DNA of 63,949 nucleotides, counting the filler, from Stramenopiles sp. TOSAG23-3 (Eukaryota), in the NCBI GenBank assembly GCA_900128585.1. It is 12 parts of 12 records of this genome, joined end to end, with 100 filler letters (N's around TTAATTAATTAA, not from the genome) between each part and the next. Parts side by side here need not be neighbours in the genome. Positions count along the whole stretch, not along the records: positions 1 to 6,653 come from LT643277.1; positions 6,754 to 13,403 come from LT643278.1; positions 13,504 to 20,132 come from LT643280.1; positions 20,233 to 26,858 come from LT643281.1; positions 26,959 to 33,576 come from LT643282.1; positions 33,677 to 40,285 come from LT643283.1; positions 40,386 to 46,990 come from LT643284.1; positions 47,091 to 53,694 come from LT643285.1; 4 more parts are not named here. The stretch is one strand, 5' to 3'. Numbering within the stretch: position 1 is the stretch's first letter; every line of letters starts with the position of its first letter. The translations under genes and the position numbers were made by a program. Under the pieces are notes generated by a model. That model saw nothing but the letters and a program-made list of their open reading frames with translations. It made no database searches and was not told the origin of the DNA. Below, piece after piece: positions 1-63,949 of this stretch.

Positions 1-559
1 ACTATTGAAATATACCATCACGCATCCAACACAATTAAACAAATCAAACAAAGACTTCTTTTTTTTTTCTTCTTTCTTCGGATCTTCTCCTCTTCTCAGT
101 TCCTTCATATTTTCTTAAGTGTACTCCTCGTAATTCGCATAGTACCCTTCATAGCATTGAAAAAAGAAAAGGCACAGACGAGGAGGGGGGATGTTTTATT
201 TTTCATCATTTGATCGATATTAAAAGACGACTACGAGGATTATTATATAAAATAAATATAATAAGGAGGAAGAGTCGTCTATAAAAAATATAAAAGGAAG
301 AAGAAAGAAGAGGATGATGATGACTGAGAAAAAAAAAATTTAAAAAGAGGAGGGGAGGAGGGCTTTTTGTGTGTACAGTGTAGTTACATTTAAAAGCACG
401 CGAATTTTCTAGTATATAATAATGAATGAGAAAGAAGAACATTTTCTAATTTGGAACGGCGAGAATTCTAATTTTTCAGATCGATGCAAAAATAAATAGC
501 ATTTCGTTGACTGTGCGTCTGTTTGTGCGTTCGTGTGTGTCTGTGTGTGCGTATAAGAG

Positions 560-1072
560 ATGCAGTTCCAAAACTTTATTGTAATTTTTGTGCTACTTAT
601 CGCGTGTTCCAATGGCTCCGCGGTTGTTGACATAAATTCATTAGCCCAAAGAAAGGGTTCTACCATAATAAAGGTGTTTGACGAATTAGAGAAAGTGGCG
701 AGTGTTCATAAACCATTGGTGGTATATTTTCATTCACCAAGTGATAACAACAAACAGGATTCCTCTTTTGAGGTTATTATTCATTCTCTCTCATCGGAAA
801 CGCACATGTCTCAATACACATTTGCTACCATGGCACTGGACAACAGTGACGCTGTTTTGTTTGATCGCTTCAATATTCGCAAGCTCCCTGCCGTGCACTT
901 TTTTCCTAGTACAAGTGGCGGAACACATGGGAAACGGATTGAGCACAATCCAGGCATTGACCGGATTAAGCAGCATTTGGAAAAATCTTCATTGCTAGGA
1001 AAGGTGATCGGAACCGACGAGGGACATTCACTTTTGAGAGATACCAGAAAGTCTTCGTATTTGTACAAATAG
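560..1072 (+). CDS. Secreted thioredoxin-fold protein, probably redox-inactive (no CxxC)
   Basis: Signal-peptide-like N-terminus; KPLVVYFHSP and FDRFNIRKLPAVHFF match the Trx/PDI beta-strand and cis-Pro loop pattern; the CxxC position reads PSDN. Confidence 0.55.
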   Translation: MQFQNFIVIFVLLIACSNGSAVVDINSLAQRKGSTIIKVFDELEKVASVHKPLVVYFHSPSDNNKQDSSFEVIIHSLSSETHMSQYTFATMALDNSDAVLFDRFNIRKLPAVHFFPSTSGGTHGKRIEHNPGIDRIKQHLEKSSLLGKVIGTDEGHSLLRDTRKSSYLYK

Positions 1073-1230
1073 AATTTTAAATGCCTTGGGGTCCCACGGG
1101 CAAGAAAGAGTGTAGTACACTAAAAGAATTAACTTCTTATTTCCGTAATTTTAAAAAATACTCATACTCCGACCAAAACAATTTTACGAATTTAATACTC
1201 TAAATAACAGCCGCCTATATTTTTGTCTTT

Positions 1231-4200
1231 TCATTGTGCAGCTTTCGAGTACAGAGCGAATAATTCATTGCATTTCTCTTGGGAAACATACGTAGCACAC
1301 CCGCTGAAAGCGACGACAAAATCCCCATTCTCATAGTGACCGTGAACATTGTTCGAATACTCTTTCGGGTACCCATTGAATACCCGCTGTGGAAAGTAAT
1401 GGACGCGCTGAGACAACTCATGTTGGTTCATGAATTCAAACAAGAAGTACATGGAAGCTTGCTCCCACCATGGGTGCCGAACGAACACCATTTCATTTGC
1501 ATCAGAGGTGGTTGGTCCATATACAGCCTTCAAAAGTGTTTCAGACCAATCGCTGTTCGTTCGAACCGCAAAAAAACCAGTATTCAGCATTGTCCCATCT
1601 TTTGACAAAACCAAATCTTTGTGTGCTCCCCCTAGAATTTGATCTGACAATAAAAATCGGAGATCATAGCGTTGTCCATCACTACCAGCTTTGTTCATGA
1701 AAAACGAGTCACAGTCAGTCCACACAACCCAGTCAAATCTGTCTTTCATTTCCATGTACTTCTGGACTATTTTTACTTTCTCCCAAGCTGGGGGGCGATC
1801 TTTCGCATGCGCGACTGTTTCAATAAACAATGGGTATCCAAACGCTTGCGCGTAGTTCACTTTGTTATGCGCAGACAGCATGGTAAGCGGTGTGCGCAAG
1901 GGGTCGTATTGACACAAGGACACAATAGCCACCTTTGAAGAAACCGGTGCGGCGTGCTGATATTTCCAAGCCTTCTCCCATACAACACTTGGGTGAACAC
2001 TTTTGTGCTCCGGAACTGGCAACGCATTTGTTGCACCCAAGTGCATCAAAATTAGCTCGTCGAGGTTAACATTATAATGCTTTGAAGCCTGATCTCCGCC
2101 AATCTCATACACCATAAAAGCACCATAAAAAATAGCGTCGGTAAGTGCTTTCTTCGCCAAAAAAATATCCTCTTTCGGAAGTAATGGAATTTTGGCTTTT
2201 AAAGTTTCAAAATTAATATCACTGTGTATTTTCAGCAGTGTCTGCGCTTCCTCGTAAAAAAGCCTGCCTACCAACCCTAAGGTTATATTGCTGTAGTCTC
2301 CGAGAGTCTGTCGCGCTTCTAAAGCGTACTCGAGACTGTCGCTCCGCTGTCTGTCTTCCCGAGCAAAACGCCCATTCTTGATAAATATGTGCAATTCGCG
2401 AGCCTTGGCATAGACGTAATCCTTGCAAATACCGTCAATGTTCCAAGGGTCTAGCTTGAGCCTCGCTCCAACTAGTTCTATGGCTCTGTCGCGGGTAGCC
2501 GCAATGTGTTGCCGCAATACTTCGCAGTCATCGTTGTGAGAATTAAAGTTATAAATCGAGCAATATTCATCTGCAATTGCTTCTGGGTCGTCTTTTGGGG
2601 CGACTGCAATAGTAATGCTCTTGCCATCAATTGAAAAAGCAAGGGGGACAGTGTTGTCAACGATTACGTTGTATCTAATTTCTCCGGGGCTGCCTTTACT
2701 CAACCGATTTTCCTCGACCTGAACTTGGTTCAACAAATTGGCACAAGACTCATCACCAAACATATTACTTTTACAAAATTCAGAGACTTTTTCGTCAATA
2801 CTTTCATCCTCCAGCACTAAGATTACTTCGGGTTTATTTGCTTCCAAGTCTGCATCATCAAAATGTGAGGTTGGGTCAACTTTCGCTAAATATTTTTTGC
2901 GAATTTCAGGAAGCAATCGTTCGCACATACTGATGCGGACACTCTTGCCCAAGTGCTCACTGCCATAATCACGAATAACTGCCAAATCGTTTTCTGCTAC
3001 ATTGCGATTGTGCACTTTGCTTAGCGCCTTGTTATACGACGCTTCTGCTTCACTGAATCGAGATTTTGCCATATGCAGCTGAGCGATCGAAGACTGGGCT
3101 GTTCCATCACTTGCTTCTTTCACCTGAATGGCCATTTTGAAGGCCTCCGCAGCTTTTCTGTATTTTCCTAATCGCATGCGAACTATTCCCAGACGGGTCA
3201 GTACATTGTACCGTTGAATGCTAACAACAGTGGGCAACATTGACGCCTCATTCAGCACTTTTTCGGCTTCCCTTACCTCTTCTTCTATACTGCTGACTTG
3301 CAACAGGTTTGCCAGATTAGTTAATGGGCGTGCGAGTCCAGGGCTTGCAACATGGGCGTCTCGATACAATTGTTTTGCAGCTTCCATCATTGAATCTCGC
3401 TTAGTAGTATTTACTTCTTTCCCGGCCATCTTTTCTGTCAACAGAGCGAGCGAATTCATAGTCTCGCCATATGTTGGGAGCAAAACCATCGCTGTTCGAA
3501 AGTGGTGTTCTGCCTTGCCCCAGGTAGTGACGTTGTGTGCGTACAATGTTCCAAGACCATGGTGAGCTCTTGGGTTGTTCGGCAGAACAGCAGCTGCTGA
3601 TTGGAACAGGCTGAAAGGCGAACGCCAGTCCTCGTTGCGAAGAAATGTTCGCACAACATAAAACGCAATAAAAAACACCATTGGCGCTCTTCGCTGTACA
3701 AATGAAAGAAAAATTGTTTTTTTATCTGCCAAGCGCTGCGGCGGAACTTCTGTTAGGGGATAAGATTTTTCCAGGCGCTTTAATGCGAAAGCTAGCAAAA
3801 TGCAAAACCCGCTGCTTGGTGTAAATAACACTCTTTCCGCCCACACGAACCCTACAGGGAAAAAGGCATTGCTCGATGGAACGAAAGGAATGACCATCAT
3901 CGCCAACCCCATCATCACCACTAGCCGGTCGTTTAGGCTGTCTCTCGTTAACTCTGTTGCAAAGTACGCGATCGTTATTACAGCAAGAATGACGGGTACC
4001 ATTCGAATATCCATTACTGTCGTTACCAAATGGTTCACGTCCGGCAAGGATGGGTTTCCCATTGCCCAATCAATTGTCAACTCATGTGGAAGTATTAAAA
4101 ACCACAGGTTCATCGCGTTTACGTACGAGTAAGATAGAAACCGGGTGTAATATTTTGAGACGTACTCGTCGTGGTCGTCTGGATTTTCTGGGACGAAAGA

Positions 4201-6468
4201 AGCCACTAGATTCTCACTCGGAGAGAATTTCGGCATCGATTTGTTAATTTTTAATCGCTGCTGCAGGACCATTAACAAAACAAACGTGTTCAGTAGGAGG
4301 CGAGCTGAATATCCCCGTAAAGAAAAGAAAGGGTCGCCCCTCGTGTCACCGTTTTGTTTTGCTGTCTTGTCAAATGCCCGTGCTGGCAAGTTTGCTTCCC
4401 TCCGGTGGAATAGGGCGGCTTGGAGGTACTCAAAGAGTGACTTCACAGTAATGTTTTTCACTGTACCAACATCGGCACACGCTGTTTTCGCTAAATCCGC
4501 ACAAGCCTGCGCATACAAATGGAGAGTGTCATAGACTACAAATAGTCCTACAACTGTGATCCCTTGCTCTTTCGATAGCATTGCACAGACTGCCAGAACC
4601 AGAGACAGGACGTGCATGAGTGTACTCTTGAGAACACTCCCACGCGCGGATGCGCTCCATCCTATCTTTGGCCTGCCGTGGAGTGTGATTCCGTATGTCA
4701 TGGCTGCCGCCTTGATGTACAAAATTAAAGATACGAATACAAAAAAACAGCACAAAAGCTCGCACCGGCCAACTGTGTTTGCGACAGCTTCCGTATGAAT
4801 AGGGTGGGCGATAAACAATATTGTCGCCAGCTGGGGGGTTGAAAGGTGCATGCTTCGGAAAGAATTCCTAGACCCGGACTCCGGACACAGTAAATGGGCC
4901 ACGACACAAAATAGACATGACACGATGCCAAATAGAAAAATATTGAACAAATGCATCGCGGCAGCCGGCAGCCTGTTATCAGCCGCACTGTTTGACGAAA
5001 ACTGGGACGACAGCTGCGCCTGAACCCTAAATGTTAGTGTAGTAATTGGCCGGAAACTTTTGTGGGACCCAGCTAAATGAAGCGGGTGTCCCCAAAAATC
5101 ATGCTTGAAAACGTCGTGAATTGTCGTCTGGCTGTGGCGTGCGACTATTGGGTTGCGAACAATAGCTGGCTCGTCGTCGTAAAGAAATCCAACGTCGTAG
5201 GTGTTCGCATATAAACAGCAAGAAAGGAAAAACGACATCGCTGCTTGAAACATCAGCGTGAAAGAACCTTTCGCCGGTTGCTCGTCCTGACTAAGATGAA
5301 ATTGCCGTAACGCTTCTTCGACGTGGGGAATAGTAGAATTTTCTTTTTTGTTCGTTTGCAGATAGAAGGATTCCCATGTCGACCTGTATCCCCCCCCTTC
5401 TTGTGCAAGCCTCTTCTTTGAGCGCACAGTCAAGCCAATCACTCGACTCTTCTTCGAATCGCTCACAATGACGTACACAGAATCGTTACTAGAGTTCCAA
5501 TCTTTCTTTGAAGTGTACATGCCCACCAATTTATCCTCTGCCTGAATGCCGTTGTCGATTCCAATGGAACGGAGCTTGTTGCTCGGGCTCCCGTTGTTGT
5601 TGGGGACATTTGCGTTGAACAACAGCACCAGTTCCGTGTAATGTTTCAACTGGCATTTTACAATTTTGACCCTAACTATTTCACTGCTGGCCCCTCCTGC
5701 GTAAAATTTTTTCAAATTGCACTCTTTTTTACTGTTCATTTTCTCAATTGATTTGACGATGATATCCTTGATTGTAGTGTTTCGAGGAGCGTTCTCCGTC
5801 CTTTTACTCTTTTTTATAGTAATGCCACTGGCATTCGCTCGCCGGACCATTATCCACTCCCCTAAATCGTCAGGGTTATATCCCTTCACTGCACCCTTCT
5901 TTTCCGAATTCTCTTCCCCGCTTTCAAGACTATCATACAGACCACCTGCAAGGTGCACAAAACCATTTTCAATGTAAGTCTTTGCGGCATACGGCGACCC
6001 TGTACCCAAAATGCAATATTCCCCCAAACTTTCGTGGTCCATCGCTTCCATGCAAAAACGAACCATCCGCTTGGACAGGCCTCTTCTTCGGTGCGCTGGC
6101 AAGGTGAACACATTGTGCAAAGCGCATGCTGTCTTATCCTCTCCATTAAAGACCACGCTTGAGTGCGCGACTATCTTATTCGACGAGCTTCGACTGCCAG
6201 GCAATTGCGAGTTCACTTCTTGGCTACTTAATTCTGACTCGTAAGCAATAAATAAAATAACTCCACCCGCACTGTGGACGCAACGTTCAAAAAAGTCCGG
6301 CCCAAAAGATATTTTGTAGTGGGGCCCATAGCCATCCAGTAGAGCATTAATTTCAGCAGCCAATTTAGAACTGATGGGAGATACAAGCTTTTCAATTATA
6401 TACGTTTTGCTTTCCCCGTCCCGTCCCTCAAATACATACTTCTCCGCCCAAGCACCACGTTTGGGCAT
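1231..6468 (-). CDS. Fusion protein: N-terminal GNAT acetyltransferase, TMTC-type protein O-mannosyltransferase (GT-C, DUF1736), TPR repeats, C-terminal GT34 (GMA12/MNN10-like) glycosyltransferase
   Basis: Single open frame from ATG 6468. GNAT motif A NVFTLPAHRRRGLS. TMTC motifs FLYDDEPAIVRN, HDFWG..SHKSFRPITTLTF, HPIHTEAVANTVGRCELL, AMLSKEQG, AERVLFTPSSG, RNEDW. GT34 motifs NKVNYAQAFGY, RPPAWEKV, WTDCDSFFMN. Confidence 0.85.
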   Translation of the reverse strand: MPKRGAWAEKYVFEGRDGESKTYIIEKLVSPISSKLAAEINALLDGYGPHYKISFGPDFFERCVHSAGGVILFIAYESELSSQEVNSQLPGSRSSSNKIVAHSSVVFNGEDKTACALHNVFTLPAHRRRGLSKRMVRFCMEAMDHESLGEYCILGTGSPYAAKTYIENGFVHLAGGLYDSLESGEENSEKKGAVKGYNPDDLGEWIMVRRANASGITIKKSKRTENAPRNTTIKDIIVKSIEKMNSKKECNLKKFYAGGASSEIVRVKIVKCQLKHYTELVLLFNANVPNNNGSPSNKLRSIGIDNGIQAEDKLVGMYTSKKDWNSSNDSVYVIVSDSKKSRVIGLTVRSKKRLAQEGGGYRSTWESFYLQTNKKENSTIPHVEEALRQFHLSQDEQPAKGSFTLMFQAAMSFFLSCCLYANTYDVGFLYDDEPAIVRNPIVARHSQTTIHDVFKHDFWGHPLHLAGSHKSFRPITTLTFRVQAQLSSQFSSNSAADNRLPAAAMHLFNIFLFGIVSCLFCVVAHLLCPESGSRNSFRSMHLSTPQLATILFIAHPIHTEAVANTVGRCELLCCFFVFVSLILYIKAAAMTYGITLHGRPKIGWSASARGSVLKSTLMHVLSLVLAVCAMLSKEQGITVVGLFVVYDTLHLYAQACADLAKTACADVGTVKNITVKSLFEYLQAALFHRREANLPARAFDKTAKQNGDTRGDPFFSLRGYSARLLLNTFVLLMVLQQRLKINKSMPKFSPSENLVASFVPENPDDHDEYVSKYYTRFLSYSYVNAMNLWFLILPHELTIDWAMGNPSLPDVNHLVTTVMDIRMVPVILAVITIAYFATELTRDSLNDRLVVMMGLAMMVIPFVPSSNAFFPVGFVWAERVLFTPSSGFCILLAFALKRLEKSYPLTEVPPQRLADKKTIFLSFVQRRAPMVFFIAFYVVRTFLRNEDWRSPFSLFQSAAAVLPNNPRAHHGLGTLYAHNVTTWGKAEHHFRTAMVLLPTYGETMNSLALLTEKMAGKEVNTTKRDSMMEAAKQLYRDAHVASPGLARPLTNLANLLQVSSIEEEVREAEKVLNEASMLPTVVSIQRYNVLTRLGIVRMRLGKYRKAAEAFKMAIQVKEASDGTAQSSIAQLHMAKSRFSEAEASYNKALSKVHNRNVAENDLAVIRDYGSEHLGKSVRISMCERLLPEIRKKYLAKVDPTSHFDDADLEANKPEVILVLEDESIDEKVSEFCKSNMFGDESCANLLNQVQVEENRLSKGSPGEIRYNVIVDNTVPLAFSIDGKSITIAVAPKDDPEAIADEYCSIYNFNSHNDDCEVLRQHIAATRDRAIELVGARLKLDPWNIDGICKDYVYAKARELHIFIKNGRFAREDRQRSDSLEYALEARQTLGDYSNITLGLVGRLFYEEAQTLLKIHSDINFETLKAKIPLLPKEDIFLAKKALTDAIFYGAFMVYEIGGDQASKHYNVNLDELILMHLGATNALPVPEHKSVHPSVVWEKAWKYQHAAPVSSKVAIVSLCQYDPLRTPLTMLSAHNKVNYAQAFGYPLFIETVAHAKDRPPAWEKVKIVQKYMEMKDRFDWVVWTDCDSFFMNKAGSDGQRYDLRFLLSDQILGGAHKDLVLSKDGTMLNTGFFAVRTNSDWSETLLKAVYGPTTSDANEMVFVRHPWWEQASMYFLFEFMNQHELSQRVHYFPQRVFNGYPKEYSNNVHGHYENGDFVVAFSGCATYVSQEKCNELFALYSKAAQ

Positions 6469-6653
6469 GATGACGCGCAAGGAAACAAACTGTTGCAAGA
6501 GCAACGTGCAAAAGCTCAGAAGAGACCCGATCGCATATATAGAGAGGAACGGTCAATTATTTCTTTTGTAACAAATGCTTTTCTTTGTAAGTCTATTTGT
6601 TAAACCGCGGCAATATCCTTTATTTGTGATTTTGTTGATTTTCAAACTTTTGT

Positions 6654-6753
6654 NNNNNNNNNNNNNNNNNNNNNNNNNNNNNNNNNNNNNNNNNNNNTTA
6701 ATTAATTAANNNNNNNNNNNNNNNNNNNNNNNNNNNNNNNNNNNNNNNNNNNN
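6654..6753. other. Artificial contig linker (N44-TTAATTAATTAA-N44). The same linker occurs at 13404, 20133, 26859, 33577, 40286, 46991, 53695, 60396, 61581 and 62766
   Basis: 100-bp spacers carrying a six-frame stop oligo; contig lengths fall monotonically (6653, 6650, 6629 ... 1085, 1084). A separate 35-N scaffold gap lies at 7899-7933. Confidence 0.98.
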
Positions 6754-6832
6754 TAAGAATTATGCAAACAGCCAATTTTCTTGCTTTTATGTAAACATTT
6801 TATTGAGAACGCACGCATCTTCAACATGGACC

Positions 6833-7687
6833 CTACCACGACGGTGTGCGCTTCTCAATTAAGGCATCCAATCCTTCCCCTACTGACGTTGCGTAATTAT
6901 GCGCCTGGCAATCTGCTTCGCGCCACAACGATCGTTCAATTTGATCGTCTTGCGCATTTCTCAAACTACGCACGCACATTTGAACGGCGTCTGGGCTCTG
7001 TTTGGCAATACGGCCCGCGAGCGAAAGTGCGTGCTCAAGCGGGTCGTCCGCGAGCAAAGCCAGTCCCAAATCGCTGGCCTCTTGACCTGAGATAACGTCA
7101 CCCGTCAACAGCAAACGAGCTGCCGTTTGATGGCCGACAAGGCGAGGCAAATAGTGCGTGGCTGCCATTCCAGGGTGAAGGCCAAGGCCGACGAACGTTA
7201 GCCCGAGCTTGCATTTTGGGTGAGTGACCCGGATATCGGTGGCCAGAGCAACGCAGAAGCCTGCCCCAATGGCCGGGCCGTTCAACGCAGAAATGACCGG
7301 AATAGGCAAGTTTCGCAGCGAGAGAAAACGACGATAAAATGCCCTCATTATTTTGGTATTGTTGTACGGCGTGTCGTTCGTCCTGTCCCTCAAGAACTGC
7401 AAATCCCCCCCGGCTGAAAACGCCGTGCCAGCCCCGGTCAATACGCAAGCTTTTAAAGTGTCATCTGTAGCAAGGTCTTTCATTGTTTCCTCAAACGCCT
7501 CCCCCATGAGAACAGTCATTGGGTTCAACTTTGCCTCATTCGACAGCGTAACCACGCACACACCATTCTCTTGTTTGTCTACGACTACCGGGCCATCAGC
7601 CCGCGAAGAGAACAACCGGGCAAACGACGGAGTACCTTTTCGCGCAACAACGCTACGGGTCGTTCGTCCAACCCAACTTGAAATCAT
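6833..7687 (-). CDS. Enoyl-CoA hydratase/isomerase (crotonase) family protein with a probable mitochondrial presequence
   Basis: AFSAGGDL, PVISALNGPAIGAG, DIRV, LGLHPGM; Arg/Ser-rich N-terminus free of acidic residues (…FARLFSS). Confidence 0.9.
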   Translation of the reverse strand: MISSWVGRTTRSVVARKGTPSFARLFSSRADGPVVVDKQENGVCVVTLSNEAKLNPMTVLMGEAFEETMKDLATDDTLKACVLTGAGTAFSAGGDLQFLRDRTNDTPYNNTKIMRAFYRRFLSLRNLPIPVISALNGPAIGAGFCVALATDIRVTHPKCKLGLTFVGLGLHPGMAATHYLPRLVGHQTAARLLLTGDVISGQEASDLGLALLADDPLEHALSLAGRIAKQSPDAVQMCVRSLRNAQDDQIERSLWREADCQAHNYATSVGEGLDALIEKRTPSW

Positions 7688-8293
7688 ACTTCAATAATAA
7701 TGTTCTGCGTATCTTTCAAAGACTTCAAAATATTCCCACCGATGCAGTACAAGCAATAACTCTCACCCGGTTCCAGTCGTTGGTTTTTACACTGATAAAC
7801 ACAACCTTGCAAATGCTTAAATTTCTATTTATCTTTTCACCAAACATAAAAAGTTGTTTTGAAGAAGTGAGAATCCTTTTTTTTAATTTTATATTTATNN
7901 NNNNNNNNNNNNNNNNNNNNNNNNNNNNNNNNNTAGTCTAAAGAAGTAATAAAGATATTTTATTTTTTATTCCAAAAAAGTGTAAGAGAATGTACGTACA
8001 ATAGAGACGACTACGGTAGTACCGTACCAACCATCATCAGTTTCAATTTCGCGCGTCTGATTGTTGATAGGGTTTGAGACTACGACGATAAATTGATAGG
8101 GGTACACCTTTTCTTCAATTTTGGTGCGGCGTGTTTTTTTCATTGTGTTGATTCTTGTCGGTCCCGTACCCGTACGGTACCGTACGAGGAAAGTGAACAT
8201 TGAAAGAAAATGAGGTACAAGATATAGATTTTTTGTTGTGAAAATAGGGTTTTATTTTCACCACTTCCCCCTGTCCAGGCATCTCTTAACGCA

Positions 8294-9746
8294 CTATGTT
8301 TCATTTAGGGTTTCCATTTTATTTTTATTCCAAGAATTGAGTCCTTTCGAAATTTCAAACCCCAAGTCATTTATGGGGTTCGCAATTGTCGTCCTTCGGG
8401 CCTCCCTCTGAACTAGCTCGATCATTTGTTCTGTGGTCTTGGACTGAACGTCTTTGAAAGAAACTGCCAAACTACCAGTCCTTGCAGTCCTTTCATATTT
8501 CATTGCAGTGTAGTATTTTGACAAAGGCATGGCTTTCAGCATAATTGTCTCGACTAATAATGTAACCATTGAAAGTAAGCCCAGTGCTGACGTCAAGCAT
8601 ACAAGTACTGATTGTGGATTGAAATGATGTTCATATCCCTGGACATCTGGAATAATGGCTATACCATGCTTTACGGTAAGTATCCTTTTTTTTCCCTTTA
8701 TAATTTCTTCATTGTAGTGATGACTGTTTTCTGGACCTTTGAATATTTCAATATTATAATAATACGATAAGTTGCCTATCCCAAATACCGCATGTTTATC
8801 TATATCAGTGTACACGATGTGCACATTTAGGGTCAAGCCGTGACCCCGAAAAGGGATTTCTTCCCCCGTGTGCGTTGCTCCAGTTACCTTATCATCAAGC
8901 AGGTGCACTTCCGCGGATGTCAATCCTGCAAGAAGTAATGTTCGGACTTCATACACATCATAACCACATTCTTTCTCGCGACAAGTGGCGTCGGTGCAAC
9001 GATGGCAATCATGTGTTCTTTCCGGCTCCACTTTACAATAAAACACATCCTCCCCTTTTTGGTCTTTGTAAATTTTATCTGAATTTTCCCCATACAACTG
9101 GACACATTGTTCCCTATTTTTCGACTTCAAATGCCCCGATTCAATATGCTCTGATGTCAATTCTGGCCTTTCATTTGTGGCATGCTGAATCAAAAGGGTA
9201 TATCTCTCAACATCTGTGATATAAAATTCGCGGTTATATTCAGTTGGTTTTTCAGAGTGCGGAACGTCTAACCAAAGGTTACCATAAGCGCCGTCGGCTG
9301 TTAGCGGGTTGATATAGCTACCCGACTCGCTCAGGTTAGAGTTGAACTCCTGATATTTATACTCAATTTGAGTTGCCATGAACAGTGTTGATGCATACTC
9401 TGTGATAACATTGTTTGCGTCGACCCATATGCAATCTTTCTTGTCATGCGCATATGGTAACGTCGAAAGTTTGCAATATGGTAAGTCTGAAGAATTTGTG
9501 AAATCGTCGTAACATTCCTCTTTTCCACACAGCGGGCTTTCTTTTCCGCCGTAGCAGTGACAATGTTTTTCTCCTTTGTCGTTTCGTGTCGGGTTCGTCT
9601 GCCCACCCCCTCTTCAAATACAGTTGGTAAACAACAACCCACACAAAACAAGAAAAGAGAAGCGCGAAGCGCAGGAGGCCAAGGCGCCTGTCACGTATTA
9701 CAACCAGTCGGGTAGTTGTGTATGCGAAAAGGTCGTCACACTTCAT
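8294..9746 (-). CDS. P2X receptor-like trimeric ion channel, with a frameshift near 9605 (pseudogene or assembly error)
   Basis: N-terminal FAYTTTRLVVIRDRRLGLLR (YxTxK/R motif) plus TM1 in one frame. A second stop-free frame from ~9613 to 8294 gives a Cys-rich ectodomain, RILTVKHGI, TM2 (LTSALGLLSMVTLLVE) and a YxxxK motif. Confidence 0.75.
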
Positions 9747-10113
9747 ACTTTATTAAAACTAAGCTTCGTCAATTAATGCCCGTTCGGCACTCTGATTAAC
9801 ATCGCGTTAGTAAAAATTAGGTTATCATGGATTTCATTTCATTAGTACATATTTTGCATTGTTGAAGGCAACTTTATCTAGCGACTGTAGGTTACGCGTC
9901 GTGTGGTCTTTTTAAACTGACTATATTAATAATTAATTACAACAACAAAACGGAGAAGAGAATATACGGCCACGTGGACACCACGCAGAAAGTAAAAAAA
10001 CGTGATGATATTACATACAGTTCGTTGTTTAAATTATAATTTTAACGATTTTATTTTCACAATAACAATTTATAAAGGGTATTTTATATTACAAATATAA
10101 TACTGTAGACGAC

Positions 10114-10198
10114 TACAGTTCTTGACCGCACTTCCTAGACTACACTTCCTAGGCGTCCTCGTAGTCTAGGAAGTGCGGTCAATGAGTCAAGAACTGTA
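10114..10198. repeat. GC-rich foldback: perfect 22-bp stem with 17-nt loop, plus an outer 13-bp pairing
   Basis: 10122-10143 TTGACCGCACTTCCTAGACTAC is the reverse complement of 10161-10182; 10114-10126 pairs with 10186-10198. Confidence 0.9.
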
Positions 10199-10387
10199 AT
10201 GGAATTTTCAAATAAACATATGTTGAAAATTCAAAAAAAGGTGTATTATTGTATTATAACTAGAACGACTAGACTACAGTAGTAAATATTGTATTAATAC
10301 TTAATTCCATTTTAATGGCACTGTACTTTTTAAGTCCGATTTTGGGTCCAGAAGCTAATAATGGGGTGGACTTATTATTTTTTTAAC

Positions 10388-10536
10388 CAAAAAAAGTTCT
10401 CTTTTATTTTCACTCTACGCATTTATATAGAACATTGTTACAAGTACAAAAAATCATTGAATTTTATCGCGAAAACTTAAAATATTGTACTTCCTATATA
10501 AATTGGTATAGTGAAAATAAAAGAGAACTTTTTTTG
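10388..10536. mobile_element. MITE-like element with perfect 27-bp terminal inverted repeats
   Basis: CAAAAAAAGTTCTCTTTTATTTTCACT (10388-10414) and its reverse complement at 10510-10536; imperfect pairing extends ~20 bp inward; no clear target-site duplication (TSD). Confidence 0.55.
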
Positions 10537-10982
10537 TGAAGTTTGTGTTGTCCGAATAGAATATATTTTCCTATCTAATATATGCTTATTTACATACTTG
10601 TAAAATACTCTACACTACAATTGTAAGAAGAAAAACAAGATTTCGAGGTTGCTTTATTTATCCCTAAGAGATGATACAAGTACTTATTGCCTATGTAATT
10701 ATTTTATCATAATTAATTCAATAGAAAGTGGGTTTTGTTTTTTTAGTAGAGTTGATTAAGTAATAGATTATTACTTGGTAGGGTAGGTTCAAAGAACGTT
10801 TATAATTTTGAATTAAGTGTGCTATGAATATCTTCTTTTTTACATACAAATTATACAAAAACTTGGACCCACGTGAAAGGCTCGAATTGCCCCTGGGGAA
10901 GTTGTTGGATTTTCAAGGTTTTGCTTGGTGGTGTTTGGTCTTTTTGTTGGTTCGTGTATATATATTTTCTTTTTAGCCGACG

Positions 10983-11819
10983 ATGGCAACGCTACCTGTA
11001 ACTCTGGAGAAAGTTGGGCGTGTAGCACTGATAACATTGAACCAACCGGGGAAAATGAACGCGATGAGTTTGCCGATAGCGGATGAGTTTGTTCGTATCG
11101 TCGAAAGGCTATCAGAGGACCCATCCGAGTACGGTTGCGTTGTGATAACGGGGGCAGGGTCGGCGTTTTCGGCTGGCGGGGACTTGAACTGGTTACGGCT
11201 GCGGACGAGGGATACGCCCTCCCGGAATTCAATAATTATGCACCAGTTTTACAAGAAGTTTTTGTGTGTGCGCAAGATTCCTCTTCCTGTTATAGCTGCG
11301 ATTAATGGGGCCGCTATTGGTGCTGGGCTCTGCTTTGCTATGGCGTGCGACATTCGAATTTGCGCCGAAAAAGCGAAACTAGGCTTTACGTTTGTAGGAT
11401 TAGGACTGCACCCTGGGATGGGAGCGACGCACTTCATTGCGACTGTGGCGGGGTACGAGGTGGCGCACCGGATGCTGCTGACGGGAGAAATCATCTCTGG
11501 ACAACGCGCCAAAGAGTTGCGACTTGTCACGGAGACTGCGGTGGATGGCCCTTCTACGCTAGAGGCCGCCCTTCAGCTGGCGCGAAGAATTGCATTCCAA
11601 GCACCCATGGCAGTCCGTTCCACTGTACGCTCCCTTCGAGAAAAGCAAGACCAAGGATTGGAAGCCGCCCTATGGCGAGAGGCGGATGCCCAAGCCCATG
11701 GTTACGGCACGGCAGACGTCGCGGAAGGCATAGAGGCTGTTGCAAACAAACGAAAGCCGAAGTTTAGACTGTACGAGAGTTACGCAGACAACGCTCAACT
11801 GCCCAACGGAAAACTGTGA
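10983..11819 (+). CDS. Enoyl-CoA hydratase/isomerase family protein, paralogue of 6833-7687
   Basis: AFSAGGDL, PVIAAINGAAIGAG, TFVGLGLHPGM, LWREADAQA; no N-terminal extension; ends -GKL. Confidence 0.9.
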   Translation: MATLPVTLEKVGRVALITLNQPGKMNAMSLPIADEFVRIVERLSEDPSEYGCVVITGAGSAFSAGGDLNWLRLRTRDTPSRNSIIMHQFYKKFLCVRKIPLPVIAAINGAAIGAGLCFAMACDIRICAEKAKLGFTFVGLGLHPGMGATHFIATVAGYEVAHRMLLTGEIISGQRAKELRLVTETAVDGPSTLEAALQLARRIAFQAPMAVRSTVRSLREKQDQGLEAALWREADAQAHGYGTADVAEGIEAVANKRKPKFRLYESYADNAQLPNGKL

Positions 11820-11842
11820 GAAATCGATTTAAAATTTACCCA

Positions 11843-12241
11843 ACGATAAATTTGAAGTAATTTCTTACTCTTAAATAACAGCCATTATTTTGTTTTTTTA
11901 ATTTTACCCATCAACTATTAAATAAAATCACAAGTATCGAATCATATCTTTGAAAAACAAGAAAATTGGCTGTTGTTGTTAATTTAAGTAATTAAAATTA
12001 ATGTACTGCGAACTGTACTCTAAATTTAGACATTCCCAAGGTTTACCATTCCTTCATATGCTGCGTATCTTTAAAAACAAAAAAATTGGCCCTCTGTTAT
12101 TTAACTTTGGAAGTATCATATCATACTTCGCCATTAAAATAAAAAACTTTTAATTTAAAGTGCGCCAATTAAAATGTATCTTCTTCATTATATTCTGCGA
12201 AAGTGAATCTCTGCTCCTTTTGTCCATCTCTGCTCCTGAGA
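11843..12241. repeat. Cluster of four partial copies of the dispersed 3'-end repeat family, in both orientations
   Basis: TTAAATAACAGCCATTATTTTGTTTTT (11871), AAAAACAAGAAAATTGGCTGTT (11953), AAAAACAAAAAAATTGGC (12073), CTGCGAAAGTGAATCTCTGCTCCTTTTGTCC (12195). Confidence 0.85.
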
Positions 12242-12376
12242 TTTTCCTCTCGTACGTTTATCTTTTATCTTGCTAAAGAATTAATCTGATAATATATATT
12301 GAACATATAAAGGATACTACAACCTGATGGACGTTGCATTACAAAAACACACTCGTACGCGGCGAAGCGCGATAGA

Positions 12377-13111
12377 TCATCCACCCTTGGACGGTAGTGG
12401 GGCTGTTTGGTTTGCATCGTGCAACAACTCAGGCACGACTTCTCCATCGCCGCCACCAATGCCTGCCCCTCTCAAAAATTTATTAATAGTCGGATGGTCC
12501 GGTAGGCTCGATAACCCATCCATGAACGATTTCGTACTATTTTGTATTCTCGAAAACGTTTCTGAATTCTTGATGTTTTGAACAGCAGGGTGGCTAGCAA
12601 GCTTACCCAACCCTTCCACAGTATGGTTTAGCACTATGTCCACCCCAGCAACATATTGTTTCGCCAGCTCGTGCGTCGTATTGGACAGCCTGGAAGAATA
12701 CTCATTGATTACTGGGGAGTACTGGTTTAGGTACTCTTTTGTTCTGTTCGCAGCCGCAGAATTGGCAATTTGGTTTACCAAAGGGTGGTTTGCAGTGTAC
12801 ACAACAGCGGGCTTTACGAATTCAAGCGCGTGATGACGTAGTTTGTGAAACTGCTCGTACGATCGCGATGATTTTCCGTGGGTCTCTAGATCTGCGATAC
12901 CAAAGAATAAAATACACACACAAATGAAAAGCAAAACCTTCTCCTGGAAGCTGTATTCCTCGGACTCTGTATTTTCCTCCGTTGGCACCATCCTTCGAGG
13001 AGTCGGAGGAGAATTCGACTCCGCGATAGGACTAGGAGCCTCTTCTATACTGGACGTGGCGTTGTGCCGGCGCACCGCACCGCCCCCCCCCGTTGCATTC
13101 TCCCCAGGCAT
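12377..13111 (-). CDS. Hypothetical single-pass membrane protein
   Basis: 244-aa ATG ORF in a GC-richer block; one hydrophobic segment VLLFICVCILFFGI; helical C-terminal part. Confidence 0.65.
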   Translation of the reverse strand: MPGENATGGGGAVRRHNATSSIEEAPSPIAESNSPPTPRRMVPTEENTESEEYSFQEKVLLFICVCILFFGIADLETHGKSSRSYEQFHKLRHHALEFVKPAVVYTANHPLVNQIANSAAANRTKEYLNQYSPVINEYSSRLSNTTHELAKQYVAGVDIVLNHTVEGLGKLASHPAVQNIKNSETFSRIQNSTKSFMDGLSSLPDHPTINKFLRGAGIGGGDGEVVPELLHDANQTAPLPSKGG

Positions 13112-13503
13112 AAAAACTAAGAAAGCAACGGTTCACTTCGTAAAGTAACAATCCTTGTCGTCAACGTATTACCCCAGACTGTAAATCTAACTCAACGCGC
13201 AACCAATGGAAAAAGATATGTAAATAGAATGTTCCCAACTAATTTGAGTTTGGAATTATTTCTTTCCAGTCATTCATTTTTTCTATAATCGTATTGATAT
13301 ATCCTTAACACTAATTTAATATAATATTAAATATTTGAGATGATTGATGAAAAAAATGTGATGATGGACGGACTCAAAAAAGTGGAAGGAGGAAGAAGGA
13401 AGANNNNNNNNNNNNNNNNNNNNNNNNNNNNNNNNNNNNNNNNNNNNTTAATTAATTAANNNNNNNNNNNNNNNNNNNNNNNNNNNNNNNNNNNNNNNNN
13501 NNN

Positions 13504-14168
13504 TTCTTCTTCTTCTTCTTTCTTCTTCTTCTTCTTCTTCTTCTTCTTCTTCTTTCTTCTTCTTCTTCTTCCTTCTTCTTCTTCTTTCTTCTTCTTCTTT
13601 CTCTTTTGTTTCTATTATAAATATAATTAAATTGTTTTTATTTAATCGTACTCGTATTGTACGTATATAAATTAGAGCTGAAATTTGGAATGATTAATTA
13701 AAAGGGTGTGTTACGTACGACATCGTCTCGTGCCTTGGTAGTTCTAGTCCACATTACAGTTTTGTCGAAGTGGTAATTGAACTTCTTTTTGTACTACGAA
13801 CTACGAGGAATAAATGAAAGAATTAGGGTTAGACCCCTGCCTGATGCCTGATCCTCGGAGATGACAACATTTTCATCATGTGCCTTTTTTTTTGGTGTGT
13901 GACAGAAGAAGAAGAGGAGCGAAGAGAGCGAGAAGAAGAAGAAGAAGAAGAAGAAAGAAGAAGAAGAAGGAAGAAGAAGAAGAAGAGGAGCGAAGAGAGC
14001 GAGAAGAAGAAGAAGAAGAAGAAGAAGAAGAAGAAGAAGAAGAAAGAAAAGAAGAAGAAGAACGAACGACGAAGAAAAGAAGAAGAAGAAGAAGAACGAC
14101 GAAGAACGAAAAACAACAACGACGAAGAACGAAAAACAACAACGACGAAGAAGAAGAAGAAGAAGAAA
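13504..14168. repeat. (CTT)n tract at 13504-13600 and (GAA)n tract at 13903-14168
   Basis: Visible trinucleotide runs; a GAAGAGGAGCGAAGAGAGCGAGAAGAA unit is duplicated within the second tract. Confidence 0.95.
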
Positions 14169-14350
14169 AGCTGCGCGATTTGCAATTTGTATTTTTAAAA
14201 GTTGTGGTTCTATTCCGTAGCATCCATACAGCACGAAATGTGCCACTGAAAAAACGAAGGGTGTAGCACGAAAAATGTAATGTTTGTAACCAGTGTTCTT
14301 GTTTCTGTATTTTCTTTCCGGTCCATTGTTTATTTAATTACTCGGCGAGA

Positions 14351-15628
14351 ATGACGTCCATGGCGGTCTCTCAGAAACTGAACGTCCTGATGATCGGGAC
14401 GGGGGAGTACACTACGGGGTACGTGGGTGGCCTGGGCAAAGCGGACTCGGACAAGGGGGCCGGAGTGGTTGGGGTGGTGATGTTTGACCTTAGGCGCCGG
14501 GGCAAGGTGGGGAAGCTTGGCCTGGTGGGCACGAACGGGAAGAAGATGCCCCAGATTCGGGCGCACATGGGGCGGGCGATCGGGGAAGTGTACGAGGACA
14601 TGGATCTGTCCTGCAGCACGTTCCCGGCGGACGGGACGGTGGACCGGCAGGCGTACCTGGCCGCCCTGGACACGTTCCAGCCCGGGGACGCCGTCACCAT
14701 ATTCACACCAGACGACACGCACTGCAAGATTGCCCTCGCCGCGATCGAGCGTGGCCTTCACGTCATGGTCACCAAGCCGCCCGTGAAGGAGCTGCAGGAG
14801 CACCAGGCGTTGGCCGAGGCGGCGAAGCGAAAGAACGTCCTCGTCGTCGTCGAGGTGCACAAGCGGTACGACCCCATGTACGTGGACGCCCGGGATCGGA
14901 TCGGGAACCTCGGGGACTTCTCGTACATGAACGCTTACATGAGCCAGCCAAAGCACCAGCTGGAGACCTTCCGCGCTTGGGCGGGCAAGTCCAGCGACAT
15001 ATCGTACTACTTGAATAGCCACCACGTTGACTTTTTGGAGTGGTGCGTCGCCGACCGGGCCCGGCCCGTCCGCGTCGCTGCCCTCGCTGCGGACGGGGTG
15101 GCCAAGGGCAAAGGCATCGACACGGAGGACACCATCACCCTTACCGTCACGTGGAAGAACGTGAAAACCGGAAACACTGGGGTGTCGGTCTTCACCTCGT
15201 CTTGGATTGCCCCGAAGAGCGACGTTCACTCCCAGCAGCGATTCTTCTACATGGGGCAGAAAGGCGAGGTTCGCGTCGACCAGGCCCACCGCGGCTTCAG
15301 CACGGCCACGGACGAGTCTGGGTACGCGTCCTGCAACCCCCTGTTTATGAAGTACACCCCGACGGACGGAAAGTTCAGTGGGCAGAACGGGTACGGTTAC
15401 AAGAGTTTTGAGGCATTTGTCGATGCCGCGAGAGAGATCAATGCAGGGGGAAAGGCCCCGAGCGATTTCGACCATTCCCTGCCCACCATCCACTCCACGA
15501 TATGCTCAACCGCCATCCTTGAGGCCGGGAGGAGAAGCCTGGACAACAATGGCCAGCCGTTCGAGATCGTTTACAAGAGCGACGAGTTGGGGGCCGAGCC
15601 CCTGGAGCTGAAGCCAGTGACCTTTTGA
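14351..15628 (+). CDS. gaaA: Gfo/Idh/MocA oxidoreductase resembling fungal D-galacturonate reductase GaaA
   Basis: [68 protein letters not shown]. Confidence 0.8.
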
Positions 15629-15994
15629 GAGATTTAGAGCTGGGGAGGGATGAAACAGCAGCACCACGTCGCACGCTCTTAATTTTCGAAGTACAGAATT
15701 GTTTAAAGCCCTCCCCGCTCTTTTTACGTAAGGTTACACGAGTATTTCGTAATCGTCCAGTAACATACGAGTTACATTTTTAAAGGTAAAAATCCCCCTC
15801 CTCAATACTACGGTGGTTTAGTTTCCTCTATTTTAGGAAAAAGTTTAAACCACCGTTCTCATTTTTACGTACGTTTTATAAAATTAAAACGCATACTCTG
15901 TGCGTTATATGCATTTATGACTTTTTTTTTGAAACCGTTTAATCAATAAAAATAATATTTTTACAGCAGGAATAAAGGTAATAAATAAACGGGG

Positions 15995-16465
15995 TCAGCG
16001 AAAGAGTTCGTCGTCGTCGCCGTCGCCGTTCCCAGGGCCGTCGTCGCGCTTCCGCTTTGCGGCCGCAACGGCAAGTTTGCGTTTCTTTGAATTTGAATTC
16101 CTCTGCTTCAAACCCTCTTCAAAATTTTGCAGCTTCTTTAAAATTTCTGTGTGTCGGCGGAAGCAGAGTTTCACGTCGTCCGGGTTAATCCCTGAACGCT
16201 TTGCGTGTTTCGCAAAGTACTGCATATCTTTAAACAAAATGGCCGACTTCTGCAACAGCAGTTCGGTAAGCATATGTACAACTTGGCGCTCGACTTCAAG
16301 CTTGCCATCATCCAACTGCTCGAACGCACCATTCCCAGACACCATTTCGTGCTCAACTACACGACTCACCGCGACCAGGAGCGATTCACGCAACTCATTC
16401 CGCGCTTCCTCCCGCTCCAAGCTAGCAGAGGCGGTGGCCGCAGCGCTTGAGCTGGACGCAGCCAT
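15995..16465 (-). CDS. CENPS: Centromere protein S / MHF1 histone-fold protein
   Basis: KDMQYFAKHAKRSGINPDDVKLCFRR is the CENP-S signature; first ATG at 16465. Confidence 0.85.
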   Translation of the reverse strand: MAASSSSAAATASASLEREEARNELRESLLVAVSRVVEHEMVSGNGAFEQLDDGKLEVERQVVHMLTELLLQKSAILFKDMQYFAKHAKRSGINPDDVKLCFRRHTEILKKLQNFEEGLKQRNSNSKKRKLAVAAAKRKRDDGPGNGDGDDDELFR

Positions 16466-16954
16466 GTCCTTGTTGATACAAGCCCGACGCACCGATAAAG
16501 TCTATAATGCACGTCGTATTTTGCCTTCTTCTGTGCAAACTATAATATCTTCTTTAATAATTTTCAAAGTGAACATATCTTTGCTCAACAAACAATAAAA
16601 AAAAATTGCGCAGCATCATTCTTTTGATTTCATACTAAGAAATTCTTTCTATTCGAACGAATAGTAAAAAATAACAACAAAAAAATGAAGAAAAAAATCC
16701 ACAGTTGTTGTTGTTGCTAGGAGACTTCGTATTATTAATACGTAGCTCTTCTTCTTCTCTTCTTCTTCGTTCTTTATTATTTATTATTTCTTTTTTTTTT
16801 TATAAAAAATAATGAAAATTAAATCAACATCACCACAGCATCAGTTCTTCAATTATAATTCATCGGATCTAAAATAAAGTATTATTCTCTTCTTCTTCTT
16901 TCTCCTCCTCCTCCTCCTTGTCATTTCGCGGCAAACTGAAGAACGTTTATTATT

Positions 16955-16986
<32 letters not shown>

Positions 16987-17192
16987 ATATTATAATAATT
17001 TCTTCTTCTTCCCTTTCCTTCTTTTGTTTTAATGAGAAAATTATTAGGTATTTAAAATTCTTTGAATGAATGTTTATCTTTTTTTTTTTATGTGTATTGG
17101 TTTGTTGCAAAAGTGTAGTCTTTTTACAAAATTGTTTGGTTTTTTGTGGGTGGGGGTTTGGTTGGAAAGGAGTGAAGTTTTTGTTTTTAACC

Positions 17193-18018
17193 ATGGACTC
17201 TGTTGTCCCGGGGAAAATGTCGGAAGTTTTGAGCGGTGAAACGATTTTGGACCATTTAGTTTATTCTCCTAATTGTTACGATCCAGCCGACAGCAAGACG
17301 AGGCATCCAGCGTAAGTTCATCGCCTATCCACGTATATCTATATCAGCCAACTAACGGGGTGCCATGCAAAGAATCTTGTTCCTTCATGGAACCGGCGGA
17401 GTAAAGAAAGGGTTTGAAAACATCTGTTCGCAGTCGCTGGCTCGTATGATTCTGGAAAAATCTGGCCCGGTCGGAAAGGAAGGGTTTCCCTTTTTTGTAA
17501 TCACCCCTCGCGCCCCCGTCAGGGTCTGGTCGAAAAGTTTTGACCGGCTCGAACGATTGATGGAGTCTTTGTCGTCGAAGTTTCCGATTGATTCCCAGAG
17601 GTTGTACTTGGCCGGACAATCGATGGGAGCAAATGGGGTTTGGGAGTTCGCCGCTGCAAACCCTAAAAGGTTTGCTGCCATTGCCCCTGTGTGCGGTTAC
17701 ATTGATAAAAAGCCGCGCAGAGAGAGCCCACGCGTGGAAGAAATTACCTCGATCTTGAGGAACCAGCCGACGTGGGTTTTCCATGCAGCCAACGACGCCC
17801 TTGTTGATTGCCAACATAGCGACATTATTGTCGAGCAGCTGAGGGCGCACGGAAACAGTCGGGTAAAGTACACCAAGTACGAGGACGCCCCGGGGCTCCC
17901 TGGATTTGGAGACCGTGGTGCTGGTCACGCAAGTTACGAACTGGCATTTAAGGACCCAGAATTATACAAATGGCTCTTGGGGTATTCCTTGTCAAATAAA
18001 GTTGGACAAGACGATTGA
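17193..18018 (+). CDS. Alpha/beta hydrolase (phospholipase/carboxylesterase or predicted peptidase type), two exons: 17193-17311 and 17373-18018
   Basis: Splicing yields HPAILFLHGTG; nucleophile GQSMG; WVFHAANDALV; GHASY. Confidence 0.85.
17312..17372 (+). other. 61-nt spliceosomal intron
   Basis: GTAAGT donor, ACTAAC branch point at 17351, AAG acceptor; removing it deletes an in-frame stop and restores the conserved motif. Confidence 0.85.
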
Positions 18019-18653
18019 TTAAATGTTGAAGTGGGATAGAACGGGGAAGGAAGGTTTCCATTCTGATTCATTCATGATGGATGAACGTTTTCGAAGAGAG
18101 AAGAAGAAGAATTGATTCTATATAACAGTCTCACTTATCCTATTTACCTGTTATTATTATAATTATTTGTGACACCAAGAGAAGAAGAATTATTTAATAA
18201 TTATTATGTCATATTTTTTTTCATTATTAATATAATGCTATTCCTATATAATAATTAGATAATATTATTTATTTATATTGAATAATTACAAATATGAATT
18301 CAAAGGAAAAAAACGGTGGCGGCGTTGTTAGAATACATTAACAGTAACATAGCATACACGATTTTCTTCAGTTGGAAGAAAGAGAAATGCATTCAAACAT
18401 AGTAGTAGTAGTAGAACAAAACAAAAAAACAATAATAATAATAATTTAAAATAATAAAACAAGAAATTCTCTCCTCGACTCTGACCGTTTCTTGCCCGTT
18501 TTGTCTCTCCGGGCTGTCATAAGTTTTTCTCTGGATAGTAAATTTTTGGGTAATTGGAAATTAATAAATCTTTGAAACAGTTGGTTTTCTTTATTTTTTT
18601 TTATTGGTTTAGTTTTGGTGGGACTATATCCTTTGTACAAAAGTCACCTCCTC

Positions 18654-19799
18654 ATGGGGCTCTGTGTCGGGAAAGCGGGCAACGCGGGAGTGTTGGGGCC
18701 CGTGCCGGAAGGGAAGGAATCGGTGAAGGCACTGGTTCGCTATAAGGCGGGCCAAGTTGGGCTTCAAAACTTGGGAAACACATGCTTTTTGAACTCGGCC
18801 GTGCAGTGCTTGTCGCACACCCAGCCTTTGACCGAGTACTTTCTAGAAAATGACTGGAAGAGCGAGGTGAACGCTGACAACCCACTGGGGATGGGAGGGC
18901 GAATCGCCGAGGGGTATGGCGCGCTCATCGATCGAATGTGGCGCGGAACGAAAACCACGGTGAACCCGGAAGACTTCAAAGGTGTTGTAGAACAGTGGGC
19001 CCCGCAGTTCCAAGGGTACGAGCAGCACGATTCGAGCGAGCTGCTGACCTTTCTGCTGGACGGCCTGCACGAGGACCTCAATCGAGTGACGGTGAAGAAG
19101 TACGTGCAGGATGCAGAGTGCGACGGACTGCCGGAGGAAGTAGTTGCCGCGCAGAATTGGCGAAACTACCTGATCCGAAACAAGAGCATTGTCGTGGACC
19201 TGTTTCAAGGGCAGCTGCGCTCCTCTTTGACCTGCACGTCCTGCAAGTACAATCGGATCAAGTTTGACCCCTTCATGTACCTCTCCCTTCCAATCCCAAA
19301 AAAAAAGGAGGGGACACCATTGACCCTGGACGATTGCCTGTCCGAGTTTCTGATCGAGGAGGACCTTGTCGAGGACAACAAGTGGTACTGCCCGAAATGC
19401 AGAGCATTCCGGGACGCCAAGAAAAAATTTGACCTGTGGAAAGTTCCCCCAATACTCTTTGTTTCCTTGAAACGCTTCGAGTACAAATCGAACGGGACCC
19501 GGAGGAAGATCGATTGCCAGGTCGACTTTCCGGTTCAGGCCGATTGGAAACTGAAGGGGCGCGTGCTCTCTCCCCAAACGCAAGAGCCGCGGTACGCCCT
19601 CTACGGAGTGTCCAACCACGGCGGGGATTTAGGCCAGGGGCACTACACGGCCTACTGCAAAAATCAGGAGGACCAACAATGGTACCATTATGACGATTCG
19701 CAGTTCGAGCAAGTTCAGAACACAGAGGTGGCGGTAAGGGGGGGGGAAGCGTACGTTCTTATGTTTCAGCAAATTGTCGATGCCAACAAGAGCGTTTAG
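18654..19799 (+). CDS. Ubiquitin-specific protease (peptidase C19, USP4/8/15-like catalytic domain)
   Basis: GLQNLGNTCFLNSAVQCL, QHDSSELL, WYCPKC, NHGG..GHYTAY, WYHYDDS; starts MGLC. Confidence 0.95.
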   Translation: MGLCVGKAGNAGVLGPVPEGKESVKALVRYKAGQVGLQNLGNTCFLNSAVQCLSHTQPLTEYFLENDWKSEVNADNPLGMGGRIAEGYGALIDRMWRGTKTTVNPEDFKGVVEQWAPQFQGYEQHDSSELLTFLLDGLHEDLNRVTVKKYVQDAECDGLPEEVVAAQNWRNYLIRNKSIVVDLFQGQLRSSLTCTSCKYNRIKFDPFMYLSLPIPKKKEGTPLTLDDCLSEFLIEEDLVEDNKWYCPKCRAFRDAKKKFDLWKVPPILFVSLKRFEYKSNGTRRKIDCQVDFPVQADWKLKGRVLSPQTQEPRYALYGVSNHGGDLGQGHYTAYCKNQEDQQWYHYDDSQFEQVQNTEVAVRGGEAYVLMFQQIVDANKSV

Positions 19800-20273
19800 A
19801 AGAAAAACGTTTTCTTTATGCATAAAAACGGTGCGCATTAAGCAATACTGTGTTTGCTACCTTACGCACGAGCAGCTGGTGCGAAAGCTTGCGATCTAGT
19901 TAGAATGCGCGGTGGTAAATTAATTTAAATACTCGATCACGGTTGTACATACACTCGAGATATTTTATTTATTATTCAGAATTAGGCGTTTGCGAGTAAC
20001 GAATTTTTTTAAATTCATCTCTTCGAAGAAAAATTGTCTGGATATAAAAACACATTTATCTCTGAGTGAGATATCGGATGAGGAAGTTGATTACGGTTCA
20101 TCTGCAAGCATTGCCAATTCAGATACCGATCCNNNNNNNNNNNNNNNNNNNNNNNNNNNNNNNNNNNNNNNNNNNNTTAATTAATTAANNNNNNNNNNNN
20201 NNNNNNNNNNNNNNNNNNNNNNNNNNNNNNNNGACAACCAACAATGAAACAAAACTACAGAACCAAGTTAGGA

Positions 20274-20332
20274 TTAGGGTATGAGGACGCTAAATTTAAT
20301 TACTTAAATATCAGCCAATTTTCTTGTTTTTA
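20274..20332 (+). repeat. Copy of the 3'-end repeat family
   Basis: TTAGGGTATGAGGACGCTAAATTTAATTACTTAAATATCAGCCAATTTTCTTGTTTTTA differs from 30080-30138 at only 3 positions. Confidence 0.9.
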
Positions 20333-20362
20333 GTTATTATTACGAAACAAACATGTCTGGCT

Positions 20363-20671
20363 TCAGATCCCCAGGTGGTTGTGGTACTCTTTCAGATCCC
20401 ATATCTGATCAAAAAGGCCAGCTGCTTGTACCAATTGAAGGTCGTATATCATCTTCGTTGTGGTCTTCTTCTTCTTCCTCTTATCCTGTGGTTTCAACCC
20501 ATAGTCGTCAAGCAGCTTCCTCTTCTTCTTCTTTGGAGTTGTGGGGCTGTTATTATTGTTGTTCACTGGTCTGAGCCCGTGCTTGCTCAGATGGTCCTTC
20601 TCGCAGTACAGGCTGCACACACGCGTACCTGGTACGTCGTCCGTCATCATCATCACAAGCACAATAATCAT
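20363..20671 (-). CDS. Possible small basic hypothetical protein
   Basis: GC-richer ORF with a Lys-rich NLS-like stretch; its stop is ~30 bp from a copy of the 3'-end repeat; no family recognised. Confidence 0.3.
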   Translation of the reverse strand: MIIVLVMMMTDDVPGTRVCSLYCEKDHLSKHGLRPVNNNNNSPTTPKKKKRKLLDDYGLKPQDKRKKKKTTTKMIYDLQLVQAAGLFDQIWDLKEYHNHLGI

Positions 20672-20848
20672 TTAAACTGGGTGACTAAAATAATCTTTTA
20701 AAAAACAAAGAAAAGGATTAGAATAAATACGAAGGGATACGAATAGAATAAATGATAAAATCTGATTGTATCTTCAGTCGCTAAAAGAAGATAACATTCG
20801 TTTCGTTGTAAGCAAATTGAAAAAAACTATCATCGTGAAGTGTGTACA

Positions 20849-21100
20849 ATGACTCAAGATTTTTCCTTGAGTGGGAAGGGGATGGCGCTCGCTTTTGTTT
20901 CTGGTGCGCTAATTGCAGGCGGGGGACTAGTCTTGCAGACGTTTTGGGAGAAAAAAGAAGTAGCGAAGAAGAAAACGATTGCTTATGCCGCTACTGCTGG
21001 TGCAGCCTTAAACCTGGGATTTTATCTTTGGTTGCCGTCTGTGTTCAGACAAAGTTGGCAAAGTTGGGATAAAATAGACAAAGCAAAAAAAAGAAAGTAA
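20849..21100 (+). CDS. Small hypothetical membrane protein with two TM segments
   Basis: 83-aa ATG ORF; two Gly/Ala-rich hydrophobic segments; basic tail. Confidence 0.55.
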   Translation: MTQDFSLSGKGMALAFVSGALIAGGGLVLQTFWEKKEVAKKKTIAYAATAGAALNLGFYLWLPSVFRQSWQSWDKIDKAKKRK

Positions 21101-21554
21101 AGAAAACAGAAAAGGCCAAATTTATTACAACAATTTCTTCTTTTTCTCTCCTTCTTTCTGGAATCTGGAACCTGGAACCCCCATTAATAATAATAGTAGT
21201 ATAATTAATTGTACTCTAATATTATTATTTACCTATATAATATCACGGCTGCGAATCAAATAGTAATAATAAATCCGTTTCCGTTTTTACTTTTTTTTTC
21301 ATAGAAGAGCCTGATGTGTTAACTCATATTTTTGTATTCCCCTTTTGTTGTTGTTGTATCGTATGATGATGATGTTGTATTTATTATTAGTAGTGTTTCT
21401 TTGTATAAATACTACAATTGATTCTTCTGTATAATATATATGCACCCATTCTTAGTTTCCGACGATTGCTTTTTGAAAAAGGCAAGAAGTAGCATATCAT
21501 TGTCCTATCTCACCGCTAATTTATCCCGGATAACGTTCCTTTGCGGTGTACACA

Positions 21555-24500
21555 ATGCCCATCGCGTTAGAAGATGAGGTGACCTTACCAGACGGACGGA
21601 GTGGCACCGTAAAGGGTATTCATGGAGACGACTGGTATTCGGTGACCTTGGCGGCCGGCGAAGAAGTAAAAATACAATTGGAAAAAATATCTGAGGGCGG
21701 GGACAATGGGGCGGAGGAGGACGCCTCGAGCGAAACCTCGGATGATGCGTCGACGAAGGTGGAACAAAAGGAAGAGAGAATTCGTTCCTCACTTTTAGAA
21801 GATGCGCCTCAAAAGTCAGAGAGTGAAATTGTTGAAGAGCTGCAACAGTCGAGGCGCAACAAGAAACGTCAGGCTGACACCGTGGATATTCCGAACCAGG
21901 ACATTGAAGATAAAATTCCACCCAAGCGGTTGATTAGTATATTGAAGGACCAAGTGGTAAAGCGTAACCTGATCATTAATACAATCCGAGAAGCATACGA
22001 AAAAGACGTCATACTTCTCCGAAACCAACTGTACGCTTGGCGGGAAAATAAGCCGAAGCACATGATGGACCAGCGCGCCATTTTGGATGCGGTTCCCTCC
22101 ACGGACTTTGGAGGATGCATCCAATTTTTTGAGCCTGCGAACTACCAACTGAGGTTTCGAAAGTGCCCGCGCTGCTCTGGTTCAGTCGAATTGGTACAGG
22201 CAGAATTACACAGGGGCAAACGCGACCCTACCCCAGAGGAAATCGAACTAGGGAACAAGGTGGAGGCATTGGAGAAAGAGTTGAAGTTGTTCAAGGGCGG
22301 AGCGGCATATTTAAACAAATACTGTAGCGATACTACCAAAGACATGGAGTTAAAAATGATAGACATGAAGAGGCAGCGCGACAAAGCGTACGAAACAGTA
22401 GAGAAGATAAAGCTAAAACCTGGTTACGACACATTGCAGAGAAATTTGGAGCGGGCCACGCGGCAGTACATTACCATGGAGAAGCAAATGAAGAAAGACA
22501 TTGCGGAGGAAAAGCATAAGGGTAAAGTCCTTCAATCTCGGGTCGACGAAGCAAACCAAGGAATCGATGAACTTCAAATTCAATTGTCCGAGTCACGCAG
22601 CCAAAACCAAAAGATTACAGTACAAAAGGAGGGCTTGTCGAAGGAGCTGGAGACTGCAAACAACATAATCAAAGAAAAAAAGACAGAAATAAAGAACTTG
22701 CGAACGCAGACAGAGAGGGCACTGGCAAAGGCCAAGCATGCCGAAAACCAGAGAGACAAACAAGCAGGCGAAATGGAGTCCAGCATTGAGATGCTGAGAA
22801 AAGGTTTTCAAAAAGCACAGAAGCAAGAGCGCAAAGCCGTGCGGGCGCGCGACATGTTCCAAGAAGAATTAAAGCAGGCTCGTCTAACACATTCGCTGTA
22901 CGTAATAAAGTCCACTGTAAAATCATGGCTGGTGGCGGAGCAGGGCCGTGCCTTTCAAAAGTGGCGATTGGCGACGACGCAGATAGCCGTCAGCAATATG
23001 GGAGAAGCAGGCATTGTGATTGAAAAGCTGCGTGCGGAGATAGATAAATTAAAGGTTGATGTGAAAGAAGGCACCGACAGAGAGGCAGTCTTGAAGGACA
23101 AAATAAAAGTGACGGAGGAGCGAGTTTCTGAACAGGCGAAAAGGATCAGCGAGTTGCTAAGCACTTGCACAGAAGAGCACCGTAGCAGCACTCAAAGAAC
23201 TGTGGAATGGAAACAAAAAGCAAACGATTACGAAAATCTTCTGCATGCTGCTACGCTGAACGCAGTCAAACTGGGAGAGAGAGTTGGACTCTTGGAGAAA
23301 GCCCTCGCGAACGCCAACGACCCCGCCCGAATGATCCGGATGATTGCAGCCGCTACCATCATTCAGACGTATCGGAGGGGGCAACTTGCAAGGCGGCACT
23401 TCGACATTGATGCTTTGTCTTCCGACAAACGGTTGAGGCTAATGAAAGCGGCCAATGCAATCGAAACATTTGCGCACCGCAAAGAAGACATTGTCCATGT
23501 GCTCGACATCGAAGATGAAATGGAGCGCAGGGTTATGGCTGTCAGCATCATACAGAGGCATTATCGAGGGTATCGTGGCCGACTTGCTTTCAAGAATTTG
23601 AACTTGGATGACTTTGAAGAAGAAAAAATGGTTCGGGCTGCCGTTAAGGTCCAGTTAAGGAAGAAAAAACGGCGCACGTTCAGCGGACTCCAGATGCAGC
23701 TGCAGGGCTTACCGGCAGACTCCACACACGCGGCGGCGGCGGCTGCGGCTGCGGCGGCGCACGCCGCAAAATCGAAAGAGCGCACTCCCCACTCCCCAAG
23801 CCGTTTGCCACCAACGGGAGAAGGCGAAGAGCCCAACAGCGCAGAAAATGTTTCTGATACAAACGCGAACGAGCCGGCGGAGGAGGCTGGAGCGGAGAAG
23901 ACCCTCGCTCTTAACGACCTTGAACAGGCCACTTCCCCTTTTCCCAGTCCTCCGCACTCCCCCCACTCCGTGCACGACGAGGTTCATGATCGTGCTCAAG
24001 TCGCCATGGTAAACCAGGTTCACAGGCAAAGGGAACAGTTGAAAGCGGCTAAATTTCTACAAAAAGTGTTTCGGCCAAACTTGCAGTTGGCCCTGTTGAA
24101 AACACTCATGTTATGGAGGGAGAAAACCGTTGGACATCGAGCAGAGGAGAAGGTTTCTAACTTGACCAGCGCCCACGAGGTCGTTGTCAAGGAGGCAAAA
24201 GCGGTGGAAGAGCAATTGATAGTCGATTTGGAGAAAGAGAAGTACGGCGTTCAAAATGCAATTGCGAAGGGGGAATTCTTCAAGGAAAAGTTTGAGAAGA
24301 AAAAAGGGGAGCTTAAGGCTTCCGAGGAGGTCAATAGTAAGCTTAAAACAGTCTTACGGCAGCACGAAAATAAAATTCACGAAATCAACGAGGCCATCGC
24401 CGAGCGGTCAAAGCAGCTGGAGAAAGAGAAACAGCGTGTTTCTGATTTAGAAAAGGACAAGGTTGAGCTAGAAACCCTGGCCAAAACCCAGGAGCAAACA

Positions 24501-25343
24501 ATTCAGGCAAAGGTAAGCGCCATCGGACAGCTGCACGAAAAAGCAGAGAAGGCTAAGAACGAATCACGCCAGAACAACTTCAAGCACCAGCAAAGCATGC
24601 AACGAATAGCCGTCCTGACGCAGGAAGTGGACAGGCTGCAGAAAGACCTGAAGTTCACGAAAGAACGGGTGGCAACCTTGTCTACGGATTTATTCAAAAC
24701 CCGGAGAATTGCAACGAACGACGCATATCGAGCCGACGTCATGCAATCGACCGTCACGAAAATAAATGGTATGGCAAACTGCCTTCCAGCAGAACCGATG
24801 GATGGAATCAACGTAGAGAAAGGTGCTGACAAGATCACGGTCGAGTCCAGGCTGTCAAATTTATCCAACAAGTTGAGCGTCTACGTAGAGAATGTGAAGA
24901 ATTACAAAACTTCCGTAGCCACGCATGTCCAAGCTAATAGCTTTACTACCGAGTGCATTGTCAGCGATGGGCTGAACATCTGGCCCGACCCAAGCCGCAT
25001 GAAGGGTAACGTGGGCCGCAAAAGCGTGTTGGACCCGAAAAAAATGATGATGCGGCGATTGAAAAGCCCGGAGAAATTTCACGTCCGGCGTCCGCATACA
25101 TCCGACACTTCCACGCGGCCCCGCCGGGTACCCCTGGAAGCGACGGATAAATTTCCACCACCTTCCAACTTTCTGATGGAGCGCACAAACGAGAAAGGGA
25201 AACCCCAGTTTCTTCTGGCCCCACTGCAGACAAAGTCCCGTGAGGGATCACCAGGGGGCAGCCCTGCCTCACTGCGCCGATCTTCGTCGAGAGGGGGCAC
25301 GGAATTATCACCACCTAGAAAAATGTACAGTTGGATGGAATGA
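21555..25343 (+). CDS. Large coiled-coil protein with IQ calmodulin-binding motifs
   Basis: AATIIQTYRRGQLARR and AVSIIQRHYRGYRGR; long E/K/L heptad regions. Confidence 0.85.
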   Translation: MPIALEDEVTLPDGRSGTVKGIHGDDWYSVTLAAGEEVKIQLEKISEGGDNGAEEDASSETSDDASTKVEQKEERIRSSLLEDAPQKSESEIVEELQQSRRNKKRQADTVDIPNQDIEDKIPPKRLISILKDQVVKRNLIINTIREAYEKDVILLRNQLYAWRENKPKHMMDQRAILDAVPSTDFGGCIQFFEPANYQLRFRKCPRCSGSVELVQAELHRGKRDPTPEEIELGNKVEALEKELKLFKGGAAYLNKYCSDTTKDMELKMIDMKRQRDKAYETVEKIKLKPGYDTLQRNLERATRQYITMEKQMKKDIAEEKHKGKVLQSRVDEANQGIDELQIQLSESRSQNQKITVQKEGLSKELETANNIIKEKKTEIKNLRTQTERALAKAKHAENQRDKQAGEMESSIEMLRKGFQKAQKQERKAVRARDMFQEELKQARLTHSLYVIKSTVKSWLVAEQGRAFQKWRLATTQIAVSNMGEAGIVIEKLRAEIDKLKVDVKEGTDREAVLKDKIKVTEERVSEQAKRISELLSTCTEEHRSSTQRTVEWKQKANDYENLLHAATLNAVKLGERVGLLEKALANANDPARMIRMIAAATIIQTYRRGQLARRHFDIDALSSDKRLRLMKAANAIETFAHRKEDIVHVLDIEDEMERRVMAVSIIQRHYRGYRGRLAFKNLNLDDFEEEKMVRAAVKVQLRKKKRRTFSGLQMQLQGLPADSTHAAAAAAAAAAHAAKSKERTPHSPSRLPPTGEGEEPNSAENVSDTNANEPAEEAGAEKTLALNDLEQATSPFPSPPHSPHSVHDEVHDRAQVAMVNQVHRQREQLKAAKFLQKVFRPNLQLALLKTLMLWREKTVGHRAEEKVSNLTSAHEVVVKEAKAVEEQLIVDLEKEKYGVQNAIAKGEFFKEKFEKKKGELKASEEVNSKLKTVLRQHENKIHEINEAIAERSKQLEKEKQRVSDLEKDKVELETLAKTQEQTIQAKVSAIGQLHEKAEKAKNESRQNNFKHQQSMQRIAVLTQEVDRLQKDLKFTKERVATLSTDLFKTRRIATNDAYRADVMQSTVTKINGMANCLPAEPMDGINVEKGADKITVESRLSNLSNKLSVYVENVKNYKTSVATHVQANSFTTECIVSDGLNIWPDPSRMKGNVGRKSVLDPKKMMMRRLKSPEKFHVRRPHTSDTSTRPRRVPLEATDKFPPPSNFLMERTNEKGKPQFLLAPLQTKSREGSPGGSPASLRRSSSRGGTELSPPRKMYSWME

Positions 25344-25508
25344 CAGAATTGGGAGTTCGGGTGACCCAGAAGGGGGGGGGGGTGTAAGCTTTAAATAAGA
25401 GTGTTTACAAATTTTAATGCATGTACATGATACATGTACACGTAAGAATAACTAAAAACCACACGCTGTGTGCTGTGCTAGCATATTAAATTACTGTGGC
25501 TGTGTTTT

Positions 25509-25856
25509 TTAATTTAATGCTACCTGAGGTTTCACGTCTACTGGGGTTACAGGCAATGGTTTGGACGACTTCTTCAAATGTTGTTTCCTAAGCGCTGCAA
25601 TAAATGTTTTTTCGGGCGGGCTTTCGCATGAATAAGGACCGGGACTGGAACCGGAACACTGATAGTATTCATCACAGCACTCGCACACGCTTGGGCACCC
25701 ACAGCACTGCCACCCATCGGGACAATTCTGGTAGGCGCAGCAGGAAAAGCATTTGTCGTCTTCTGTTTGGGCAACTGTCGTCAGGCCCAGCACTGCAGGT
25801 GCTAGCAAAACGCACGCCGGCACCAGGAATAGAAATAATTTCAAGAGCGACACCAT
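25509..25856 (-). CDS. Small secreted cysteine-rich protein
   Basis: Signal peptide followed by 12 Cys in ~42 aa, including three CC pairs. Confidence 0.7.
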   Translation of the reverse strand: MVSLLKLFLFLVPACVLLAPAVLGLTTVAQTEDDKCFSCCAYQNCPDGWQCCGCPSVCECCDEYYQCSGSSPGPYSCESPPEKTFIAALRKQHLKKSSKPLPVTPVDVKPQVALN

Positions 25857-26959
25857 ATTTGTACAGACTATTATAATAATTACTCAAAATTGCGTCAAAG
25901 AATCACGAAAATTTAAAGCGCAGACGAAAGAAAACGAGCAGACTTAGGAACCTTCTGTTCACTGTCGGAACGAAAAGTCAGCCACCTGGTGTCTGTTTTT
26001 TCACAATTGCTTCCACTTCGAGAGGTCGTTCGTGGCTTGGTACGAACAAAACGTTTCAATACCCGTACCTATCGCTTATGTAAGTATAAGAAAAGGGACA
26101 GATTCGGAATGATACAAATCAACTTATACGTATGTAGGAAACTCAAGGAAACCATTCTCTAAAATAATACATGTCATATATTACGAATATCCGGAAGAAT
26201 ACAAAAAATAATGGGGTCTGTGTTTCTTCTTTCTCTTTGGTCTTGTTAGTGTACTACAACGGGGTGTCCCCGGTATAATAAAAATTAATTAATTAGTAGC
26301 GGCGGAGCAAAACAATAATAAAATGGAAAAAAAATAATAGAAGAGAAGAAGTAAAAAAAATATCAAAAAAACAATGGTATTCTTATGTTATAATAAATTA
26401 CTGAATCTTCTTCTTCCTGTTTCTTTTTTCTTCTTTTTTCTTCTTCTGGAAGAAGAACGAATCATAAATTAAATATATTTATTACTAATATATCCAAATA
26501 TATCTACGTTATATTTCTTTATATATATATATTTATAAATAAGCTTTTCTATATATTTAACATTTTTATCAATCTACCCTGTTTTCAACTGTCAGTCAGT
26601 ACACACCATCCACCAAATCCAAAATAAAAAAGAAATTGGACACACTCCACTCCTAAATTTCCTTCCTATGTAAACATGCTAGACTAAGAATACTATTAAT
26701 TAAAATATTCTTCCTTCCTATATTTTAAATTTATAATTATTATAATTAGATACGAGTAGTCAAGTCGTCTAGACAACGAGAAGACATTTTGATTGCCTTG
26801 TTTGAAATGATTGGTTATTCCTGTGTCCTTGTTATAAAATATTTATATTTTATTACTANNNNNNNNNNNNNNNNNNNNNNNNNNNNNNNNNNNNNNNNNN
26901 NNTTAATTAATTAANNNNNNNNNNNNNNNNNNNNNNNNNNNNNNNNNNNNNNNNNNNNT

Positions 26960-27316
26960 TTGCGGAAGAAGGAGGGGTCAAGAAAGATCGTGGACATCGT
27001 TAAAATGGCCGGAGAGAGCGCACGGAAGCACAAACTGAAGAAGGACGCAGACTTGTCGAACTTGGTCGGAAACGGTATGAAGGCTTTGATTCCTTGCCTT
27101 GGGGACGTGAATGATCCCATCGTTGAGCAGATGTCGCAAATGGGCTTGATAGAAAACGTAATTGAAGTTCTTAAGGGATGTGGCGAAGGGCCCGTGAAAA
27201 AGAACACTGCGATCGTGCTGGCCAAATTATGCCGACACCCCAAGCTAAATACCAAAATCCGAGCATTGCGCGGGGTAGAAATTTTAATGTCTTTGGGCAA
27301 AGAATTAGGGCTGTAA
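26960..27316 (+). CDS. TTC12: C-terminal fragment of an ARM-repeat protein, TTC12-like (5'-truncated)
   Basis: VKKNTAIVLAKLC…KIRALRGVEIL resembles the TTC12 C-terminus. Confidence 0.6.
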   Translation: MRKKEGSRKIVDIVKMAGESARKHKLKKDADLSNLVGNGMKALIPCLGDVNDPIVEQMSQMGLIENVIEVLKGCGEGPVKKNTAIVLAKLCRHPKLNTKIRALRGVEILMSLGKELGL

Positions 27317-27596
27317 ATGTAAGAGGTTGGAGCACGGTGTGGAGAGTAAGGGTTGTGTCTGTCTGCGTGTGTATTTTGATAATGCGTGCCATAAGATTAA
27401 ATAACCTAAATAACAGAGAGCCATTATATTTTTGCTTTTAAATACTTTTGTAAGTTCGTACCCAAGAGAGGGTGTAATTTTTCATTTTATGTAAAGTTTG
27501 CTTTTTGACAAAACTAATTTTATAAGTCTGACATAAACTTATACTCGCGTATTATTATGATACATACACCATACAGTAAAACTTCCTCGGCGCATC

Positions 27597-28466
27597 TTAC
27601 GGGTGCACCTGCCTGTGGTTAAAATCTAGTTCCGCCAAGGTGTGGGGTCGTTGGATCAACAAATTTTCAACATGCCGCCAAGCAGACGGCAATACCTCGC
27701 GGTTGAAATTCATCAAAAAATATTGCTCTGCGGTCATGCCGGCAGTGTTCTTCGCAATCCTCCACTTTTTCTGCCACGTATTCAGCACGGCAATAAGAGC
27801 GTAACCGTGCAGGTTGGCCAAAAGGGATTCTGGACCATCTTTTCCCCGGACAAGAGGAAGCAAGCCCAGAAAGCCTAAGTAATCGGACCGCCTCCCCCCG
27901 TCTGAAATCTGAAACGTTGGCTCCTCTAAACCACCATAAGGTGAGATGAAAATCCCTTCTATCTTTGTGTTCAGCTGGAGGTGATAGACTAAAGTGTAGG
28001 TCACGTTGAAGCTACACGCGGCAAACGGGAACAGCGGGTGGTCTTTTATCATCGCGCGCATTTTTATGCCGTACTGCTGTGCAAAGATGGCCAAGTGCTT
28101 TACGCCCAAATACCTTGACCCCCTTATGTCGCTCGTGGGGTCGCTATGTTGGAAACCCAATTCCTTCCACGGGATCTGCTTCATAATGCTCTGAAAGCGC
28201 TCGTGCAACTCCTCCAACTCGTCTTCAGCTTTCGGCTGGGTGCTAGGGGCGACGTCCTCGTTCGACACCAAGTGCGACCCTGGGCATGCAATCTTCCATA
28301 CTTTTAGAAGCAGGCGCATGTGGTCTAAATTTCCACTACTCCAGTTAACTGCAACCGCCCCTCTTATCTCATTCACCATCCTAAGTTCTGCCGGGGTGCA
28401 AAGGCTCGTAAACGTGTCCGTGCTCTGGCCCGTAAACTTGAACGGGCACTCGCACACTTTTAACAT
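27597..28466 (-). CDS. ELMO/CED-12 domain protein (ELMOD-like); start codon uncertain
   Basis: WKELGFQHSDPTSDIRG..LG..HL and PFAACSFNVT. Confidence 0.85.
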   Translation of the reverse strand: MLKVCECPFKFTGQSTDTFTSLCTPAELRMVNEIRGAVAVNWSSGNLDHMRLLLKVWKIACPGSHLVSNEDVAPSTQPKAEDELEELHERFQSIMKQIPWKELGFQHSDPTSDIRGSRYLGVKHLAIFAQQYGIKMRAMIKDHPLFPFAACSFNVTYTLVYHLQLNTKIEGIFISPYGGLEEPTFQISDGGRRSDYLGFLGLLPLVRGKDGPESLLANLHGYALIAVLNTWQKKWRIAKNTAGMTAEQYFLMNFNREVLPSAWRHVENLLIQRPHTLAELDFNHRQVHP

Positions 28467-29118
28467 GGGACACCAGACAACGTTGTTTCCAAAAATAATA
28501 CAACAATTTTCAAAGAACAATAAAGCACGTACACACTTTCGTTTTGTTACCCCCCTCTTCCTTAAAAAAAAAAAGAAATGAATACACCAATCAATGGATT
28601 ACTATTCTTAATAAACATTTTTGTTTTTCTTCATTCTTTTAATTTTATTATTATTGTCGACGACTATTATTATGAGCAAGCAGCAGCAGCGAATATCTTT
28701 TTTCTTCTTCTTCATTCTTCTTCTTCTTTCTTAGTAGGACTAATATATTTAATAAGGAAATATCATGAAGAATCTTCTAATTTAAAATCTTCAATAATAA
28801 AATAATCATCTTCTTCTTTTAAAAGAATATCTATTAGAAAAAAACTAAATCAATAATAATAATAATCAATAATAAGTATAATTTCTATAGAGTAGATAGT
28901 ACTACTTGGTAGACAAAAATCTAGTTATGATCGTCTTCTTCTTCTAATAAAAATGTTAATGATATCTAATATAATGTTTCCTTTCTTTCTTTTTATTAGT
29001 TAATGTTCCATCTCACGTTTCCCTCTCTCCCCCCTTGGTGTTAGTTTCTATTTTAGTGAGTTTGTTCAGTTGACAGGTGTACAGTGGTTTGGGGAGTTTC
29101 GGCTGTATACATATAATC

Positions 29119-29715
29119 ATGGGAAACAAAACAAGCTCTGAGGGTGGCGAGGGGGAGCGCGGTGCAAAAAGTGGTAATAGCTCATACGTAGGGATGGACC
29201 CCGCGTTGACTGGGAAACGGGTCAGCAAGTTCCAGTCGCTTCGGGAACATTTAAAGGACGATCATAAGTCCGTTTTTGAACAGCATGCGCTGAAACTGCA
29301 CGATAGCAACGTGTTACGAGTCTATGAGATTTATCAAGAGAAGCTGAAGGCCTCGGCAAAGCGAATGTACAAGAACCAGGATTTAATAGTGGAGTCGATG
29401 GCGCTAAGAAAGAAAGAGTGTAAGGATTGTGCAGGAAAGTTGAAAGGCATGTGCGAAAGTAACACGACCAAAGTGTCTAATTTAAAAATAGAATGTCTTG
29501 CCCTTGAAGACATTCTTGCGAAGACAGTAGCCGACGTAGGGCGCCTGTTTGAGAAAGCGGAGCAGTTGGACAAGACCTTGGTAGCAATCGCAGGTGATCA
29601 AGTAGACGGGAACGGACGGCGCTCGGTCGAAATCAAAGATACTCTGCCTTACTTGCAGAACCAAACGATTACAAGGACTGTCAGCGGAATCGACGAGGAA
29701 ATAAATAATTTGTGA
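29119..29715 (+). CDS. Predicted N-myristoylated coiled-coil protein, BORCS5/myrlysin-like
   Basis: MGNKTS start; KLHDSNVLRVYEIYQEKLKASAKRMYKNQDLI resembles the BORCS5 core KLDSQQVLQLCLRYQDHL..CAEAV..DQNAL. Confidence 0.5.
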   Translation: MGNKTSSEGGEGERGAKSGNSSYVGMDPALTGKRVSKFQSLREHLKDDHKSVFEQHALKLHDSNVLRVYEIYQEKLKASAKRMYKNQDLIVESMALRKKECKDCAGKLKGMCESNTTKVSNLKIECLALEDILAKTVADVGRLFEKAEQLDKTLVAIAGDQVDGNGRRSVEIKDTLPYLQNQTITRTVSGIDEEINNL

Positions 29716-29967
29716 TCGCTATCTCGCGAGAAAATGATTAATAATAAGGGGAGAGTGTAAATAATTAATATAATTCTTAATATTTTATTGCGTGCAATTG
29801 TGCGAAAATTTAATTCTCTCTTTCATTCAAAAAGTTAAAAAATGTCTTTTTAACTATGTTCCAAAATACAATATAGGTATGATGAATAAAACACAGGGGA
29901 AAAGACGAATCTTCTGATGAGTTTTTGTGATGCTAATTAGATGTTAAAGTGTTTGGAGGTTTTTATA

Positions 29968-30140
29968 CCGCGAAAGTGAATCTGCTCCTTTTGTCCAGTA
30001 TGAGTATGATATCAATAAAAAACATACTATATAATCAGTTTTTTTTTCAATAAAAAACAGTATAATTTAATTTTTTTTTTTAGGGTATGAGGAAGCTAAA
30101 TTTAATTACTTGAATAACAGCCAATTTTCTTGTTTTTAAT
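29968..30140. repeat. Two oppositely oriented modules of the 3'-end repeat family
   Basis: GCGAAAGTGAATCTGCTCCTTTTGTCCAGTATGAGTATGAT (29970) and TTAGGGTATGAGGAAGCTAAATTTAATTACTTGAATAACAGCCAATTTTCTTGTTTTTAAT (30080). Confidence 0.9.
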
Positions 30141-30227
30141 TTAATTTTTTTCAATAAAGAACAGCTCCCCCCCCCCCCCCCTCACACCACAGCGAACATC
30201 TGCACTTTCAAGCATCGTGATTTCACC

Positions 30228-32633
30228 TCACTGACGGTTGTCTTGCTCGCTGAACATGGTGAACACTTGATCACTAGTGGTCGCGTCTAGAACATCTTTG
30301 TCGTCTCGAACCCTTTCCAACCTAGGGAATCGCAAAGCGATACCCTTGGTGTCGTGGGCCTCGCCGATTGCCGCGGTGTGCGCTGGAGATATGGACAAAT
30401 CGGCTGCCTTGACTTCCCAGACCATGTCTGCTTTCAACCAAACGTCGGGGCGAAGCATCGCAGCGTCAGCCCTCACGTTGTAGTCCAAAGGCTTGGAAGG
30501 GAGAAGACGGTCCTTCCCTTCTTCGTTAAAAAACTTGTAGAACGTTTCCAGGTTCTCTTCCGAGAACCCCGTTCCAATTTTGCAGACCGTTTGGAACTCC
30601 TCCTCGTCCGGGTTGTAACACGCGCACAAGTACGCCCCGTACCACCCGGTTCGCTTTCCCTTTCCCCGCCACGCGCCGATTGGAACAAGGTCTAAGGTAT
30701 CGCCCATCCCTTCCAAGTAATCTTTCTTCAGCTTCAACCAATTCAACGACCGCCTCGACGGCTCGTACGTCGCATCTTTGTACAATGTTTTTACCATCAG
30801 CCCCTCGCAGTTGCCCTTGATGGACTCGTCCAGGAACTCTTCGATTTCTGACATTTTCGTGGCGTCTTTCCCGATCGCAAAGGTAAATTTTCCCTCCACC
30901 TCTTGGAAGTTTTCCAGCAAAAGTTTTCTCCGTTCGCCCAATGGCTTCTGGAGCAGGGACTCCCCGTTCAGGTACAGCAGGTCGAAGGCTGTCATGATGA
31001 CTTGAATCTTGATGTCCTCCTCCTTGGTGTCCTTCTTGGCGCGCGTGCTGAGGGACTGAAAAGGCATCAGCTTCTTCGCGACCCGGTCGTAGGCTATGAT
31101 TTCGCTATCCATGATGCACGACGTGACGCCTGGCTTCAGCGTCTGAGGAAGCATGGAGATGATGTCCGGGTACTTCGACGTGTTCTCCTCCATGTTACGG
31201 GAAAACACTTTGATCGTCCCGTCCTCCAGCAGGTGGACTTGACCCCGCTCCCCGTCGTACTTGAATTCGCACGTAAACTCCAGGCCCTCGAACCGGTCGA
31301 GCACTTCGCTGACCCCCTTCGTCGGCTTGGCCAGCATCGGCTTGACGGGGATCCCAGCGCACAGCTGGCACACTTCGTTGACCTTCTCGCACCCTACGCT
31401 GAGCAACGCCGGCACAATCTTGTCGTAGCTCGGCAGCTCCGAAAACGCTTGCTTCACGTTTATGATGTTTTGCTCCAGGAGGGTGTCGAACTTTTCGCTG
31501 CCCATCCCGATCCGGGAGTCCAAGGTGTCCTTGTTGGAGATCGTGACGGCTTGCCCGAGGGCCACCAGGACGGTCGCCTCGGCCAGCCCGATGCGCAACT
31601 TCCCCTGAAGGCCGCGTATTACGTACTTGGACTCTGCGCCTTTCGAGTCGACCAACATTTTCTTGATGTTCCCCACCTTCTTTTCCTGCGATTTCCCCCC
31701 CGAGATGGCCGCAATCTCCTTGAACTTCTGGAACACTTGGCGGAGGACCAGCGGTTTCGGCTTGGAAAACATCAGGCTCTTCTGCTTGCCCTTGTAGTGC
31801 ATCGCCACGGAGCCCAAGTCCCCGAGCTTGACGTACTGCTTGTTGACGAATTTCAAGTCGGTGCCCGTCGTTTGCACGATCGCTTTCTTCAACAAGGCCT
31901 CCCCGAGGCCGAGCTCGACATTTTCGAACCCTGGGGCGACTTGGTTGCAGGCCAGGTACACGGCGGGCAACAGATCTTCCGGGGTGAGGACGATGATGGA
32001 GCGAAACAGGGAGCAGAGCAAATCTTGGATTTCCAACCGCTTCGTCGTCGCTTCGATCTTCTCAAACACGTCGACAATGGCAGAGTACGGGACCGGCTTG
32101 CCGTTCTTCCACGTTGCGCTGTCGATGGGGTGGTACGATCCTTTGACCTTGTTCGAGGCGTAGGAGGTGTTGGGTGCCACCGCGGAGGAGGAGGCGGCGG
32201 GCGCTGCCGGGGCCTTCTTCACCGCTGGGGCGGCGGAGGGCGCTGCCGCTTTCGAGGACTTCTTCGCCTTCTTCGACGCCGAGGACGCCCCTGGCTTTCC
32301 AAAAAAGTTGGCGATACCCCCCGACTTTCTCTTCTTCTCTGGCGTTGCCGTTTGGGCGGTCTCTTCGGCCTTCGCGTCGCCGCTTTCCTGAACGATCGAA
32401 GCCGCGCTTTCCTCGTTGGAAACGGACCCGGGGGACGGCGCGTCCTTTGCTTGCGCCTTGGCCTCTGGGGATATCTTCGCCGGTGCCTCTGCTTTCGGCG
32501 CTTTCTTCTCGGTTGCCTTGGCGCCCGCCTTGCTGAAGAACGACATGATGCCTGATTTTTTTGCTTTCTTTTTCGGGGGCCCGTCCGAAGAAGAAGAAGG
32601 CGTAGACGCGGTCACTGATGCTGGTAGTTTCAT
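30228..32633 (-). CDS. LIG1: DNA ligase I
   Basis: PIP-like GIMSFF and GIANFF; PMLAKP; CEFKYDGER adenylation motif; CEGLMVK; WLKLKKDY; ALRFPR. Confidence 0.97.
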   Translation of the reverse strand: MKLPASVTASTPSSSSDGPPKKKAKKSGIMSFFSKAGAKATEKKAPKAEAPAKISPEAKAQAKDAPSPGSVSNEESAASIVQESGDAKAEETAQTATPEKKRKSGGIANFFGKPGASSASKKAKKSSKAAAPSAAPAVKKAPAAPAASSSAVAPNTSYASNKVKGSYHPIDSATWKNGKPVPYSAIVDVFEKIEATTKRLEIQDLLCSLFRSIIVLTPEDLLPAVYLACNQVAPGFENVELGLGEALLKKAIVQTTGTDLKFVNKQYVKLGDLGSVAMHYKGKQKSLMFSKPKPLVLRQVFQKFKEIAAISGGKSQEKKVGNIKKMLVDSKGAESKYVIRGLQGKLRIGLAEATVLVALGQAVTISNKDTLDSRIGMGSEKFDTLLEQNIINVKQAFSELPSYDKIVPALLSVGCEKVNEVCQLCAGIPVKPMLAKPTKGVSEVLDRFEGLEFTCEFKYDGERGQVHLLEDGTIKVFSRNMEENTSKYPDIISMLPQTLKPGVTSCIMDSEIIAYDRVAKKLMPFQSLSTRAKKDTKEEDIKIQVIMTAFDLLYLNGESLLQKPLGERRKLLLENFQEVEGKFTFAIGKDATKMSEIEEFLDESIKGNCEGLMVKTLYKDATYEPSRRSLNWLKLKKDYLEGMGDTLDLVPIGAWRGKGKRTGWYGAYLCACYNPDEEEFQTVCKIGTGFSEENLETFYKFFNEEGKDRLLPSKPLDYNVRADAAMLRPDVWLKADMVWEVKAADLSISPAHTAAIGEAHDTKGIALRFPRLERVRDDKDVLDATTSDQVFTMFSEQDNRQ

Positions 32634-33060
32634 TTGGTCTTTGGCGCGAAACTGTTAACACTGAATACCCAAACGGACGAGGAAACGAAGGAAAGTGTAT
32701 GGTCAAACGGTAGAAAGAAAGAACGAAGAAAATTGTTCAAAAACTTCAAGGTTATAATAAAACTATGCTGTTCCTGTTTTCATCTTAATATTTTAAATAA
32801 TGTCCACATCAACATTATTTTATTCTATTTTTCAATAAGCTTTTGTGTCAATTCAATAAGTTATTATTATATATTTATTTCAGTGGTGGATGGTGAATTT
32901 ATTATTAATATATTATTATTGGTGATAATAAACTGGTTTCCCTGTTATATTTAGTTAAATAAATAATTAATTCCCAATTCCTTCCCCCTTATTTATATCT
33001 AAGTTACTCCTCCTATATTATTTATATATTATAGATTATACTTATTTATAATAATAAACC

Positions 33061-33576
33061 GCGCGAAGAAAAAGAAGAAAGAAGAAGAAGAAGAAAAAAG
33101 AAGAGAGAAAAAAAGAAGAAGAAGAAGGAAGAAAGAAAGAAAGAAAGAAATAAGAATTGCCTCTCTATTTCCTCATTACACTGCGTTAATTTAATCAACA
33201 AAATCAATTTCAATAATTACATTCAGTACTCTGAGTCATCATTGAGGTGGTATTAATAGTAGTAGAGTTGAATATATAAATTAAATATTTTCTTCTTCTC
33301 TCTTCTTCTCTCTTCTTCTCTCTTCTTCTCTCTTCTTCTCTCTTCTTCTCTCTTCTTCTTTCTTCTTCTCTCTTCTTCTCTCTTCTTCTTTCTTCTTCTT
33401 CTTCTTCTTCTTCTTCTCTCTTCTTCTCTCTTCTTCTTCTTCTTCTTCTTCTTCTTCTTCTTCTTCTTCTTCTTTCGTCTTCTTCTTCTTTCTTCTCTCT
33501 TCTTCTCTTCTTCTTCTTCTTCTTCTTCTTCTTCTTCTTCTTCTTCTTCTTCTTCTTCTTCTTCTTCTTCTTCTTC
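33061..33576. repeat. (GAA)-rich tract followed by (TCTTCTTCTC)n and (CTT)n microsatellite running into the contig end
   Basis: Directly visible. Confidence 0.95.
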
Positions 33577-33677
33577 NNNNNNNNNNNNNNNNNNNNNNNN
33601 NNNNNNNNNNNNNNNNNNNNTTAATTAATTAANNNNNNNNNNNNNNNNNNNNNNNNNNNNNNNNNNNNNNNNNNNNA

Positions 33678-34190
33678 GAGGAGTACAAGTTCAGCTACTA
33701 CCCTATCATCGATGGAAACCGTACGGAATCCGCCATCGATTTGGTGTTGGGCACGACGGTCGTGGAATTCTCGGGCGGCCTTATAACGGGAAAATCGAAA
33801 CGGCTGTGCATTCAAGTCTTAGTCGACATGCTTAACTTAGCCTTGAAAGAGACGGAGGATTCCGACGACGGCTCTTCCACAACGGGTGCCGCTAGCAACG
33901 CGGTGAAAAGGGAAATTATGTCTGCAGAAAAATTGGTCCCTATGATTGAGAACAGAGACGTGAAGAGCTTGCTCCAAATCCTGTTGCCGTACATCTTGGA
34001 CGACGACCACGAGTTTTTAGTAGAAATCCACCATCTCTCGATCGCATTTTCCAGGAAGACCGGTGCGGATGGTATATGCAGACCAATAGTCTCCCTGGGG
34101 ACCAAACGGGAGCATTTAGGAGGTTCTCCCGATGTACGGTTGAAGTTGCGTTTTGGATTGGCTCAAGTCCTCAGTGATTTTGTCATTTGA
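33678..34190 (+). CDS. Hypothetical protein, 3' fragment
   Basis: Frame open from the contig edge (EEYKFSYYPIIDG…) to TGA at 34190; coding-like composition. Confidence 0.6.
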   Translation, partial: EEYKFSYYPIIDGNRTESAIDLVLGTTVVEFSGGLITGKSKRLCIQVLVDMLNLALKETEDSDDGSSTTGAASNAVKREIMSAEKLVPMIENRDVKSLLQILLPYILDDDHEFLVEIHHLSIAFSRKTGADGICRPIVSLGTKREHLGGSPDVRLKLRFGLAQVLSDFVI

Positions 34191-34930
34191 GATCGTAACC
34201 TTTTGTATGCACAATACACTTGCACTATGATCCCGTAATACTTTTATAATTTTCAATTATATTTATATTGTGTACTATATAGTACTGTTGTATGATTTTA
34301 TTGACCTCGTATTATGGTAGTAGAATATTATAAATTTTATGAAGTCCCCAAAACATCCTATTTAAATATATTATTCTAATTTTATACTTATGAAACAAAG
34401 GTTGCTCTGACTTTTTATTCGATCGAACAAAAAAACATAAAATAATATACATAGAGAATTGAAAACACCACCCACTCATTCCACGGAATATACGAGGAGT
34501 ATAGCATATGGCAACAACAAAAAACAAAACAATTGAACAAAACAACAACAAGAAAAGAACAGGAGAGAGAAGACAGGAGGGCAATAAAAAGGAAGAAGAA
34601 GAAAAAGAAAAAAAAAAATAGAAAAAAAAGAAGAAAGTTCATCAATAAAATACACGATATACCCTTGGTATAATAATAATAAAATAATAATAATCCTTCT
34701 TGGTTTTTTTAAAAGTCGGCGAGAAAAAAGACAATTATTCGTGCTCGTAATATAACAAGCGATCGGAAGAAAGGCAATTGCTTGCATTACAATTTGCCGT
34801 CGTTGAATTCATAGAAAGGTTTGTGGTGATTTCATCTCTGGATTCAAAGTATACCTTTCATCTTTCAGCTTCTACTAAAAGAAACCTTCCCTCCGCGTCG
34901 AAGTCGTAGTGTCAAAGGTTGAAAAGCGTT

Positions 34931-36202
34931 ATGGCGTCTTTGGTAGCGTCGGCCGCCTCGGCGGTAAACGAGGAAATTTCGATAAAACATTTACTGGCCA
35001 AACATCGCTCTGAGATCGATAAGCTTAAATTATTGGTCCCGCCCCCGCCTGCCGTAGGGGAAGATGGCGTGCCCTGGGATGGTATGGCCTGCAAGTACGA
35101 CGACCTGTTCTACTTGAGGTACGCACTAAGCTTTCCGAAGGATGAGAAAAGTGCGACCGAAGCGTTGAAGTTCACGTTTGATTTTCGTTCCTCGCCGGAC
35201 CATAGAGAACGGATAAAAATAGTTGCCACCGGACAAGTAAAAACTCACCCTCTGACAGAGGAGTCGAAAAAATGGAACGTTGCGGGCGCTTTGGGCGTGG
35301 ACGACGACGGAAATAGAACAAGCCGGGGAGTGCTGAAGGAAAGTACTGGCCAAGGCTTTGTAATTGTGGTACGCATTGCAATGTGCAAACGGGACGATAT
35401 GTCTAATTCGCTTACCTTCGACGAGCAAAAAAGCCTGCAACTGCTCCATCGCGAAGCTGGGTTTCAGTACGTTGATAAATTGACGCGAGAGACGGGGCTC
35501 TTGTCCAAGCAAGTGATGTTTTTTGACTTGAAAGGGGCTGCTTTGAGCTCCATGAACGATAAAAAAAGTAGGCACATTCAGGCAGAAGTCAGTAACATTG
35601 GAAAAAAGTGCTACCCGCAGTTGGTAGATAAGGTGGCGATGGTAAACGCCCCAAAGTGGTTTGCCGGTTTGTTGAAAGTTCTGAAAGCAGTATTACCGAA
35701 ATCAGCGCTCGAAAAAATTGAGCTTTTCTCGTCAACAGAAAGTTTATGGGACAGCGATTGGGCGAAGCAGCGCTTGAAGCGTGAGAACATGCCAGGGTTT
35801 TTAGGCGGCCAGCTTCCAGAGGAAGAACTCTCGGACGAATTGGCCGGAAAGTGTTTGGAGCGCACATCGCTACCAGACGTTACGATTAAGCCAAGGGGGA
35901 AAGTGTCCGTGCCGATTGATATAACGAGCGATGGAAAGCACCAAGTAAACTACTTGGTTTCTATAACAAATCGTGGCGTCACGTTTTCTATCGTTTTCGT
36001 GCCGAAAGGCATGGAATCGCGAGCGAAAGAGGCGGTTACACTACGGAGCGAGAATAAAATCGAAGCGTCGAAAGGCCCCATCCGAGACACAATCACAGTA
36101 AACGGCCCAGGCACGGTGCATTTCAAGTTTGACAATTCTCACAGCATGATGCGGGAAAAGATAGTAAAGTATTTGATTTCAGCCAAACCAGCTGAAAGTT
36201 GA
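34931..36202 (+). CDS. Sec14/CRAL-TRIO lipid-binding protein with a C-terminal GOLD domain
   Basis: DDLFYLRY, FFDLKG, CYPQLVDKVAMVNAP.WF, MPGFLGG, FKFDNSHSMMREK. Confidence 0.9.
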   Translation: MASLVASAASAVNEEISIKHLLAKHRSEIDKLKLLVPPPPAVGEDGVPWDGMACKYDDLFYLRYALSFPKDEKSATEALKFTFDFRSSPDHRERIKIVATGQVKTHPLTEESKKWNVAGALGVDDDGNRTSRGVLKESTGQGFVIVVRIAMCKRDDMSNSLTFDEQKSLQLLHREAGFQYVDKLTRETGLLSKQVMFFDLKGAALSSMNDKKSRHIQAEVSNIGKKCYPQLVDKVAMVNAPKWFAGLLKVLKAVLPKSALEKIELFSSTESLWDSDWAKQRLKRENMPGFLGGQLPEEELSDELAGKCLERTSLPDVTIKPRGKVSVPIDITSDGKHQVNYLVSITNRGVTFSIVFVPKGMESRAKEAVTLRSENKIEASKGPIRDTITVNGPGTVHFKFDNSHSMMREKIVKYLISAKPAES

Positions 36203-36797
36203 GTTGAGTGCCCCTAAAAGTTGATTCAAATTAATTTTAATAGTTTTTGAGGTTTTACGTTTTTCCTAAAAAGAATAATTCTATATAGTATAGTTTGTTA
36301 ATAAATATTATTCTCCTCTCTCTCTTCTTCCATTCTTCCCTCTCTCCTCACAATCAATTTAGTGAAATTTTAAACAAATATGGTCACAGCATTGGTTATT
36401 TTTCCTCGTTGTTGTTGTTTGTGTTTTTTTAAGATTTTTTTTTTTGTAATTTTCATCATCATCTCTCTCATAAAAAATTACTTACTAGAAGAATTCGAAT
36501 ATTTTATACACTGTATTCACATGATGATGTGCTCCATCATCATCATGCATAATAAAATATAAAAATTATGTTATTATATATAACGCTTCGTTGTTAACTG
36601 ATATATTTTTCAGTTTTTATTATATATTTCTAAGGGTATTTAATTCTAAAACAAAACGTTGATGTATTTTATGATTACAAGATTGTCATCCAGAGCGATT
36701 GTACAATTTCTCCATTTTTTGCGTTGTGCCGAGAGCGGGTTTCGTATTGCTGTGACTTACATATCTATATACATATGAATAATCGACATTTCCCGGG

Positions 36798-39700
36798 ATG
36801 CCCAAGCAACAGAAGAAATTGGGCAGGGCGCGCGCAAGAAAAAGAAGGAAGAAGCAGAAAAAAAGACAAGGTCCACCGTCAGCAATATTTCTTGTTGTTC
36901 TGCTGATAGTTTCATCCGTGGTATTTTTAAAGTACGATGTTGTTTCGCTTGGGATGAATAGAATAATCAAAACTGGTAACATGAAAGAATTGCGATCTGG
37001 TCTATACACGCTCAAAAATAGAATTTTAAATTTCCAGATTGGAAGAGATAAGGCTACAAAACAGCCCGCGTCGTTTGTCCATGCCTACAGCGAACATGCC
37101 ATCGACTCTTTCCTGCGGATTAGCGACAACCTGGATTTCTACCGACAATTCTCCAATTATAACGAGTCGGTCTGCAACACGATGTCCGTCGAGCTGTCCC
37201 GTCGCGAGTCGGATTATCGCATGCCAAAAGATAAAGCAGGGGACCTTGCAATTATAGTATTGTTCGGCCAGAGAGCAACAGCTTCAGGGTTGTCAAAATC
37301 GCTGAAATCTTTGAAATCGGCAATGGTAAACTCAAAATCAGTCCCCGTGTACATTAGCTTCAGTCGACATGAGCACGGCGGAGCCGGCCGCGAGAAAATC
37401 ATGAAAGTTCTGCTTCAGTACAGAAAAGAGATGGGCTGGTTGTCGTTTATCTGCCATGATATAACAGGGACAGAACAGAGCAGAAGCGCAAAGCACTTGC
37501 TGTGGTCCACAAATCACATATTCAATGGAGGTGCCCGTTACGTGTTGACCATCGGGGCCGGGGAAGCCGTCCTCCCTGATTTAGTAGAGGTCTGCCAAAA
37601 ACTGTTTGAATATTCGACCGCACAGTGCAGTACTTGCTTTGGTGCATTTGTAGGTGACGTCCCTACGGTGAACACACAAGTCTCCGAAACGAATGGACTG
37701 CACGTCGTTCGAATGGAAGGATTTTCGGGGGCAGGCGTTGGGGGGGTGATATTTTACAAGACGGAATGGGTCGTTTTGAAATCCCTCGTAGATCTATTTT
37801 GTCGTGTTGCTGCCGATTGGAACGTGGTGCTGAACCAATTAGCACAGAAAGGGTTGATTAAGCCCCACGTTCTCGCCTTGACAAAACATCCAAGGGTGAA
37901 AACCGTCTTGGGTGGAGAAGAGAGAAGCACGAGCTTTAAAATAGTCGACCATGGAATAAGCACGTCCGGTCTATCGCTCCCGAATGCGCTTCGAACGAGA
38001 CCAGCGGCCGAAATTAATTCGTGCAAATTGATTATCCCCCCAAGCATTGCGATTTTACTGGGGGTCACGAGCCGAGGATTTGCTGCAGACCATAAACATT
38101 TTCTGAAAGACACTTCCCTAGTTGAAACGTTACTCCCATCGATTCAAAAATCATTGGAGCAGCAGTACGATTATATTGTGTACATTGCAATAGACCGCGA
38201 TGATATGTTTTGGACATCTTCGACGCGAGTCCAAAGGATTGCAAACAACTACATAAAGTTACCTAATATATTTCTACGACCCATAGTGGTGAGAGGGGGC
38301 ACATTTGTAAAGGCCATAAATGAAATTGCCTCGATTGCGTTTGCCGATGGGAACGAGTATTTCTGCAGGATAAACGACGACAGCGAGTTTTTATCGTACG
38401 GTTGGACAAGTGAGGCCATCCGCGCGCTTGCACGATTTAAGCCAAGAAACGTAGGCGTTGTAGGCCCGGTGTGCAAAGATGGCAACACGAGGATTTTGAC
38501 GCACGACTTCGTCCATCGTCAGCACATGATGATTTTCAAGGACTACTACCCGGCGGATTTTGAAAATGCATGGATCGATGACTGGATTACGGACGTGTAC
38601 TCCAATCGAATGGCGCGTATAAAGAGGTGGACAATTCGACACCATACTGGCAAACACGGAACGCGGTATTCAACCCACGGAAAGCCACACAAAATGTTGC
38701 CCCTGTTGGTTCGACAGGGGCAGCAAACAATAAATCAGTATGTCGAGCACGTGGGAGGGACGAATTCTGACACATCCCGCCATCACAAGTCGCAGTTTCT
38801 GCACAACTTTAGAAACGGAAAAATAGTGGAAGTTATAAGCGTCGGGAACCATTTCAATCTGTCGTACTTCATGAAAAATACGATGGGATGGCACTGCCTT
38901 CAGATAGAACTGGACGCATATTTCATGAAACTAGAAGCAACACCCATAGACCCTCTTGTCCACCACTTTACAGCGCCGGTATGCAATGGTACCGACACCA
39001 AAACGTACACCGGCAGCAAAGGAAATAAAATACGCAGCAAGTGCCGGAAGTTGCAGGTAATTGTGAATGATGAGCTTTTTCACCCTGTTGACACGATTGT
39101 AATAAATGATATAGAAGAGTCAGGGGCATCCGTAGTCAACGACATTCTTTCCACTTGGGATTTTTCAGGCGCCAACAAGAACAACAACAACATTGTGTGG
39201 ATGGTACATTCCAATGTCCACAGCGGGGAAATCAACAAGTTTTTCTTGTCGCGTGGCCTTGTGCAGTACTCTCGTCAGATCGAATGGGCGGAAAAGTACA
39301 CGAACAGGTTTCGTGTGTACCACCAAAAGATCGATGTTATAACATTCTCGTTGCAATACCAGGAAGGGTTTAACCCTGAAAAGGTGTTGACCAACGTGGA
39401 CAACTTGATGAAATTATACCCGAATTTTGTTATGCGTGCGTACTACGACTCTTCAATTTTGGGCCATTTAATTCACATGCTGGAGCACAAGGGGGTGAAA
39501 ATGCACGATATGACAGGGCATAAAAGGTACACAAGCAGTCAGGATTGGCCATTGAAGACCATGCTAGACCCCATTGTAAATACCTTTGTCATTTGCGACA
39601 TTGAAAACATGAACGACGACGAGGTAGGCTCCATCGACGAGTGGTTGAGTGGCAATGGGAAAACAAAGTATATTTTTTTCACGCCATTGAGTGCAAACCG

Positions 39701-39869
39701 GTGGGGCATCAAAAATCGCATTGGGTACAAAAGGTACGATGCAGATATTGTCCCTGTTTTGAAATCTTGGCGAAATACAGAAGGAATTGCATTGCGATGG
39801 AAGCAGGACACCCATTTAGCTGGCGAAATTTACAATATCGTTGAAAAATCTTCCTCTATTTTAGTTTGA
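36798..39869 (+). CDS. Type II membrane multidomain glycosyltransferase (degenerate MGAT2-like domain, intact GT-A domain, FkbM-like remnant, further GT-like remnant)
   Basis: Basic N-terminal tail plus TM; KHLLW…PDL and FC…WN (MGAT2-like); RINDD…NVGVVGP…ILTHDFVHR…IDDWIT; GWHCLQIE; VITFSL…YPNFVMRAYYD. Confidence 0.75.
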   Translation: MPKQQKKLGRARARKRRKKQKKRQGPPSAIFLVVLLIVSSVVFLKYDVVSLGMNRIIKTGNMKELRSGLYTLKNRILNFQIGRDKATKQPASFVHAYSEHAIDSFLRISDNLDFYRQFSNYNESVCNTMSVELSRRESDYRMPKDKAGDLAIIVLFGQRATASGLSKSLKSLKSAMVNSKSVPVYISFSRHEHGGAGREKIMKVLLQYRKEMGWLSFICHDITGTEQSRSAKHLLWSTNHIFNGGARYVLTIGAGEAVLPDLVEVCQKLFEYSTAQCSTCFGAFVGDVPTVNTQVSETNGLHVVRMEGFSGAGVGGVIFYKTEWVVLKSLVDLFCRVAADWNVVLNQLAQKGLIKPHVLALTKHPRVKTVLGGEERSTSFKIVDHGISTSGLSLPNALRTRPAAEINSCKLIIPPSIAILLGVTSRGFAADHKHFLKDTSLVETLLPSIQKSLEQQYDYIVYIAIDRDDMFWTSSTRVQRIANNYIKLPNIFLRPIVVRGGTFVKAINEIASIAFADGNEYFCRINDDSEFLSYGWTSEAIRALARFKPRNVGVVGPVCKDGNTRILTHDFVHRQHMMIFKDYYPADFENAWIDDWITDVYSNRMARIKRWTIRHHTGKHGTRYSTHGKPHKMLPLLVRQGQQTINQYVEHVGGTNSDTSRHHKSQFLHNFRNGKIVEVISVGNHFNLSYFMKNTMGWHCLQIELDAYFMKLEATPIDPLVHHFTAPVCNGTDTKTYTGSKGNKIRSKCRKLQVIVNDELFHPVDTIVINDIEESGASVVNDILSTWDFSGANKNNNNIVWMVHSNVHSGEINKFFLSRGLVQYSRQIEWAEKYTNRFRVYHQKIDVITFSLQYQEGFNPEKVLTNVDNLMKLYPNFVMRAYYDSSILGHLIHMLEHKGVKMHDMTGHKRYTSSQDWPLKTMLDPIVNTFVICDIENMNDDEVGSIDEWLSGNGKTKYIFFTPLSANRWGIKNRIGYKRYDADIVPVLKSWRNTEGIALRWKQDTHLAGEIYNIVEKSSSILV

Positions 39870-39984
39870 TGAAGAATACAGAGAACATCTTAGTTTTGTT
39901 ATCAATTTTAAATTAGAAATTCACCTTTTTGGATTTTCAGCAATGGGAGAGATATGAAATTTTACAAGCACGTTTATCACTAAA

Positions 39985-40197
39985 TTAAAAACAAGAAAAT
40001 TGGCTGTTATTTAAGTAATCACTAAATTATGGCTAAATATGATAAGAACTATGATATGAAAAAAAAACAATATAAGAACTATGATATTTTTAAAAAAACA
40101 AATTTATATTTTAGTATGCATAACATTTAATATAAATTACAGCCAATTTTCTTGTTTTTATTTTAGTATGCTTAAATAACAGCCAATTTTCTTGTGT
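39985..40197. repeat. Inverted pair plus a tandem copy of the 3'-end repeat (MITE-like, ~175 bp)
   Basis: TAAAAACAAGAAAATTGGCTGT (39986) … ACAGCCAATTTTCTTGTTTTTA (40139-40160), with a further copy at 40171-40197. Confidence 0.85.
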
Positions 40198-40385
40198 TAT
40201 TTTAGCATGATATGCTTTAAGACTCTCATAGAACTATTTATCATATCGTACGCATTTTGGTTTTTTGTTCTTCTTAAATTTCATGNNNNNNNNNNNNNNN
40301 NNNNNNNNNNNNNNNNNNNNNNNNNNNNNTTAATTAATTAANNNNNNNNNNNNNNNNNNNNNNNNNNNNNNNNNNNNNNNNNNNN

Positions 40386-40464
40386 TGCGAGGTTTCTCTT
40401 TTTGTTTACTTCGCCCCGAAGGCCTTTCTGCACGCTTCATAAATGGAGACGCTTCTTTGTTACC
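40386..40464 (-). repeat. Exact 79-bp inverted duplicate of the other end of the same contig (46912-46990)
   Basis: Base-by-base reverse-complement match; both ends translate to GNKEASPFMKRAERPSGRSKQKEKPR. Confidence 0.95.
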
Positions 40465-41694
40465 AATACTGTATCTATGTTTAATGTATTTTTTTCTAGG
40501 GGACTTCGTATTAATTATTACATCTGTAGCACTTTGATTTTTACTCACTATACATATTTTATGTACAGGCTGGTAGCAGGTTGGTCGGTGGAAAATGTTG
40601 TTCTTCTTTTTTTACTCCATCCATAAAATTTGATACTCTGTTCCTGCTGTATGTATAGTATAATTAATTTATTTAATCGATACAAAACGAAGCGAAAGCA
40701 GAAAGAAAAGAATAAAAAAAAATGTTGTTTCGCTTTTTTTCATTGTTTAAGTAGTGTTTAAAGATGTTGTCAATATATTTAATAATTATTATATAACTGT
40801 AGCATCAAATTATACAAGAGGCACAAAAAATGAATCCTTATCCAAACATACAATAGCTTAATGGAATTATGTTTTTGTTTTTTTGGGTGGATGGATTCGT
40901 ATTGACCGACTGATAAAACATTGTAAACGTACGCTATCGACGATATGATAGAAAGGAGGCACAGCGCACAGCCAACCAACACAGGCCACTATGAAAAATA
41001 GTATTTTATGCTGTGTATATATATAACATACCTAGCATACAAATAATAGTGAATAAATAATTTATTAATGCTGTGACTATATAATAAATTGCAAGTTCCC
41101 CCAAGCCATTCATTAGTTTCTATGATATTCTCATCTTACCCTGTGGTATTCTTATGGTATACCGTTCTTCGGCTGTGCTAATATTATGTTATACCTCTAT
41201 TACTTCATCCAAATCGCATTGTTGTAAGGAAATGTTTACATAAAATTACCTCTGCATTGTTTTGTCGTCAATCGTTTCTTTATTATTATAATATTAATAC
41301 CACAAAGTGATACTATTACATCCCAATAGATTCGTACTTTACCTTACGTTTTAAAGAGATGAAATTCGAACCTTGCCACACCAGGAAAAAGACTTGATAA
41401 TATACGTATACATACGCATACCATGTAATAATAAAAAAAGCAATCTTCTTCTTTTTTTTCTTCCTCTCTCAATAATAATAAATAGCAAATTAATTAGCTG
41501 TCGTCAGTCTCTCTGACAATTAACGATCATTTGATCAGACGACGGAATGGGATAGGCTTGTTGGCCATCAGACTCTTGCTCGGTGAAGAAAAGGTTTGAA
41601 AGTGTTCAGGTATCGAAAACAACCGTAAAATTACTCACACAGTGTAATTTACTATAATTAATCTTCACATTTTAAAAAGAACGAAACAAGAAGA

Positions 41695-42288
41695 ATGGTA
41701 TTCCAAAAGTGTATCGTAGTTGACGGCAGAGACCACATGCTTGGTCGCCTCGCCTCAGTTGTTGCGAAGGAACTTCTTTCTGGGCAAAATGTTGTTCTAG
41801 TCCGTTGCGAAACCATCAACGTAAGTGGAAGCTTTGTACGCAACCAAATGAAATGGGCCAGGTTTATGCGCAAGCGTACCAACACCAACCCAAAATGGGG
41901 CCCTTTCCACCACCGTGCCCCTTCCCGTGTTATGTACCGTACCATCCGTGGTATGATCCCTCACAAGACCAGCCGTGGTGCCAACGCGATGGCCAGACTT
42001 CGTTGCTTCGACGGTATCCCAGCGCCATACGACAAAGTAAAACGCATGGTTGTTCCAGATGCCCTGCGTGTAAACCGCCTGCGACCAGGCCGCCGTTTCA
42101 CTGTTATCGGAGACATTGCCAACGCAAGTGGGTGGAAACATGCTGACCTTGTTAAGCGACTCGAAGCCACCCGTAAGGCTAAAGCAGCTGAATTCTATGC
42201 AGCAAAGAAAGCAACTGCCGCTAAAGTTGCCAAAGCAAAGGCCGCGGAACCTTTGACTGCCAAACTAAACGCCGGTGGGTTTATGTAA
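41695..42288 (+). CDS. RPL13A: 60S ribosomal protein L13a (uL13)
   Basis: [38 protein letters not shown]. Confidence 0.98.
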
Positions 42289-42541
42289 ACGTCGTAATGT
42301 AGATTAGTAGTTAATGAAACAAATATTAAGGGAATTTATTAATAAAATACTATTCTCGAAAACCAATTAGACGTGCCTTGCACACACATCTTAGACCCTG
42401 CGGAACAAACCTCCCACCCTTTAAGATTACATTGTGTTGTAGTTGTACTATATAGGAGCAACACCAAGAATGTTGTGTTTTAGAATATGATAGAAACTAT
42501 TCGTTCGGCCGTACCCGGCCAGTGAGTTACTTCGGTTTTAC

Positions 42542-42629
42542 TTAAAAAACAAAAACTTGGCTGTTATTTTGAAGTAGTTAAAATTTATCGTCTTCACTTA
42601 CTGCGAACTTGTCTCTGCTCCTGAGACTG
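42542..42629 (-). repeat. Longest copy of the 3'-end repeat, linking its two modules
   Basis: Minus strand reads AGTCTCAGGAGCAGAGACAAGTTCGCAGTAAGTGAAGACGATAAATTTTAACTACTTCAAAATAACAGCCAAGTTTTTGTTTTTTAA. Confidence 0.85.
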
Positions 42630-42859
42630 TACTAATCAATATATACATTTGTCACCTAGTCTTGACTATCATTCTCACATGTGTACTCCATGCATGATCC
42701 GAATCGGTGTGTCGATTAGCGTCGATGCCAAAGGGCCCGTAGTCACAACTTCCTCATCCCGTTTTACATTCTTCATTTTTGCCTCAAATGTACTGCGATG
42801 TGTTTCTGCACATTCGCTTTCCTCTTGTTACACTATCGCTCTAAAACAATTGAATCTAC

Positions 42860-44530
42860 TTATCCTCGCTTTCCTTGTCTTGTGCTCCCAGTTGGTGCGC
42901 CAGGAACAAACGCCACTTCATAAAATTCAACGCCAACAACTATATTTGTTCCGGAGTTACAAGAGTAACTTACTTCTATGCCGTTAGCCGTCGAGGATGT
43001 CGACGTTGCTCCGTACAGAGGAGTATCCAAGCTGCTGCAAGATTCGTTCTGTGCACCATTGCTCGCGTTTTCACCTTTAGTGGGTAAAAACTCTCTCCCA
43101 GACATTAAAGAGCATTGCAGATTGTACGCGGACCACTCTCCACTTCTCTGACACATAGTGGACGTGTTTCCACCAGTAAAATTCTCGTTGCAGACAAACG
43201 TTACGTTAGCAGGGAATGCATTGTGCACTCCAATTCGAGTGGAATTAACAGGAGTCTGTATCAAATCACAGAATGTTGGAAACTGTCCTGTTTCCGAGTC
43301 CGTTGGCTCCTTTCCTATGAAAAGGGGGATATGCGAATAGTCGATGTGGTCTTCTGTGAAGCCTGAGGTAATTTTTGGGGTGCTTTCGATGGTAAGGGAA
43401 AATGCGTCATTCAGTCCAAGAAAAGAGCCACCATGCTCGTAAGTGTTCCTATCTATTATTTTCTCCATTGAGTCATCAAATAAAGAGGGTGCCGCCAAGG
43501 TATCCGGTGAGCACGTTCTCATCAAATTGGACTGCAAGACCGAAGGCCACACGGTTTTGTTCAAATTAAAGTCCACCACAGAATCACTGATAAATGGGAG
43601 AGTCGAAAAATTGCAATAGCACTGAACGTTTTGCAGTTGGATTTCAAATGTTTCGTCCGGTTCACCTTCATTGTCGTCCAGAGTTTTTATGTACAGTTCC
43701 GTATGACCGGTGCCCCACTCTATTGGAGTATTGCTACCATGCATTGTAAATTCCTGCTTTGTGGTGTTTATAGCGATGTCCAGATCGCTTGCGGTCCCGG
43801 TGTAGGTTTCTCCGTCGGCTTGCATCACTGGGGTTATATGGACAGAAATTTGAGGGTAAGCTGCTGAAAAATCCGCGCTGGAACTAGCAGTTGCATTTAC
43901 TTTAATTGCAGATCTTTCAAAGCCAAAAAAATCTTTCTTCCCAAAATTTACAGTAACATCTCCATCGTCTTGAATTGTTACGATTGCGACAGCTTTGGCA
44001 CCAAGTTGCGGGGAGCAGTCCAGGTTCTGAGGCTGAACATCAGACAGTACTACAGCAAACGTTTCATTCAGTTCAAAATATTTGTCATTTAAAATGGCGA
44101 TTGAAATAACTTTTTTATCTTCATTGTTACTAAACGAAACCTGTTGGTTGTTGACTACGGTATAATCAGAGTTTGCGGTCGCGGGGACGGCGCCAGATGG
44201 CAAGTTTGCGTCGTCGGATGAAGTGCTGTATTTCATGAATGCAGCCCCTAATGTGCCCCCCACTCTCTCTATAGTCAACTGCACCTGAGTAGTTCCTTCC
44301 AAAATGATGCCCGGATCTTCTTTAAATTGGAAAGACCCCTTGGTGCATAACCGCCTTCTCTTGTTCCCAAGTATGGAATTCAATATGGACGATAACCAAG
44401 AACCACTAGTATACGCGCTGCTTCTGACACCTCCCACTGCCCCATCTACACTGAAAACTAGCACGACAAACAACAGCAACAATTTCAACAAAAGGTACAC
44501 CAGTGCTCTGTCTCTGCGTACCATGTCCAT
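42860..44530 (-). CDS. Secreted or surface protein with Calx-beta and Sushi/CCP domains; 3' end possibly degenerate
   Basis: Signal peptide; LTIERVGG…DYT…ILNDKYFELNETFAVVL; DDNEGEPDETFEIQL; VTFVCNENF…CQRSGEWS. Confidence 0.8.
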   Translation of the reverse strand: MDMVRRDRALVYLLLKLLLLFVVLVFSVDGAVGGVRSSAYTSGSWLSSILNSILGNKRRRLCTKGSFQFKEDPGIILEGTTQVQLTIERVGGTLGAAFMKYSTSSDDANLPSGAVPATANSDYTVVNNQQVSFSNNEDKKVISIAILNDKYFELNETFAVVLSDVQPQNLDCSPQLGAKAVAIVTIQDDGDVTVNFGKKDFFGFERSAIKVNATASSSADFSAAYPQISVHITPVMQADGETYTGTASDLDIAINTTKQEFTMHGSNTPIEWGTGHTELYIKTLDDNEGEPDETFEIQLQNVQCYCNFSTLPFISDSVVDFNLNKTVWPSVLQSNLMRTCSPDTLAAPSLFDDSMEKIIDRNTYEHGGSFLGLNDAFSLTIESTPKITSGFTEDHIDYSHIPLFIGKEPTDSETGQFPTFCDLIQTPVNSTRIGVHNAFPANVTFVCNENFTGGNTSTMCQRSGEWSAYNLQCSLMSGREFLPTKGENASNGAQNESCSSLDTPLYGATSTSSTANGIEVSYSCNSGTNIVVGVEFYEVAFVPGAPTGSTRQGKRG

Positions 44531-45717
44531 TTTGCTATTTTTTCCGAAAGAACTGAACTATCCTTTTCTTTTACAGAGCAATAACTTGGTAGACAAAAAA
44601 GTTACGCCGCCACAATGGATGTCCTCACAGCATTCAAATGATCAATTTCGGTCCTTACTATTCCTTATCGCTTGCTCTGTTTTTCAATTTAATTGATCAA
44701 ATAATATACATACTGTACATTTAAATTTTTAGTATTCACACTTTTCTTCGTCTCCTGGAAGGAAATCATGACATTCTCTTCTTCTCGCTCCTCCTCTCTC
44801 TCCTCCTCCTCTTCTTCTTTTTAATAATTTTCTTCTTCTTTCTTCTTCTTCTTTTTTTTAATTTTATTATCATTTTTTCTTCCATTGTCATTATATTGCT
44901 GCTAGCTAAGCTTATAGAGCTTCTGATTATATCGTTCTTCTCTCCACATAATCATCTTTTCGTTGCTTCGTAAAGTAAGGATATCATTGTATACGGGACA
45001 TACTACTACTCCACCGTGTTGTTTATTTTATCGTATCTACTACGTAGCAAAGCATTAAGAAAAGAAAAAATAATTTGTTTTTTAAATTAAAATTAAATAC
45101 TTTTGCCTTAATGTTATCGAAGAGGCTCTCCTAACTTCTCTCTCCCTCCTCCTCCACACTTTTAAAATTTCGATTTAAATCCGGTATTTTTTTATTATTA
45201 GCTAGTCGTCTGTCTATATGTTGTATTGTTAAATACATAAATACGCTTACTACTACATATACTCAACATCAATAGTACATTCAATATTATATTATAAATA
45301 ATATATACTTAACGAAGGGCAATGTTACGAATTCAAGAGCATTTGAGTATTTGAGTACAATGTTGTTATCATTTAATACATTCTGTAGACGACTATAATG
45401 TTAGGTACAACATTTGGTTTGTGGACTTTACAAAGTTTTCTGAAGGAGGGAGAAGGGATGGAGGGATTTATAATAAAAAAAATAAAAAAATAGGAAAAAA
45501 AAGTATATTATAAGAAAGAACAGAGATCACAGAGAGATTAAACTCTCCTCTTGAGTAATCGTATTTTATGAAACAATGTATCGATAGTCATTATGCATAG
45601 TTCAAATTCAAAAATTATTTAAAGAAACAGAACAATTTACCCTCGACCCAATTAGAAATCCGTTAGATCGAATTCAAAACGTCAAGCTCAATGCGTCGTT
45701 GCAATTGATCGTTTGTG

Positions 45718-46990
45718 ATGGAGAAAGGGATCAAATACAAACCGTGCAGATCGACAGTCTATCCCCCGTCAGGTTTTGTCCTTGAAAAACACAAGGAGCT
45801 TTTAGATTTGCCAGATGAATCCCTTGTTTTAGACTACGTGTATGGGTACAGCGTTCGCTCATGCTTAGGGACATCTCTATTTTGCACCTTTGACGGGCGA
45901 TTGGTGTACCCGGCCAGCGCAGTGATTGTGATTCATAGTGTTAGAATAAACAGGCAAGACCACTTTTTGAATCATGAGGATGAAATTACTGCGCTTGCGA
46001 TGCACCCGAACGGGAGAATCTTTGCCAGCGGTGAAACGGGGTTTAAGCCACGGGTGTTCGTGTGGGACGCGGGGTCGCTTGAAGGCGACATGGTCAAGGT
46101 CATCGGTTCGCCGATGTATATGCAGGAACGAAGCGTTAGTGTTGCAGCGCTTCAGTTTAGCAACGACGGTAAATATTTGGTTGGAATAGGGAACGACAAC
46201 AACCACATGGCTCGAATTTGGCAATGGGAGAACGGGTTGATGGTCTTTGAAGGCCGTTCCGCCCAAGCACCGGTTCGAGGGATATCGTTCTTGCATGAGC
46301 ATCATGTATCAGGAACAGACAGTTGCAATTATGCCTTTGTAAGCGTCGGAAACAAGCACGTTCGTTTTTGGACGATGTCGAGACGGCAGCTGAGCACAAA
46401 ATGGAACGTTGACTCAAACACGTCCAACTTTAAGTACATAATTCATTGTGTTTGTCATACACCATTTGGGGTGTGCGTCATCGGCGATTCAAATGGCTCC
46501 ATCTTGCTGTATGACCAGCCCCGAAAGGACCCCCTTCCCGGGCGTTCGGTTGAGGACTTGCCTCCCCGAGGACCGCGAGGGCTCCTTATTGGGAAAGTGG
46601 ACAAAGCCCACGCAAAAGGAGTCACCGCAATATCGTACAACCATGTATTAAACAATGGAATGTTTGCCACTGGCGGGGGTGATGGGACAGTAACCATTCG
46701 AACCTTGAGAAAGAGGGATGAAGACGGGGCAGTCATGCACAAATCTCTCATATCGTTTAATTTGAGTCAATTTTCGACCGTGAAAAAAGATACTGTGAAG
46801 TGTTTGGTCTGGGGAATGGAAAGTAGAGCAAACCTGGAAGATGCCATCTTGTTGAAATCCAGCGGGCCGCCCGGCAAAAAAAAGATGAAACGGATGTCAA
46901 CCAAAAAGGGGGGTAACAAAGAAGCGTCTCCATTTATGAAGCGTGCAGAAAGGCCTTCGGGGCGAAGTAAACAAAAAGAGAAACCTCGCA
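45718..46990 (+). CDS. EMAP/EML-like WD40 protein with HELP motif (3'-truncated; last 79 bp possibly chimeric)
   Basis: LVLDYVYGY, HEDEITALAMHP, ASGETG, VGNKHVRFW, FATGGGDG. Confidence 0.85.
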
Positions 46991-47092
46991 NNNNNNNNNN
47001 NNNNNNNNNNNNNNNNNNNNNNNNNNNNNNNNNNTTAATTAATTAANNNNNNNNNNNNNNNNNNNNNNNNNNNNNNNNNNNNNNNNNNNNCG

Positions 47093-47917
47093 TTGCGCCT
47101 GCACCGGCAGCGGGAACCGTTTGCCCATGCCCAGAACCGTTTCGGTATCACGGAAGAGGAAAGCCTGACGGAGCCCGTCCCGTTCGTAGTCCACCGGCGA
47201 GTGCGGGGCTGGAAACTGACCTCCCCGTACCCGGGAAACAACCAGCTGAGCCGGAGCAGTTTTGTGCCCACCAACGCCCCGATGAACGCGATGGTGCGCC
47301 ACAAGCGCCTGACCGCGGAGGACATCATGCAAGAGCAGCACGCCCAGCTGGCCGGGGACCCTTCGCTTCTGCAGCCAATGATGGACCCGCTCGCGCAGGT
47401 CTTGGAAGAGGAGCGCAGGGCGCGCGTGAAACTCCGCCAGACGGCAGCGGTCATGGAGACGTTCGACCGCTGGCAGCGTGGCCGGGCCACGAAACCGTGG
47501 CGCTCGGGGCACGCGTGGGACCAGCCTCACCCAGAACTACCGTTTGAGCAAAGTGGAGACTTCCGCTCCATGAGTTCCACCCCATCCGCGTACGCCGCGA
47601 TGGTCCGTGCGTCTGCCCAGGACAGGGCCATGGAGAACGAGGAGACGAAGTTCAACTTGGTCGCAAAGCTGACACCGGTGGACGAAGAGCAAGGGATCGG
47701 GTACGAAACCCACGTCGTTCCGACGGCCATGGCCAGCGATGGGCAACCGTACGACAACGGCATGATGGACCAGTACACCGATGGCCCAGGGGGCGAAGCC
47801 TACCTGGCCCATTTGCTGGAAAAACGTGCGGTTCTGCAACCCACGGAACGGAAGGACCAGTTCCAAGAAGACGAAGAAGAATGGATGGAGGGAGAAGGAA
47901 ACGAACGGTTTGAATGA
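47093..47917 (+). CDS. Hypothetical protein, 3' fragment
   Basis: Frame open from the contig edge; GC-rich coding-like composition; acidic tail. Confidence 0.6.
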   Translation: MRLHRQREPFAHAQNRFGITEEESLTEPVPFVVHRRVRGWKLTSPYPGNNQLSRSSFVPTNAPMNAMVRHKRLTAEDIMQEQHAQLAGDPSLLQPMMDPLAQVLEEERRARVKLRQTAAVMETFDRWQRGRATKPWRSGHAWDQPHPELPFEQSGDFRSMSSTPSAYAAMVRASAQDRAMENEETKFNLVAKLTPVDEEQGIGYETHVVPTAMASDGQPYDNGMMDQYTDGPGGEAYLAHLLEKRAVLQPTERKDQFQEDEEEWMEGEGNERFE

Positions 47918-48569
47918 ACGCCGCAGAGAAGGTGTGATCGATGGATATCGTATCTTATAAGACAAATCAAGCTTCTCCAAGTTTGGCATTGTGCTTAAGG
48001 CCGGAGCGATTGTTCGGACGTTTTGTGGGGCTCAATCGGAGAGGTCTGGTGTACATTTATGCACACCTAAAGAAATTTTCAAATGCGTATAGTAGATAGT
48101 AGAAGACGACTAAATGAATCTTCTTAGAGAGAGAATTAAATGTTTAACGCAATATTAAGAACCCATACATACACCATACACACAGCACTCATAATAATAA
48201 TGTATTTAATCCTTTATTTTATATTTTTACTTATATTTCCTTAATTGATTCAAAATAAATCCGTTCAACTTCTTTTTTCTTTCTTTTCTTTCTTCTCTTT
48301 TCTTTCTTCTTTCTTCTTCTTCTCTTCTTCTGCTGAGAGAGAAGAGAGTGAGTGTGGTAAATGAAATGTTTGATTGTATACATTGATTGAATCAAATTAA
48401 AAATAGTAAAGCTGTCGTTTTCTTTGGTTATTTAACACGTTCGTTCTTTAGTTAGTTAGTTTGTTTGTGTTTTTTCTGATATACAATCTGTTATTCTTTT
48501 TTCTCTGGACGTCCCACCCTCAACCCCGTGTTCGTTCTACCTTCCCGTACTTTACATAACTAACGAACC

Positions 48570-49631
48570 ATGCAGGACGCGATGACACTGACCCGAACCG
48601 TGTCCATGTTGACGTCGGTGTATACGACAGTGGAAGCACCTTTCTTTGCGAGAACGTCGGACTTATCGGCAGAGTGGGAGCTCAAAGTATCGACTATTTT
48701 GTCGGAGAACGGTGGGAATGTAGAGGACGCCTTGCTTGCCTTAGGGTTGAACCTGACCGATGAGCAAAAAGAAAAGTACTGCCAGCAGGGTTTGAAAAAG
48801 TCGTTTGCAGGTTGGCTCAAGGAGTCCGCAGCGGGGAAGAGGGGGCAGGGGAGTGTCGAAGTGAATGACGGCGAAGGGGAAGAAGAAGAGGACGCAGACC
48901 CGGACCCAGCGGGCGATGGGGAAGAGGGTGAGGAGAAAACGCCAGAGAAGAAGAAACTACTAGGCTACGGCAACACGGACCCGGACGAGTTCTTCACCTT
49001 CTTTTCACACGCCTTCGCCCACCCCGTGCAGTACGGGGAAGACCTGCGGTTGGCGGCGGCAAGGGGGGAGAACGATGTAGTGGCGGCATTTATTAGAAGG
49101 GGTTGCGACCCCAATGCTGGCGATGGGTTGGGGTGGACGGCAATTCACCATGCGGCCCAATATGGGTGGGTGAAAACGATTGATGTGATTGTCGAAACCC
49201 ACGGTCGGGAGAAAATGGACTTGGACGCGCAAGACAAGAAAGGGTGGACGGCGTTTATGAATGCCATCGCGAATAGTGAGAAAGGCTGTGCCCAAAAGCT
49301 GATACAGCTTGGGGCAGATACAAACGTGGCCTCTTGGTATGGTCGAAATGCAATGCACATCGCAGCGATGAAGGGGTTGGAAGACATGGTGCGATTTTTA
49401 ACGTCCGCGAATGGGAAACTCATGGAAGGGCATGACAAGGCAGGCTGGACCCCACTCTTTTGTGCCGTGCAGCACGACGAGCTCAAGATAGTAAAAATCC
49501 TGGTGGCATCTGGGTGCAACATAGACGCAGAGGACCATTTAGGGAAAACGGCAATTGCGTACGGCGATGATTTGGCAGAAGCCACTATTAACGGGACCGC
49601 TCCAGCGAGCCCCAGGTCGCCCAGAAAATAG
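48570..49631 (+). CDS. Ankyrin-repeat protein
   Basis: GWTAIHHAA, GWTAFMNA, GRNAMHIAA, GWTPLFCA. Confidence 0.92.
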   Translation: MQDAMTLTRTVSMLTSVYTTVEAPFFARTSDLSAEWELKVSTILSENGGNVEDALLALGLNLTDEQKEKYCQQGLKKSFAGWLKESAAGKRGQGSVEVNDGEGEEEEDADPDPAGDGEEGEEKTPEKKKLLGYGNTDPDEFFTFFSHAFAHPVQYGEDLRLAAARGENDVVAAFIRRGCDPNAGDGLGWTAIHHAAQYGWVKTIDVIVETHGREKMDLDAQDKKGWTAFMNAIANSEKGCAQKLIQLGADTNVASWYGRNAMHIAAMKGLEDMVRFLTSANGKLMEGHDKAGWTPLFCAVQHDELKIVKILVASGCNIDAEDHLGKTAIAYGDDLAEATINGTAPASPRSPRK

Positions 49632-49786
49632 GACGGGGCCGTTCTGAATGTGTATTTTAGTATCTCATAAAAATAATAAACTGAACGTCACGGGTGAAAA
49701 GTTCACCCCGTTTTTTAATAAAAATACAAATTGTGGCAAAACGTAGTTGTGTTTAGTTGTTAGTTTACCCGTAATAATATTCTCTA

Positions 49787-49847
49787 AAAGAAAACAATAA
49801 TGGCTGTTAGCTACTTAGGTAATTAAAACAAAAAATTGGCTGCTAAC
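49787..49847 (-). repeat. Two degenerate tandem copies of the 3'-end repeat
   Basis: AAAACAATAATGGCTGTTA…GTAATTAAAACAAAAAATTGGCTG. Confidence 0.65.
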
Positions 49848-49880
49848 AGGCTTAATCTCCCCCCCCCTCCCCTTCCCTAG

Positions 49881-52800
49881 TCAAAACCGGCACCCGCGGT
49901 GTCGCAACGCATGGGCCAAATCTACCAGTACGACCGCATCCAAAGCGGCGTAGTCAAGTTGGCTTGTCGACAATGGACGTTGGCACCAATTGCTGCACTG
50001 TTCCGTTTTGTCCAATGATAGACCAGGAAAACACGTTTCCACGACTGTTTTCAGGCCTACCGATTGTCCGCGTGCACGAATGTGGCCCTTTTCGGAGGCC
50101 ACAAACGCTGATGCAACAGGCTGCAAGTCAAACACAAGCTTTGATTGCGATTGGATTCCTGGGCAGATCTTGTTGAGCTGTGGCCAGTCATGATCAAATG
50201 AAAACCCAATTTTTAGTATTTTTTCAGAAGTCAGCACCCACCGAAGGACTTCCTTGACTTCGCTGCAACAGTCCATAGTATCCATCAGCCATGCCTCCTC
50301 GACCGTTCCAATTTGAACCAACGCACAGCCCGCACCCCCGTCGCCCCACTCCGTGTCAACTCCCAGGACTAGCGACGATTTCAACATTGCCGCTTCCATT
50401 CTGCCCTTCAACTGCGACGCAGACGCAGGGCTGTCCACCCAGTGCGTGCAGGAGTGCGGCAGCCGGTGCTGAACGAAAGAGAGGCTCTCGTCGTCGCACT
50501 GGGATTGGTAAAATGGCATAATAGAGTCCCAGTGAATCGCCATGGAAGCAGCAACTGCGGCGTTCAGCGCTTCCGAGGGTTGTGCCACCTTTTCCGGTCT
50601 TGGCGGCGTGGTGGTGGTGCACGGGGGCGGCTCCACAGCCCCATTCTGTTTTGCCTGCATTGCAGAGAGAGTCCGCTCTGCCACAGCGTCCGGACAAATC
50701 TCAAGATACCATAGGGGTAAAGTACTATTAACCCCTTGCATTTGAAAGAAAACACCGGCCCAATCCGCCATCTGGTCGACGGCACGAGGAAATGCAGGGT
50801 GAAGATTCCATGGATATACCCGAAGAAAATCCACGGACAGGATCGTTTGGACTGCGCTCTGGACGATCTTTCTTGTAGTCTTTACAATTCTGCGAACGTA
50901 TTTTGTCGACATACTGACACTCTTGGACATGCTATCGTTCTGCGATTCCATGACTTTCTGTATTGTGTGGAGTAAAAGGGGTTGTTCGGACACGGACACA
51001 GAGAACAGAAACAGTCCCATACTCCCTAGACTATCGCAGACGATCGCGACGCCAGCGTCCAAGTCCTTCTGCATGTTGTCGTACAAATCACGCGTTTGCA
51101 TGTTTGATAATTTGCTCCGTCTCACACGGAGTATGATTTCAAACAACGTAGCATCGACGATTGGTTGCAGGGCCTGTTTCAACGCACTTGCTTTGTTTTC
51201 GGACAACACGAGCAGGTTGGCGTCTTCTAGGACACCTTTCGATGCAATCAGTTGGGCCTGGAGCGCGTCAGCTATCGGCGGAAGTTCCACCGGTTGCTTC
51301 GTTGGTACAGCAGGCGCCTCTCCCGCCAACACGCGTTTCTCTTCCTCTTCGTGGAAACGCACGACCCACGGAAGAAGGCCAGACACGGACGCTTTCTCCA
51401 CAAAACTATGCTGGCCCAACTGCCGAGGCCACCAGCGCTCTTTGTTGTTGTCGTGCGCTTTCCCCCGGTCTTCCCGGCCGCGATTGGTGTGATCAGTTGC
51501 GTTCACGCAGACTTCTTGCAGCACAACAGGGTGTCGCAGGTCGATGGGCGGGTACCGACCTGGACGACCGACCGCATTGTCAGCGTCTAGAAAACGAGCG
51601 TCCAGATCCCCATACGCTATACCATCGCTATGGGAGTATCTGAAATTTTCCCACAACCGTGCGCCGTCTCTCTCCGCCCGTTCCAACTGTTCTGTCTCAC
51701 TGGCTTTGACCATACCGATCGTTGCCGGATCCAAGTGACTTATTGCTAAACTGCGCGGAGTTTGCCCTTTGTTGTTCACCAGGTTTACCCTTGCCCCCGC
51801 CTCCAGCAGCACGCGAACAACCTCGTCTCTGCATCGGGTGATGGCATAAAATATCGCTGTTTTCCCATAATTTCCTGCTTTCTTTGTAAAATAGTCGACG
51901 TCTGCTCCACGTTCCAGAAGCAGCGTTACGTTGCCCACCGCCCCTCTCCATGCTGCCAGCATTAGTGCACTTCTTCCCGCCCGACTCAGACTCTCCACGT
52001 CCCCGCCTATGTCCAATAGCCGGCGGAGAACTTCTGTGTCTTTCCCACTGGCCGCTTTCCTCACTTTTGAAGGGCTTGCTTCGTCTTCCTGCTGCTGTTC
52101 CACTTCGTGCCGACGCGGTTTGGTGTAAATGGTACCGATATCGATCTTTTCGCCCTTGATCAGGGCTACTGCGATTGCCTGGCAATTTCTGCACCCAGTC
52201 GCGTGGTGCAATTGCTCCGAAATGGCTTCTTCGTTCGACGTGTAGTCGCTACCATCCTCCGGGTTTTCCAGCTCTGCCAAATTCTCCATACGGATGGTCA
52301 AGTCGTCCCGGTACGTCTCAATATGGGCGTGTGCAAGCATGAGCGGTGTTTCTCCAAGCACTGTTCTGACGTGTACCTTTGCCCCTTGGTCCAAGAGGAC
52401 GTCAATGTTGCGGTACCGCCGTTTCGCAATTGCAAAGCATAGCGACGACTGTCCGCGAACTGCGAGGGCCTGCACGTCCGCGCCCCTCTGAATCAAATAC
52501 CTCACCATGTTTGGGCCACCGTGTTGACTAGCAAAGTGCAGCGCCGTTTTCTTATTTACATTGCCTATGTTGATGTATTTTTGGATGGACACGCCGACGC
52601 GATCGGCGACCTTTATCACCCTTTGCATGTCCAAAAATTGGTTCTTTTTCGCGCACTTTCGAAGCCACCGTGCAACTTCCCCAGTGTCGGACTTTCTAAA
52701 CAGTTCCTCCAGTTCATCCTCCGCAAGGTGGCACTCTGGTCGAAGCGTTATCCTTGTGCTGCCATCTTGCAGGTCTTGAATTTTATAGCCTTTGGCGTCA

Positions 52801-52931
52801 AGTTTGGAACGGCATCGGTCAGCAACGAGCCAATCCCCCTGCGACCTTGCATCATTTCGTCTCAAAACCAACGACTCCGCCTCTGAATCGATGTAGTACT
52901 TGCTATCCTCTGCCGCTAGGAGCACTGCCAT
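49881..52931 (-). CDS. Ankyrin repeats plus a C-terminal DEDDy 3'-5' exonuclease (MUT-7/EXD3-like)
   Basis: KTALHFAS, GRSALMLAA, GKTAIFYA; LGVDTEW, FSFDHD, EQCSNWCQRPL…YAALDA. Confidence 0.88.
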   Translation of the reverse strand: MAVLLAAEDSKYYIDSEAESLVLRRNDARSQGDWLVADRCRSKLDAKGYKIQDLQDGSTRITLRPECHLAEDELEELFRKSDTGEVARWLRKCAKKNQFLDMQRVIKVADRVGVSIQKYINIGNVNKKTALHFASQHGGPNMVRYLIQRGADVQALAVRGQSSLCFAIAKRRYRNIDVLLDQGAKVHVRTVLGETPLMLAHAHIETYRDDLTIRMENLAELENPEDGSDYTSNEEAISEQLHHATGCRNCQAIAVALIKGEKIDIGTIYTKPRRHEVEQQQEDEASPSKVRKAASGKDTEVLRRLLDIGGDVESLSRAGRSALMLAAWRGAVGNVTLLLERGADVDYFTKKAGNYGKTAIFYAITRCRDEVVRVLLEAGARVNLVNNKGQTPRSLAISHLDPATIGMVKASETEQLERAERDGARLWENFRYSHSDGIAYGDLDARFLDADNAVGRPGRYPPIDLRHPVVLQEVCVNATDHTNRGREDRGKAHDNNKERWWPRQLGQHSFVEKASVSGLLPWVVRFHEEEEKRVLAGEAPAVPTKQPVELPPIADALQAQLIASKGVLEDANLLVLSENKASALKQALQPIVDATLFEIILRVRRSKLSNMQTRDLYDNMQKDLDAGVAIVCDSLGSMGLFLFSVSVSEQPLLLHTIQKVMESQNDSMSKSVSMSTKYVRRIVKTTRKIVQSAVQTILSVDFLRVYPWNLHPAFPRAVDQMADWAGVFFQMQGVNSTLPLWYLEICPDAVAERTLSAMQAKQNGAVEPPPCTTTTPPRPEKVAQPSEALNAAVAASMAIHWDSIMPFYQSQCDDESLSFVQHRLPHSCTHWVDSPASASQLKGRMEAAMLKSSLVLGVDTEWGDGGAGCALVQIGTVEEAWLMDTMDCCSEVKEVLRWVLTSEKILKIGFSFDHDWPQLNKICPGIQSQSKLVFDLQPVASAFVASEKGHIRARGQSVGLKTVVETCFPGLSLDKTEQCSNWCQRPLSTSQLDYAALDAVVLVDLAHALRHRGCRF

Positions 52932-53326
52932 GTTCTACAAACGTTCTTTATTTACCACCTTAGTTGTTTTCGTGTGCGTGTGTGTGAGGGGGGTGGATTA
53001 TCGCGAGTTTTTATTTGAATTCTATTCTGACGTATTATTGCTTTATACGCATTTGATGCAGGTATACGGATCTCTCGTATACCCCCGCCCCCTTTTGTTG
53101 TTGTAGAAGTTAGTGGCGTGAGGATGTGGTGGTGGTGGTGGTGGCTGCTTTATTATTATTATTTACAACAACAGGAGATTTGTTTTTTATAACAAATATA
53201 AAAATCTCTGAAAAAACAATATAAATTAATCTTTAAAAAAATGCCAAGAAGGCCACTTTCGTGGCTAAAACTTAACACACAAACAACCAACCGCGGAATC
53301 CTTTTTCCTTCACTTCCAAATCGTTT

Positions 53327-53694
53327 TCATAATTTGCTATTTTGCCTTCTCCTATCACGATGGGGGGTCATGACCGCCACCTTCGTCCCCAATTCAATTC
53401 CTTTGATGGTACAAATGCTTCGACCTGCTTGTTTGGCTGAACGAATTTCGCTCGTGTACTCTTCCCCAACGGAAACCCTCAATCGCTCAAGATCGTTGGC
53501 TACCAATGCCAACCCCCAAACATATGTCGCATGGCCACCTTCTGACTTTGGTGGGGCGGCAACAACTTCTATGATGGGGGCCTCCGGTTCACCTGGCTCA
53601 CGGTAAAACAGCATTGATGAAGTACCATCGTCCCGAACCGCTCGTCGTCGAAGGGTAAGGTTCAATTCGCTTGACAATGATTTCTCGACTTTAT
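53327..53694 (-). CDS. Glyoxalase-like (VOC) protein, 3' fragment
   Basis: IIEVV…WGLALVANDL…AKQAGRSICTI…VAVMTP. Confidence 0.6.
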
Positions 53695-54131
53695 NNNNNN
53701 NNNNNNNNNNNNNNNNNNNNNNNNNNNNNNNNNNNNNNTTAATTAATTAANNNNNNNNNNNNNNNNNNNNNNNNNNNNNNNNNNNNNNNNNNNNTAAGCT
53801 CTAATGCTATTCCAAGTTAGGGTTAGGGTTAGACGAGACGACTAATTCCACTAATGAAAAAGAAGAAGAAGAGAGAGGAGGAGAAGAAGGAAGAACGAAA
53901 GAAAGAAGAAAAAAGTAGAAGTGTTTGTATTGAACCTTGGTGTTCATTAATATAATATTACGAGTACGAGGCGTACATTTATAATTGGAATATAAACAAG
54001 CGCCCATAGCATAAATATTAGTTTAAAGGTTGAAATTCAAATTAGTGTCCAAAGTCAGTTCTTTTTTTTGTACTGGGGATATATTGGACGGTGAGGCCAG
54101 GTAGATTTTTTTAATTCCCCTACTGCTGAGG

Positions 54132-56540
54132 ATGGCGTCGACACGTGCGCACAAATACGTCTTCTCTATTTGGTATGCCGCGCGGCACGGGAGACAAGAA
54201 AGGGTAGAAGAGTTAGTAGAACGAGATGGGATCGGCCTTCTCAATTCGATAGACACGACGCATGGAGGGCTTACTCCGCTGCACTGGAGTTCGAAATTCG
54301 GGCATGTGAAACTGACCAAGTGGTTGCTGCAGCGAGGGGCGAACCCGTCCGCCGTTGCGGATAATGGTAGCACCCCGCTGCACTTGGCCGCGGGCAACAG
54401 CACTTTAGAAATGGTTCGGCTTTTGTTAGAGTACGCAGCAGAGCCGCGCTTGAAAGACAGCAAAGGCGACACTGCAGCAGAGGTGGCAAAAACGTATAGA
54501 CGGTTCCCTAGCGAAGATCTGATTCGGCGATGGGTTCCGTGTGGTGGTTTCCCGGATATGAGGTCGTCGGGGTTTGAATTCCAGCGAGTAGACGAGCACA
54601 GTTTGCGGTTCACCTTGCCGCCTCCGAAACCACCGCCAAAGCCCCGGCGGCCTTTGGAATGGATGACTCCGGCGGAGGCGGACACAGAAGAGTCCAGGCG
54701 GGATGCCAAGGCGCACCTGTCTGTCTTAGTCGAAACGCTAAAGCTGAAAGAGCAGGGGTTAGGGAAAGATTCCCCTAGTGTAGGGATCAGCTTGCTGAGA
54801 ATGGGGCGGTGCCTCCGGTTGCTGGGCCTTTCACACAAAAAGGACACTCTGAAAACCCTTCATAGAGCCCTTGAAATTTTTGAAGCGCAATACCGAAAAG
54901 CCCAAATGGCCCTTCACCCACCGGAAACGCGGCAACCGAACGGTGAACAGAAAAACGTGGGAGAAGGAGCAGACGAAGACGGGGACAATGACTCCTCAAA
55001 AATTATAGACACGTCCGGCCCTGAGGAAACGATCGACGAAGGGAAGAGAAACATGGACCCGTTGCATGAATCTAAAATTGAAGTTAGCGATCGGATAGTC
55101 AACACCAACGACGGTGAAACCGCAACACGGCCACCCTTTGTTCCTGCCCAAGTATTGCCATCTGCACTAAAAATTGCGACGCAGCGGACAGACGAGTACG
55201 CAACCGTGTTGAAAGAATTGGCGTCGGTGTACGTGACCCACGGCCATTTTGTCGAGGCCGAAAAGTATACGCGCAGGGCTGTGAGGATCTTGTCGATTCA
55301 AGACGGCGACAAAGGGAGTACGATCGACTTGGCGGGTGCGTTGACAAACTTGGCCCTGCTGCTTCGAAAGAACAGGACCGTTGTTACCGACCCCAGGCTC
55401 AAAAAGCAAGATATGACGGCGGTCGAGCTAAAGAAGAGAACTAGCGAGGAAGACGCTATCGAAAGCGAGCGGAAGGAGATAGATTCTCTCCTTCTAAGAG
55501 CTTTGGTTATATCTGAGGAAAACCTAGGGCCAAATCATTTAGACACTGCTGAAATATTGATCCACATATCGAGGGGGCACATGCTGAGAAAGGAGTTCAA
55601 GAAGGCAGCAGTGTGCTGTGAACGGGCCCTCGGGATAATTGGAGAGGCAAACCCAAATACAGAACAGCACGCTAAGCTTTTCGATGAGCTTGCAGAAAGC
55701 TACTTTAAGATCGGACGTTTCGACCTAGCAGAAAAACTGTTTCAGAATGCGTTGGAGATCCGAGAAGCCCTCCACAATACTAAAATGATCCCAGACCTTC
55801 AAGGGAGCCCGAGGGGAGAAGATTTACCTACTATTCCTATTGTAGAAGACGGCACAGACGATGAGCTGGTCGCATCAGAAAAGACAGAGAGTAAACCGTT
55901 GGAAAACCTGGACAGGACAAAAGGTGGGAGACTCGGCGCCATGAGGCGGACCATGCAGAAAGTACACGAGGCGGACGAGGGCAATGCGGACGCTTCCGTC
56001 CCCATCATCATGCGGGCAGAAGCTGGGACAGTGGAAGGCAAAAAACGGATAATTTCGGAGGAAGAGAAAAAGCAAGTCCCATTTTCAAAAGGGTATGTTC
56101 GGAGAAAACCAGAAGATTACGAGTACGAGGAAGTAACTTTGATTCACCCAGATGTTCGTCGCACGTTCAACAATCTCGCTATTGCTTCCAACGAAAAGAT
56201 AAAAGTTGAGAGGAAACTAAGACGAACCCGAAGGGCTAGCATTCAAAAATACAGAGCAAAAGTTGACCGGGTTCGAAGGAAAGACGACCGCTTGTACTTG
56301 TCGGAGCGGCCTCTCCGCGAAGCCGAAGGTGTGTACAGCGGAACAGTGGGAGGGAAAAGCGCCGTTTCAACCGTATTGGACGAGTACGACAAGGTCGGCG
56401 TGAAGGGCCAGCAACGTTTTAAGCTGAAACACATCAACGACGAAGATTCTCTCCTTCTCGGTGACCGGGCGCATGTATCATCCCGGCAGAACTCATCCCT
56501 CCCTAGAACCTCGAAAAGTGGAAGAAGAAGAAAGAAGTAG
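54132..56540 (+). CDS. Ankyrin plus TPR (kinesin-light-chain type) protein
   Basis: GLTPLHWS, GSTPLHLAA; LGPNHLDTA, AEKLFQNALEIRE, HPDVRRTFNNLA. Confidence 0.88.
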   Translation: MASTRAHKYVFSIWYAARHGRQERVEELVERDGIGLLNSIDTTHGGLTPLHWSSKFGHVKLTKWLLQRGANPSAVADNGSTPLHLAAGNSTLEMVRLLLEYAAEPRLKDSKGDTAAEVAKTYRRFPSEDLIRRWVPCGGFPDMRSSGFEFQRVDEHSLRFTLPPPKPPPKPRRPLEWMTPAEADTEESRRDAKAHLSVLVETLKLKEQGLGKDSPSVGISLLRMGRCLRLLGLSHKKDTLKTLHRALEIFEAQYRKAQMALHPPETRQPNGEQKNVGEGADEDGDNDSSKIIDTSGPEETIDEGKRNMDPLHESKIEVSDRIVNTNDGETATRPPFVPAQVLPSALKIATQRTDEYATVLKELASVYVTHGHFVEAEKYTRRAVRILSIQDGDKGSTIDLAGALTNLALLLRKNRTVVTDPRLKKQDMTAVELKKRTSEEDAIESERKEIDSLLLRALVISEENLGPNHLDTAEILIHISRGHMLRKEFKKAAVCCERALGIIGEANPNTEQHAKLFDELAESYFKIGRFDLAEKLFQNALEIREALHNTKMIPDLQGSPRGEDLPTIPIVEDGTDDELVASEKTESKPLENLDRTKGGRLGAMRRTMQKVHEADEGNADASVPIIMRAEAGTVEGKKRIISEEEKKQVPFSKGYVRRKPEDYEYEEVTLIHPDVRRTFNNLAIASNEKIKVERKLRRTRRASIQKYRAKVDRVRRKDDRLYLSERPLREAEGVYSGTVGGKSAVSTVLDEYDKVGVKGQQRFKLKHINDEDSLLLGDRAHVSSRQNSSLPRTSKSGRRRKK

Positions 56541-57077
56541 AAGAAAAAATAAAAGCCGGCGGGTGCGTTACTTTGCTCAAGGAGAGTTTATATAAACGGG
56601 GAGCTAAAATACTTAAAAAATAATACCAAAAAATGGTAATAAAATAACACGATGAGAGACACGCGCGTTCTTCGTTACTATTTTATCTAATACCATCGTA
56701 CTGTACATATATAGAACACAGCATTAGCAAAATAGAAATCGAATTTAAATAATAGTAAAAAAAAAATGGCAGTCCGTCATCACACACGTATAAGATATAT
56801 TAAATAATAATAATATACTACCACACAACACTACATTACTACATTACTTCTCCTTTTTTTTGTTGGAATAATAATTAATTATTATTATTAATTAAACCAT
56901 GCGTAAAATATACACGTTTTACAATCCAACTGCACTTGAGAAACAAATTAACAAAAACTTTGAATGTTATTCATTCACGATCATCGCTTCATTTTATTTC
57001 ATTTGACCAACAAGTTTTCCAGACGAAGAAAAATTTACAAACGGAGTTTTGTATCTTACGAACTAAACCAGAACGCT

Positions 57078-58460
57078 ATGGCCGAGACAGGATTTAATGC
57101 CTACGAGGTGTTGGGGTTGCCCGCGGACAGTGACGAAGAGGCGATTAAACAGAAATACCATGAACTTGCAAAAAAATATCACCCTGACAAACAAAATAAC
57201 AAAAGTGAGGAGGAAGTTGCGAAGGCAAAGGAGCTTTTCGGGAAGATTCAGAAGGCCTATGAAATCTTAACGGACAATGAAGCTCGAAGTGCGCACGACA
57301 TTGTTATATCAGAGGCACCGGACTATTCGAAGAGACCGGGAGGCGACGCCCCACTAGAGGTGGCGCTCTTGATATACATAACCTCTTGGGGCATATCTCG
57401 AATAGACGGCCACGAAACGCTGAATTTAAAAATCAGCATCGAATCTTACTGGACCGATCACAGGCTCAGGGGCTGGCCGAAGGGGAAGGAACTCCCTGAT
57501 GACTTGTGGAGACCCGAGGTTTTCGCTCGCCCATTCTCAACCGTCAAGGATGAAGAAGGGCCAACGATTTTCGACCGCAATGTGAATGATGGTAGGGTCC
57601 GATACACTTTACCCCTTAGCGATATGAACAAGAAACTAGACGATGATTTTGACCGGCTGAAGAATTTCCCGTACGATTGTTTGAGGCTCGATACGTTCTT
57701 GTGCTTGTCTGGGGAACATAGACTCGAGTCAAGCAAAGACATCACGCTTAAATTAGGAAGAACTCTTGTGTCTGGCAAGGAGGCCCATATTATTTGCCCA
57801 GCACACTTTCGTTCGGGCGAGTTCATTATGACCGGTATGTCGTACGGTCTTGGCTTTCACACGTCTCCCAACATGAAAGACCAAAAGTACATAGACTTGG
57901 TATTCTCTTGCCACCTTAAGCGCGACCCAACGTTTTACAAATACAAAGCAATATACCCTACCATGGCAATTGTCTTGGTCAGCCTTGCGACTTACAGCAT
58001 GGACGCCGCTGATCTGGGAGATCGAATGGAAACCGTTATTGGGATGTTCCTCACATCTTTTGCTATCCAGTGGACCGTAATGGAGCGTCTCCCGCCAACG
58101 CCATACCTGAACAACGTCGACTTAGGATTGGTGAGCGCGCTCAGCGCAATGGGTATGATCATAGTAGGCCATTGCACTGCCTATCGAATCTCAAAATACG
58201 ACGAAGAGATGGCAGCAACGTGCGATTGGGTGTTCTTGATCGCGATTGTCTCTTTATACTCCATCTCCCAAGTCGCGCTGATATTTCGAATGAATAAGTT
58301 TTCCGGCAAAGGCGCCGGTCGCATGTGGAAGGAAGGCAATGCCTTCTTTAATAGGATGTGCACCATTACGGAAGGTTACTATTGTGAGTTTAGTACTTCA
58401 AATTGGAGCTTGGGCCAGACAAACGTTGGGGAAAAGGTGGTAGACCTGAAGAACTTTTAG
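57078..58460 (+). CDS. J-domain (DnaJ) fused to a Cys-less pentameric ligand-gated ion channel
   Basis: YEVLG…KYHPDK…IQKAYEIL; then YWTDHRL, LWRPE, FPYD, LKR..FY…YP (M1), DR…FLT (M2), LP.TPY…D (M3) and M4. Confidence 0.9.
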   Translation: MAETGFNAYEVLGLPADSDEEAIKQKYHELAKKYHPDKQNNKSEEEVAKAKELFGKIQKAYEILTDNEARSAHDIVISEAPDYSKRPGGDAPLEVALLIYITSWGISRIDGHETLNLKISIESYWTDHRLRGWPKGKELPDDLWRPEVFARPFSTVKDEEGPTIFDRNVNDGRVRYTLPLSDMNKKLDDDFDRLKNFPYDCLRLDTFLCLSGEHRLESSKDITLKLGRTLVSGKEAHIICPAHFRSGEFIMTGMSYGLGFHTSPNMKDQKYIDLVFSCHLKRDPTFYKYKAIYPTMAIVLVSLATYSMDAADLGDRMETVIGMFLTSFAIQWTVMERLPPTPYLNNVDLGLVSALSAMGMIIVGHCTAYRISKYDEEMAATCDWVFLIAIVSLYSISQVALIFRMNKFSGKGAGRMWKEGNAFFNRMCTITEGYYCEFSTSNWSLGQTNVGEKVVDLKNF

Positions 58461-58878
58461 GTCGGAGGAAGGAAAAAAAGATAGGAAAATAATTATTACA
58501 ACTACCATAATATGTATTCTTTTACTAAATGTTTGTACTTATTAAATAGGAAGTATATATTCTAAAATGCGGTGATCTTCTATCTAAATTCGAAAATACA
58601 TATTTTTCCCCTGCTGCTCTCATCATCCTCTCCTCCTCTCTGGTCGGTCGGCGGCCTCTCTTCTCTCTTCTCTCTTCTTCTAATTCAACAACAATTTATA
58701 ATATCCTCATCTCAATTTGTAATAACTAAATTCTAAATTTATGTTAGGTGGAACAATTTCAATGTGTATGTAAACAGAACCATAAAAAGGGAATATAACA
58801 ACAAAGCAAGAGAGGCATTTTGAAGAAGGTTATTACGCTTGCATCTGTGATATTGAAACCCATTTTGTTTGCAGTATT

Positions 58879-60300
58879 ATGTCGGACGAGCCGGACACCG
58901 AAATGGCAACTCAGGCACCTCGTCCCATCGACCACGAACAGCTTTTGCTTCGCCCGTCTCCCTTTGGGAACGAGACGGGGAAACTGCCCAACGGTATATT
59001 TGAACCTGGGGCAGATGTCGTCAAGAGCTTGGGCTCTTCCCGTGTCCTAGTGATCGGTGCGGGGGGGCTCGGGTGCGAAATTTTGAAGGATTTAGCGATG
59101 AGTGGGTTCAAGAACATTCACGTTATTGATATGGATACGATCGACGTGTCCAACTTGAACCGACAGTTTCTGTTCAGGCAAAAGGACGTTGGTGGGTACA
59201 AATCGGAAGTAGCGGCTAATTTTATCATGTCCAGAGTCCCTAGCTGCAATGTAGTAGCGCACGTGGGCAAGATCCAAGACAAACCGCCCGAATGGTACAA
59301 GGGCGGCACGGCGTATTTGCCCGACGGGACGGAGGAGACCTACGAGGGCTTCACCACGGTAATAGCGGGACTGGACAACATCGCAGCCCGGCGGTGGCTG
59401 AACGATATGCTGTGTAGCTTTGTTGAACTAGACGAGGACGGCGACATCGACGGGGAAGAGAGCACGATTATCCCGTTAGTAGATGGGGGCACGGAGGGTT
59501 TCAAAGGCCAGGCGAGGGTAATTTTGCCGCGGATCACCTCTTGCTTTGAATGTTCCATGGCAACGTTTACACCATCGACTGTCTTCCAGCTCTGCACGGT
59601 TGCAGAGAATCCCAGAAAGCCAGAGCACTGCATCGCGTACGTCATGTTTGCAATAAATGGGACTGCGTCGGGGAAGGCGGCGGAGCCGTACAAAAATGGG
59701 TGGGAGAGCAAGTTTGGAAAGGGGGCCAAACTAGATAAAGACAACCCAGCCCACATGCAGTACATCTGCGCCAATGCGATAAACCGGGCCAACGAGTATA
59801 ATATCCCGCCACCGGACTACATGCTGACCATGGGGGTCGTGAAGAGTATTATCCCTGCCATAGCGTCCACGAACGCGCTGATTGCCGCCTGCTGCGTCAA
59901 CGAGGCCTTCAAAATTGTGACGTTTGCCTCACAAACGCTGGACACTTGGCACCAGTTCATGGGAGCCTCAGGGATCAATTCCTTGAAAATCAGCTACGAA
60001 AAGAACGAGGCCTGCCCCGTCTGTTCGGGTCGCCCCGCAATGCTAAAAGTTGACCTGAACACCACCACGCTCAGAGATGTCCGAAAGGTTTTGTCCGAGC
60101 CACCTTTCTCGTTTGGCGACTGCAGCATTCGAGGCGCAGGGAAAACCCTCTTCATGAACAAACCCCCGGCGCTACGAAAACAAACGGAGCCGAATCTGCC
60201 AAAAACATTGGCAGAGCTAGATGTATCACTTGGCGACGAATTGAGCCTGACAAGTAGTCTCTTGTTTAGCAAGCAGACGGCGAAAATAGTCGGGCTTTAA
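58879..60300 (+). CDS. UBA3: NEDD8-activating enzyme E1 catalytic subunit
   Basis: VIGAGGLGCEILK, SNLNRQFLFR, GLDNIAARRWLN, DGGTEGFKGQARV, LCTVAENPRKPEHC, IPAIASTNA. Confidence 0.95.
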   Translation: MSDEPDTEMATQAPRPIDHEQLLLRPSPFGNETGKLPNGIFEPGADVVKSLGSSRVLVIGAGGLGCEILKDLAMSGFKNIHVIDMDTIDVSNLNRQFLFRQKDVGGYKSEVAANFIMSRVPSCNVVAHVGKIQDKPPEWYKGGTAYLPDGTEETYEGFTTVIAGLDNIAARRWLNDMLCSFVELDEDGDIDGEESTIIPLVDGGTEGFKGQARVILPRITSCFECSMATFTPSTVFQLCTVAENPRKPEHCIAYVMFAINGTASGKAAEPYKNGWESKFGKGAKLDKDNPAHMQYICANAINRANEYNIPPPDYMLTMGVVKSIIPAIASTNALIAACCVNEAFKIVTFASQTLDTWHQFMGASGINSLKISYEKNEACPVCSGRPAMLKVDLNTTTLRDVRKVLSEPPFSFGDCSIRGAGKTLFMNKPPALRKQTEPNLPKTLAELDVSLGDELSLTSSLLFSKQTAKIVGL

Positions 60301-60495
60301 AAAGAATGTTACAGTTCAAAGGCAGAATAGAAAGAAGAACAGAGATTAATATGGAAGTAATACGAACGTAATGTAGAAGGAGAACGTCTTGAGAANNNNN
60401 NNNNNNNNNNNNNNNNNNNNNNNNNNNNNNNNNNNNNNNTTAATTAATTAANNNNNNNNNNNNNNNNNNNNNNNNNNNNNNNNNNNNNNNNNNNN

Positions 60496-60940
60496 ATGAT
60501 CCCGCAGAGCACGGCTCGCAATCTCCAGCATCATCGTGTTTGGGAATATCACCACTATCGTCGCTGATAAACTTCCCTGCAGGGCATCCTTCGCACGCGC
60601 TCTGCCCCTGGCTCTTGGCGTACTGGCCTTTCTCGCAAACTTTGCACTGGCTTTCACCGTGTAAACCGGCATACTTGCCAACTTCGCAGTCTAGGCAATC
60701 TTCGATGCTGTCGTGGGCCATTGCGCCCGTTCCGTTATCGAACAGGTACTTTCCTAGCGGGCATTTCGTGCATTCTGACTGGCCTTTTCCAGAGTACTTG
60801 CCGGAGCCACAAACTTTGCACGACTCGTCGGTCGGGAGGCCGTACATTCCCGAATTGCATTCAATCGCCGCAATCTGACTCCCGGCGACAGAGAGTAGTA
60901 CTACAAAGAGCCAAAGCGCCAGTGCCCTCATCGAAGCCAT
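60496..60940 (-). CDS. Secreted Cys-rich repeat protein (GCC2/GCC3 or ephrin-receptor-like repeats), 3'-truncated
   Basis: Signal peptide; repeated CxxCxxGKY units. Confidence 0.8.
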
Positions 60941-61680
60941 GGTTCCTCCAACAAGAAAGCGCTTTAGAATCCAACTCGGTTTATCTTTTTATCTTTTTAA
61001 TTTTCTCCTGCATCCCGCTGGCAGTAGCAAATTGATGCCAGTGATCTTTCTCTATTTCTTCCTTGTACAATTGATTGGTAATGCTATATAAATGCAATCT
61101 GTGGGCTTCGTAGAACCAGAACCCCGTCGACACTTGCTCTCTTTTTTTTGGCTCAGTCCTCAGTCCTTTAGTCGGTGAATACAAAACACACTACATGTAA
61201 TACTATTAATTATGCACGAACTACTAAAAAAGAAAACATTGGACTGGAAGAACAAAATATCGTAATGTATTTATTTTATGATTCTAACCGTATATCATGA
61301 AAGTATTGTTTTATATATATCCTACAATTGTATTTCACGTATATTTCAATATTCTAGAATTAATTCGTGGATGAATGAATTTATACTCCTTGCTCACTCA
61401 TATATTTTTTAATTAAAATATAATTGTAGTAGTATACAGATAGGCTGTATTTTACTTTTTTTAAACAAAATTATTTTGTTTATTTATAGCAGCATGGTTA
61501 CAATTTAATATTAATATAAATTCGTCTATATATATACACAGCATCTATTATTTAATAATTGGCCAATAATCATTCTATTANNNNNNNNNNNNNNNNNNNN
61601 NNNNNNNNNNNNNNNNNNNNNNNNTTAATTAATTAANNNNNNNNNNNNNNNNNNNNNNNNNNNNNNNNNNNNNNNNNNNN

Positions 61681-62686
61681 CCCATGGACGACGACCAAGT
61701 CATTACTACCGAAGTTGAGACGGTCAACGAAAATGGTGAAAAAAAGACCATTACCGACCAAGTTACAGAAATGGCTGGTCCCAAGGAAGGAACGCTTGAA
61801 GTACTGTGCGTGCGCGGAGAACGACTGAGAGATACCAGCTACATGTTTGACAAATGTATGGATCCTTACGTTCAGCTGCAGGCGTCCTGGTTGACACAAA
61901 AAAAGTCTACAAAACCGGCTGTGAACATGCACCAAGAGCCAATGTGGACCGAAGCGTCCCATGGCTCAAAAAAGCTGTTTGAGTTGAAAAAAACTCACAT
62001 CAACAAAAATTTAGCAGTTGGATCCCTCAATGTCAAAGTATTCGACTCGAATGTGGGTCCTGATCCCCTGATAGGTTCTTGCACTTTAAACGTAACGAAG
62101 TTTACCAACTCCCTTCCAGATCATGCGCAGTGGGGAAGAGTCCGCGCTGAATTGACCGGGAAAGACGGTGCAACTGCAGGTGATCTACATCTTCAAATAA
62201 GATTTTTGCGCAAAGATGGGGTTAAAGTTGTGTCGCCCGCTCCAAAGTCTGTAAACGATCCCCCCAAGCAGTCTGAAGCCGGGGAAAAACCAAAGTTTCT
62301 CTGTCCTGGGGTGTTTGCATTGCAGGTAGGGAACCCATCAGGAGATATTGCCAAAGATCTGAGAGGTAAAAATGTCAAGGTTGTTGTGATACCGAAATGG
62401 TTGGGAAGCAGTGGAATGCAACATCTGAACTATCCTGCAAAGGAAAAGGGCATTAAACCAAACGTGCGTCATTTTCAGTTTTCAGGGGCCTCTGGAGACG
62501 TAGCATTCAATGATATGAAAGAAAACTTTGAACTAAGATTTGAGTTGTCTAAAGAATCTGGTCACATTCCGGGCTTTAAAGAATTTAAATTGGCGTACAA
62601 AGGTGCCCTATCGTTTAAAGAGATTACGAAGCTCTTTCCGAAAATTACAGAGCCCAAAGCTGATGAGGCAGCCACAACATCGACTG
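61681..62686 (+). CDS. C2-domain protein fragment
   Basis: GTLEVLCVRGERL, MDPYVQL, EPMW, VKVFDS…DPLIG. Confidence 0.8.
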
Positions 62687-62765
62687 GGTCGGTAATGGTC
62701 TTTTTTTCACCATTTTCGTTGACCGTCTCAACTTCGGTAGTAATGACTTGGTCGTCGTCCATGGG
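62687..62765 (-). repeat. Exact 79-bp inverted duplicate of the contig start (61681-61759)
   Basis: Reverse-complement match; both translate to MDDDQVITTEVETVNENGEKKTITD. Confidence 0.95.
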
Positions 62766-62897
62766 NNNNNNNNNNNNNNNNNNNNNNNNNNNNNNNNNNN
62801 NNNNNNNNNTTAATTAATTAANNNNNNNNNNNNNNNNNNNNNNNNNNNNNNNNNNNNNNNNNNNNTAGAGGAGATAGCAGGAGTCTAGGCTGGAGCG

Positions 62898-63949
62898 TTA
62901 GCAGACTGAAGGAATATCACCGACCGACCAGAAAGGGCGAGTCGATGACACCTGAAGTCTGGCCAGTAGCATAACCGTCCACCCCCGAGTGAAGTGTGGG
63001 TTTTCGTCGTTCGGGTTTCCTCTTGTGTTGTATCTGTGGGATTCTTCCGTGCGCGGTGTGTTTTCCTTCTTAGTGCGTTTGGTGACTGCCGTGTCTCTCC
63101 CCTGGTTGGGAGATATTAGTTTGCTCCCCTGGATATGGGATAAGTTTTCGCTCCCCTGGTTTGGAGATATTAATTCGCTCCCCTGGATATGGGGTGTCGG
63201 CTCGCTCCCCTGGTTTGGGGATGTCGGCTCTCTCCCCTGCGTCGGGAATAGCTGTGTGCGGACTTCTCGCACGCATTTAAGTTTTGTTTGTTTGTCCGCG
63301 TCCGTTTCAGGCTCGATTATTGTAACTCTTCTCCCCTCGAGAATCGGGGGTGTGAACGGGTGAGGACGTTTATTTTCGATGCGGAAATCAGGTGGGGTAT
63401 CCTTGTCGAGTGATTCAAAGCTGTAGCGATCCAGTTGTAAGCTTTTGGTCGTGAGTGGTACGTGTGTGCGTGTAATTGGCAGTTCCTGTGCAATCTCATT
63501 GTAATAATTTTGAGTCCACGTGCAGCTTTGGTCGAAGTTTACGTGTTGTGCGTGGATGGTGGCGAATTTTGCGCTGGCGTCGGTGCCTCTGGTTAGTCGT
63601 GGGTCCCATAGGATATATCCTTTGCGGTCGAGTCCGATAAAAATGTACGGTTTGGCGATTGGGCACATTTTTCCAGAGCGCTCCTTGGGATCGATGCGGA
63701 CCCAGGCGATGGATCCGAAGACGACTAGTTGTGATACGTGTGCTTTGGCTCCGCACGCCATTTCGTATGGTGATTTGCTGTCTGGGTTTGCAGAGCAGGG
63801 AAGCAGGTTGATGATTCTGGCTGCTTCGACTATGGCGAAGTTCCAAAGTTCGACCGGGAGTTTTGCGATCTCCAGCAGAGATCTTGCCTTTTCGCGAATG
63901 AATCGGATGGATATTTCGACGAAACCGTTTTGGGGGCTGGCGTTCGGTG
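62898..63949 (-). mobile_element. Ty1/Copia LTR-retrotransposon pol fragment (integrase C-terminus and SH3-like region); no reverse transcriptase in the contig
   Basis: Frame open from the contig end: SPQNGFVE…ARSLL…LPVELWNFA…AARIINLLP…SPYEM…LVVFGS…IFIGL..KGY.LWD. Confidence 0.88.
63094..63240. repeat. 27-bp minisatellite (~5.4 copies) inside the Copia linker
   Basis: Units begin T(C/T)(G/T)CTCCCCTG at 63094, 63121, 63148, 63175, 63202 and 63229; they encode QGSEPTPHI-like 9-mers. Confidence 0.9.

Follow-up and report, generated by a model that had tools for sequence, protein, structure and literature searches.

Short repeats between convergent genes of Stramenopiles sp. TOSAG23-3 as probable 3' debris of a LINE-like retrotransposon

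Why does one family of short repeats recur at the 3' ends of genes, and mostly between genes that face each other? The family was noticed in a window of 63,949 nucleotides from Stramenopiles sp. TOSAG23-3, an intron-poor eukaryote. An initial annotation described it as built from two modules (A and B) and suggested that it was either a non-autonomous mobile element or a co-opted 3'-end signal, loosely analogous to bacterial REP/BIME elements. The reading that we favor, at a probability of about 0.75, derives the repeats from a retrotransposon family of the LINE-like (non-LTR-type) kind, as 3' ends that were truncated on their 5' side.

The repeat family in the window

The window consists of 12 contigs whose joints read N44-TTAATTAATTAA-N44. 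As for the source organism, the best named relatives of the UBA3 protein encoded in the window are from stramenopiles (about 52% identity), and some metagenome proteins are closer.

Two HMMs found copies at all 15 positions listed in the initial annotation, so the family itself is borne out. Its spread over several contigs also stands, but the count does not: copies lie on eight contigs rather than seven. The HMM scan that had been suggested was run on the window with a model of the tail (module A), trained on 13 tail copies. It gave 14 sites at E < 1e-3, and the best match after these had E = 1.1. Thirteen of the 14 sites match by construction, while the one at 27382-27443 is new. Together with a piece at 20054-20132, it makes two additions to the original list (Table 1). 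A second HMM, for module B, gave four sites (12245-12186, 30017-29959, 42635-42592, and 12032-11998). With up to 3 mismatches, the module A string had two matches (20279 and 30085; 0 expected), and the module B string had one exact match (12195-12225, minus strand). Copies are found in both orientations, in tandem and in inverted pairs.

Besides the family and (GAA)n low-complexity tracts, an all-against-all comparison of spacers revealed no other non-simple segment shared between those that bear copies. The initial annotation also reported ATCATATCATAC-like pieces near the copy at 42542. Separately, the element breaks assemblies, as three contig ends in the window fall within copies.

Table 1. 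Pieces of the repeat family, with positions counted along the window
Positions	Strand	Feature	Evidence	Surroundings and flanks
1188..1234	+	Degenerate tail copy	nhmmer E=2.6e-4, sequence context	In convergent spacer 1073-1230; T-rich end reaches into the stop of gene 1231-6468 (minus strand)
6759..6793	+	Tail copy, cut by contig start	nhmmer E=1.9e-5	3' flank of enoyl-CoA hydratase gene 6833-7687 (minus strand)
11852..11902	+	Tail copy, ~55 nt	nhmmer E=6.7e-6	Begins 33 nt past the stop of gene 10983-11819; flanks AAATTTACCCA / AATTTTACCCA (8-nt exact repeat by script, longer match by eye)
11950..12032	-	Module B remnant and tail, ~83 nt	Tail and B HMMs	Head to tail behind 12070..12262; flank AAAGATAYG common to both
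12070..12262	-	Copy of ~190 nt: module B, internal segment, tail	Tail and B HMMs, flank script, blastn	Module B with duplicated GGAGCAGAGA; flanked by AAAGATA
20054..20132	+	Last 79 nt of the element's ORF coding sequence	95% identity to L005 2804-2882; tblastn vs P0121 aa 927-961, E=1.8e-6	At contig end, 255 nt past the stop of the UCH gene
20233..20332	+	Element 3' UTR and tail, full module A	93% identity to L005 2923-3022; nhmmer E=3e-13	At contig start; stop of ORF 20363-20671 (minus strand) is 30 nt away
27382..27443	+	Tail copy absent from the original list	nhmmer E=7.9e-4, sequence	Within convergent spacer 27317-27596
29959..30017	-	Module B-only fragment with no tail behind it	B-model nhmmer E=1.2e-7; 87% match to the 12.2-kb copy by blastn (39 nt)	
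30078..30138	+	Young tail copy, 56-59 nt	98% identity to L005	Exact 15-nt direct repeat on both sides (30063-30077, 30137-30151)
39986..40017	-	Tail copy, 32 nt	Tail HMM, flank script	Exact 12-nt direct repeat on both sides, TAATTTAGTGAT
40123..40201	+	Two head-to-tail tail copies, 40129-40162 and 40164-40201	Tail HMM, flank script	Both bounded by ATTTTAGYATG; first with 13-nt exact flank repeat
42545..42759	-	Copy of ~215 nt	blastn 64% over 219 nt to L005, E=5e-11; alignment	Colinear with L005: ORF end, stop codon, 3' UTR including module B variant, tail; flanks ATGTAAAAC / AAGTAAAAC, repeat read by eye
49783..49879	-	Pair of degenerate tail copies that overlap	nhmmer E=6.5e-5 and 5.5e-6	Begin 2 nt past the stop codon ending gene 49881-52931; flank script gave no repeat

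A common 3' end and its candidate parent element

By comparison with a related public contig (L005, found via the tail pattern), modules A and B lie colinearly within one 3' end, that of a probable retroelement with an ORF. L005 carries an intact ORF of 968 aa that is open at its 5' end, and module A lies 55 nt past the stop codon of this ORF. Three of the window pieces are 95%, 93%, and 98% identical to L005, and in the 42.6-kb copy, module B sits at the matching position of the 3' UTR. The order of the 3' end is thus the last ORF codons, a 3' UTR with module B, and a T-rich tail, which is module A. The 3' UTR is about 115 nt long and ends in the conserved tail ...TTACTTAAATAACAGCCAATTTTCTTGTTTTT; the copies end in ...CTTGTTTTT and the flank follows directly. 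When the copies are aligned, their 5' ends form a staircase, with lengths of 28 to about 215 nt, and they have a single common 3' end. So, the independent modules of the initial annotation do not hold up, and neither does a modular non-autonomous element: the apparent modularity would arise because copies are truncated at differing points and because of indels between subfamilies. The exception is the module B fragment at 29959-30017, which lacks the tail and is not explained by 5' truncation alone.

No full-length copy of the element was found in the window by tblastn. Colinearity with L005 suggests that the contigs at 13504-20132 and 20233-26858 are neighbours; we saw no flank repeat to support one joined copy across them. 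The other pattern matches in public genome contigs (five of six) were chance matches in bacterial contigs, with no similarity past the 21-mer. A contig that carries the element has been binned into a bacterial MAG.

The initial annotation had also proposed looking for target-site duplications, and these were found: exact flank repeats of 15, 12, and 13 nt accompany three of the 14 copies. Among 5000 random intergenic positions, only 0.72% have exact repeats that long (at least 12 nt; binomial p = 1.3e-4). By eye, three further copies have near-exact flank repeats of 8-11 nt. Overall, the lengths vary from 7 to 15 nt. For six of the 14 copies, our script found no flank repeat of at least 7 nt, and its short matches at 11952 and 27412 are probably not true duplications. 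The variable 5' cuts, the direct repeats of 11-15 nt at several copies, and the head-to-tail arrangement of some copies point to target-primed retrotransposition. The initial annotation's view of the family as a mobile element is supported.

The full element would comprise three parts: a long ORF, whose product would include a divergent reverse transcriptase and, towards the C-terminus, a region rich in Cys/His; the 3' UTR; and the conserved tail. Copying of the element's RNA into DNA would begin at the tail, where an AT-rich target (T|A context) had been nicked. If copying often stops early, then each copy would keep the tail but would lose a different amount of its 5' part. A staggered second cut would duplicate 7-15 bp of the target. 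The junction of tail and flank may recreate a similar target, so that new copies would land behind old ones and form head-to-tail pairs. The better conservation of the tail could reflect both its recognition by the enzyme and its being the only part that is present in all copies.

An alternative is that modules A and B make up a short non-autonomous element, like a SINE or a MITE, that borrowed its tail from an autonomous partner. The 12.2-kb copy does contain an internal segment of about 90 nt without a counterpart in L005, and the starts of two long copies, in element coordinates, are no more than about 22 nt apart, which could mark a defined 5' end. However, in a copy that retains the last ORF codons and the stop, module B occupies the homologous place in the 3' UTR. 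Terminal inverted repeats, a tRNA-like head, and an Rfam match are all absent, and the flank repeats, at 7-15 nt, are variable, unlike those of DNA transposons. We consider this alternative improbable, and a SINE in particular was rejected, as there is no Pol III-type head (no tRNA, no Rfam match) and the long copy runs into ORF sequence.

It is barely credible that the repeats are palindromic elements of the REP/BIME type, acting via an RNA or DNA hairpin. In favor of this, copies lie by gene 3' ends, facing either way, and form tandem and inverted pairs, but we saw no inverted-repeat core, and the folding z-scores of 11 copies, which ranged from −2.2 to +2.0, were for the most part positive or near zero. 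With nine of the 11 scores within ±1.8 and no stable fold, the analogy that was drawn originally fails on structure, and folding likewise rules out a structured hairpin or terminator. Other identities were also rejected. An RNA gene was rejected as Rfam gave no match at gathering score across the whole window; permissive Rfam scans of 11800-12400, 42480-42700, 29800-30250, and L005 gave only chance-level matches, and the window contains no tRNA or tmRNA. A spliced-leader RNA or introner, raised by words like CAG|GTATGAG and TTTTTAG, was dropped as the copies are colinear with the 3' end of the ORF. (The one possible host intron that we inspected, 9380-9443, is without such words.) Finally, TTAGGG at the 5' end of module A is not a telomere-like unit: its TTA is flanking sequence in one copy, and L005 has longer element sequence there.

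If the retrotransposon reading is right, then its ORF should encode a reverse transcriptase, and the ORF is a candidate for a divergent one, given three motifs that were read by eye and one language-model feature search. P0125, one of the relatives of the ORF, has DAKNAF (residue 48), QQGDP (118), and YADD (172), and P0129 has a FADD motif (all by eye). In the Atlas feature-based search, residues 1-480 of P0125 scored 0.96 to an RVT_1 cluster, and 26 of 30 matches were in the RVT_1 set. Searches of Pfam, NCBIfam, PADLOC, and PDB sequences recognised no reverse transcriptase, and a word-based search with residues 1-330 of P0125 found only itself. The AlphaFold model was too poor for use (mean pLDDT of 48.8), and Foldseek gave no matches at E ≤ 1e-3. 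The C-terminal region is Cys/His-rich, with invariant C505/C515/H524/C528 and D569-K-R-P. These residues matched no family; the nearest named Atlas cluster, zf-RVT (0.86), is a lead only. The ORF extends about 850 aa beyond a GGMGF motif. No endonuclease domain was seen in it, which we attribute to the N-terminus being missing in L005.

The ORF family includes 279 representative clusters at E ≤ 1e-3 in metagenome protein sets (the close clusters have 116 and 83 member sequences). Nearly all of these are short fragments, as expected because a multi-copy element assembles badly. P0129 begins with translated tail (13 of 13 residues equal to frame 1 of window 30083-30139), and within about 12 residues a 5'-truncated ORF follows, so P0129 appears to represent a head-to-tail pair in another contig.

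Placement between convergent genes

Within the window, the copies are confined almost wholly to convergent spacers. The initial annotation had copies in five of eight convergent gaps; the enrichment stands, although by our gene map the count is six of seven. (The convergent spacer without a copy, 15629-15994, lies between a GFO/IDH gene and a CENP-S gene.) As it had also claimed, tandem and divergent spacers have none (0/8 and 0/5). The comparison by orientation class that it proposed gives p = 0.0014 for convergent vs. tandem spacers and p = 1.9e-5 for convergent vs. all promoter-bearing spacers (Fisher tests). Among the flanks at contig ends, 0/8 5' flanks and 4/6 3' flanks have a copy, so that promoter-bearing spacers and flanks together have 0/21.

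The most likely cause, we infer, is that short insertions are retained only where there is no promoter, with target preference possibly helping. Retention alone fits the 0/8 tandem spacers poorly, because tandem spacers also hold 3' UTRs. Sequence alone does not separate targeting, survival, and terminator co-option as the cause of the bias. We tentatively suggest, while holding it to be rather less than an even bet, that the element is targeted to convergent gaps or that its tail has been taken over there by the host.

More specifically, the retroelement-derived tail might have been co-opted as a termination, polyadenylation, or barrier element between convergent genes, which is compatible with a mobile origin. 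The contrast between convergent and tandem spacers, although gene 3' ends occur in both classes, fits this proposal, and copies lie 2-430 nt past stop codons. Also, the tail has an AAATAA-like word followed by a T/GT-rich run, which by our own reading of the sequence resembles a poly(A) site, and it is unstructured on folding. (Single-stranded signal sequences tend towards lack of structure.) However, a general host poly(A) or termination signal is ruled out because only 7 of the 14 genes at convergent spacers, and none of the eight at tandem spacers, are followed by a copy on the sense strand. Four of the spacers have copies in a single orientation, and one convergent spacer has none. Some copies are young and still have intact flank repeats, and the match of 98% to a copy in a different genome likewise suggests that insertion was recent, not that an old signal has been conserved. 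Enzyme recognition and 5' truncation also explain why the tail is better conserved. Overall, we think that co-option is unlikely.

Relation to known elements and implications

The copies resemble those of LINE-type elements: they end alike on the 3' side, are truncated variably on the 5' side, have flank duplications that differ in length, and form head-to-tail clusters, and there is a long ORF with motifs read by eye as those of a reverse transcriptase. A poly(A) or simple-repeat tail is frequent, though not universal, among LINE clades. In contrast, our copies have a unique T-rich end without a poly(A) or microsatellite tail, and the candidate reverse transcriptase is too divergent to score with Pfam RVT_1; also, about 850 aa of the ORF follow GGMGF. 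Penelope-like elements share the 5' truncation, the variable flank duplications, and the partial head-to-tail tandems. The family differs from them in being without a hammerhead ribozyme (none at Rfam gathering score in the window, at E ≤ 5 in 11800-12400, 42480-42700, and 29800-30250, or at E ≤ 1 in L005) and without a GIY-YIG domain (by Pfam). Bacterial REP/BIME elements are similarly short, dispersed, and clustered, and they too lie at the 3' ends of genes in either orientation, but REPs are palindromic hairpins. Our copies do not fold and are probably fragments of a eukaryotic retroelement.

SIDER1 and SIDER2 of Leishmania are short interspersed degenerated retroposons in 3' UTRs, about 0.5 kb long, extinct, and proven regulators of mRNA (PMC11520807, PMC5509151, PMC5689007, PMC2943621, PMC2424063). 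Like SIDERs, the copies described here are probably truncated retroposon remnants and lie mostly downstream of coding regions, and the protist genome is again compact. They differ in that they are 28-215 nt, that some look recent, and that they favor convergent spacers rather than 3' UTRs generally. Dictyostelium TRE and yeast Ty1/Ty3 target safe havens at tRNA genes in gene-dense genomes (PMC6101501, PMC5911963). Those elements too are restricted to one narrow set of sites where insertion does no harm, and their genomes are likewise compact, but the niche here is the convergent gap and not Pol III genes (the window has no tRNA gene). We found no report of a convergent-gap niche for mobile elements in the literature searched.

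If the retrotransposon reading holds, then the "modular" repeat would be ordinary retrotransposon debris, and a new kind of element is not needed to explain it. Marine metagenome protein sets contain the candidate reverse transcriptase family in abundance, yet it went unscored in the Pfam, NCBIfam, PADLOC, and PDB searches, so standard repeat or domain annotation will probably miss it. If the element is indeed targeted to convergent gaps, then these would be a new kind of safe haven for retrotransposons. If instead the tail was co-opted, it would be an orientation-tolerant terminator or barrier that separates opposing polymerases in a very compact genome. In function, the family would then correspond, in a eukaryote, to REP/BIME or SIDER elements, and a reverse transcriptase lineage outside of current profile libraries would drive it. 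Either way, a restriction due to targeting or co-option would bear on two matters in eukaryotes with very compact genomes, the tolerance of mobile elements and the separation of convergent transcription units.

The repeat family and its parent element

The repeat family described in the initial annotation exists: two HMMs, one for module A (a T-rich tail) and one for module B (a stretch of 3' UTR), account for all 15 of its positions. Module A as written has 2 matches in the window with up to 3 mismatches (0 expected), and module B has 1 exact match. The tail HMM, which we trained on an alignment of 13 oriented tail copies, finds 14 sites at E < 1e-3, and the following match has an E value of only 1.1. 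Thirteen of the 14 match by construction, but the copy at 27382-27443 is new and was absent from the training set. The module-B HMM finds 4 sites. When the spacers were compared all against all, the copy-bearing ones had no other non-simple segments in common, except for (GAA)n-type tracts.

We scanned a 21-letter tail pattern against a collection of prokaryote genomes and found six loci. Five of these are chance matches with no similarity outside the pattern. The remaining locus is on L005, a 4.1-kb contig with 52% G+C that was placed in the bin of a public bacterial MAG yet is eukaryote-like; it is probably a contaminant derived from a near relative of the window's organism. L005 holds the complete module A plus its upstream sequence: it matches the window at 30080-30138 (L005 2964-3022, 98% identity), at 20233-20332 (L005 2923-3022, 93% identity), and, where the preceding window contig ends, at 20054-20132 (L005 2804-2882, 95% identity). 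The matched pieces are contiguous in L005 and come after an ORF of 968 codons without interruption; this ORF is 5'-open, and its stop is 55 nt upstream of module A. With sensitive settings, window 42759-42545 aligns to the L005 tail over 219 nt (64% identity, E = 5e-11), from the last ORF codons through the stop codon and a 3' UTR with the module-B variant to the tail. Given this colinearity, and the alignment of the copies with the L005 3' end, modules A and B are not independent but successive parts of a single 3' end. Module B is the UTR sequence of a diverged subfamily, and the differing module joins are due to indels between subfamilies and to truncation. L005 and the window have two repeat families in common (84-98% identity). 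The second is a palindromic, foldback, MITE-like element that matches L005 3153-3337 at 84-86% identity in both orientations; in L005 the palindrome spans ~370 nt (3058-3431), directly downstream of the retroelement tail.

The copies bear marks of retrotransposition. When aligned, they end together on the 3' side but begin at stepped 5' points, with lengths of 28, 32, 38, ~55, 56-59, ~60, ~83, ~190, and ~215 nt. The initial annotation had suggested looking for target-site duplications, and a script that compared the immediate 3' flank with the upstream 200 nt found exact repeats of 15 nt for the copy at 30.1 kb, 12 nt for that at 39.99 kb, and 13 nt for that at 40.14 kb. Repeats of at least 12 nt thus occur at 3 of 14 copies, versus 0.72% of 5000 random intergenic positions (p=1.3e-4); at 6 of the 14 the script found no repeat of at least 7 nt. 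Near-exact repeats were seen by eye, without statistics, at 11.88 kb (10/11), 42.6 kb (8/9), and 12.07 kb (7 nt). Three loci have head-to-tail pairs that seem to share a flank repeat. The common 3' end, variable 5' truncation, variable-length flank duplications, tandem pairs, ORF-bearing parent, and multi-copy status of this element are all observed. In the most likely mechanism, target-primed reverse transcription would start from the tail where the target is nicked at T|A, and truncation would come from an early end of copying. The tail would be the enzyme's recognition site, which together with truncation would make it the best conserved part.

The element's reading frame

Sequence searches of Pfam, NCBIfam, PADLOC, and the PDB with the element ORF gave no match. 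A whole-library search gave 279 representative clusters at E <= 1e-3, of which all but a few are short fragments; four relatives are length-matched (94%, 77%, 55%, and 39% identity), and two length-matched clusters comprise 116 and 83 sequences. P0125, the most distant relative, reaches further N-terminal than the L005 ORF and, read by eye, shows the three catalytic reverse-transcriptase motifs in the correct order (DAKNAF at residue 48, QQGDP at 118, and YADD at 172). Another relative, P0129, has FADD. In an Atlas feature-based search, residues 1-480 of P0125 scored 0.96 against an RVT_1 cluster (26 of 30 matches were in that set). The Cys/His-rich C-terminal part matched unnamed clusters only, and its likeness to zf-RVT (Atlas score 0.86) is a weak lead. 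A predicted structure was of unusable quality (mean pLDDT 48.8), with 0 Foldseek matches at E <= 1e-3.

The start of P0129 is a translated tail (13/13 residues the same as in frame 1 of window 30083-30139), and a 5'-truncated ORF lies within ~12 residues of it; P0129 is a head-to-tail element pair in another contig. In one representative, P0211, a truncated FAE1-type condensing enzyme is joined to an element piece, by either insertion or misassembly. Separately, the window carries a Ty1/copia-type polyprotein fragment with a retroviral polymerase SH3-like domain, whose ORF contains a 27-nt tandem repeat.

Genomic setting and placement

The 12 contigs are joined by N44-TTAATTAATTAA-N44 spacers into 63,949 bases, with an N35 gap inside one contig. 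The long ORFs lack introns and code for eukaryotic proteins (DNA ligase I, UBA3, a UCH protease, an EML-like WD40 protein, a P2X receptor, RPL13A, and CENP-S). Among named proteins, the best relatives of UBA3 come from stramenopiles (~52% identity), and nearer ones (88%, 72%, and 68%) are found only among metagenome proteins. These ORFs and the UBA3 relatives mark the source as an uncultured, stramenopile-like marine protist with a compact genome. The P2X receptor gene falls into two ORFs, and as there is no obvious GT-AG intron in the 64-nt gap, the split reflects a frameshift, a misassembly, or an intron of an unusual kind. A single 1757-aa ORF combines a GNAT acetyltransferase, a TMTC-type O-mannosyltransferase region with TPR repeats, and a GT34 galactosyltransferase domain. 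Two contigs have exact 79-nt terminal inverted repeats (100% complementary), versus 0-2 nt in the other ten; these look artificial, a by-product of assembly at a certain k-mer length rather than a biological feature. Within the smaller contig the repeat lies inside an ORF open at both ends.

We made our own gene map from ORFs, Pfam, and a score of codon usage learned from the 15 longest ORFs, leaving 25344-26858 and small contigs unclassified. On this map, which covers just 64 kb of the genome, a small sample, copies occur in 6 of 7 convergent spacers, 0 of 8 tandem spacers, and 0 of 5 divergent spacers, and at contig ends in 4 of 6 3' flanks and 0 of 8 5' flanks. The bias to convergent gaps claimed in the initial annotation is thus upheld (Fisher's test, small sample: p=0.0014 versus tandem spacers, p=1.9e-5 versus all promoter-bearing spacers). 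All 6 internal copy-bearing loci are in convergent spacers, although these make up 24% of the internal non-coding length (0.239^6 = 1.9e-4). Promoter-side spacers and contig ends repeatedly carry long (GAA)n/(CTT)n tracts, which are absent from the convergent spacers that hold copies.

Features of the window
Feature	Position (strand)	Remark
Convergent spacers with a copy	1073-1230, 11820-12376, 27317-27596, 29716-30227, 42289-42859, 49632-49880	
Sole convergent spacer without a copy	15629-15994	
3' flanks with a copy	6754-6832, 19800-20132, 20233-20362, 39870-40285	
Head-to-tail pairs	12262-12070 with 12032-11950; 40123-40201; 49879-49783	
Inverted-repeat pair of tail copies	11852-11902 (+) with 11950-12010 (-)	48 nt apart
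Inverted-repeat pair of tail copies	39983-40024 (-) with 40129-40162 (+)	~105 nt apart
MITE-like element	10375-10536	in divergent spacer 9747-10982
MITE-like element arms	10388-10430 and 10494-10536	
(GAA)n/(CTT)n tracts	13504-13613, 13904-14170, 33060-33576, 44780-44880, 48270-48330, 53850-53920 and others	
G runs	25372-25382 (+), 30167-30181 (-), 49859-49867 (-)	
Terminator-like hairpin	49690-49725	inside spacer 49632-49880
P2X receptor ORFs	8294-9379 and 9444-9746 (-)	
1757-aa ORF	1231-6504 (-)	
Ty1/copia-type fragment	62898-63947 (-)	
27-nt tandem repeat	63094-63255	five overlapping 54-nt matches, 27-nt spacing
Contigs with 79-nt terminal repeats	40386-46990 and 61681-62765	

RNA structure and possible causes of the bias

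The copies are not structured RNAs: fold z-scores of 11 copies were −2.2 to +2.0, mostly near zero or positive; Rfam at the gathering score had no match in the whole window; permissive Rfam scans of three copy-bearing stretches gave chance-level matches only; and the window has no tRNA gene. As the copies have no stable fold, the hairpin that defines REP/BIME elements is missing and the proposed analogy to them falls. One convergent spacer contains a G+C-rich hairpin with a T run behind it (CACGGGTGAAAAGTTCACCCCGTTTTTT), which resembles an intrinsic terminator. Also, G runs of 9-15 lie on the sense strand 14-61 nt past the stop codons of three genes, and two of the three directly adjoin retroelement copies.

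The simplest explanation for the placement is retention, with insertions kept where no promoter is disturbed, but this does not readily explain the empty 3' UTR parts of the eight tandem spacers. A second possibility is that the element actively targets convergent zones. Third, the tail could have been co-opted as a terminator or barrier. However, a general signal is hard to reconcile with a sense copy at only 7 of the 14 genes that flank convergent spacers, with the single orientation in four spacers, or with the presence of young copies with intact flank repeats. Literature searches, at the level of listings and abstracts, turned up no description of retroelement fragments that are restricted to convergent spacers. 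A read-through transcript of the inverted tail pairs could form long hairpins, which are a possible source of small RNAs.

Follow-up and report, generated by a model that had tools for sequence, protein, structure and literature searches.

Which side of the membrane does a ligand-gated channel face when its N-terminus is a chaperone-recruiting module, and what would that module do there? Ligand-gated ion channels of the pentameric type (pLGICs) serve as textbook receptors for extracellular transmitters, and J-domains stimulate the ATPase of Hsp70; both are encoded in a single reading frame of the 63,949-nucleotide stretch of DNA from Stramenopiles sp. TOSAG23-3 analysed here (filler included; hereafter, the window). 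An earlier note on this stretch had described the product as a J-domain joined to a signal-less, Cys-less pLGIC subunit and had proposed that its ligand-binding domain (LBD) may lie in the cytosol, where Hsp70 could assemble or gate the channel and thereby couple proteostasis to ion flux. Elsewhere in the window, a DNA ligase I (30,228–32,633) is 72–80% identical to unnamed relatives but reaches only about 50–54% with the best named ones, from Blastocystis and animals, which suggests an unsampled marine protist, a stramenopile affinity being no more than weakly hinted at.

The gene and its J-domain

The complete coding sequence (57,078–58,460, plus strand, as are all features given below) comprises 460 codons and a stop and is intronless according to the ORF call and to RNA-library contigs. 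RNA libraries contain the gene: positions 57,011–58,486 are covered without joints by contigs of four metatranscriptome runs, each from a different study, and no splice joints were seen over the gene in these runs. The stretches 56,661–57,008 and 58,488–59,000 are devoid of contigs from the four runs, none of which reaches upstream of 57,011, and the bareness of these intergenic flanks is a weak hint both for the choice of the start codon and for an RNA, rather than DNA, origin of the contigs. An in-frame ATG further upstream would add a 38-codon extension (56,964–57,077), which is probably 5′ UTR and not coding sequence; the extension is missing from all homologues, and its AT-rich composition resembles that of intergenic DNA.

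The J-domain occupies residues 7–74 (57,096–57,299) and, as had been noted, is complete, stands at the very N-terminus and retains the HPD tripeptide (residues 35–37; 57,180–57,188). PF00226 (DnaJ) matches these residues with an E-value of 1.6e-18 and 67 bits (cutoff, 27.8) over profile positions 1–63 of 63, and PDB J-domains, those of Sec63 among them, match the protein at up to E 1.9e-11. In the AF2 model the J-domain folds into helices spanning residues 8–12, 20–34, 44–65 and 67–77, and HPD recurs in all eight J-bearing rows of our alignment A1. The zinc finger (PF00684), the DnaJ C-terminal domain (PF01556) and a G/F region were not found in the Pfam scan (E ≤ 0.1), and the LBD comes straight after the J-domain. 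With its J-domain fold and intact HPD, the module is thus of the class-C (type III) kind of J-domain protein (Hsp40). The two parts are joined by a 13-residue linker (residues 75–87; 57,300–57,338), which in A1 ends in an aromatic-x-x-R-P motif (Y83..R86-P87) just before strand β1. P87 is kept in 91% of the 101 sequences from which our statistics on the wider protist pLGIC family were drawn, the family itself numbering 530 cluster representatives at E ≤ 1e-3.

That the fusion is real and conserved is, in our judgement, practically certain. Across 57,290–57,360, where read cover had been called for, RNA-library contigs of two studies span the junction (X4 record 5, 57,239–57,470; X2 record 1, 57,113–57,343), and the DnaJ-plus-LBD architecture recurs in eight other protein clusters (P0003, P0005, P0006, P0007, P0008, P0009, P0010 and P0017), which are 43–48% identical in the alignment, as well as in one frame at five metagenomic DNA loci (L002, L003, L004, L007 and L008). 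Since eight clusters and five DNA loci carry the fusion and RNA contigs bridge the junction, it is not an assembly chimera. In favour of an artefact, be it a chimera or a decaying pseudogene, one could cite the variant P0004, which diverges from the window protein beyond the part common to both; however, the reading frame is intact and represented in RNA-library contigs from four studies, the five DNA loci are independent, and the full-length cluster P0002, 99% identical to the window protein, has 15 member sequences, so that this explanation has next to no chance of being correct. In the tree, the J-bearing proteins form a monophyletic clade (SH support 1.0), within which is nested a lineage without the J-domain (P0012; L005 and L006) that keeps the invariant pore; by tblastn, no J-domain exon is present in the 930 nt upstream of L005 or the 2890 nt upstream of L006.

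A Cys-less Pro-loop subunit

The remainder of the protein is a pLGIC subunit with a Cys-less Pro-loop, consisting of an LBD and helices M1–M4. The β-sandwich LBD spans residues 88–283 (57,339–57,926), as delimited by Pfam, AF2, Foldseek, phmmer and VIA-align. The Neur_chan_LBD profile matches residues 85–283 over positions 16–215 of 216 at 15.6 bits, which is below the cutoff of 26, and Neur_chan_memb has no Pfam match in the window protein; PF02931 is found in close homologues, namely P0017 (30.2 bits) and, by precomputed hits, P0005, P0007 and P0010. When the pLGIC part alone was used as a phmmer query, 40 PDB sequences were retrieved at E ≤ 0.01, and all molecule names listed are those of pLGIC subunits. 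Foldseek aligned the AF2 model of the protein (pLDDT 78.5) with chains of GABA-A, GlyR and GluCl at E-values of about 5e-16 and a probability of 1.0 (for 6d6t_D, 5.3e-16 and 1.0 over 358 columns), whereas VIA-align superimposed 320 residues of the model range 82–444 on 9gu0_E (Z 19.5, rmsd 6.0). The three approaches agree on the subunit fold of the superfamily, a β-sandwich followed by a four-helix transmembrane bundle, placed directly after the linker as the earlier note had it.

The motifs read from the sequence by the earlier note are all in place. Within the LBD, these are W125-x-D127-x-R129-L130 (WxDxRL), L143-W144-x-P146 (WxP, residues 144–146), the Pro-loop F197-P198-Y199-D200 (FPYD; 57,666–57,677) and the pre-M1 Arg282; their residues are conserved in 95–99% of the 101 family members, P198 in 98%. 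Together with the Pro-loop Pro and the pre-M1 Arg, the protein has the basic residue at 0′, Leu at 9′ and the Pro residues of M1 and of the M2–M3 loop, and R282, P294, R316, L325 and P339 are conserved in 94–99% of the same set (P294 in 97%). In Cys-loop receptors sensu stricto, a pair of Cys residues 13 positions apart flanks the Pro-loop and forms a disulfide. No such pair surrounds the Pro-loop here: D190 and L204 occupy what we take to be the canonical flanking positions, and C201 is replaced by Ser in most homologues.

M1 (residues 288–307; 57,939–57,998) contains the conserved Pro294 and was placed by an AF2 helix (284–307) and by HMMER alignments to sTeLIC, nAChR β2 and GluCl, and the pore helix M2 (316–337; 58,023–58,088), followed by the M2–M3 loop LPPTPY, by alignments to 6ur8_B and 3rhw. 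M3 (347–368; 58,116–58,181) coincides with an AF2 helix at 342–372 and a hydrophobic maximum at 349–367, and M4 (383–404; 58,224–58,289) with a helix at 376–409 and a maximum at 385–403. The M3–M4 loop between them (58,182–58,223) is short, about 15 residues, and acidic, with two Lys or Arg residues, and the C-terminal tail (58,290–58,457; 56–57 residues) is basic, with six Lys or Arg in its first 25 residues, and ends in a Phe (..KNF) that is invariant in the alignment.

The register of M2, as set by aligning the protein with nAChR β2 (6ur8_B) and GluCl (3rhw) in HMMER, places D315 at −1′, R316 at 0′, E318 at 2′, L325 at 9′ and E336 at 20′, in agreement with the residues that had been assigned to −1′, 0′, 2′ and 9′ from the sequence. 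R0′, L9′ and P23′ are conserved in 94–97% of the family. In contrast to a mean column identity of 55% in A1, a block of 22 residues (323–344) in M2 and the M2–M3 loop is invariant in 10 of 10 rows, and nowhere is the protein better conserved than in the pore helix with the M2–M3 gating loop. Five subunits are expected, by homology, to form the pore. An acidic residue at −1′ is typical of cation-selective pLGICs, and the alignment confirms it here; judging from the ring charges (D−1′, E2′ and E20′, with no Pro at −2′), the pore is probably cation-selective.

Eukaryotic Pro-loop receptors lacking the Cys pair have been described before (Jaiteh, Taly and Henin 2016, PMC4795631; this and the other papers given by PMC number are cited from the parts available). 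They belong to the same superfamily and share FPxD, WxDxRL, the pre-M1 Arg, the M1 Pro and the 9′ Leu; the protist clade in that study is Cys-less, as is the window protein, which comes from a unicellular marine eukaryote. Because the words signal peptide, N-terminal, fusion and chaperone are absent from the available main text of PMC4795631, we consider that this study leaves undescribed the fusion with a J-domain, the absence of signal peptides, the reversal of the charge bias and the long C-terminal tails; its supplementary alignment may already contain members of the family. In the literature searched, whose scope lay outside most subscription journals and supplements, we found no description of a J-domain–pLGIC fusion or of signal-less or inverted pLGICs.

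Orientation in the membrane

In the window protein, no hydrophobic segment, signal peptide included, precedes M1. The maximum Kyte–Doolittle mean over ten residues is 0.73 within residues 1–45, a measure on which three ORFs of the window with a secretory or membrane prediction, serving as a positive check, score 3.1–3.8, and the 38-residue extension from ATG 56,964 is likewise not hydrophobic (19-residue maximum of 0.37), so that the statement of the earlier note that neither candidate start is followed by a signal peptide holds. What that note missed is that signal-lessness runs through an entire, large family of protist pLGICs instead of being peculiar to this gene: among the 101 members, whose N-termini are those called automatically on metagenome and transcriptome sequences, 100 have no hydrophobic segment (a 19-mer with a mean hydropathy of at least 1.6) ahead of the LBD. 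At L002, L003, L004, L007 and L008, stops lie in frame 1–4 codons before the initiator Met. An organellar presequence was ruled out as well, since only six residues stand ahead of the J-domain and leave no room for one.

The distribution of charges and the identity of the N-terminal modules point in the same direction. In a count on 98 sequences that omits the pre-M1 stretch, takes the first 25 residues of the tail and compares loops within the family alone, Lys and Arg residues are more numerous in the loops on the LBD side than in the opposite loops in 96 cases, equal in two and fewer in none (means of 7.0 and 2.3; 7 and 2 in the window protein), corresponding to 0.197 and 0.080 per residue, respectively; Asp and Glu amount to 0.210 per residue in the opposite-side loops of the family. 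A search with the pLGIC part of P0127 returned 13 protist relatives and no named canonical receptor among them. Canonical eukaryotic pLGICs have a long cytoplasmic M3–M4 domain and a very short tail after M4; the window protein, with an M3–M4 loop of 15 residues and a C-terminal tail of 57, has a different layout, and the M3–M4 loop measures 15–18 residues in most family members, with a median tail of 64. The cytoplasmic M3–M4 region of pLGICs has been called variable (PMC4795631). Where Pfam recognises an N-terminal domain in relatives, which is the case in only 5 of the 77 scanned, it is DnaJ (one), PX (one; P0099), SAM (two; P0129 and P0150) or a weak SAM (one), PX and the two SAM domains scoring above the Pfam cutoffs. 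In addition, 12 of the 101 members carry [KRQ]VxP within the first 40 residues, against 2.8 in shuffled sequences, with none of 500 shuffles reaching 12, and the motif fits the Arf4-dependent ciliary signal (K/R/Q)VxPx (PMC3172256). PX, SAM and [KRQ]VxP are cytosolic-type modules, all of them located at the N-terminal position of the J-domain.

By these heuristics of hydropathy and reversed charge, the protein lacks the cleavable signal peptide and probably also the extracytosolic LBD of a canonical pLGIC, and we regard a cytosolic orientation of the LBD as likely. The inverted topology proposed in the earlier note is thus clearly strengthened as an inference, by way of the missing signal peptide, its absence throughout the family, the charges, the PX and SAM domains and the [KRQ]VxP motif. 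M1 would serve as an N-in signal anchor, and because of this the J-domain, the LBD, the M2–M3 loop and the C-terminal tail would reside in the cytosol, with the M1–M2 and M3–M4 loops directed towards the lumen or the outside, which would be the reverse of the topology of neurotransmitter receptors. To our knowledge, every characterised pLGIC exposes its LBD outside the cytosol, which speaks for a conventional arrangement, in which the LBD and the J-domain would be lumenal or extracellular, brought there by an unseen signal-peptide exon or by unconventional translocation of the N-terminus, and the J-domain would pair with the lumenal Hsp70, BiP. Introns do exist in some lineages of the family, L007 having a probable one of 75 nt in M2. 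Nevertheless, the contigs run without joints and none extends upstream of 57,011, the stops directly before the Met at five homologous loci, the family-wide lack of a pre-LBD hydrophobic segment, the N-in charge asymmetry and the cytosolic-type modules at the same position all argue otherwise, and signal-free translocation of a folded N-terminal region of 290 residues would be unexpected; we judge the conventional arrangement to be very unlikely.

Possible roles of Hsp70 recruitment

The data as a whole are, in our opinion, best explained by a topologically inverted, probably cation-selective channel, whose cytosolic LBD is crowned by five Hsp70-recruiting J-domains, an explanation to which we give an even chance. 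The gating signal of such a channel would be an intracellular ligand that acts on its cytosolic side. The five J-domains, at the apex of the cytosolic vestibule, would attract cytosolic Hsp70 in its ATP-bound form and set off its ATPase activity. More tentatively, and at well below even odds, we suggest that Hsp70 is loaded onto the channel complex itself; the assembly state, turnover or activity of the channel would then depend on the pool of free Hsp70, and the J-domain would be an input for regulation instead of a folding aid that the channel cannot do without. The regulatory role is suggested because the nested J-less lineage keeps the invariant pore and because relatives place targeting or scaffolding modules in the same N-terminal position. 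An effect of Hsp70 on gating is purely conjectural, since the J-less lineage shows that a channel can do without the J-domain, and the idea that Hsp70 assembles or gates the channel, and so links proteostasis with ion flux, loses a little ground through this lineage with the same pore.

With the same architecture and inverted topology, the J-domain could instead recruit Hsp70 in cis for biogenesis only, so that the cytosolic N-terminal region of 290 residues stays soluble up to the insertion of the late, C-terminal transmembrane helices and the formation of the pentamer, without a role in the mature channel. All four helices are confined to the final third of the sequence (288–404), so that membrane targeting would come late, and a cytosolic LBD would be barred from the chaperones of the ER lumen; moreover, J-proteins have been reported in ion-channel biogenesis, DNAJB12 and DNAJB14 aiding that of the ERG K+ channel (PMC6080891). 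The late transmembrane layout is, however, shared without a J-domain by the J-less lineage and by all members outside the J clade (101 sequences), whereas the strong conservation of the J-domain, with HPD in every J-bearing row, fits either role; we hold the biogenesis-only role to be doubtful. It is still less probable that the main task of the pLGIC body is to hold five J-domains at one particular membrane, where Hsp70 would remodel other clients in the manner of auxilin, Sec63 or Pam18, ion flux being secondary or unrelated. J-proteins of class C typically act through where they are placed, the PDB matches include J-domains of Sec63, and the protein has neither a G/F region nor a zinc finger nor a C-terminal domain for client binding, but the 22 invariant residues speak against a passive anchor: because the pore helix and the M2–M3 loop are the most conserved part, selection appears to act on conduction and gating. 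A pore conducting polypeptides that Hsp70 would pull through, modelled on Sec63 or Pam18, was rejected because the pLGIC pore is too narrow. A broader scenario, which we consider improbable, extends the preferred, inverted channel to a widespread branch of protist pLGICs gated by intracellular ligands, some of them maybe flagellar ([KRQ]VxP), with the J subclade wired to the Hsp70 cycle as a stress sensor operating by chaperone titration: the five J-domains would load Hsp70 onto the cytosolic vestibule or the tail, and cation flux would change when heat or proteotoxic stress depletes the free Hsp70.

Partial parallels exist among known systems. The bacterial pLGIC DeCLIC likewise has an accessory N-terminal domain atop the LBD, which is modulatory, periplasmic and calcium-related in a canonically oriented channel (PMC9897478), whereas the window protein has a J-domain of the Hsp70 system, no signal peptide and a predicted cytosolic orientation. 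Membrane-held J-domains with HPD are also found in DNAJB12 and DNAJB14 (PMC6080891) and in Sec63. Those are separate proteins with anchors of their own that act in trans, whereas here each channel subunit carries its J-domain covalently, which would give five of them to a pore. In IP3 and ryanodine receptors and in cyclic-nucleotide-gated channels, a cytosolic ligand opens a cation pore. The working of the window protein would be similar if its LBD is cytosolic, but there is no homology: those channels are tetrameric, whereas the Pro-loop channel would, by homology, be pentameric, and the folds differ.

Should the family as a whole be inverted, the pLGIC fold would also sense intracellular ligands, the history of the eukaryotic superfamily would require a flip in topology and the lack of the Cys pair in the protist clade would be simply accounted for, since a disulfide would not last in a domain lying in the cytosol. 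As J-domains can act only in places with Hsp70 and ATP, the J-domain is here a topological marker and, at the same time, the physical tie predicted between proteostasis and ion flux. The fusion offers an unusually clean and testable handle both on the orientation of these channels and on their link to Hsp70.

A J-domain joined to a pentameric channel subunit

The open reading frame at 57078-58460 (+ strand; 460 codons, uninterrupted) encodes a protein, J-pLGIC, in which a J-domain precedes a subunit of the pentameric ligand-gated type of ion channel (pLGIC). This J-domain is full-length (residues 7-74; Pfam PF00226, 67 bits, E 1.6e-18, covering positions 1-63 of the 63-position profile) and carries, at residues 35-37, the intact HPD reported in the earlier note, a motif kept in 8/8 J-bearing rows of alignment A1, which comprises J-pLGIC and its close homologues; by sequence criteria, it is that of a class-C J-protein. 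Fold, signature residues and M2 register all place J-pLGIC in the Pro-loop (pLGIC) superfamily. The Pfam match to the ligand-binding domain (LBD; Neur_chan_LBD, residues 85-283, profile 16-215 of 216) scores 15.6 bits, below the cutoff of 26. Searching PDB sequences with phmmer, the whole protein retrieved J-domains together with GABA rho1, GluCl, GABA-A alpha3, sTeLIC and nAChR beta2, and residues 85-460 alone retrieved 40 sequences at E<=0.01, for which all listed molecule names are pLGIC subunits. The AF2 model, computed from a 10-row alignment (pLDDT 78.5, pTM 0.63), consists of the J-domain helices followed by a beta-sandwich (93-282) and four long helices (284-409). The matches that Foldseek lists are chains of GABA-A, glycine and GluCl receptors (top E 5.3e-16, probability 1.0), VIA-align gives a Z of 19.5 and an rmsd of 6.0 over 320 aligned residues (model residues 82-444), and the pLGIC part adjoins eukaryotic pLGIC clusters at 0.94-0.96 in a protein-language-model atlas. 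The earlier note's sequence observation is confirmed in all details: WxDxRL occupies residues 125-130, LWxP 143-146 and the FPYD Pro-loop 197-200, whose flanking Cys-loop positions lack Cys; 15 aa make up the M3-M4 loop; and HMMER alignments with nAChR beta2 and GluCl place D315 at -1', R316 at 0', E318 at 2' and L325 at 9', as well as E336 at 20' and P339/P340 at 23'/24'.

The fusion is no assembly chimera, and it occurs in RNA libraries. Four metatranscriptome runs, from four studies, yielded contigs that cover 57011-58486 without joints, and two of these contigs, X2 (57113-57343) and X4 (57239-57470), span the J-domain/LBD boundary; being assembled, such contigs inform on presence and continuity, not on transcript ends. 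A word-indexed protein search gave 13 family members, and the combination of DnaJ and LBD recurs in eight other protein homologues and five DNA loci. Seven of these, all full-length (P0003, P0005, P0006, P0007, P0008, P0009 and P0010), 43-48% identical to J-pLGIC in A1, carry a precomputed DnaJ match, and the eighth, P0017, came from an exhaustive search (DnaJ 62.7 bits, LBD 30.2 bits). Among nine homologous loci detected by scanning metagenome contigs, L002, L003, L004, L007 and L008 have both domains in one reading frame, with an in-frame stop 1-4 codons upstream of the initiator Met, which makes these N-termini complete, barring splicing. In some loci the frame is broken within M2 (L007 1220-1295; L006 near 3741; L008 604-689); the ~75-nt gap separating tblastn segments in L007 is probably an intron, and L008 has an apparent frameshift in this region. 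A database variant of 305 aa, P0004, is ~97% identical to J-pLGIC through DFDRLK and unrelated beyond, probably because its short contig (1129 bp) is chimeric or carries a frameshift.

The gene and its surroundings

An in-frame ATG at 56964 (+) lies 38 codons upstream of 57078 and is used in P0002, a 498-aa call of the same gene (99% identity, 15 member sequences). Translation probably starts at 57078, because the 38-codon extension is AT-rich and resembles intergenic DNA in composition, is missing from all homologues, and lies beyond the point where the RNA-library contigs end; neither the flanking intergenic DNA nor the ATG at 56964 is covered by contigs of the four runs. The window has a eukaryotic look, with many genes, few introns and long reading frames on both strands, encoding DNA ligase I, a UBA3-type E1, ribosomal protein L13 and ankyrin/TPR proteins, among others. 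Marine sequences are closest to the DNA ligase I (72-80% identity; best named relatives ~50-54%), and the J-pLGIC stretch occurs in marine and aquatic metatranscriptomes; we accordingly take a marine protist to be the source. The flanking genes encode an ankyrin and TPR protein (54132-56540, +), with an NPHP3-like TPR match under the cutoff, and a UBA3-type NEDD8 E1 (58879-60300, +; ThiF and E2_bind); their position does not imply that they work with the channel. A second ligand-gated-channel-like gene of the window, at 8294-9379 (- strand), is a 361-aa frame that matches part of the P2X receptor profile (PF00864, positions 285-360 of 361, 27.1 bits), likewise without a hydrophobic N-terminus (10-residue hydropathy maximum 0.36). 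A frame leaving the window end (62898-63949, -) carries a retroviral-polymerase SH3-like domain (PF25597, 46 bits) and represents a retrotransposon fragment, and two enoyl-CoA hydratase/isomerase paralogues, one on each strand, are less than 5 kb apart (6833-7687, -; 10983-11819, +).

A family of channels without signal peptides

An exhaustive phmmer search of 1.84 billion cluster representatives with residues 85-460 identified 530 proteins at E<=1e-3, including 110 at <=1e-10 and 26 at <=1e-30. From the best 150 of these matches we took those with a Met start and 340-700 aa, leaving out fragments, non-Met starts and one 3260-aa protein; with the earlier full-length homologues, the set comprised 101 sequences. 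Their N-termini are automatic gene calls, confirmed for the J clade by the five DNA loci and the window. A hydrophobic 19-mer (mean hydropathy >=1.6) ahead of the LBD is present in one sequence of the 101, P0063, and 36 have <=30 residues there, many of these N-termini being short and hydrophilic. J-pLGIC itself, noted earlier as signal-less, has a maximum 10-residue hydropathy of 0.73 over residues 1-45 versus 3.1-3.8 for three secretory or membrane protein frames of the window, and the 6 residues preceding its J-domain leave no room for a signal or presequence.

All four transmembrane helices could be aligned in 98 of the 101 sequences, and charges were counted in the M2-M3 loop together with the 25 residues next after M4, versus the M1-M2 and M3-M4 loops. 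Within this family, K+R is higher on the LBD side in 96 sequences, equal in 2 and lower in none (mean 7.0 versus 2.3); per residue, the LBD-side loops have 0.197 K+R and 0.080 D+E, and the opposite loops 0.080 and 0.210. The M3-M4 loop is mostly 15-18 aa long and the C-terminal tail has a median of 64 aa, reversing the arrangement of canonical pLGICs, in which a variable cytoplasmic domain sits between M3 and M4 (PMC4795631). What is conserved in 90% or more of the 101 sequences is the pLGIC signature (W125, D127, R129, P140, W144, P146, F197, P198, D200, R282, P294, R316, L325, P339 and D348). In A1, residues 323-344 (58044-58109), which take in the outer M2 half together with the M2-M3 loop, are invariant in 10/10 rows against a mean column identity of 55%; the pore and gating loop are thus constrained with unusual tightness. 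The C-terminal Phe is invariant across the J clade (..PEEF, ..PEDF, ..KNF; J-pLGIC tail 58290-58457) and present in 27/101; many of the 27 belong to the nearer clade and end in ..LGxG..V..[DE]F-COOH, a conserved C-terminal peptide motif.

Pfam scans of 77 relatives (47 + 30) revealed other N-terminal modules, both of intracellular type: PX ahead of the LBD in P0099 (34.6 bits, cutoff 21.6) and SAM in P0129 (31.6 bits, cutoff 23), P0150 (23.2 bits, cutoff 20.5) and, weakly, P0157. The remaining long extensions among these relatives gave no Pfam match, including the N-terminus of P0088, which by eye had resembled a PH domain. The motif [KRQ]VxP occurs within the first 40 residues, mostly at 2-10, in 12/101 sequences (P0019, P0024, P0032, P0046, P0049, P0055, P0064, P0079, P0125, P0140, P0144 and P0150), J-pLGIC not among them; shuffled N-termini averaged 2.8, and 12 was reached in 0/500 shuffles. 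(K/R/Q)VxPx is described as a signal for ciliary delivery read by cytosolic Arf4 (PMC3172256), and the match hints that some of the channels may be flagellar. In a FastTree phylogeny (LG+gamma, 336 columns), the J-bearing proteins form a single clade (SH support 1.0) that is surrounded by relatives with neither J-domain nor signal, the PX and SAM forms being outside it. A J-less lineage, P0012 and, by sequence, also P0014, P0018 and P0040, is nested within the J clade, and no J-domain was found upstream of the J-less loci L005 (930 nt) and L006 (2890 nt); the J-domain was therefore probably lost once or resides on a distant exon.

Topology and the role of the J-domain

A J-domain is of use only where Hsp70 and ATP are present. 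The inverted topology that the earlier note had proposed for a single protein is substantially strengthened by the hydropathy and charge heuristics, and we infer that it extends to the whole protist family. M1 would act as an N-in signal anchor, leaving the J-domain and LBD in the cytosol along with the M2-M3 loop and the basic C-tail; the M1-M2 and M3-M4 loops, which are acidic, would be extracytosolic, and the relative geometry of the pLGIC would be unchanged, the membrane side alone being flipped. The alternative, a canonical topology conferred by a signal-peptide exon that escaped notice, would need such an exon upstream of N-termini that are complete unless spliced, and we consider it very unlikely.

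By homology, the pore would comprise five subunits. Cation selectivity is predicted from D-1', E2' and E20' and from the absence of a -2' Pro, and the LBD would sense a cytosolic ligand. Since a pLGIC LBD has its N-terminus at the membrane-distal apex, the five J-domains, each on a 13-aa linker, would sit on top of the cytosolic vestibule, where they would recruit Hsp70.

J-pLGIC groups with the Cys-less eukaryotic clade of Jaiteh et al. (2016; PMC4795631), and differs from canonical receptors in lacking a signal peptide, the Cys pair, and the combination of a long M3-M4 domain and a short C-tail. That study left out non-aligning N- and C-terminal segments, and its main text lacks the words signal peptide, N-terminal, fusion and chaperone; the present family may already be represented in its supplementary alignment. 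Cys-less pLGICs are also reported from diatoms, in a channel survey (PMC11085791) whose text contains neither signal peptide nor DnaJ. A structural analogue is DeCLIC, described as the sole family member of solved structure with an extra N-terminal domain (PMC9897478); its accessory domain is periplasmic, whereas that of J-pLGIC is a J-domain, predicted to be cytosolic. DNAJB12 and DNAJB14, implicated in ERG channel biogenesis (PMC6080891), act in trans, whereas here the J-domain is part of the channel subunit. Full-text searches over main texts, with few subscription journals among them, turned up no description of a pLGIC that is fused to a J-domain, inverted or signal-less.

Tentatively, Hsp70 might be loaded onto the channel complex and regulate its assembly state, turnover or activity, a possibility favoured because the same N-terminal slot holds targeting or scaffolding modules in relatives and because the J-less lineage retains the same pore. 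A purely biogenetic role is only slightly less likely. That the pLGIC body is a pure membrane anchor for J-domains is unlikely; its outer M2 half and gating loop are the invariant block of A1. The link between Hsp70 and the channel is put forward as an attractive hypothesis, and one that is directly testable.
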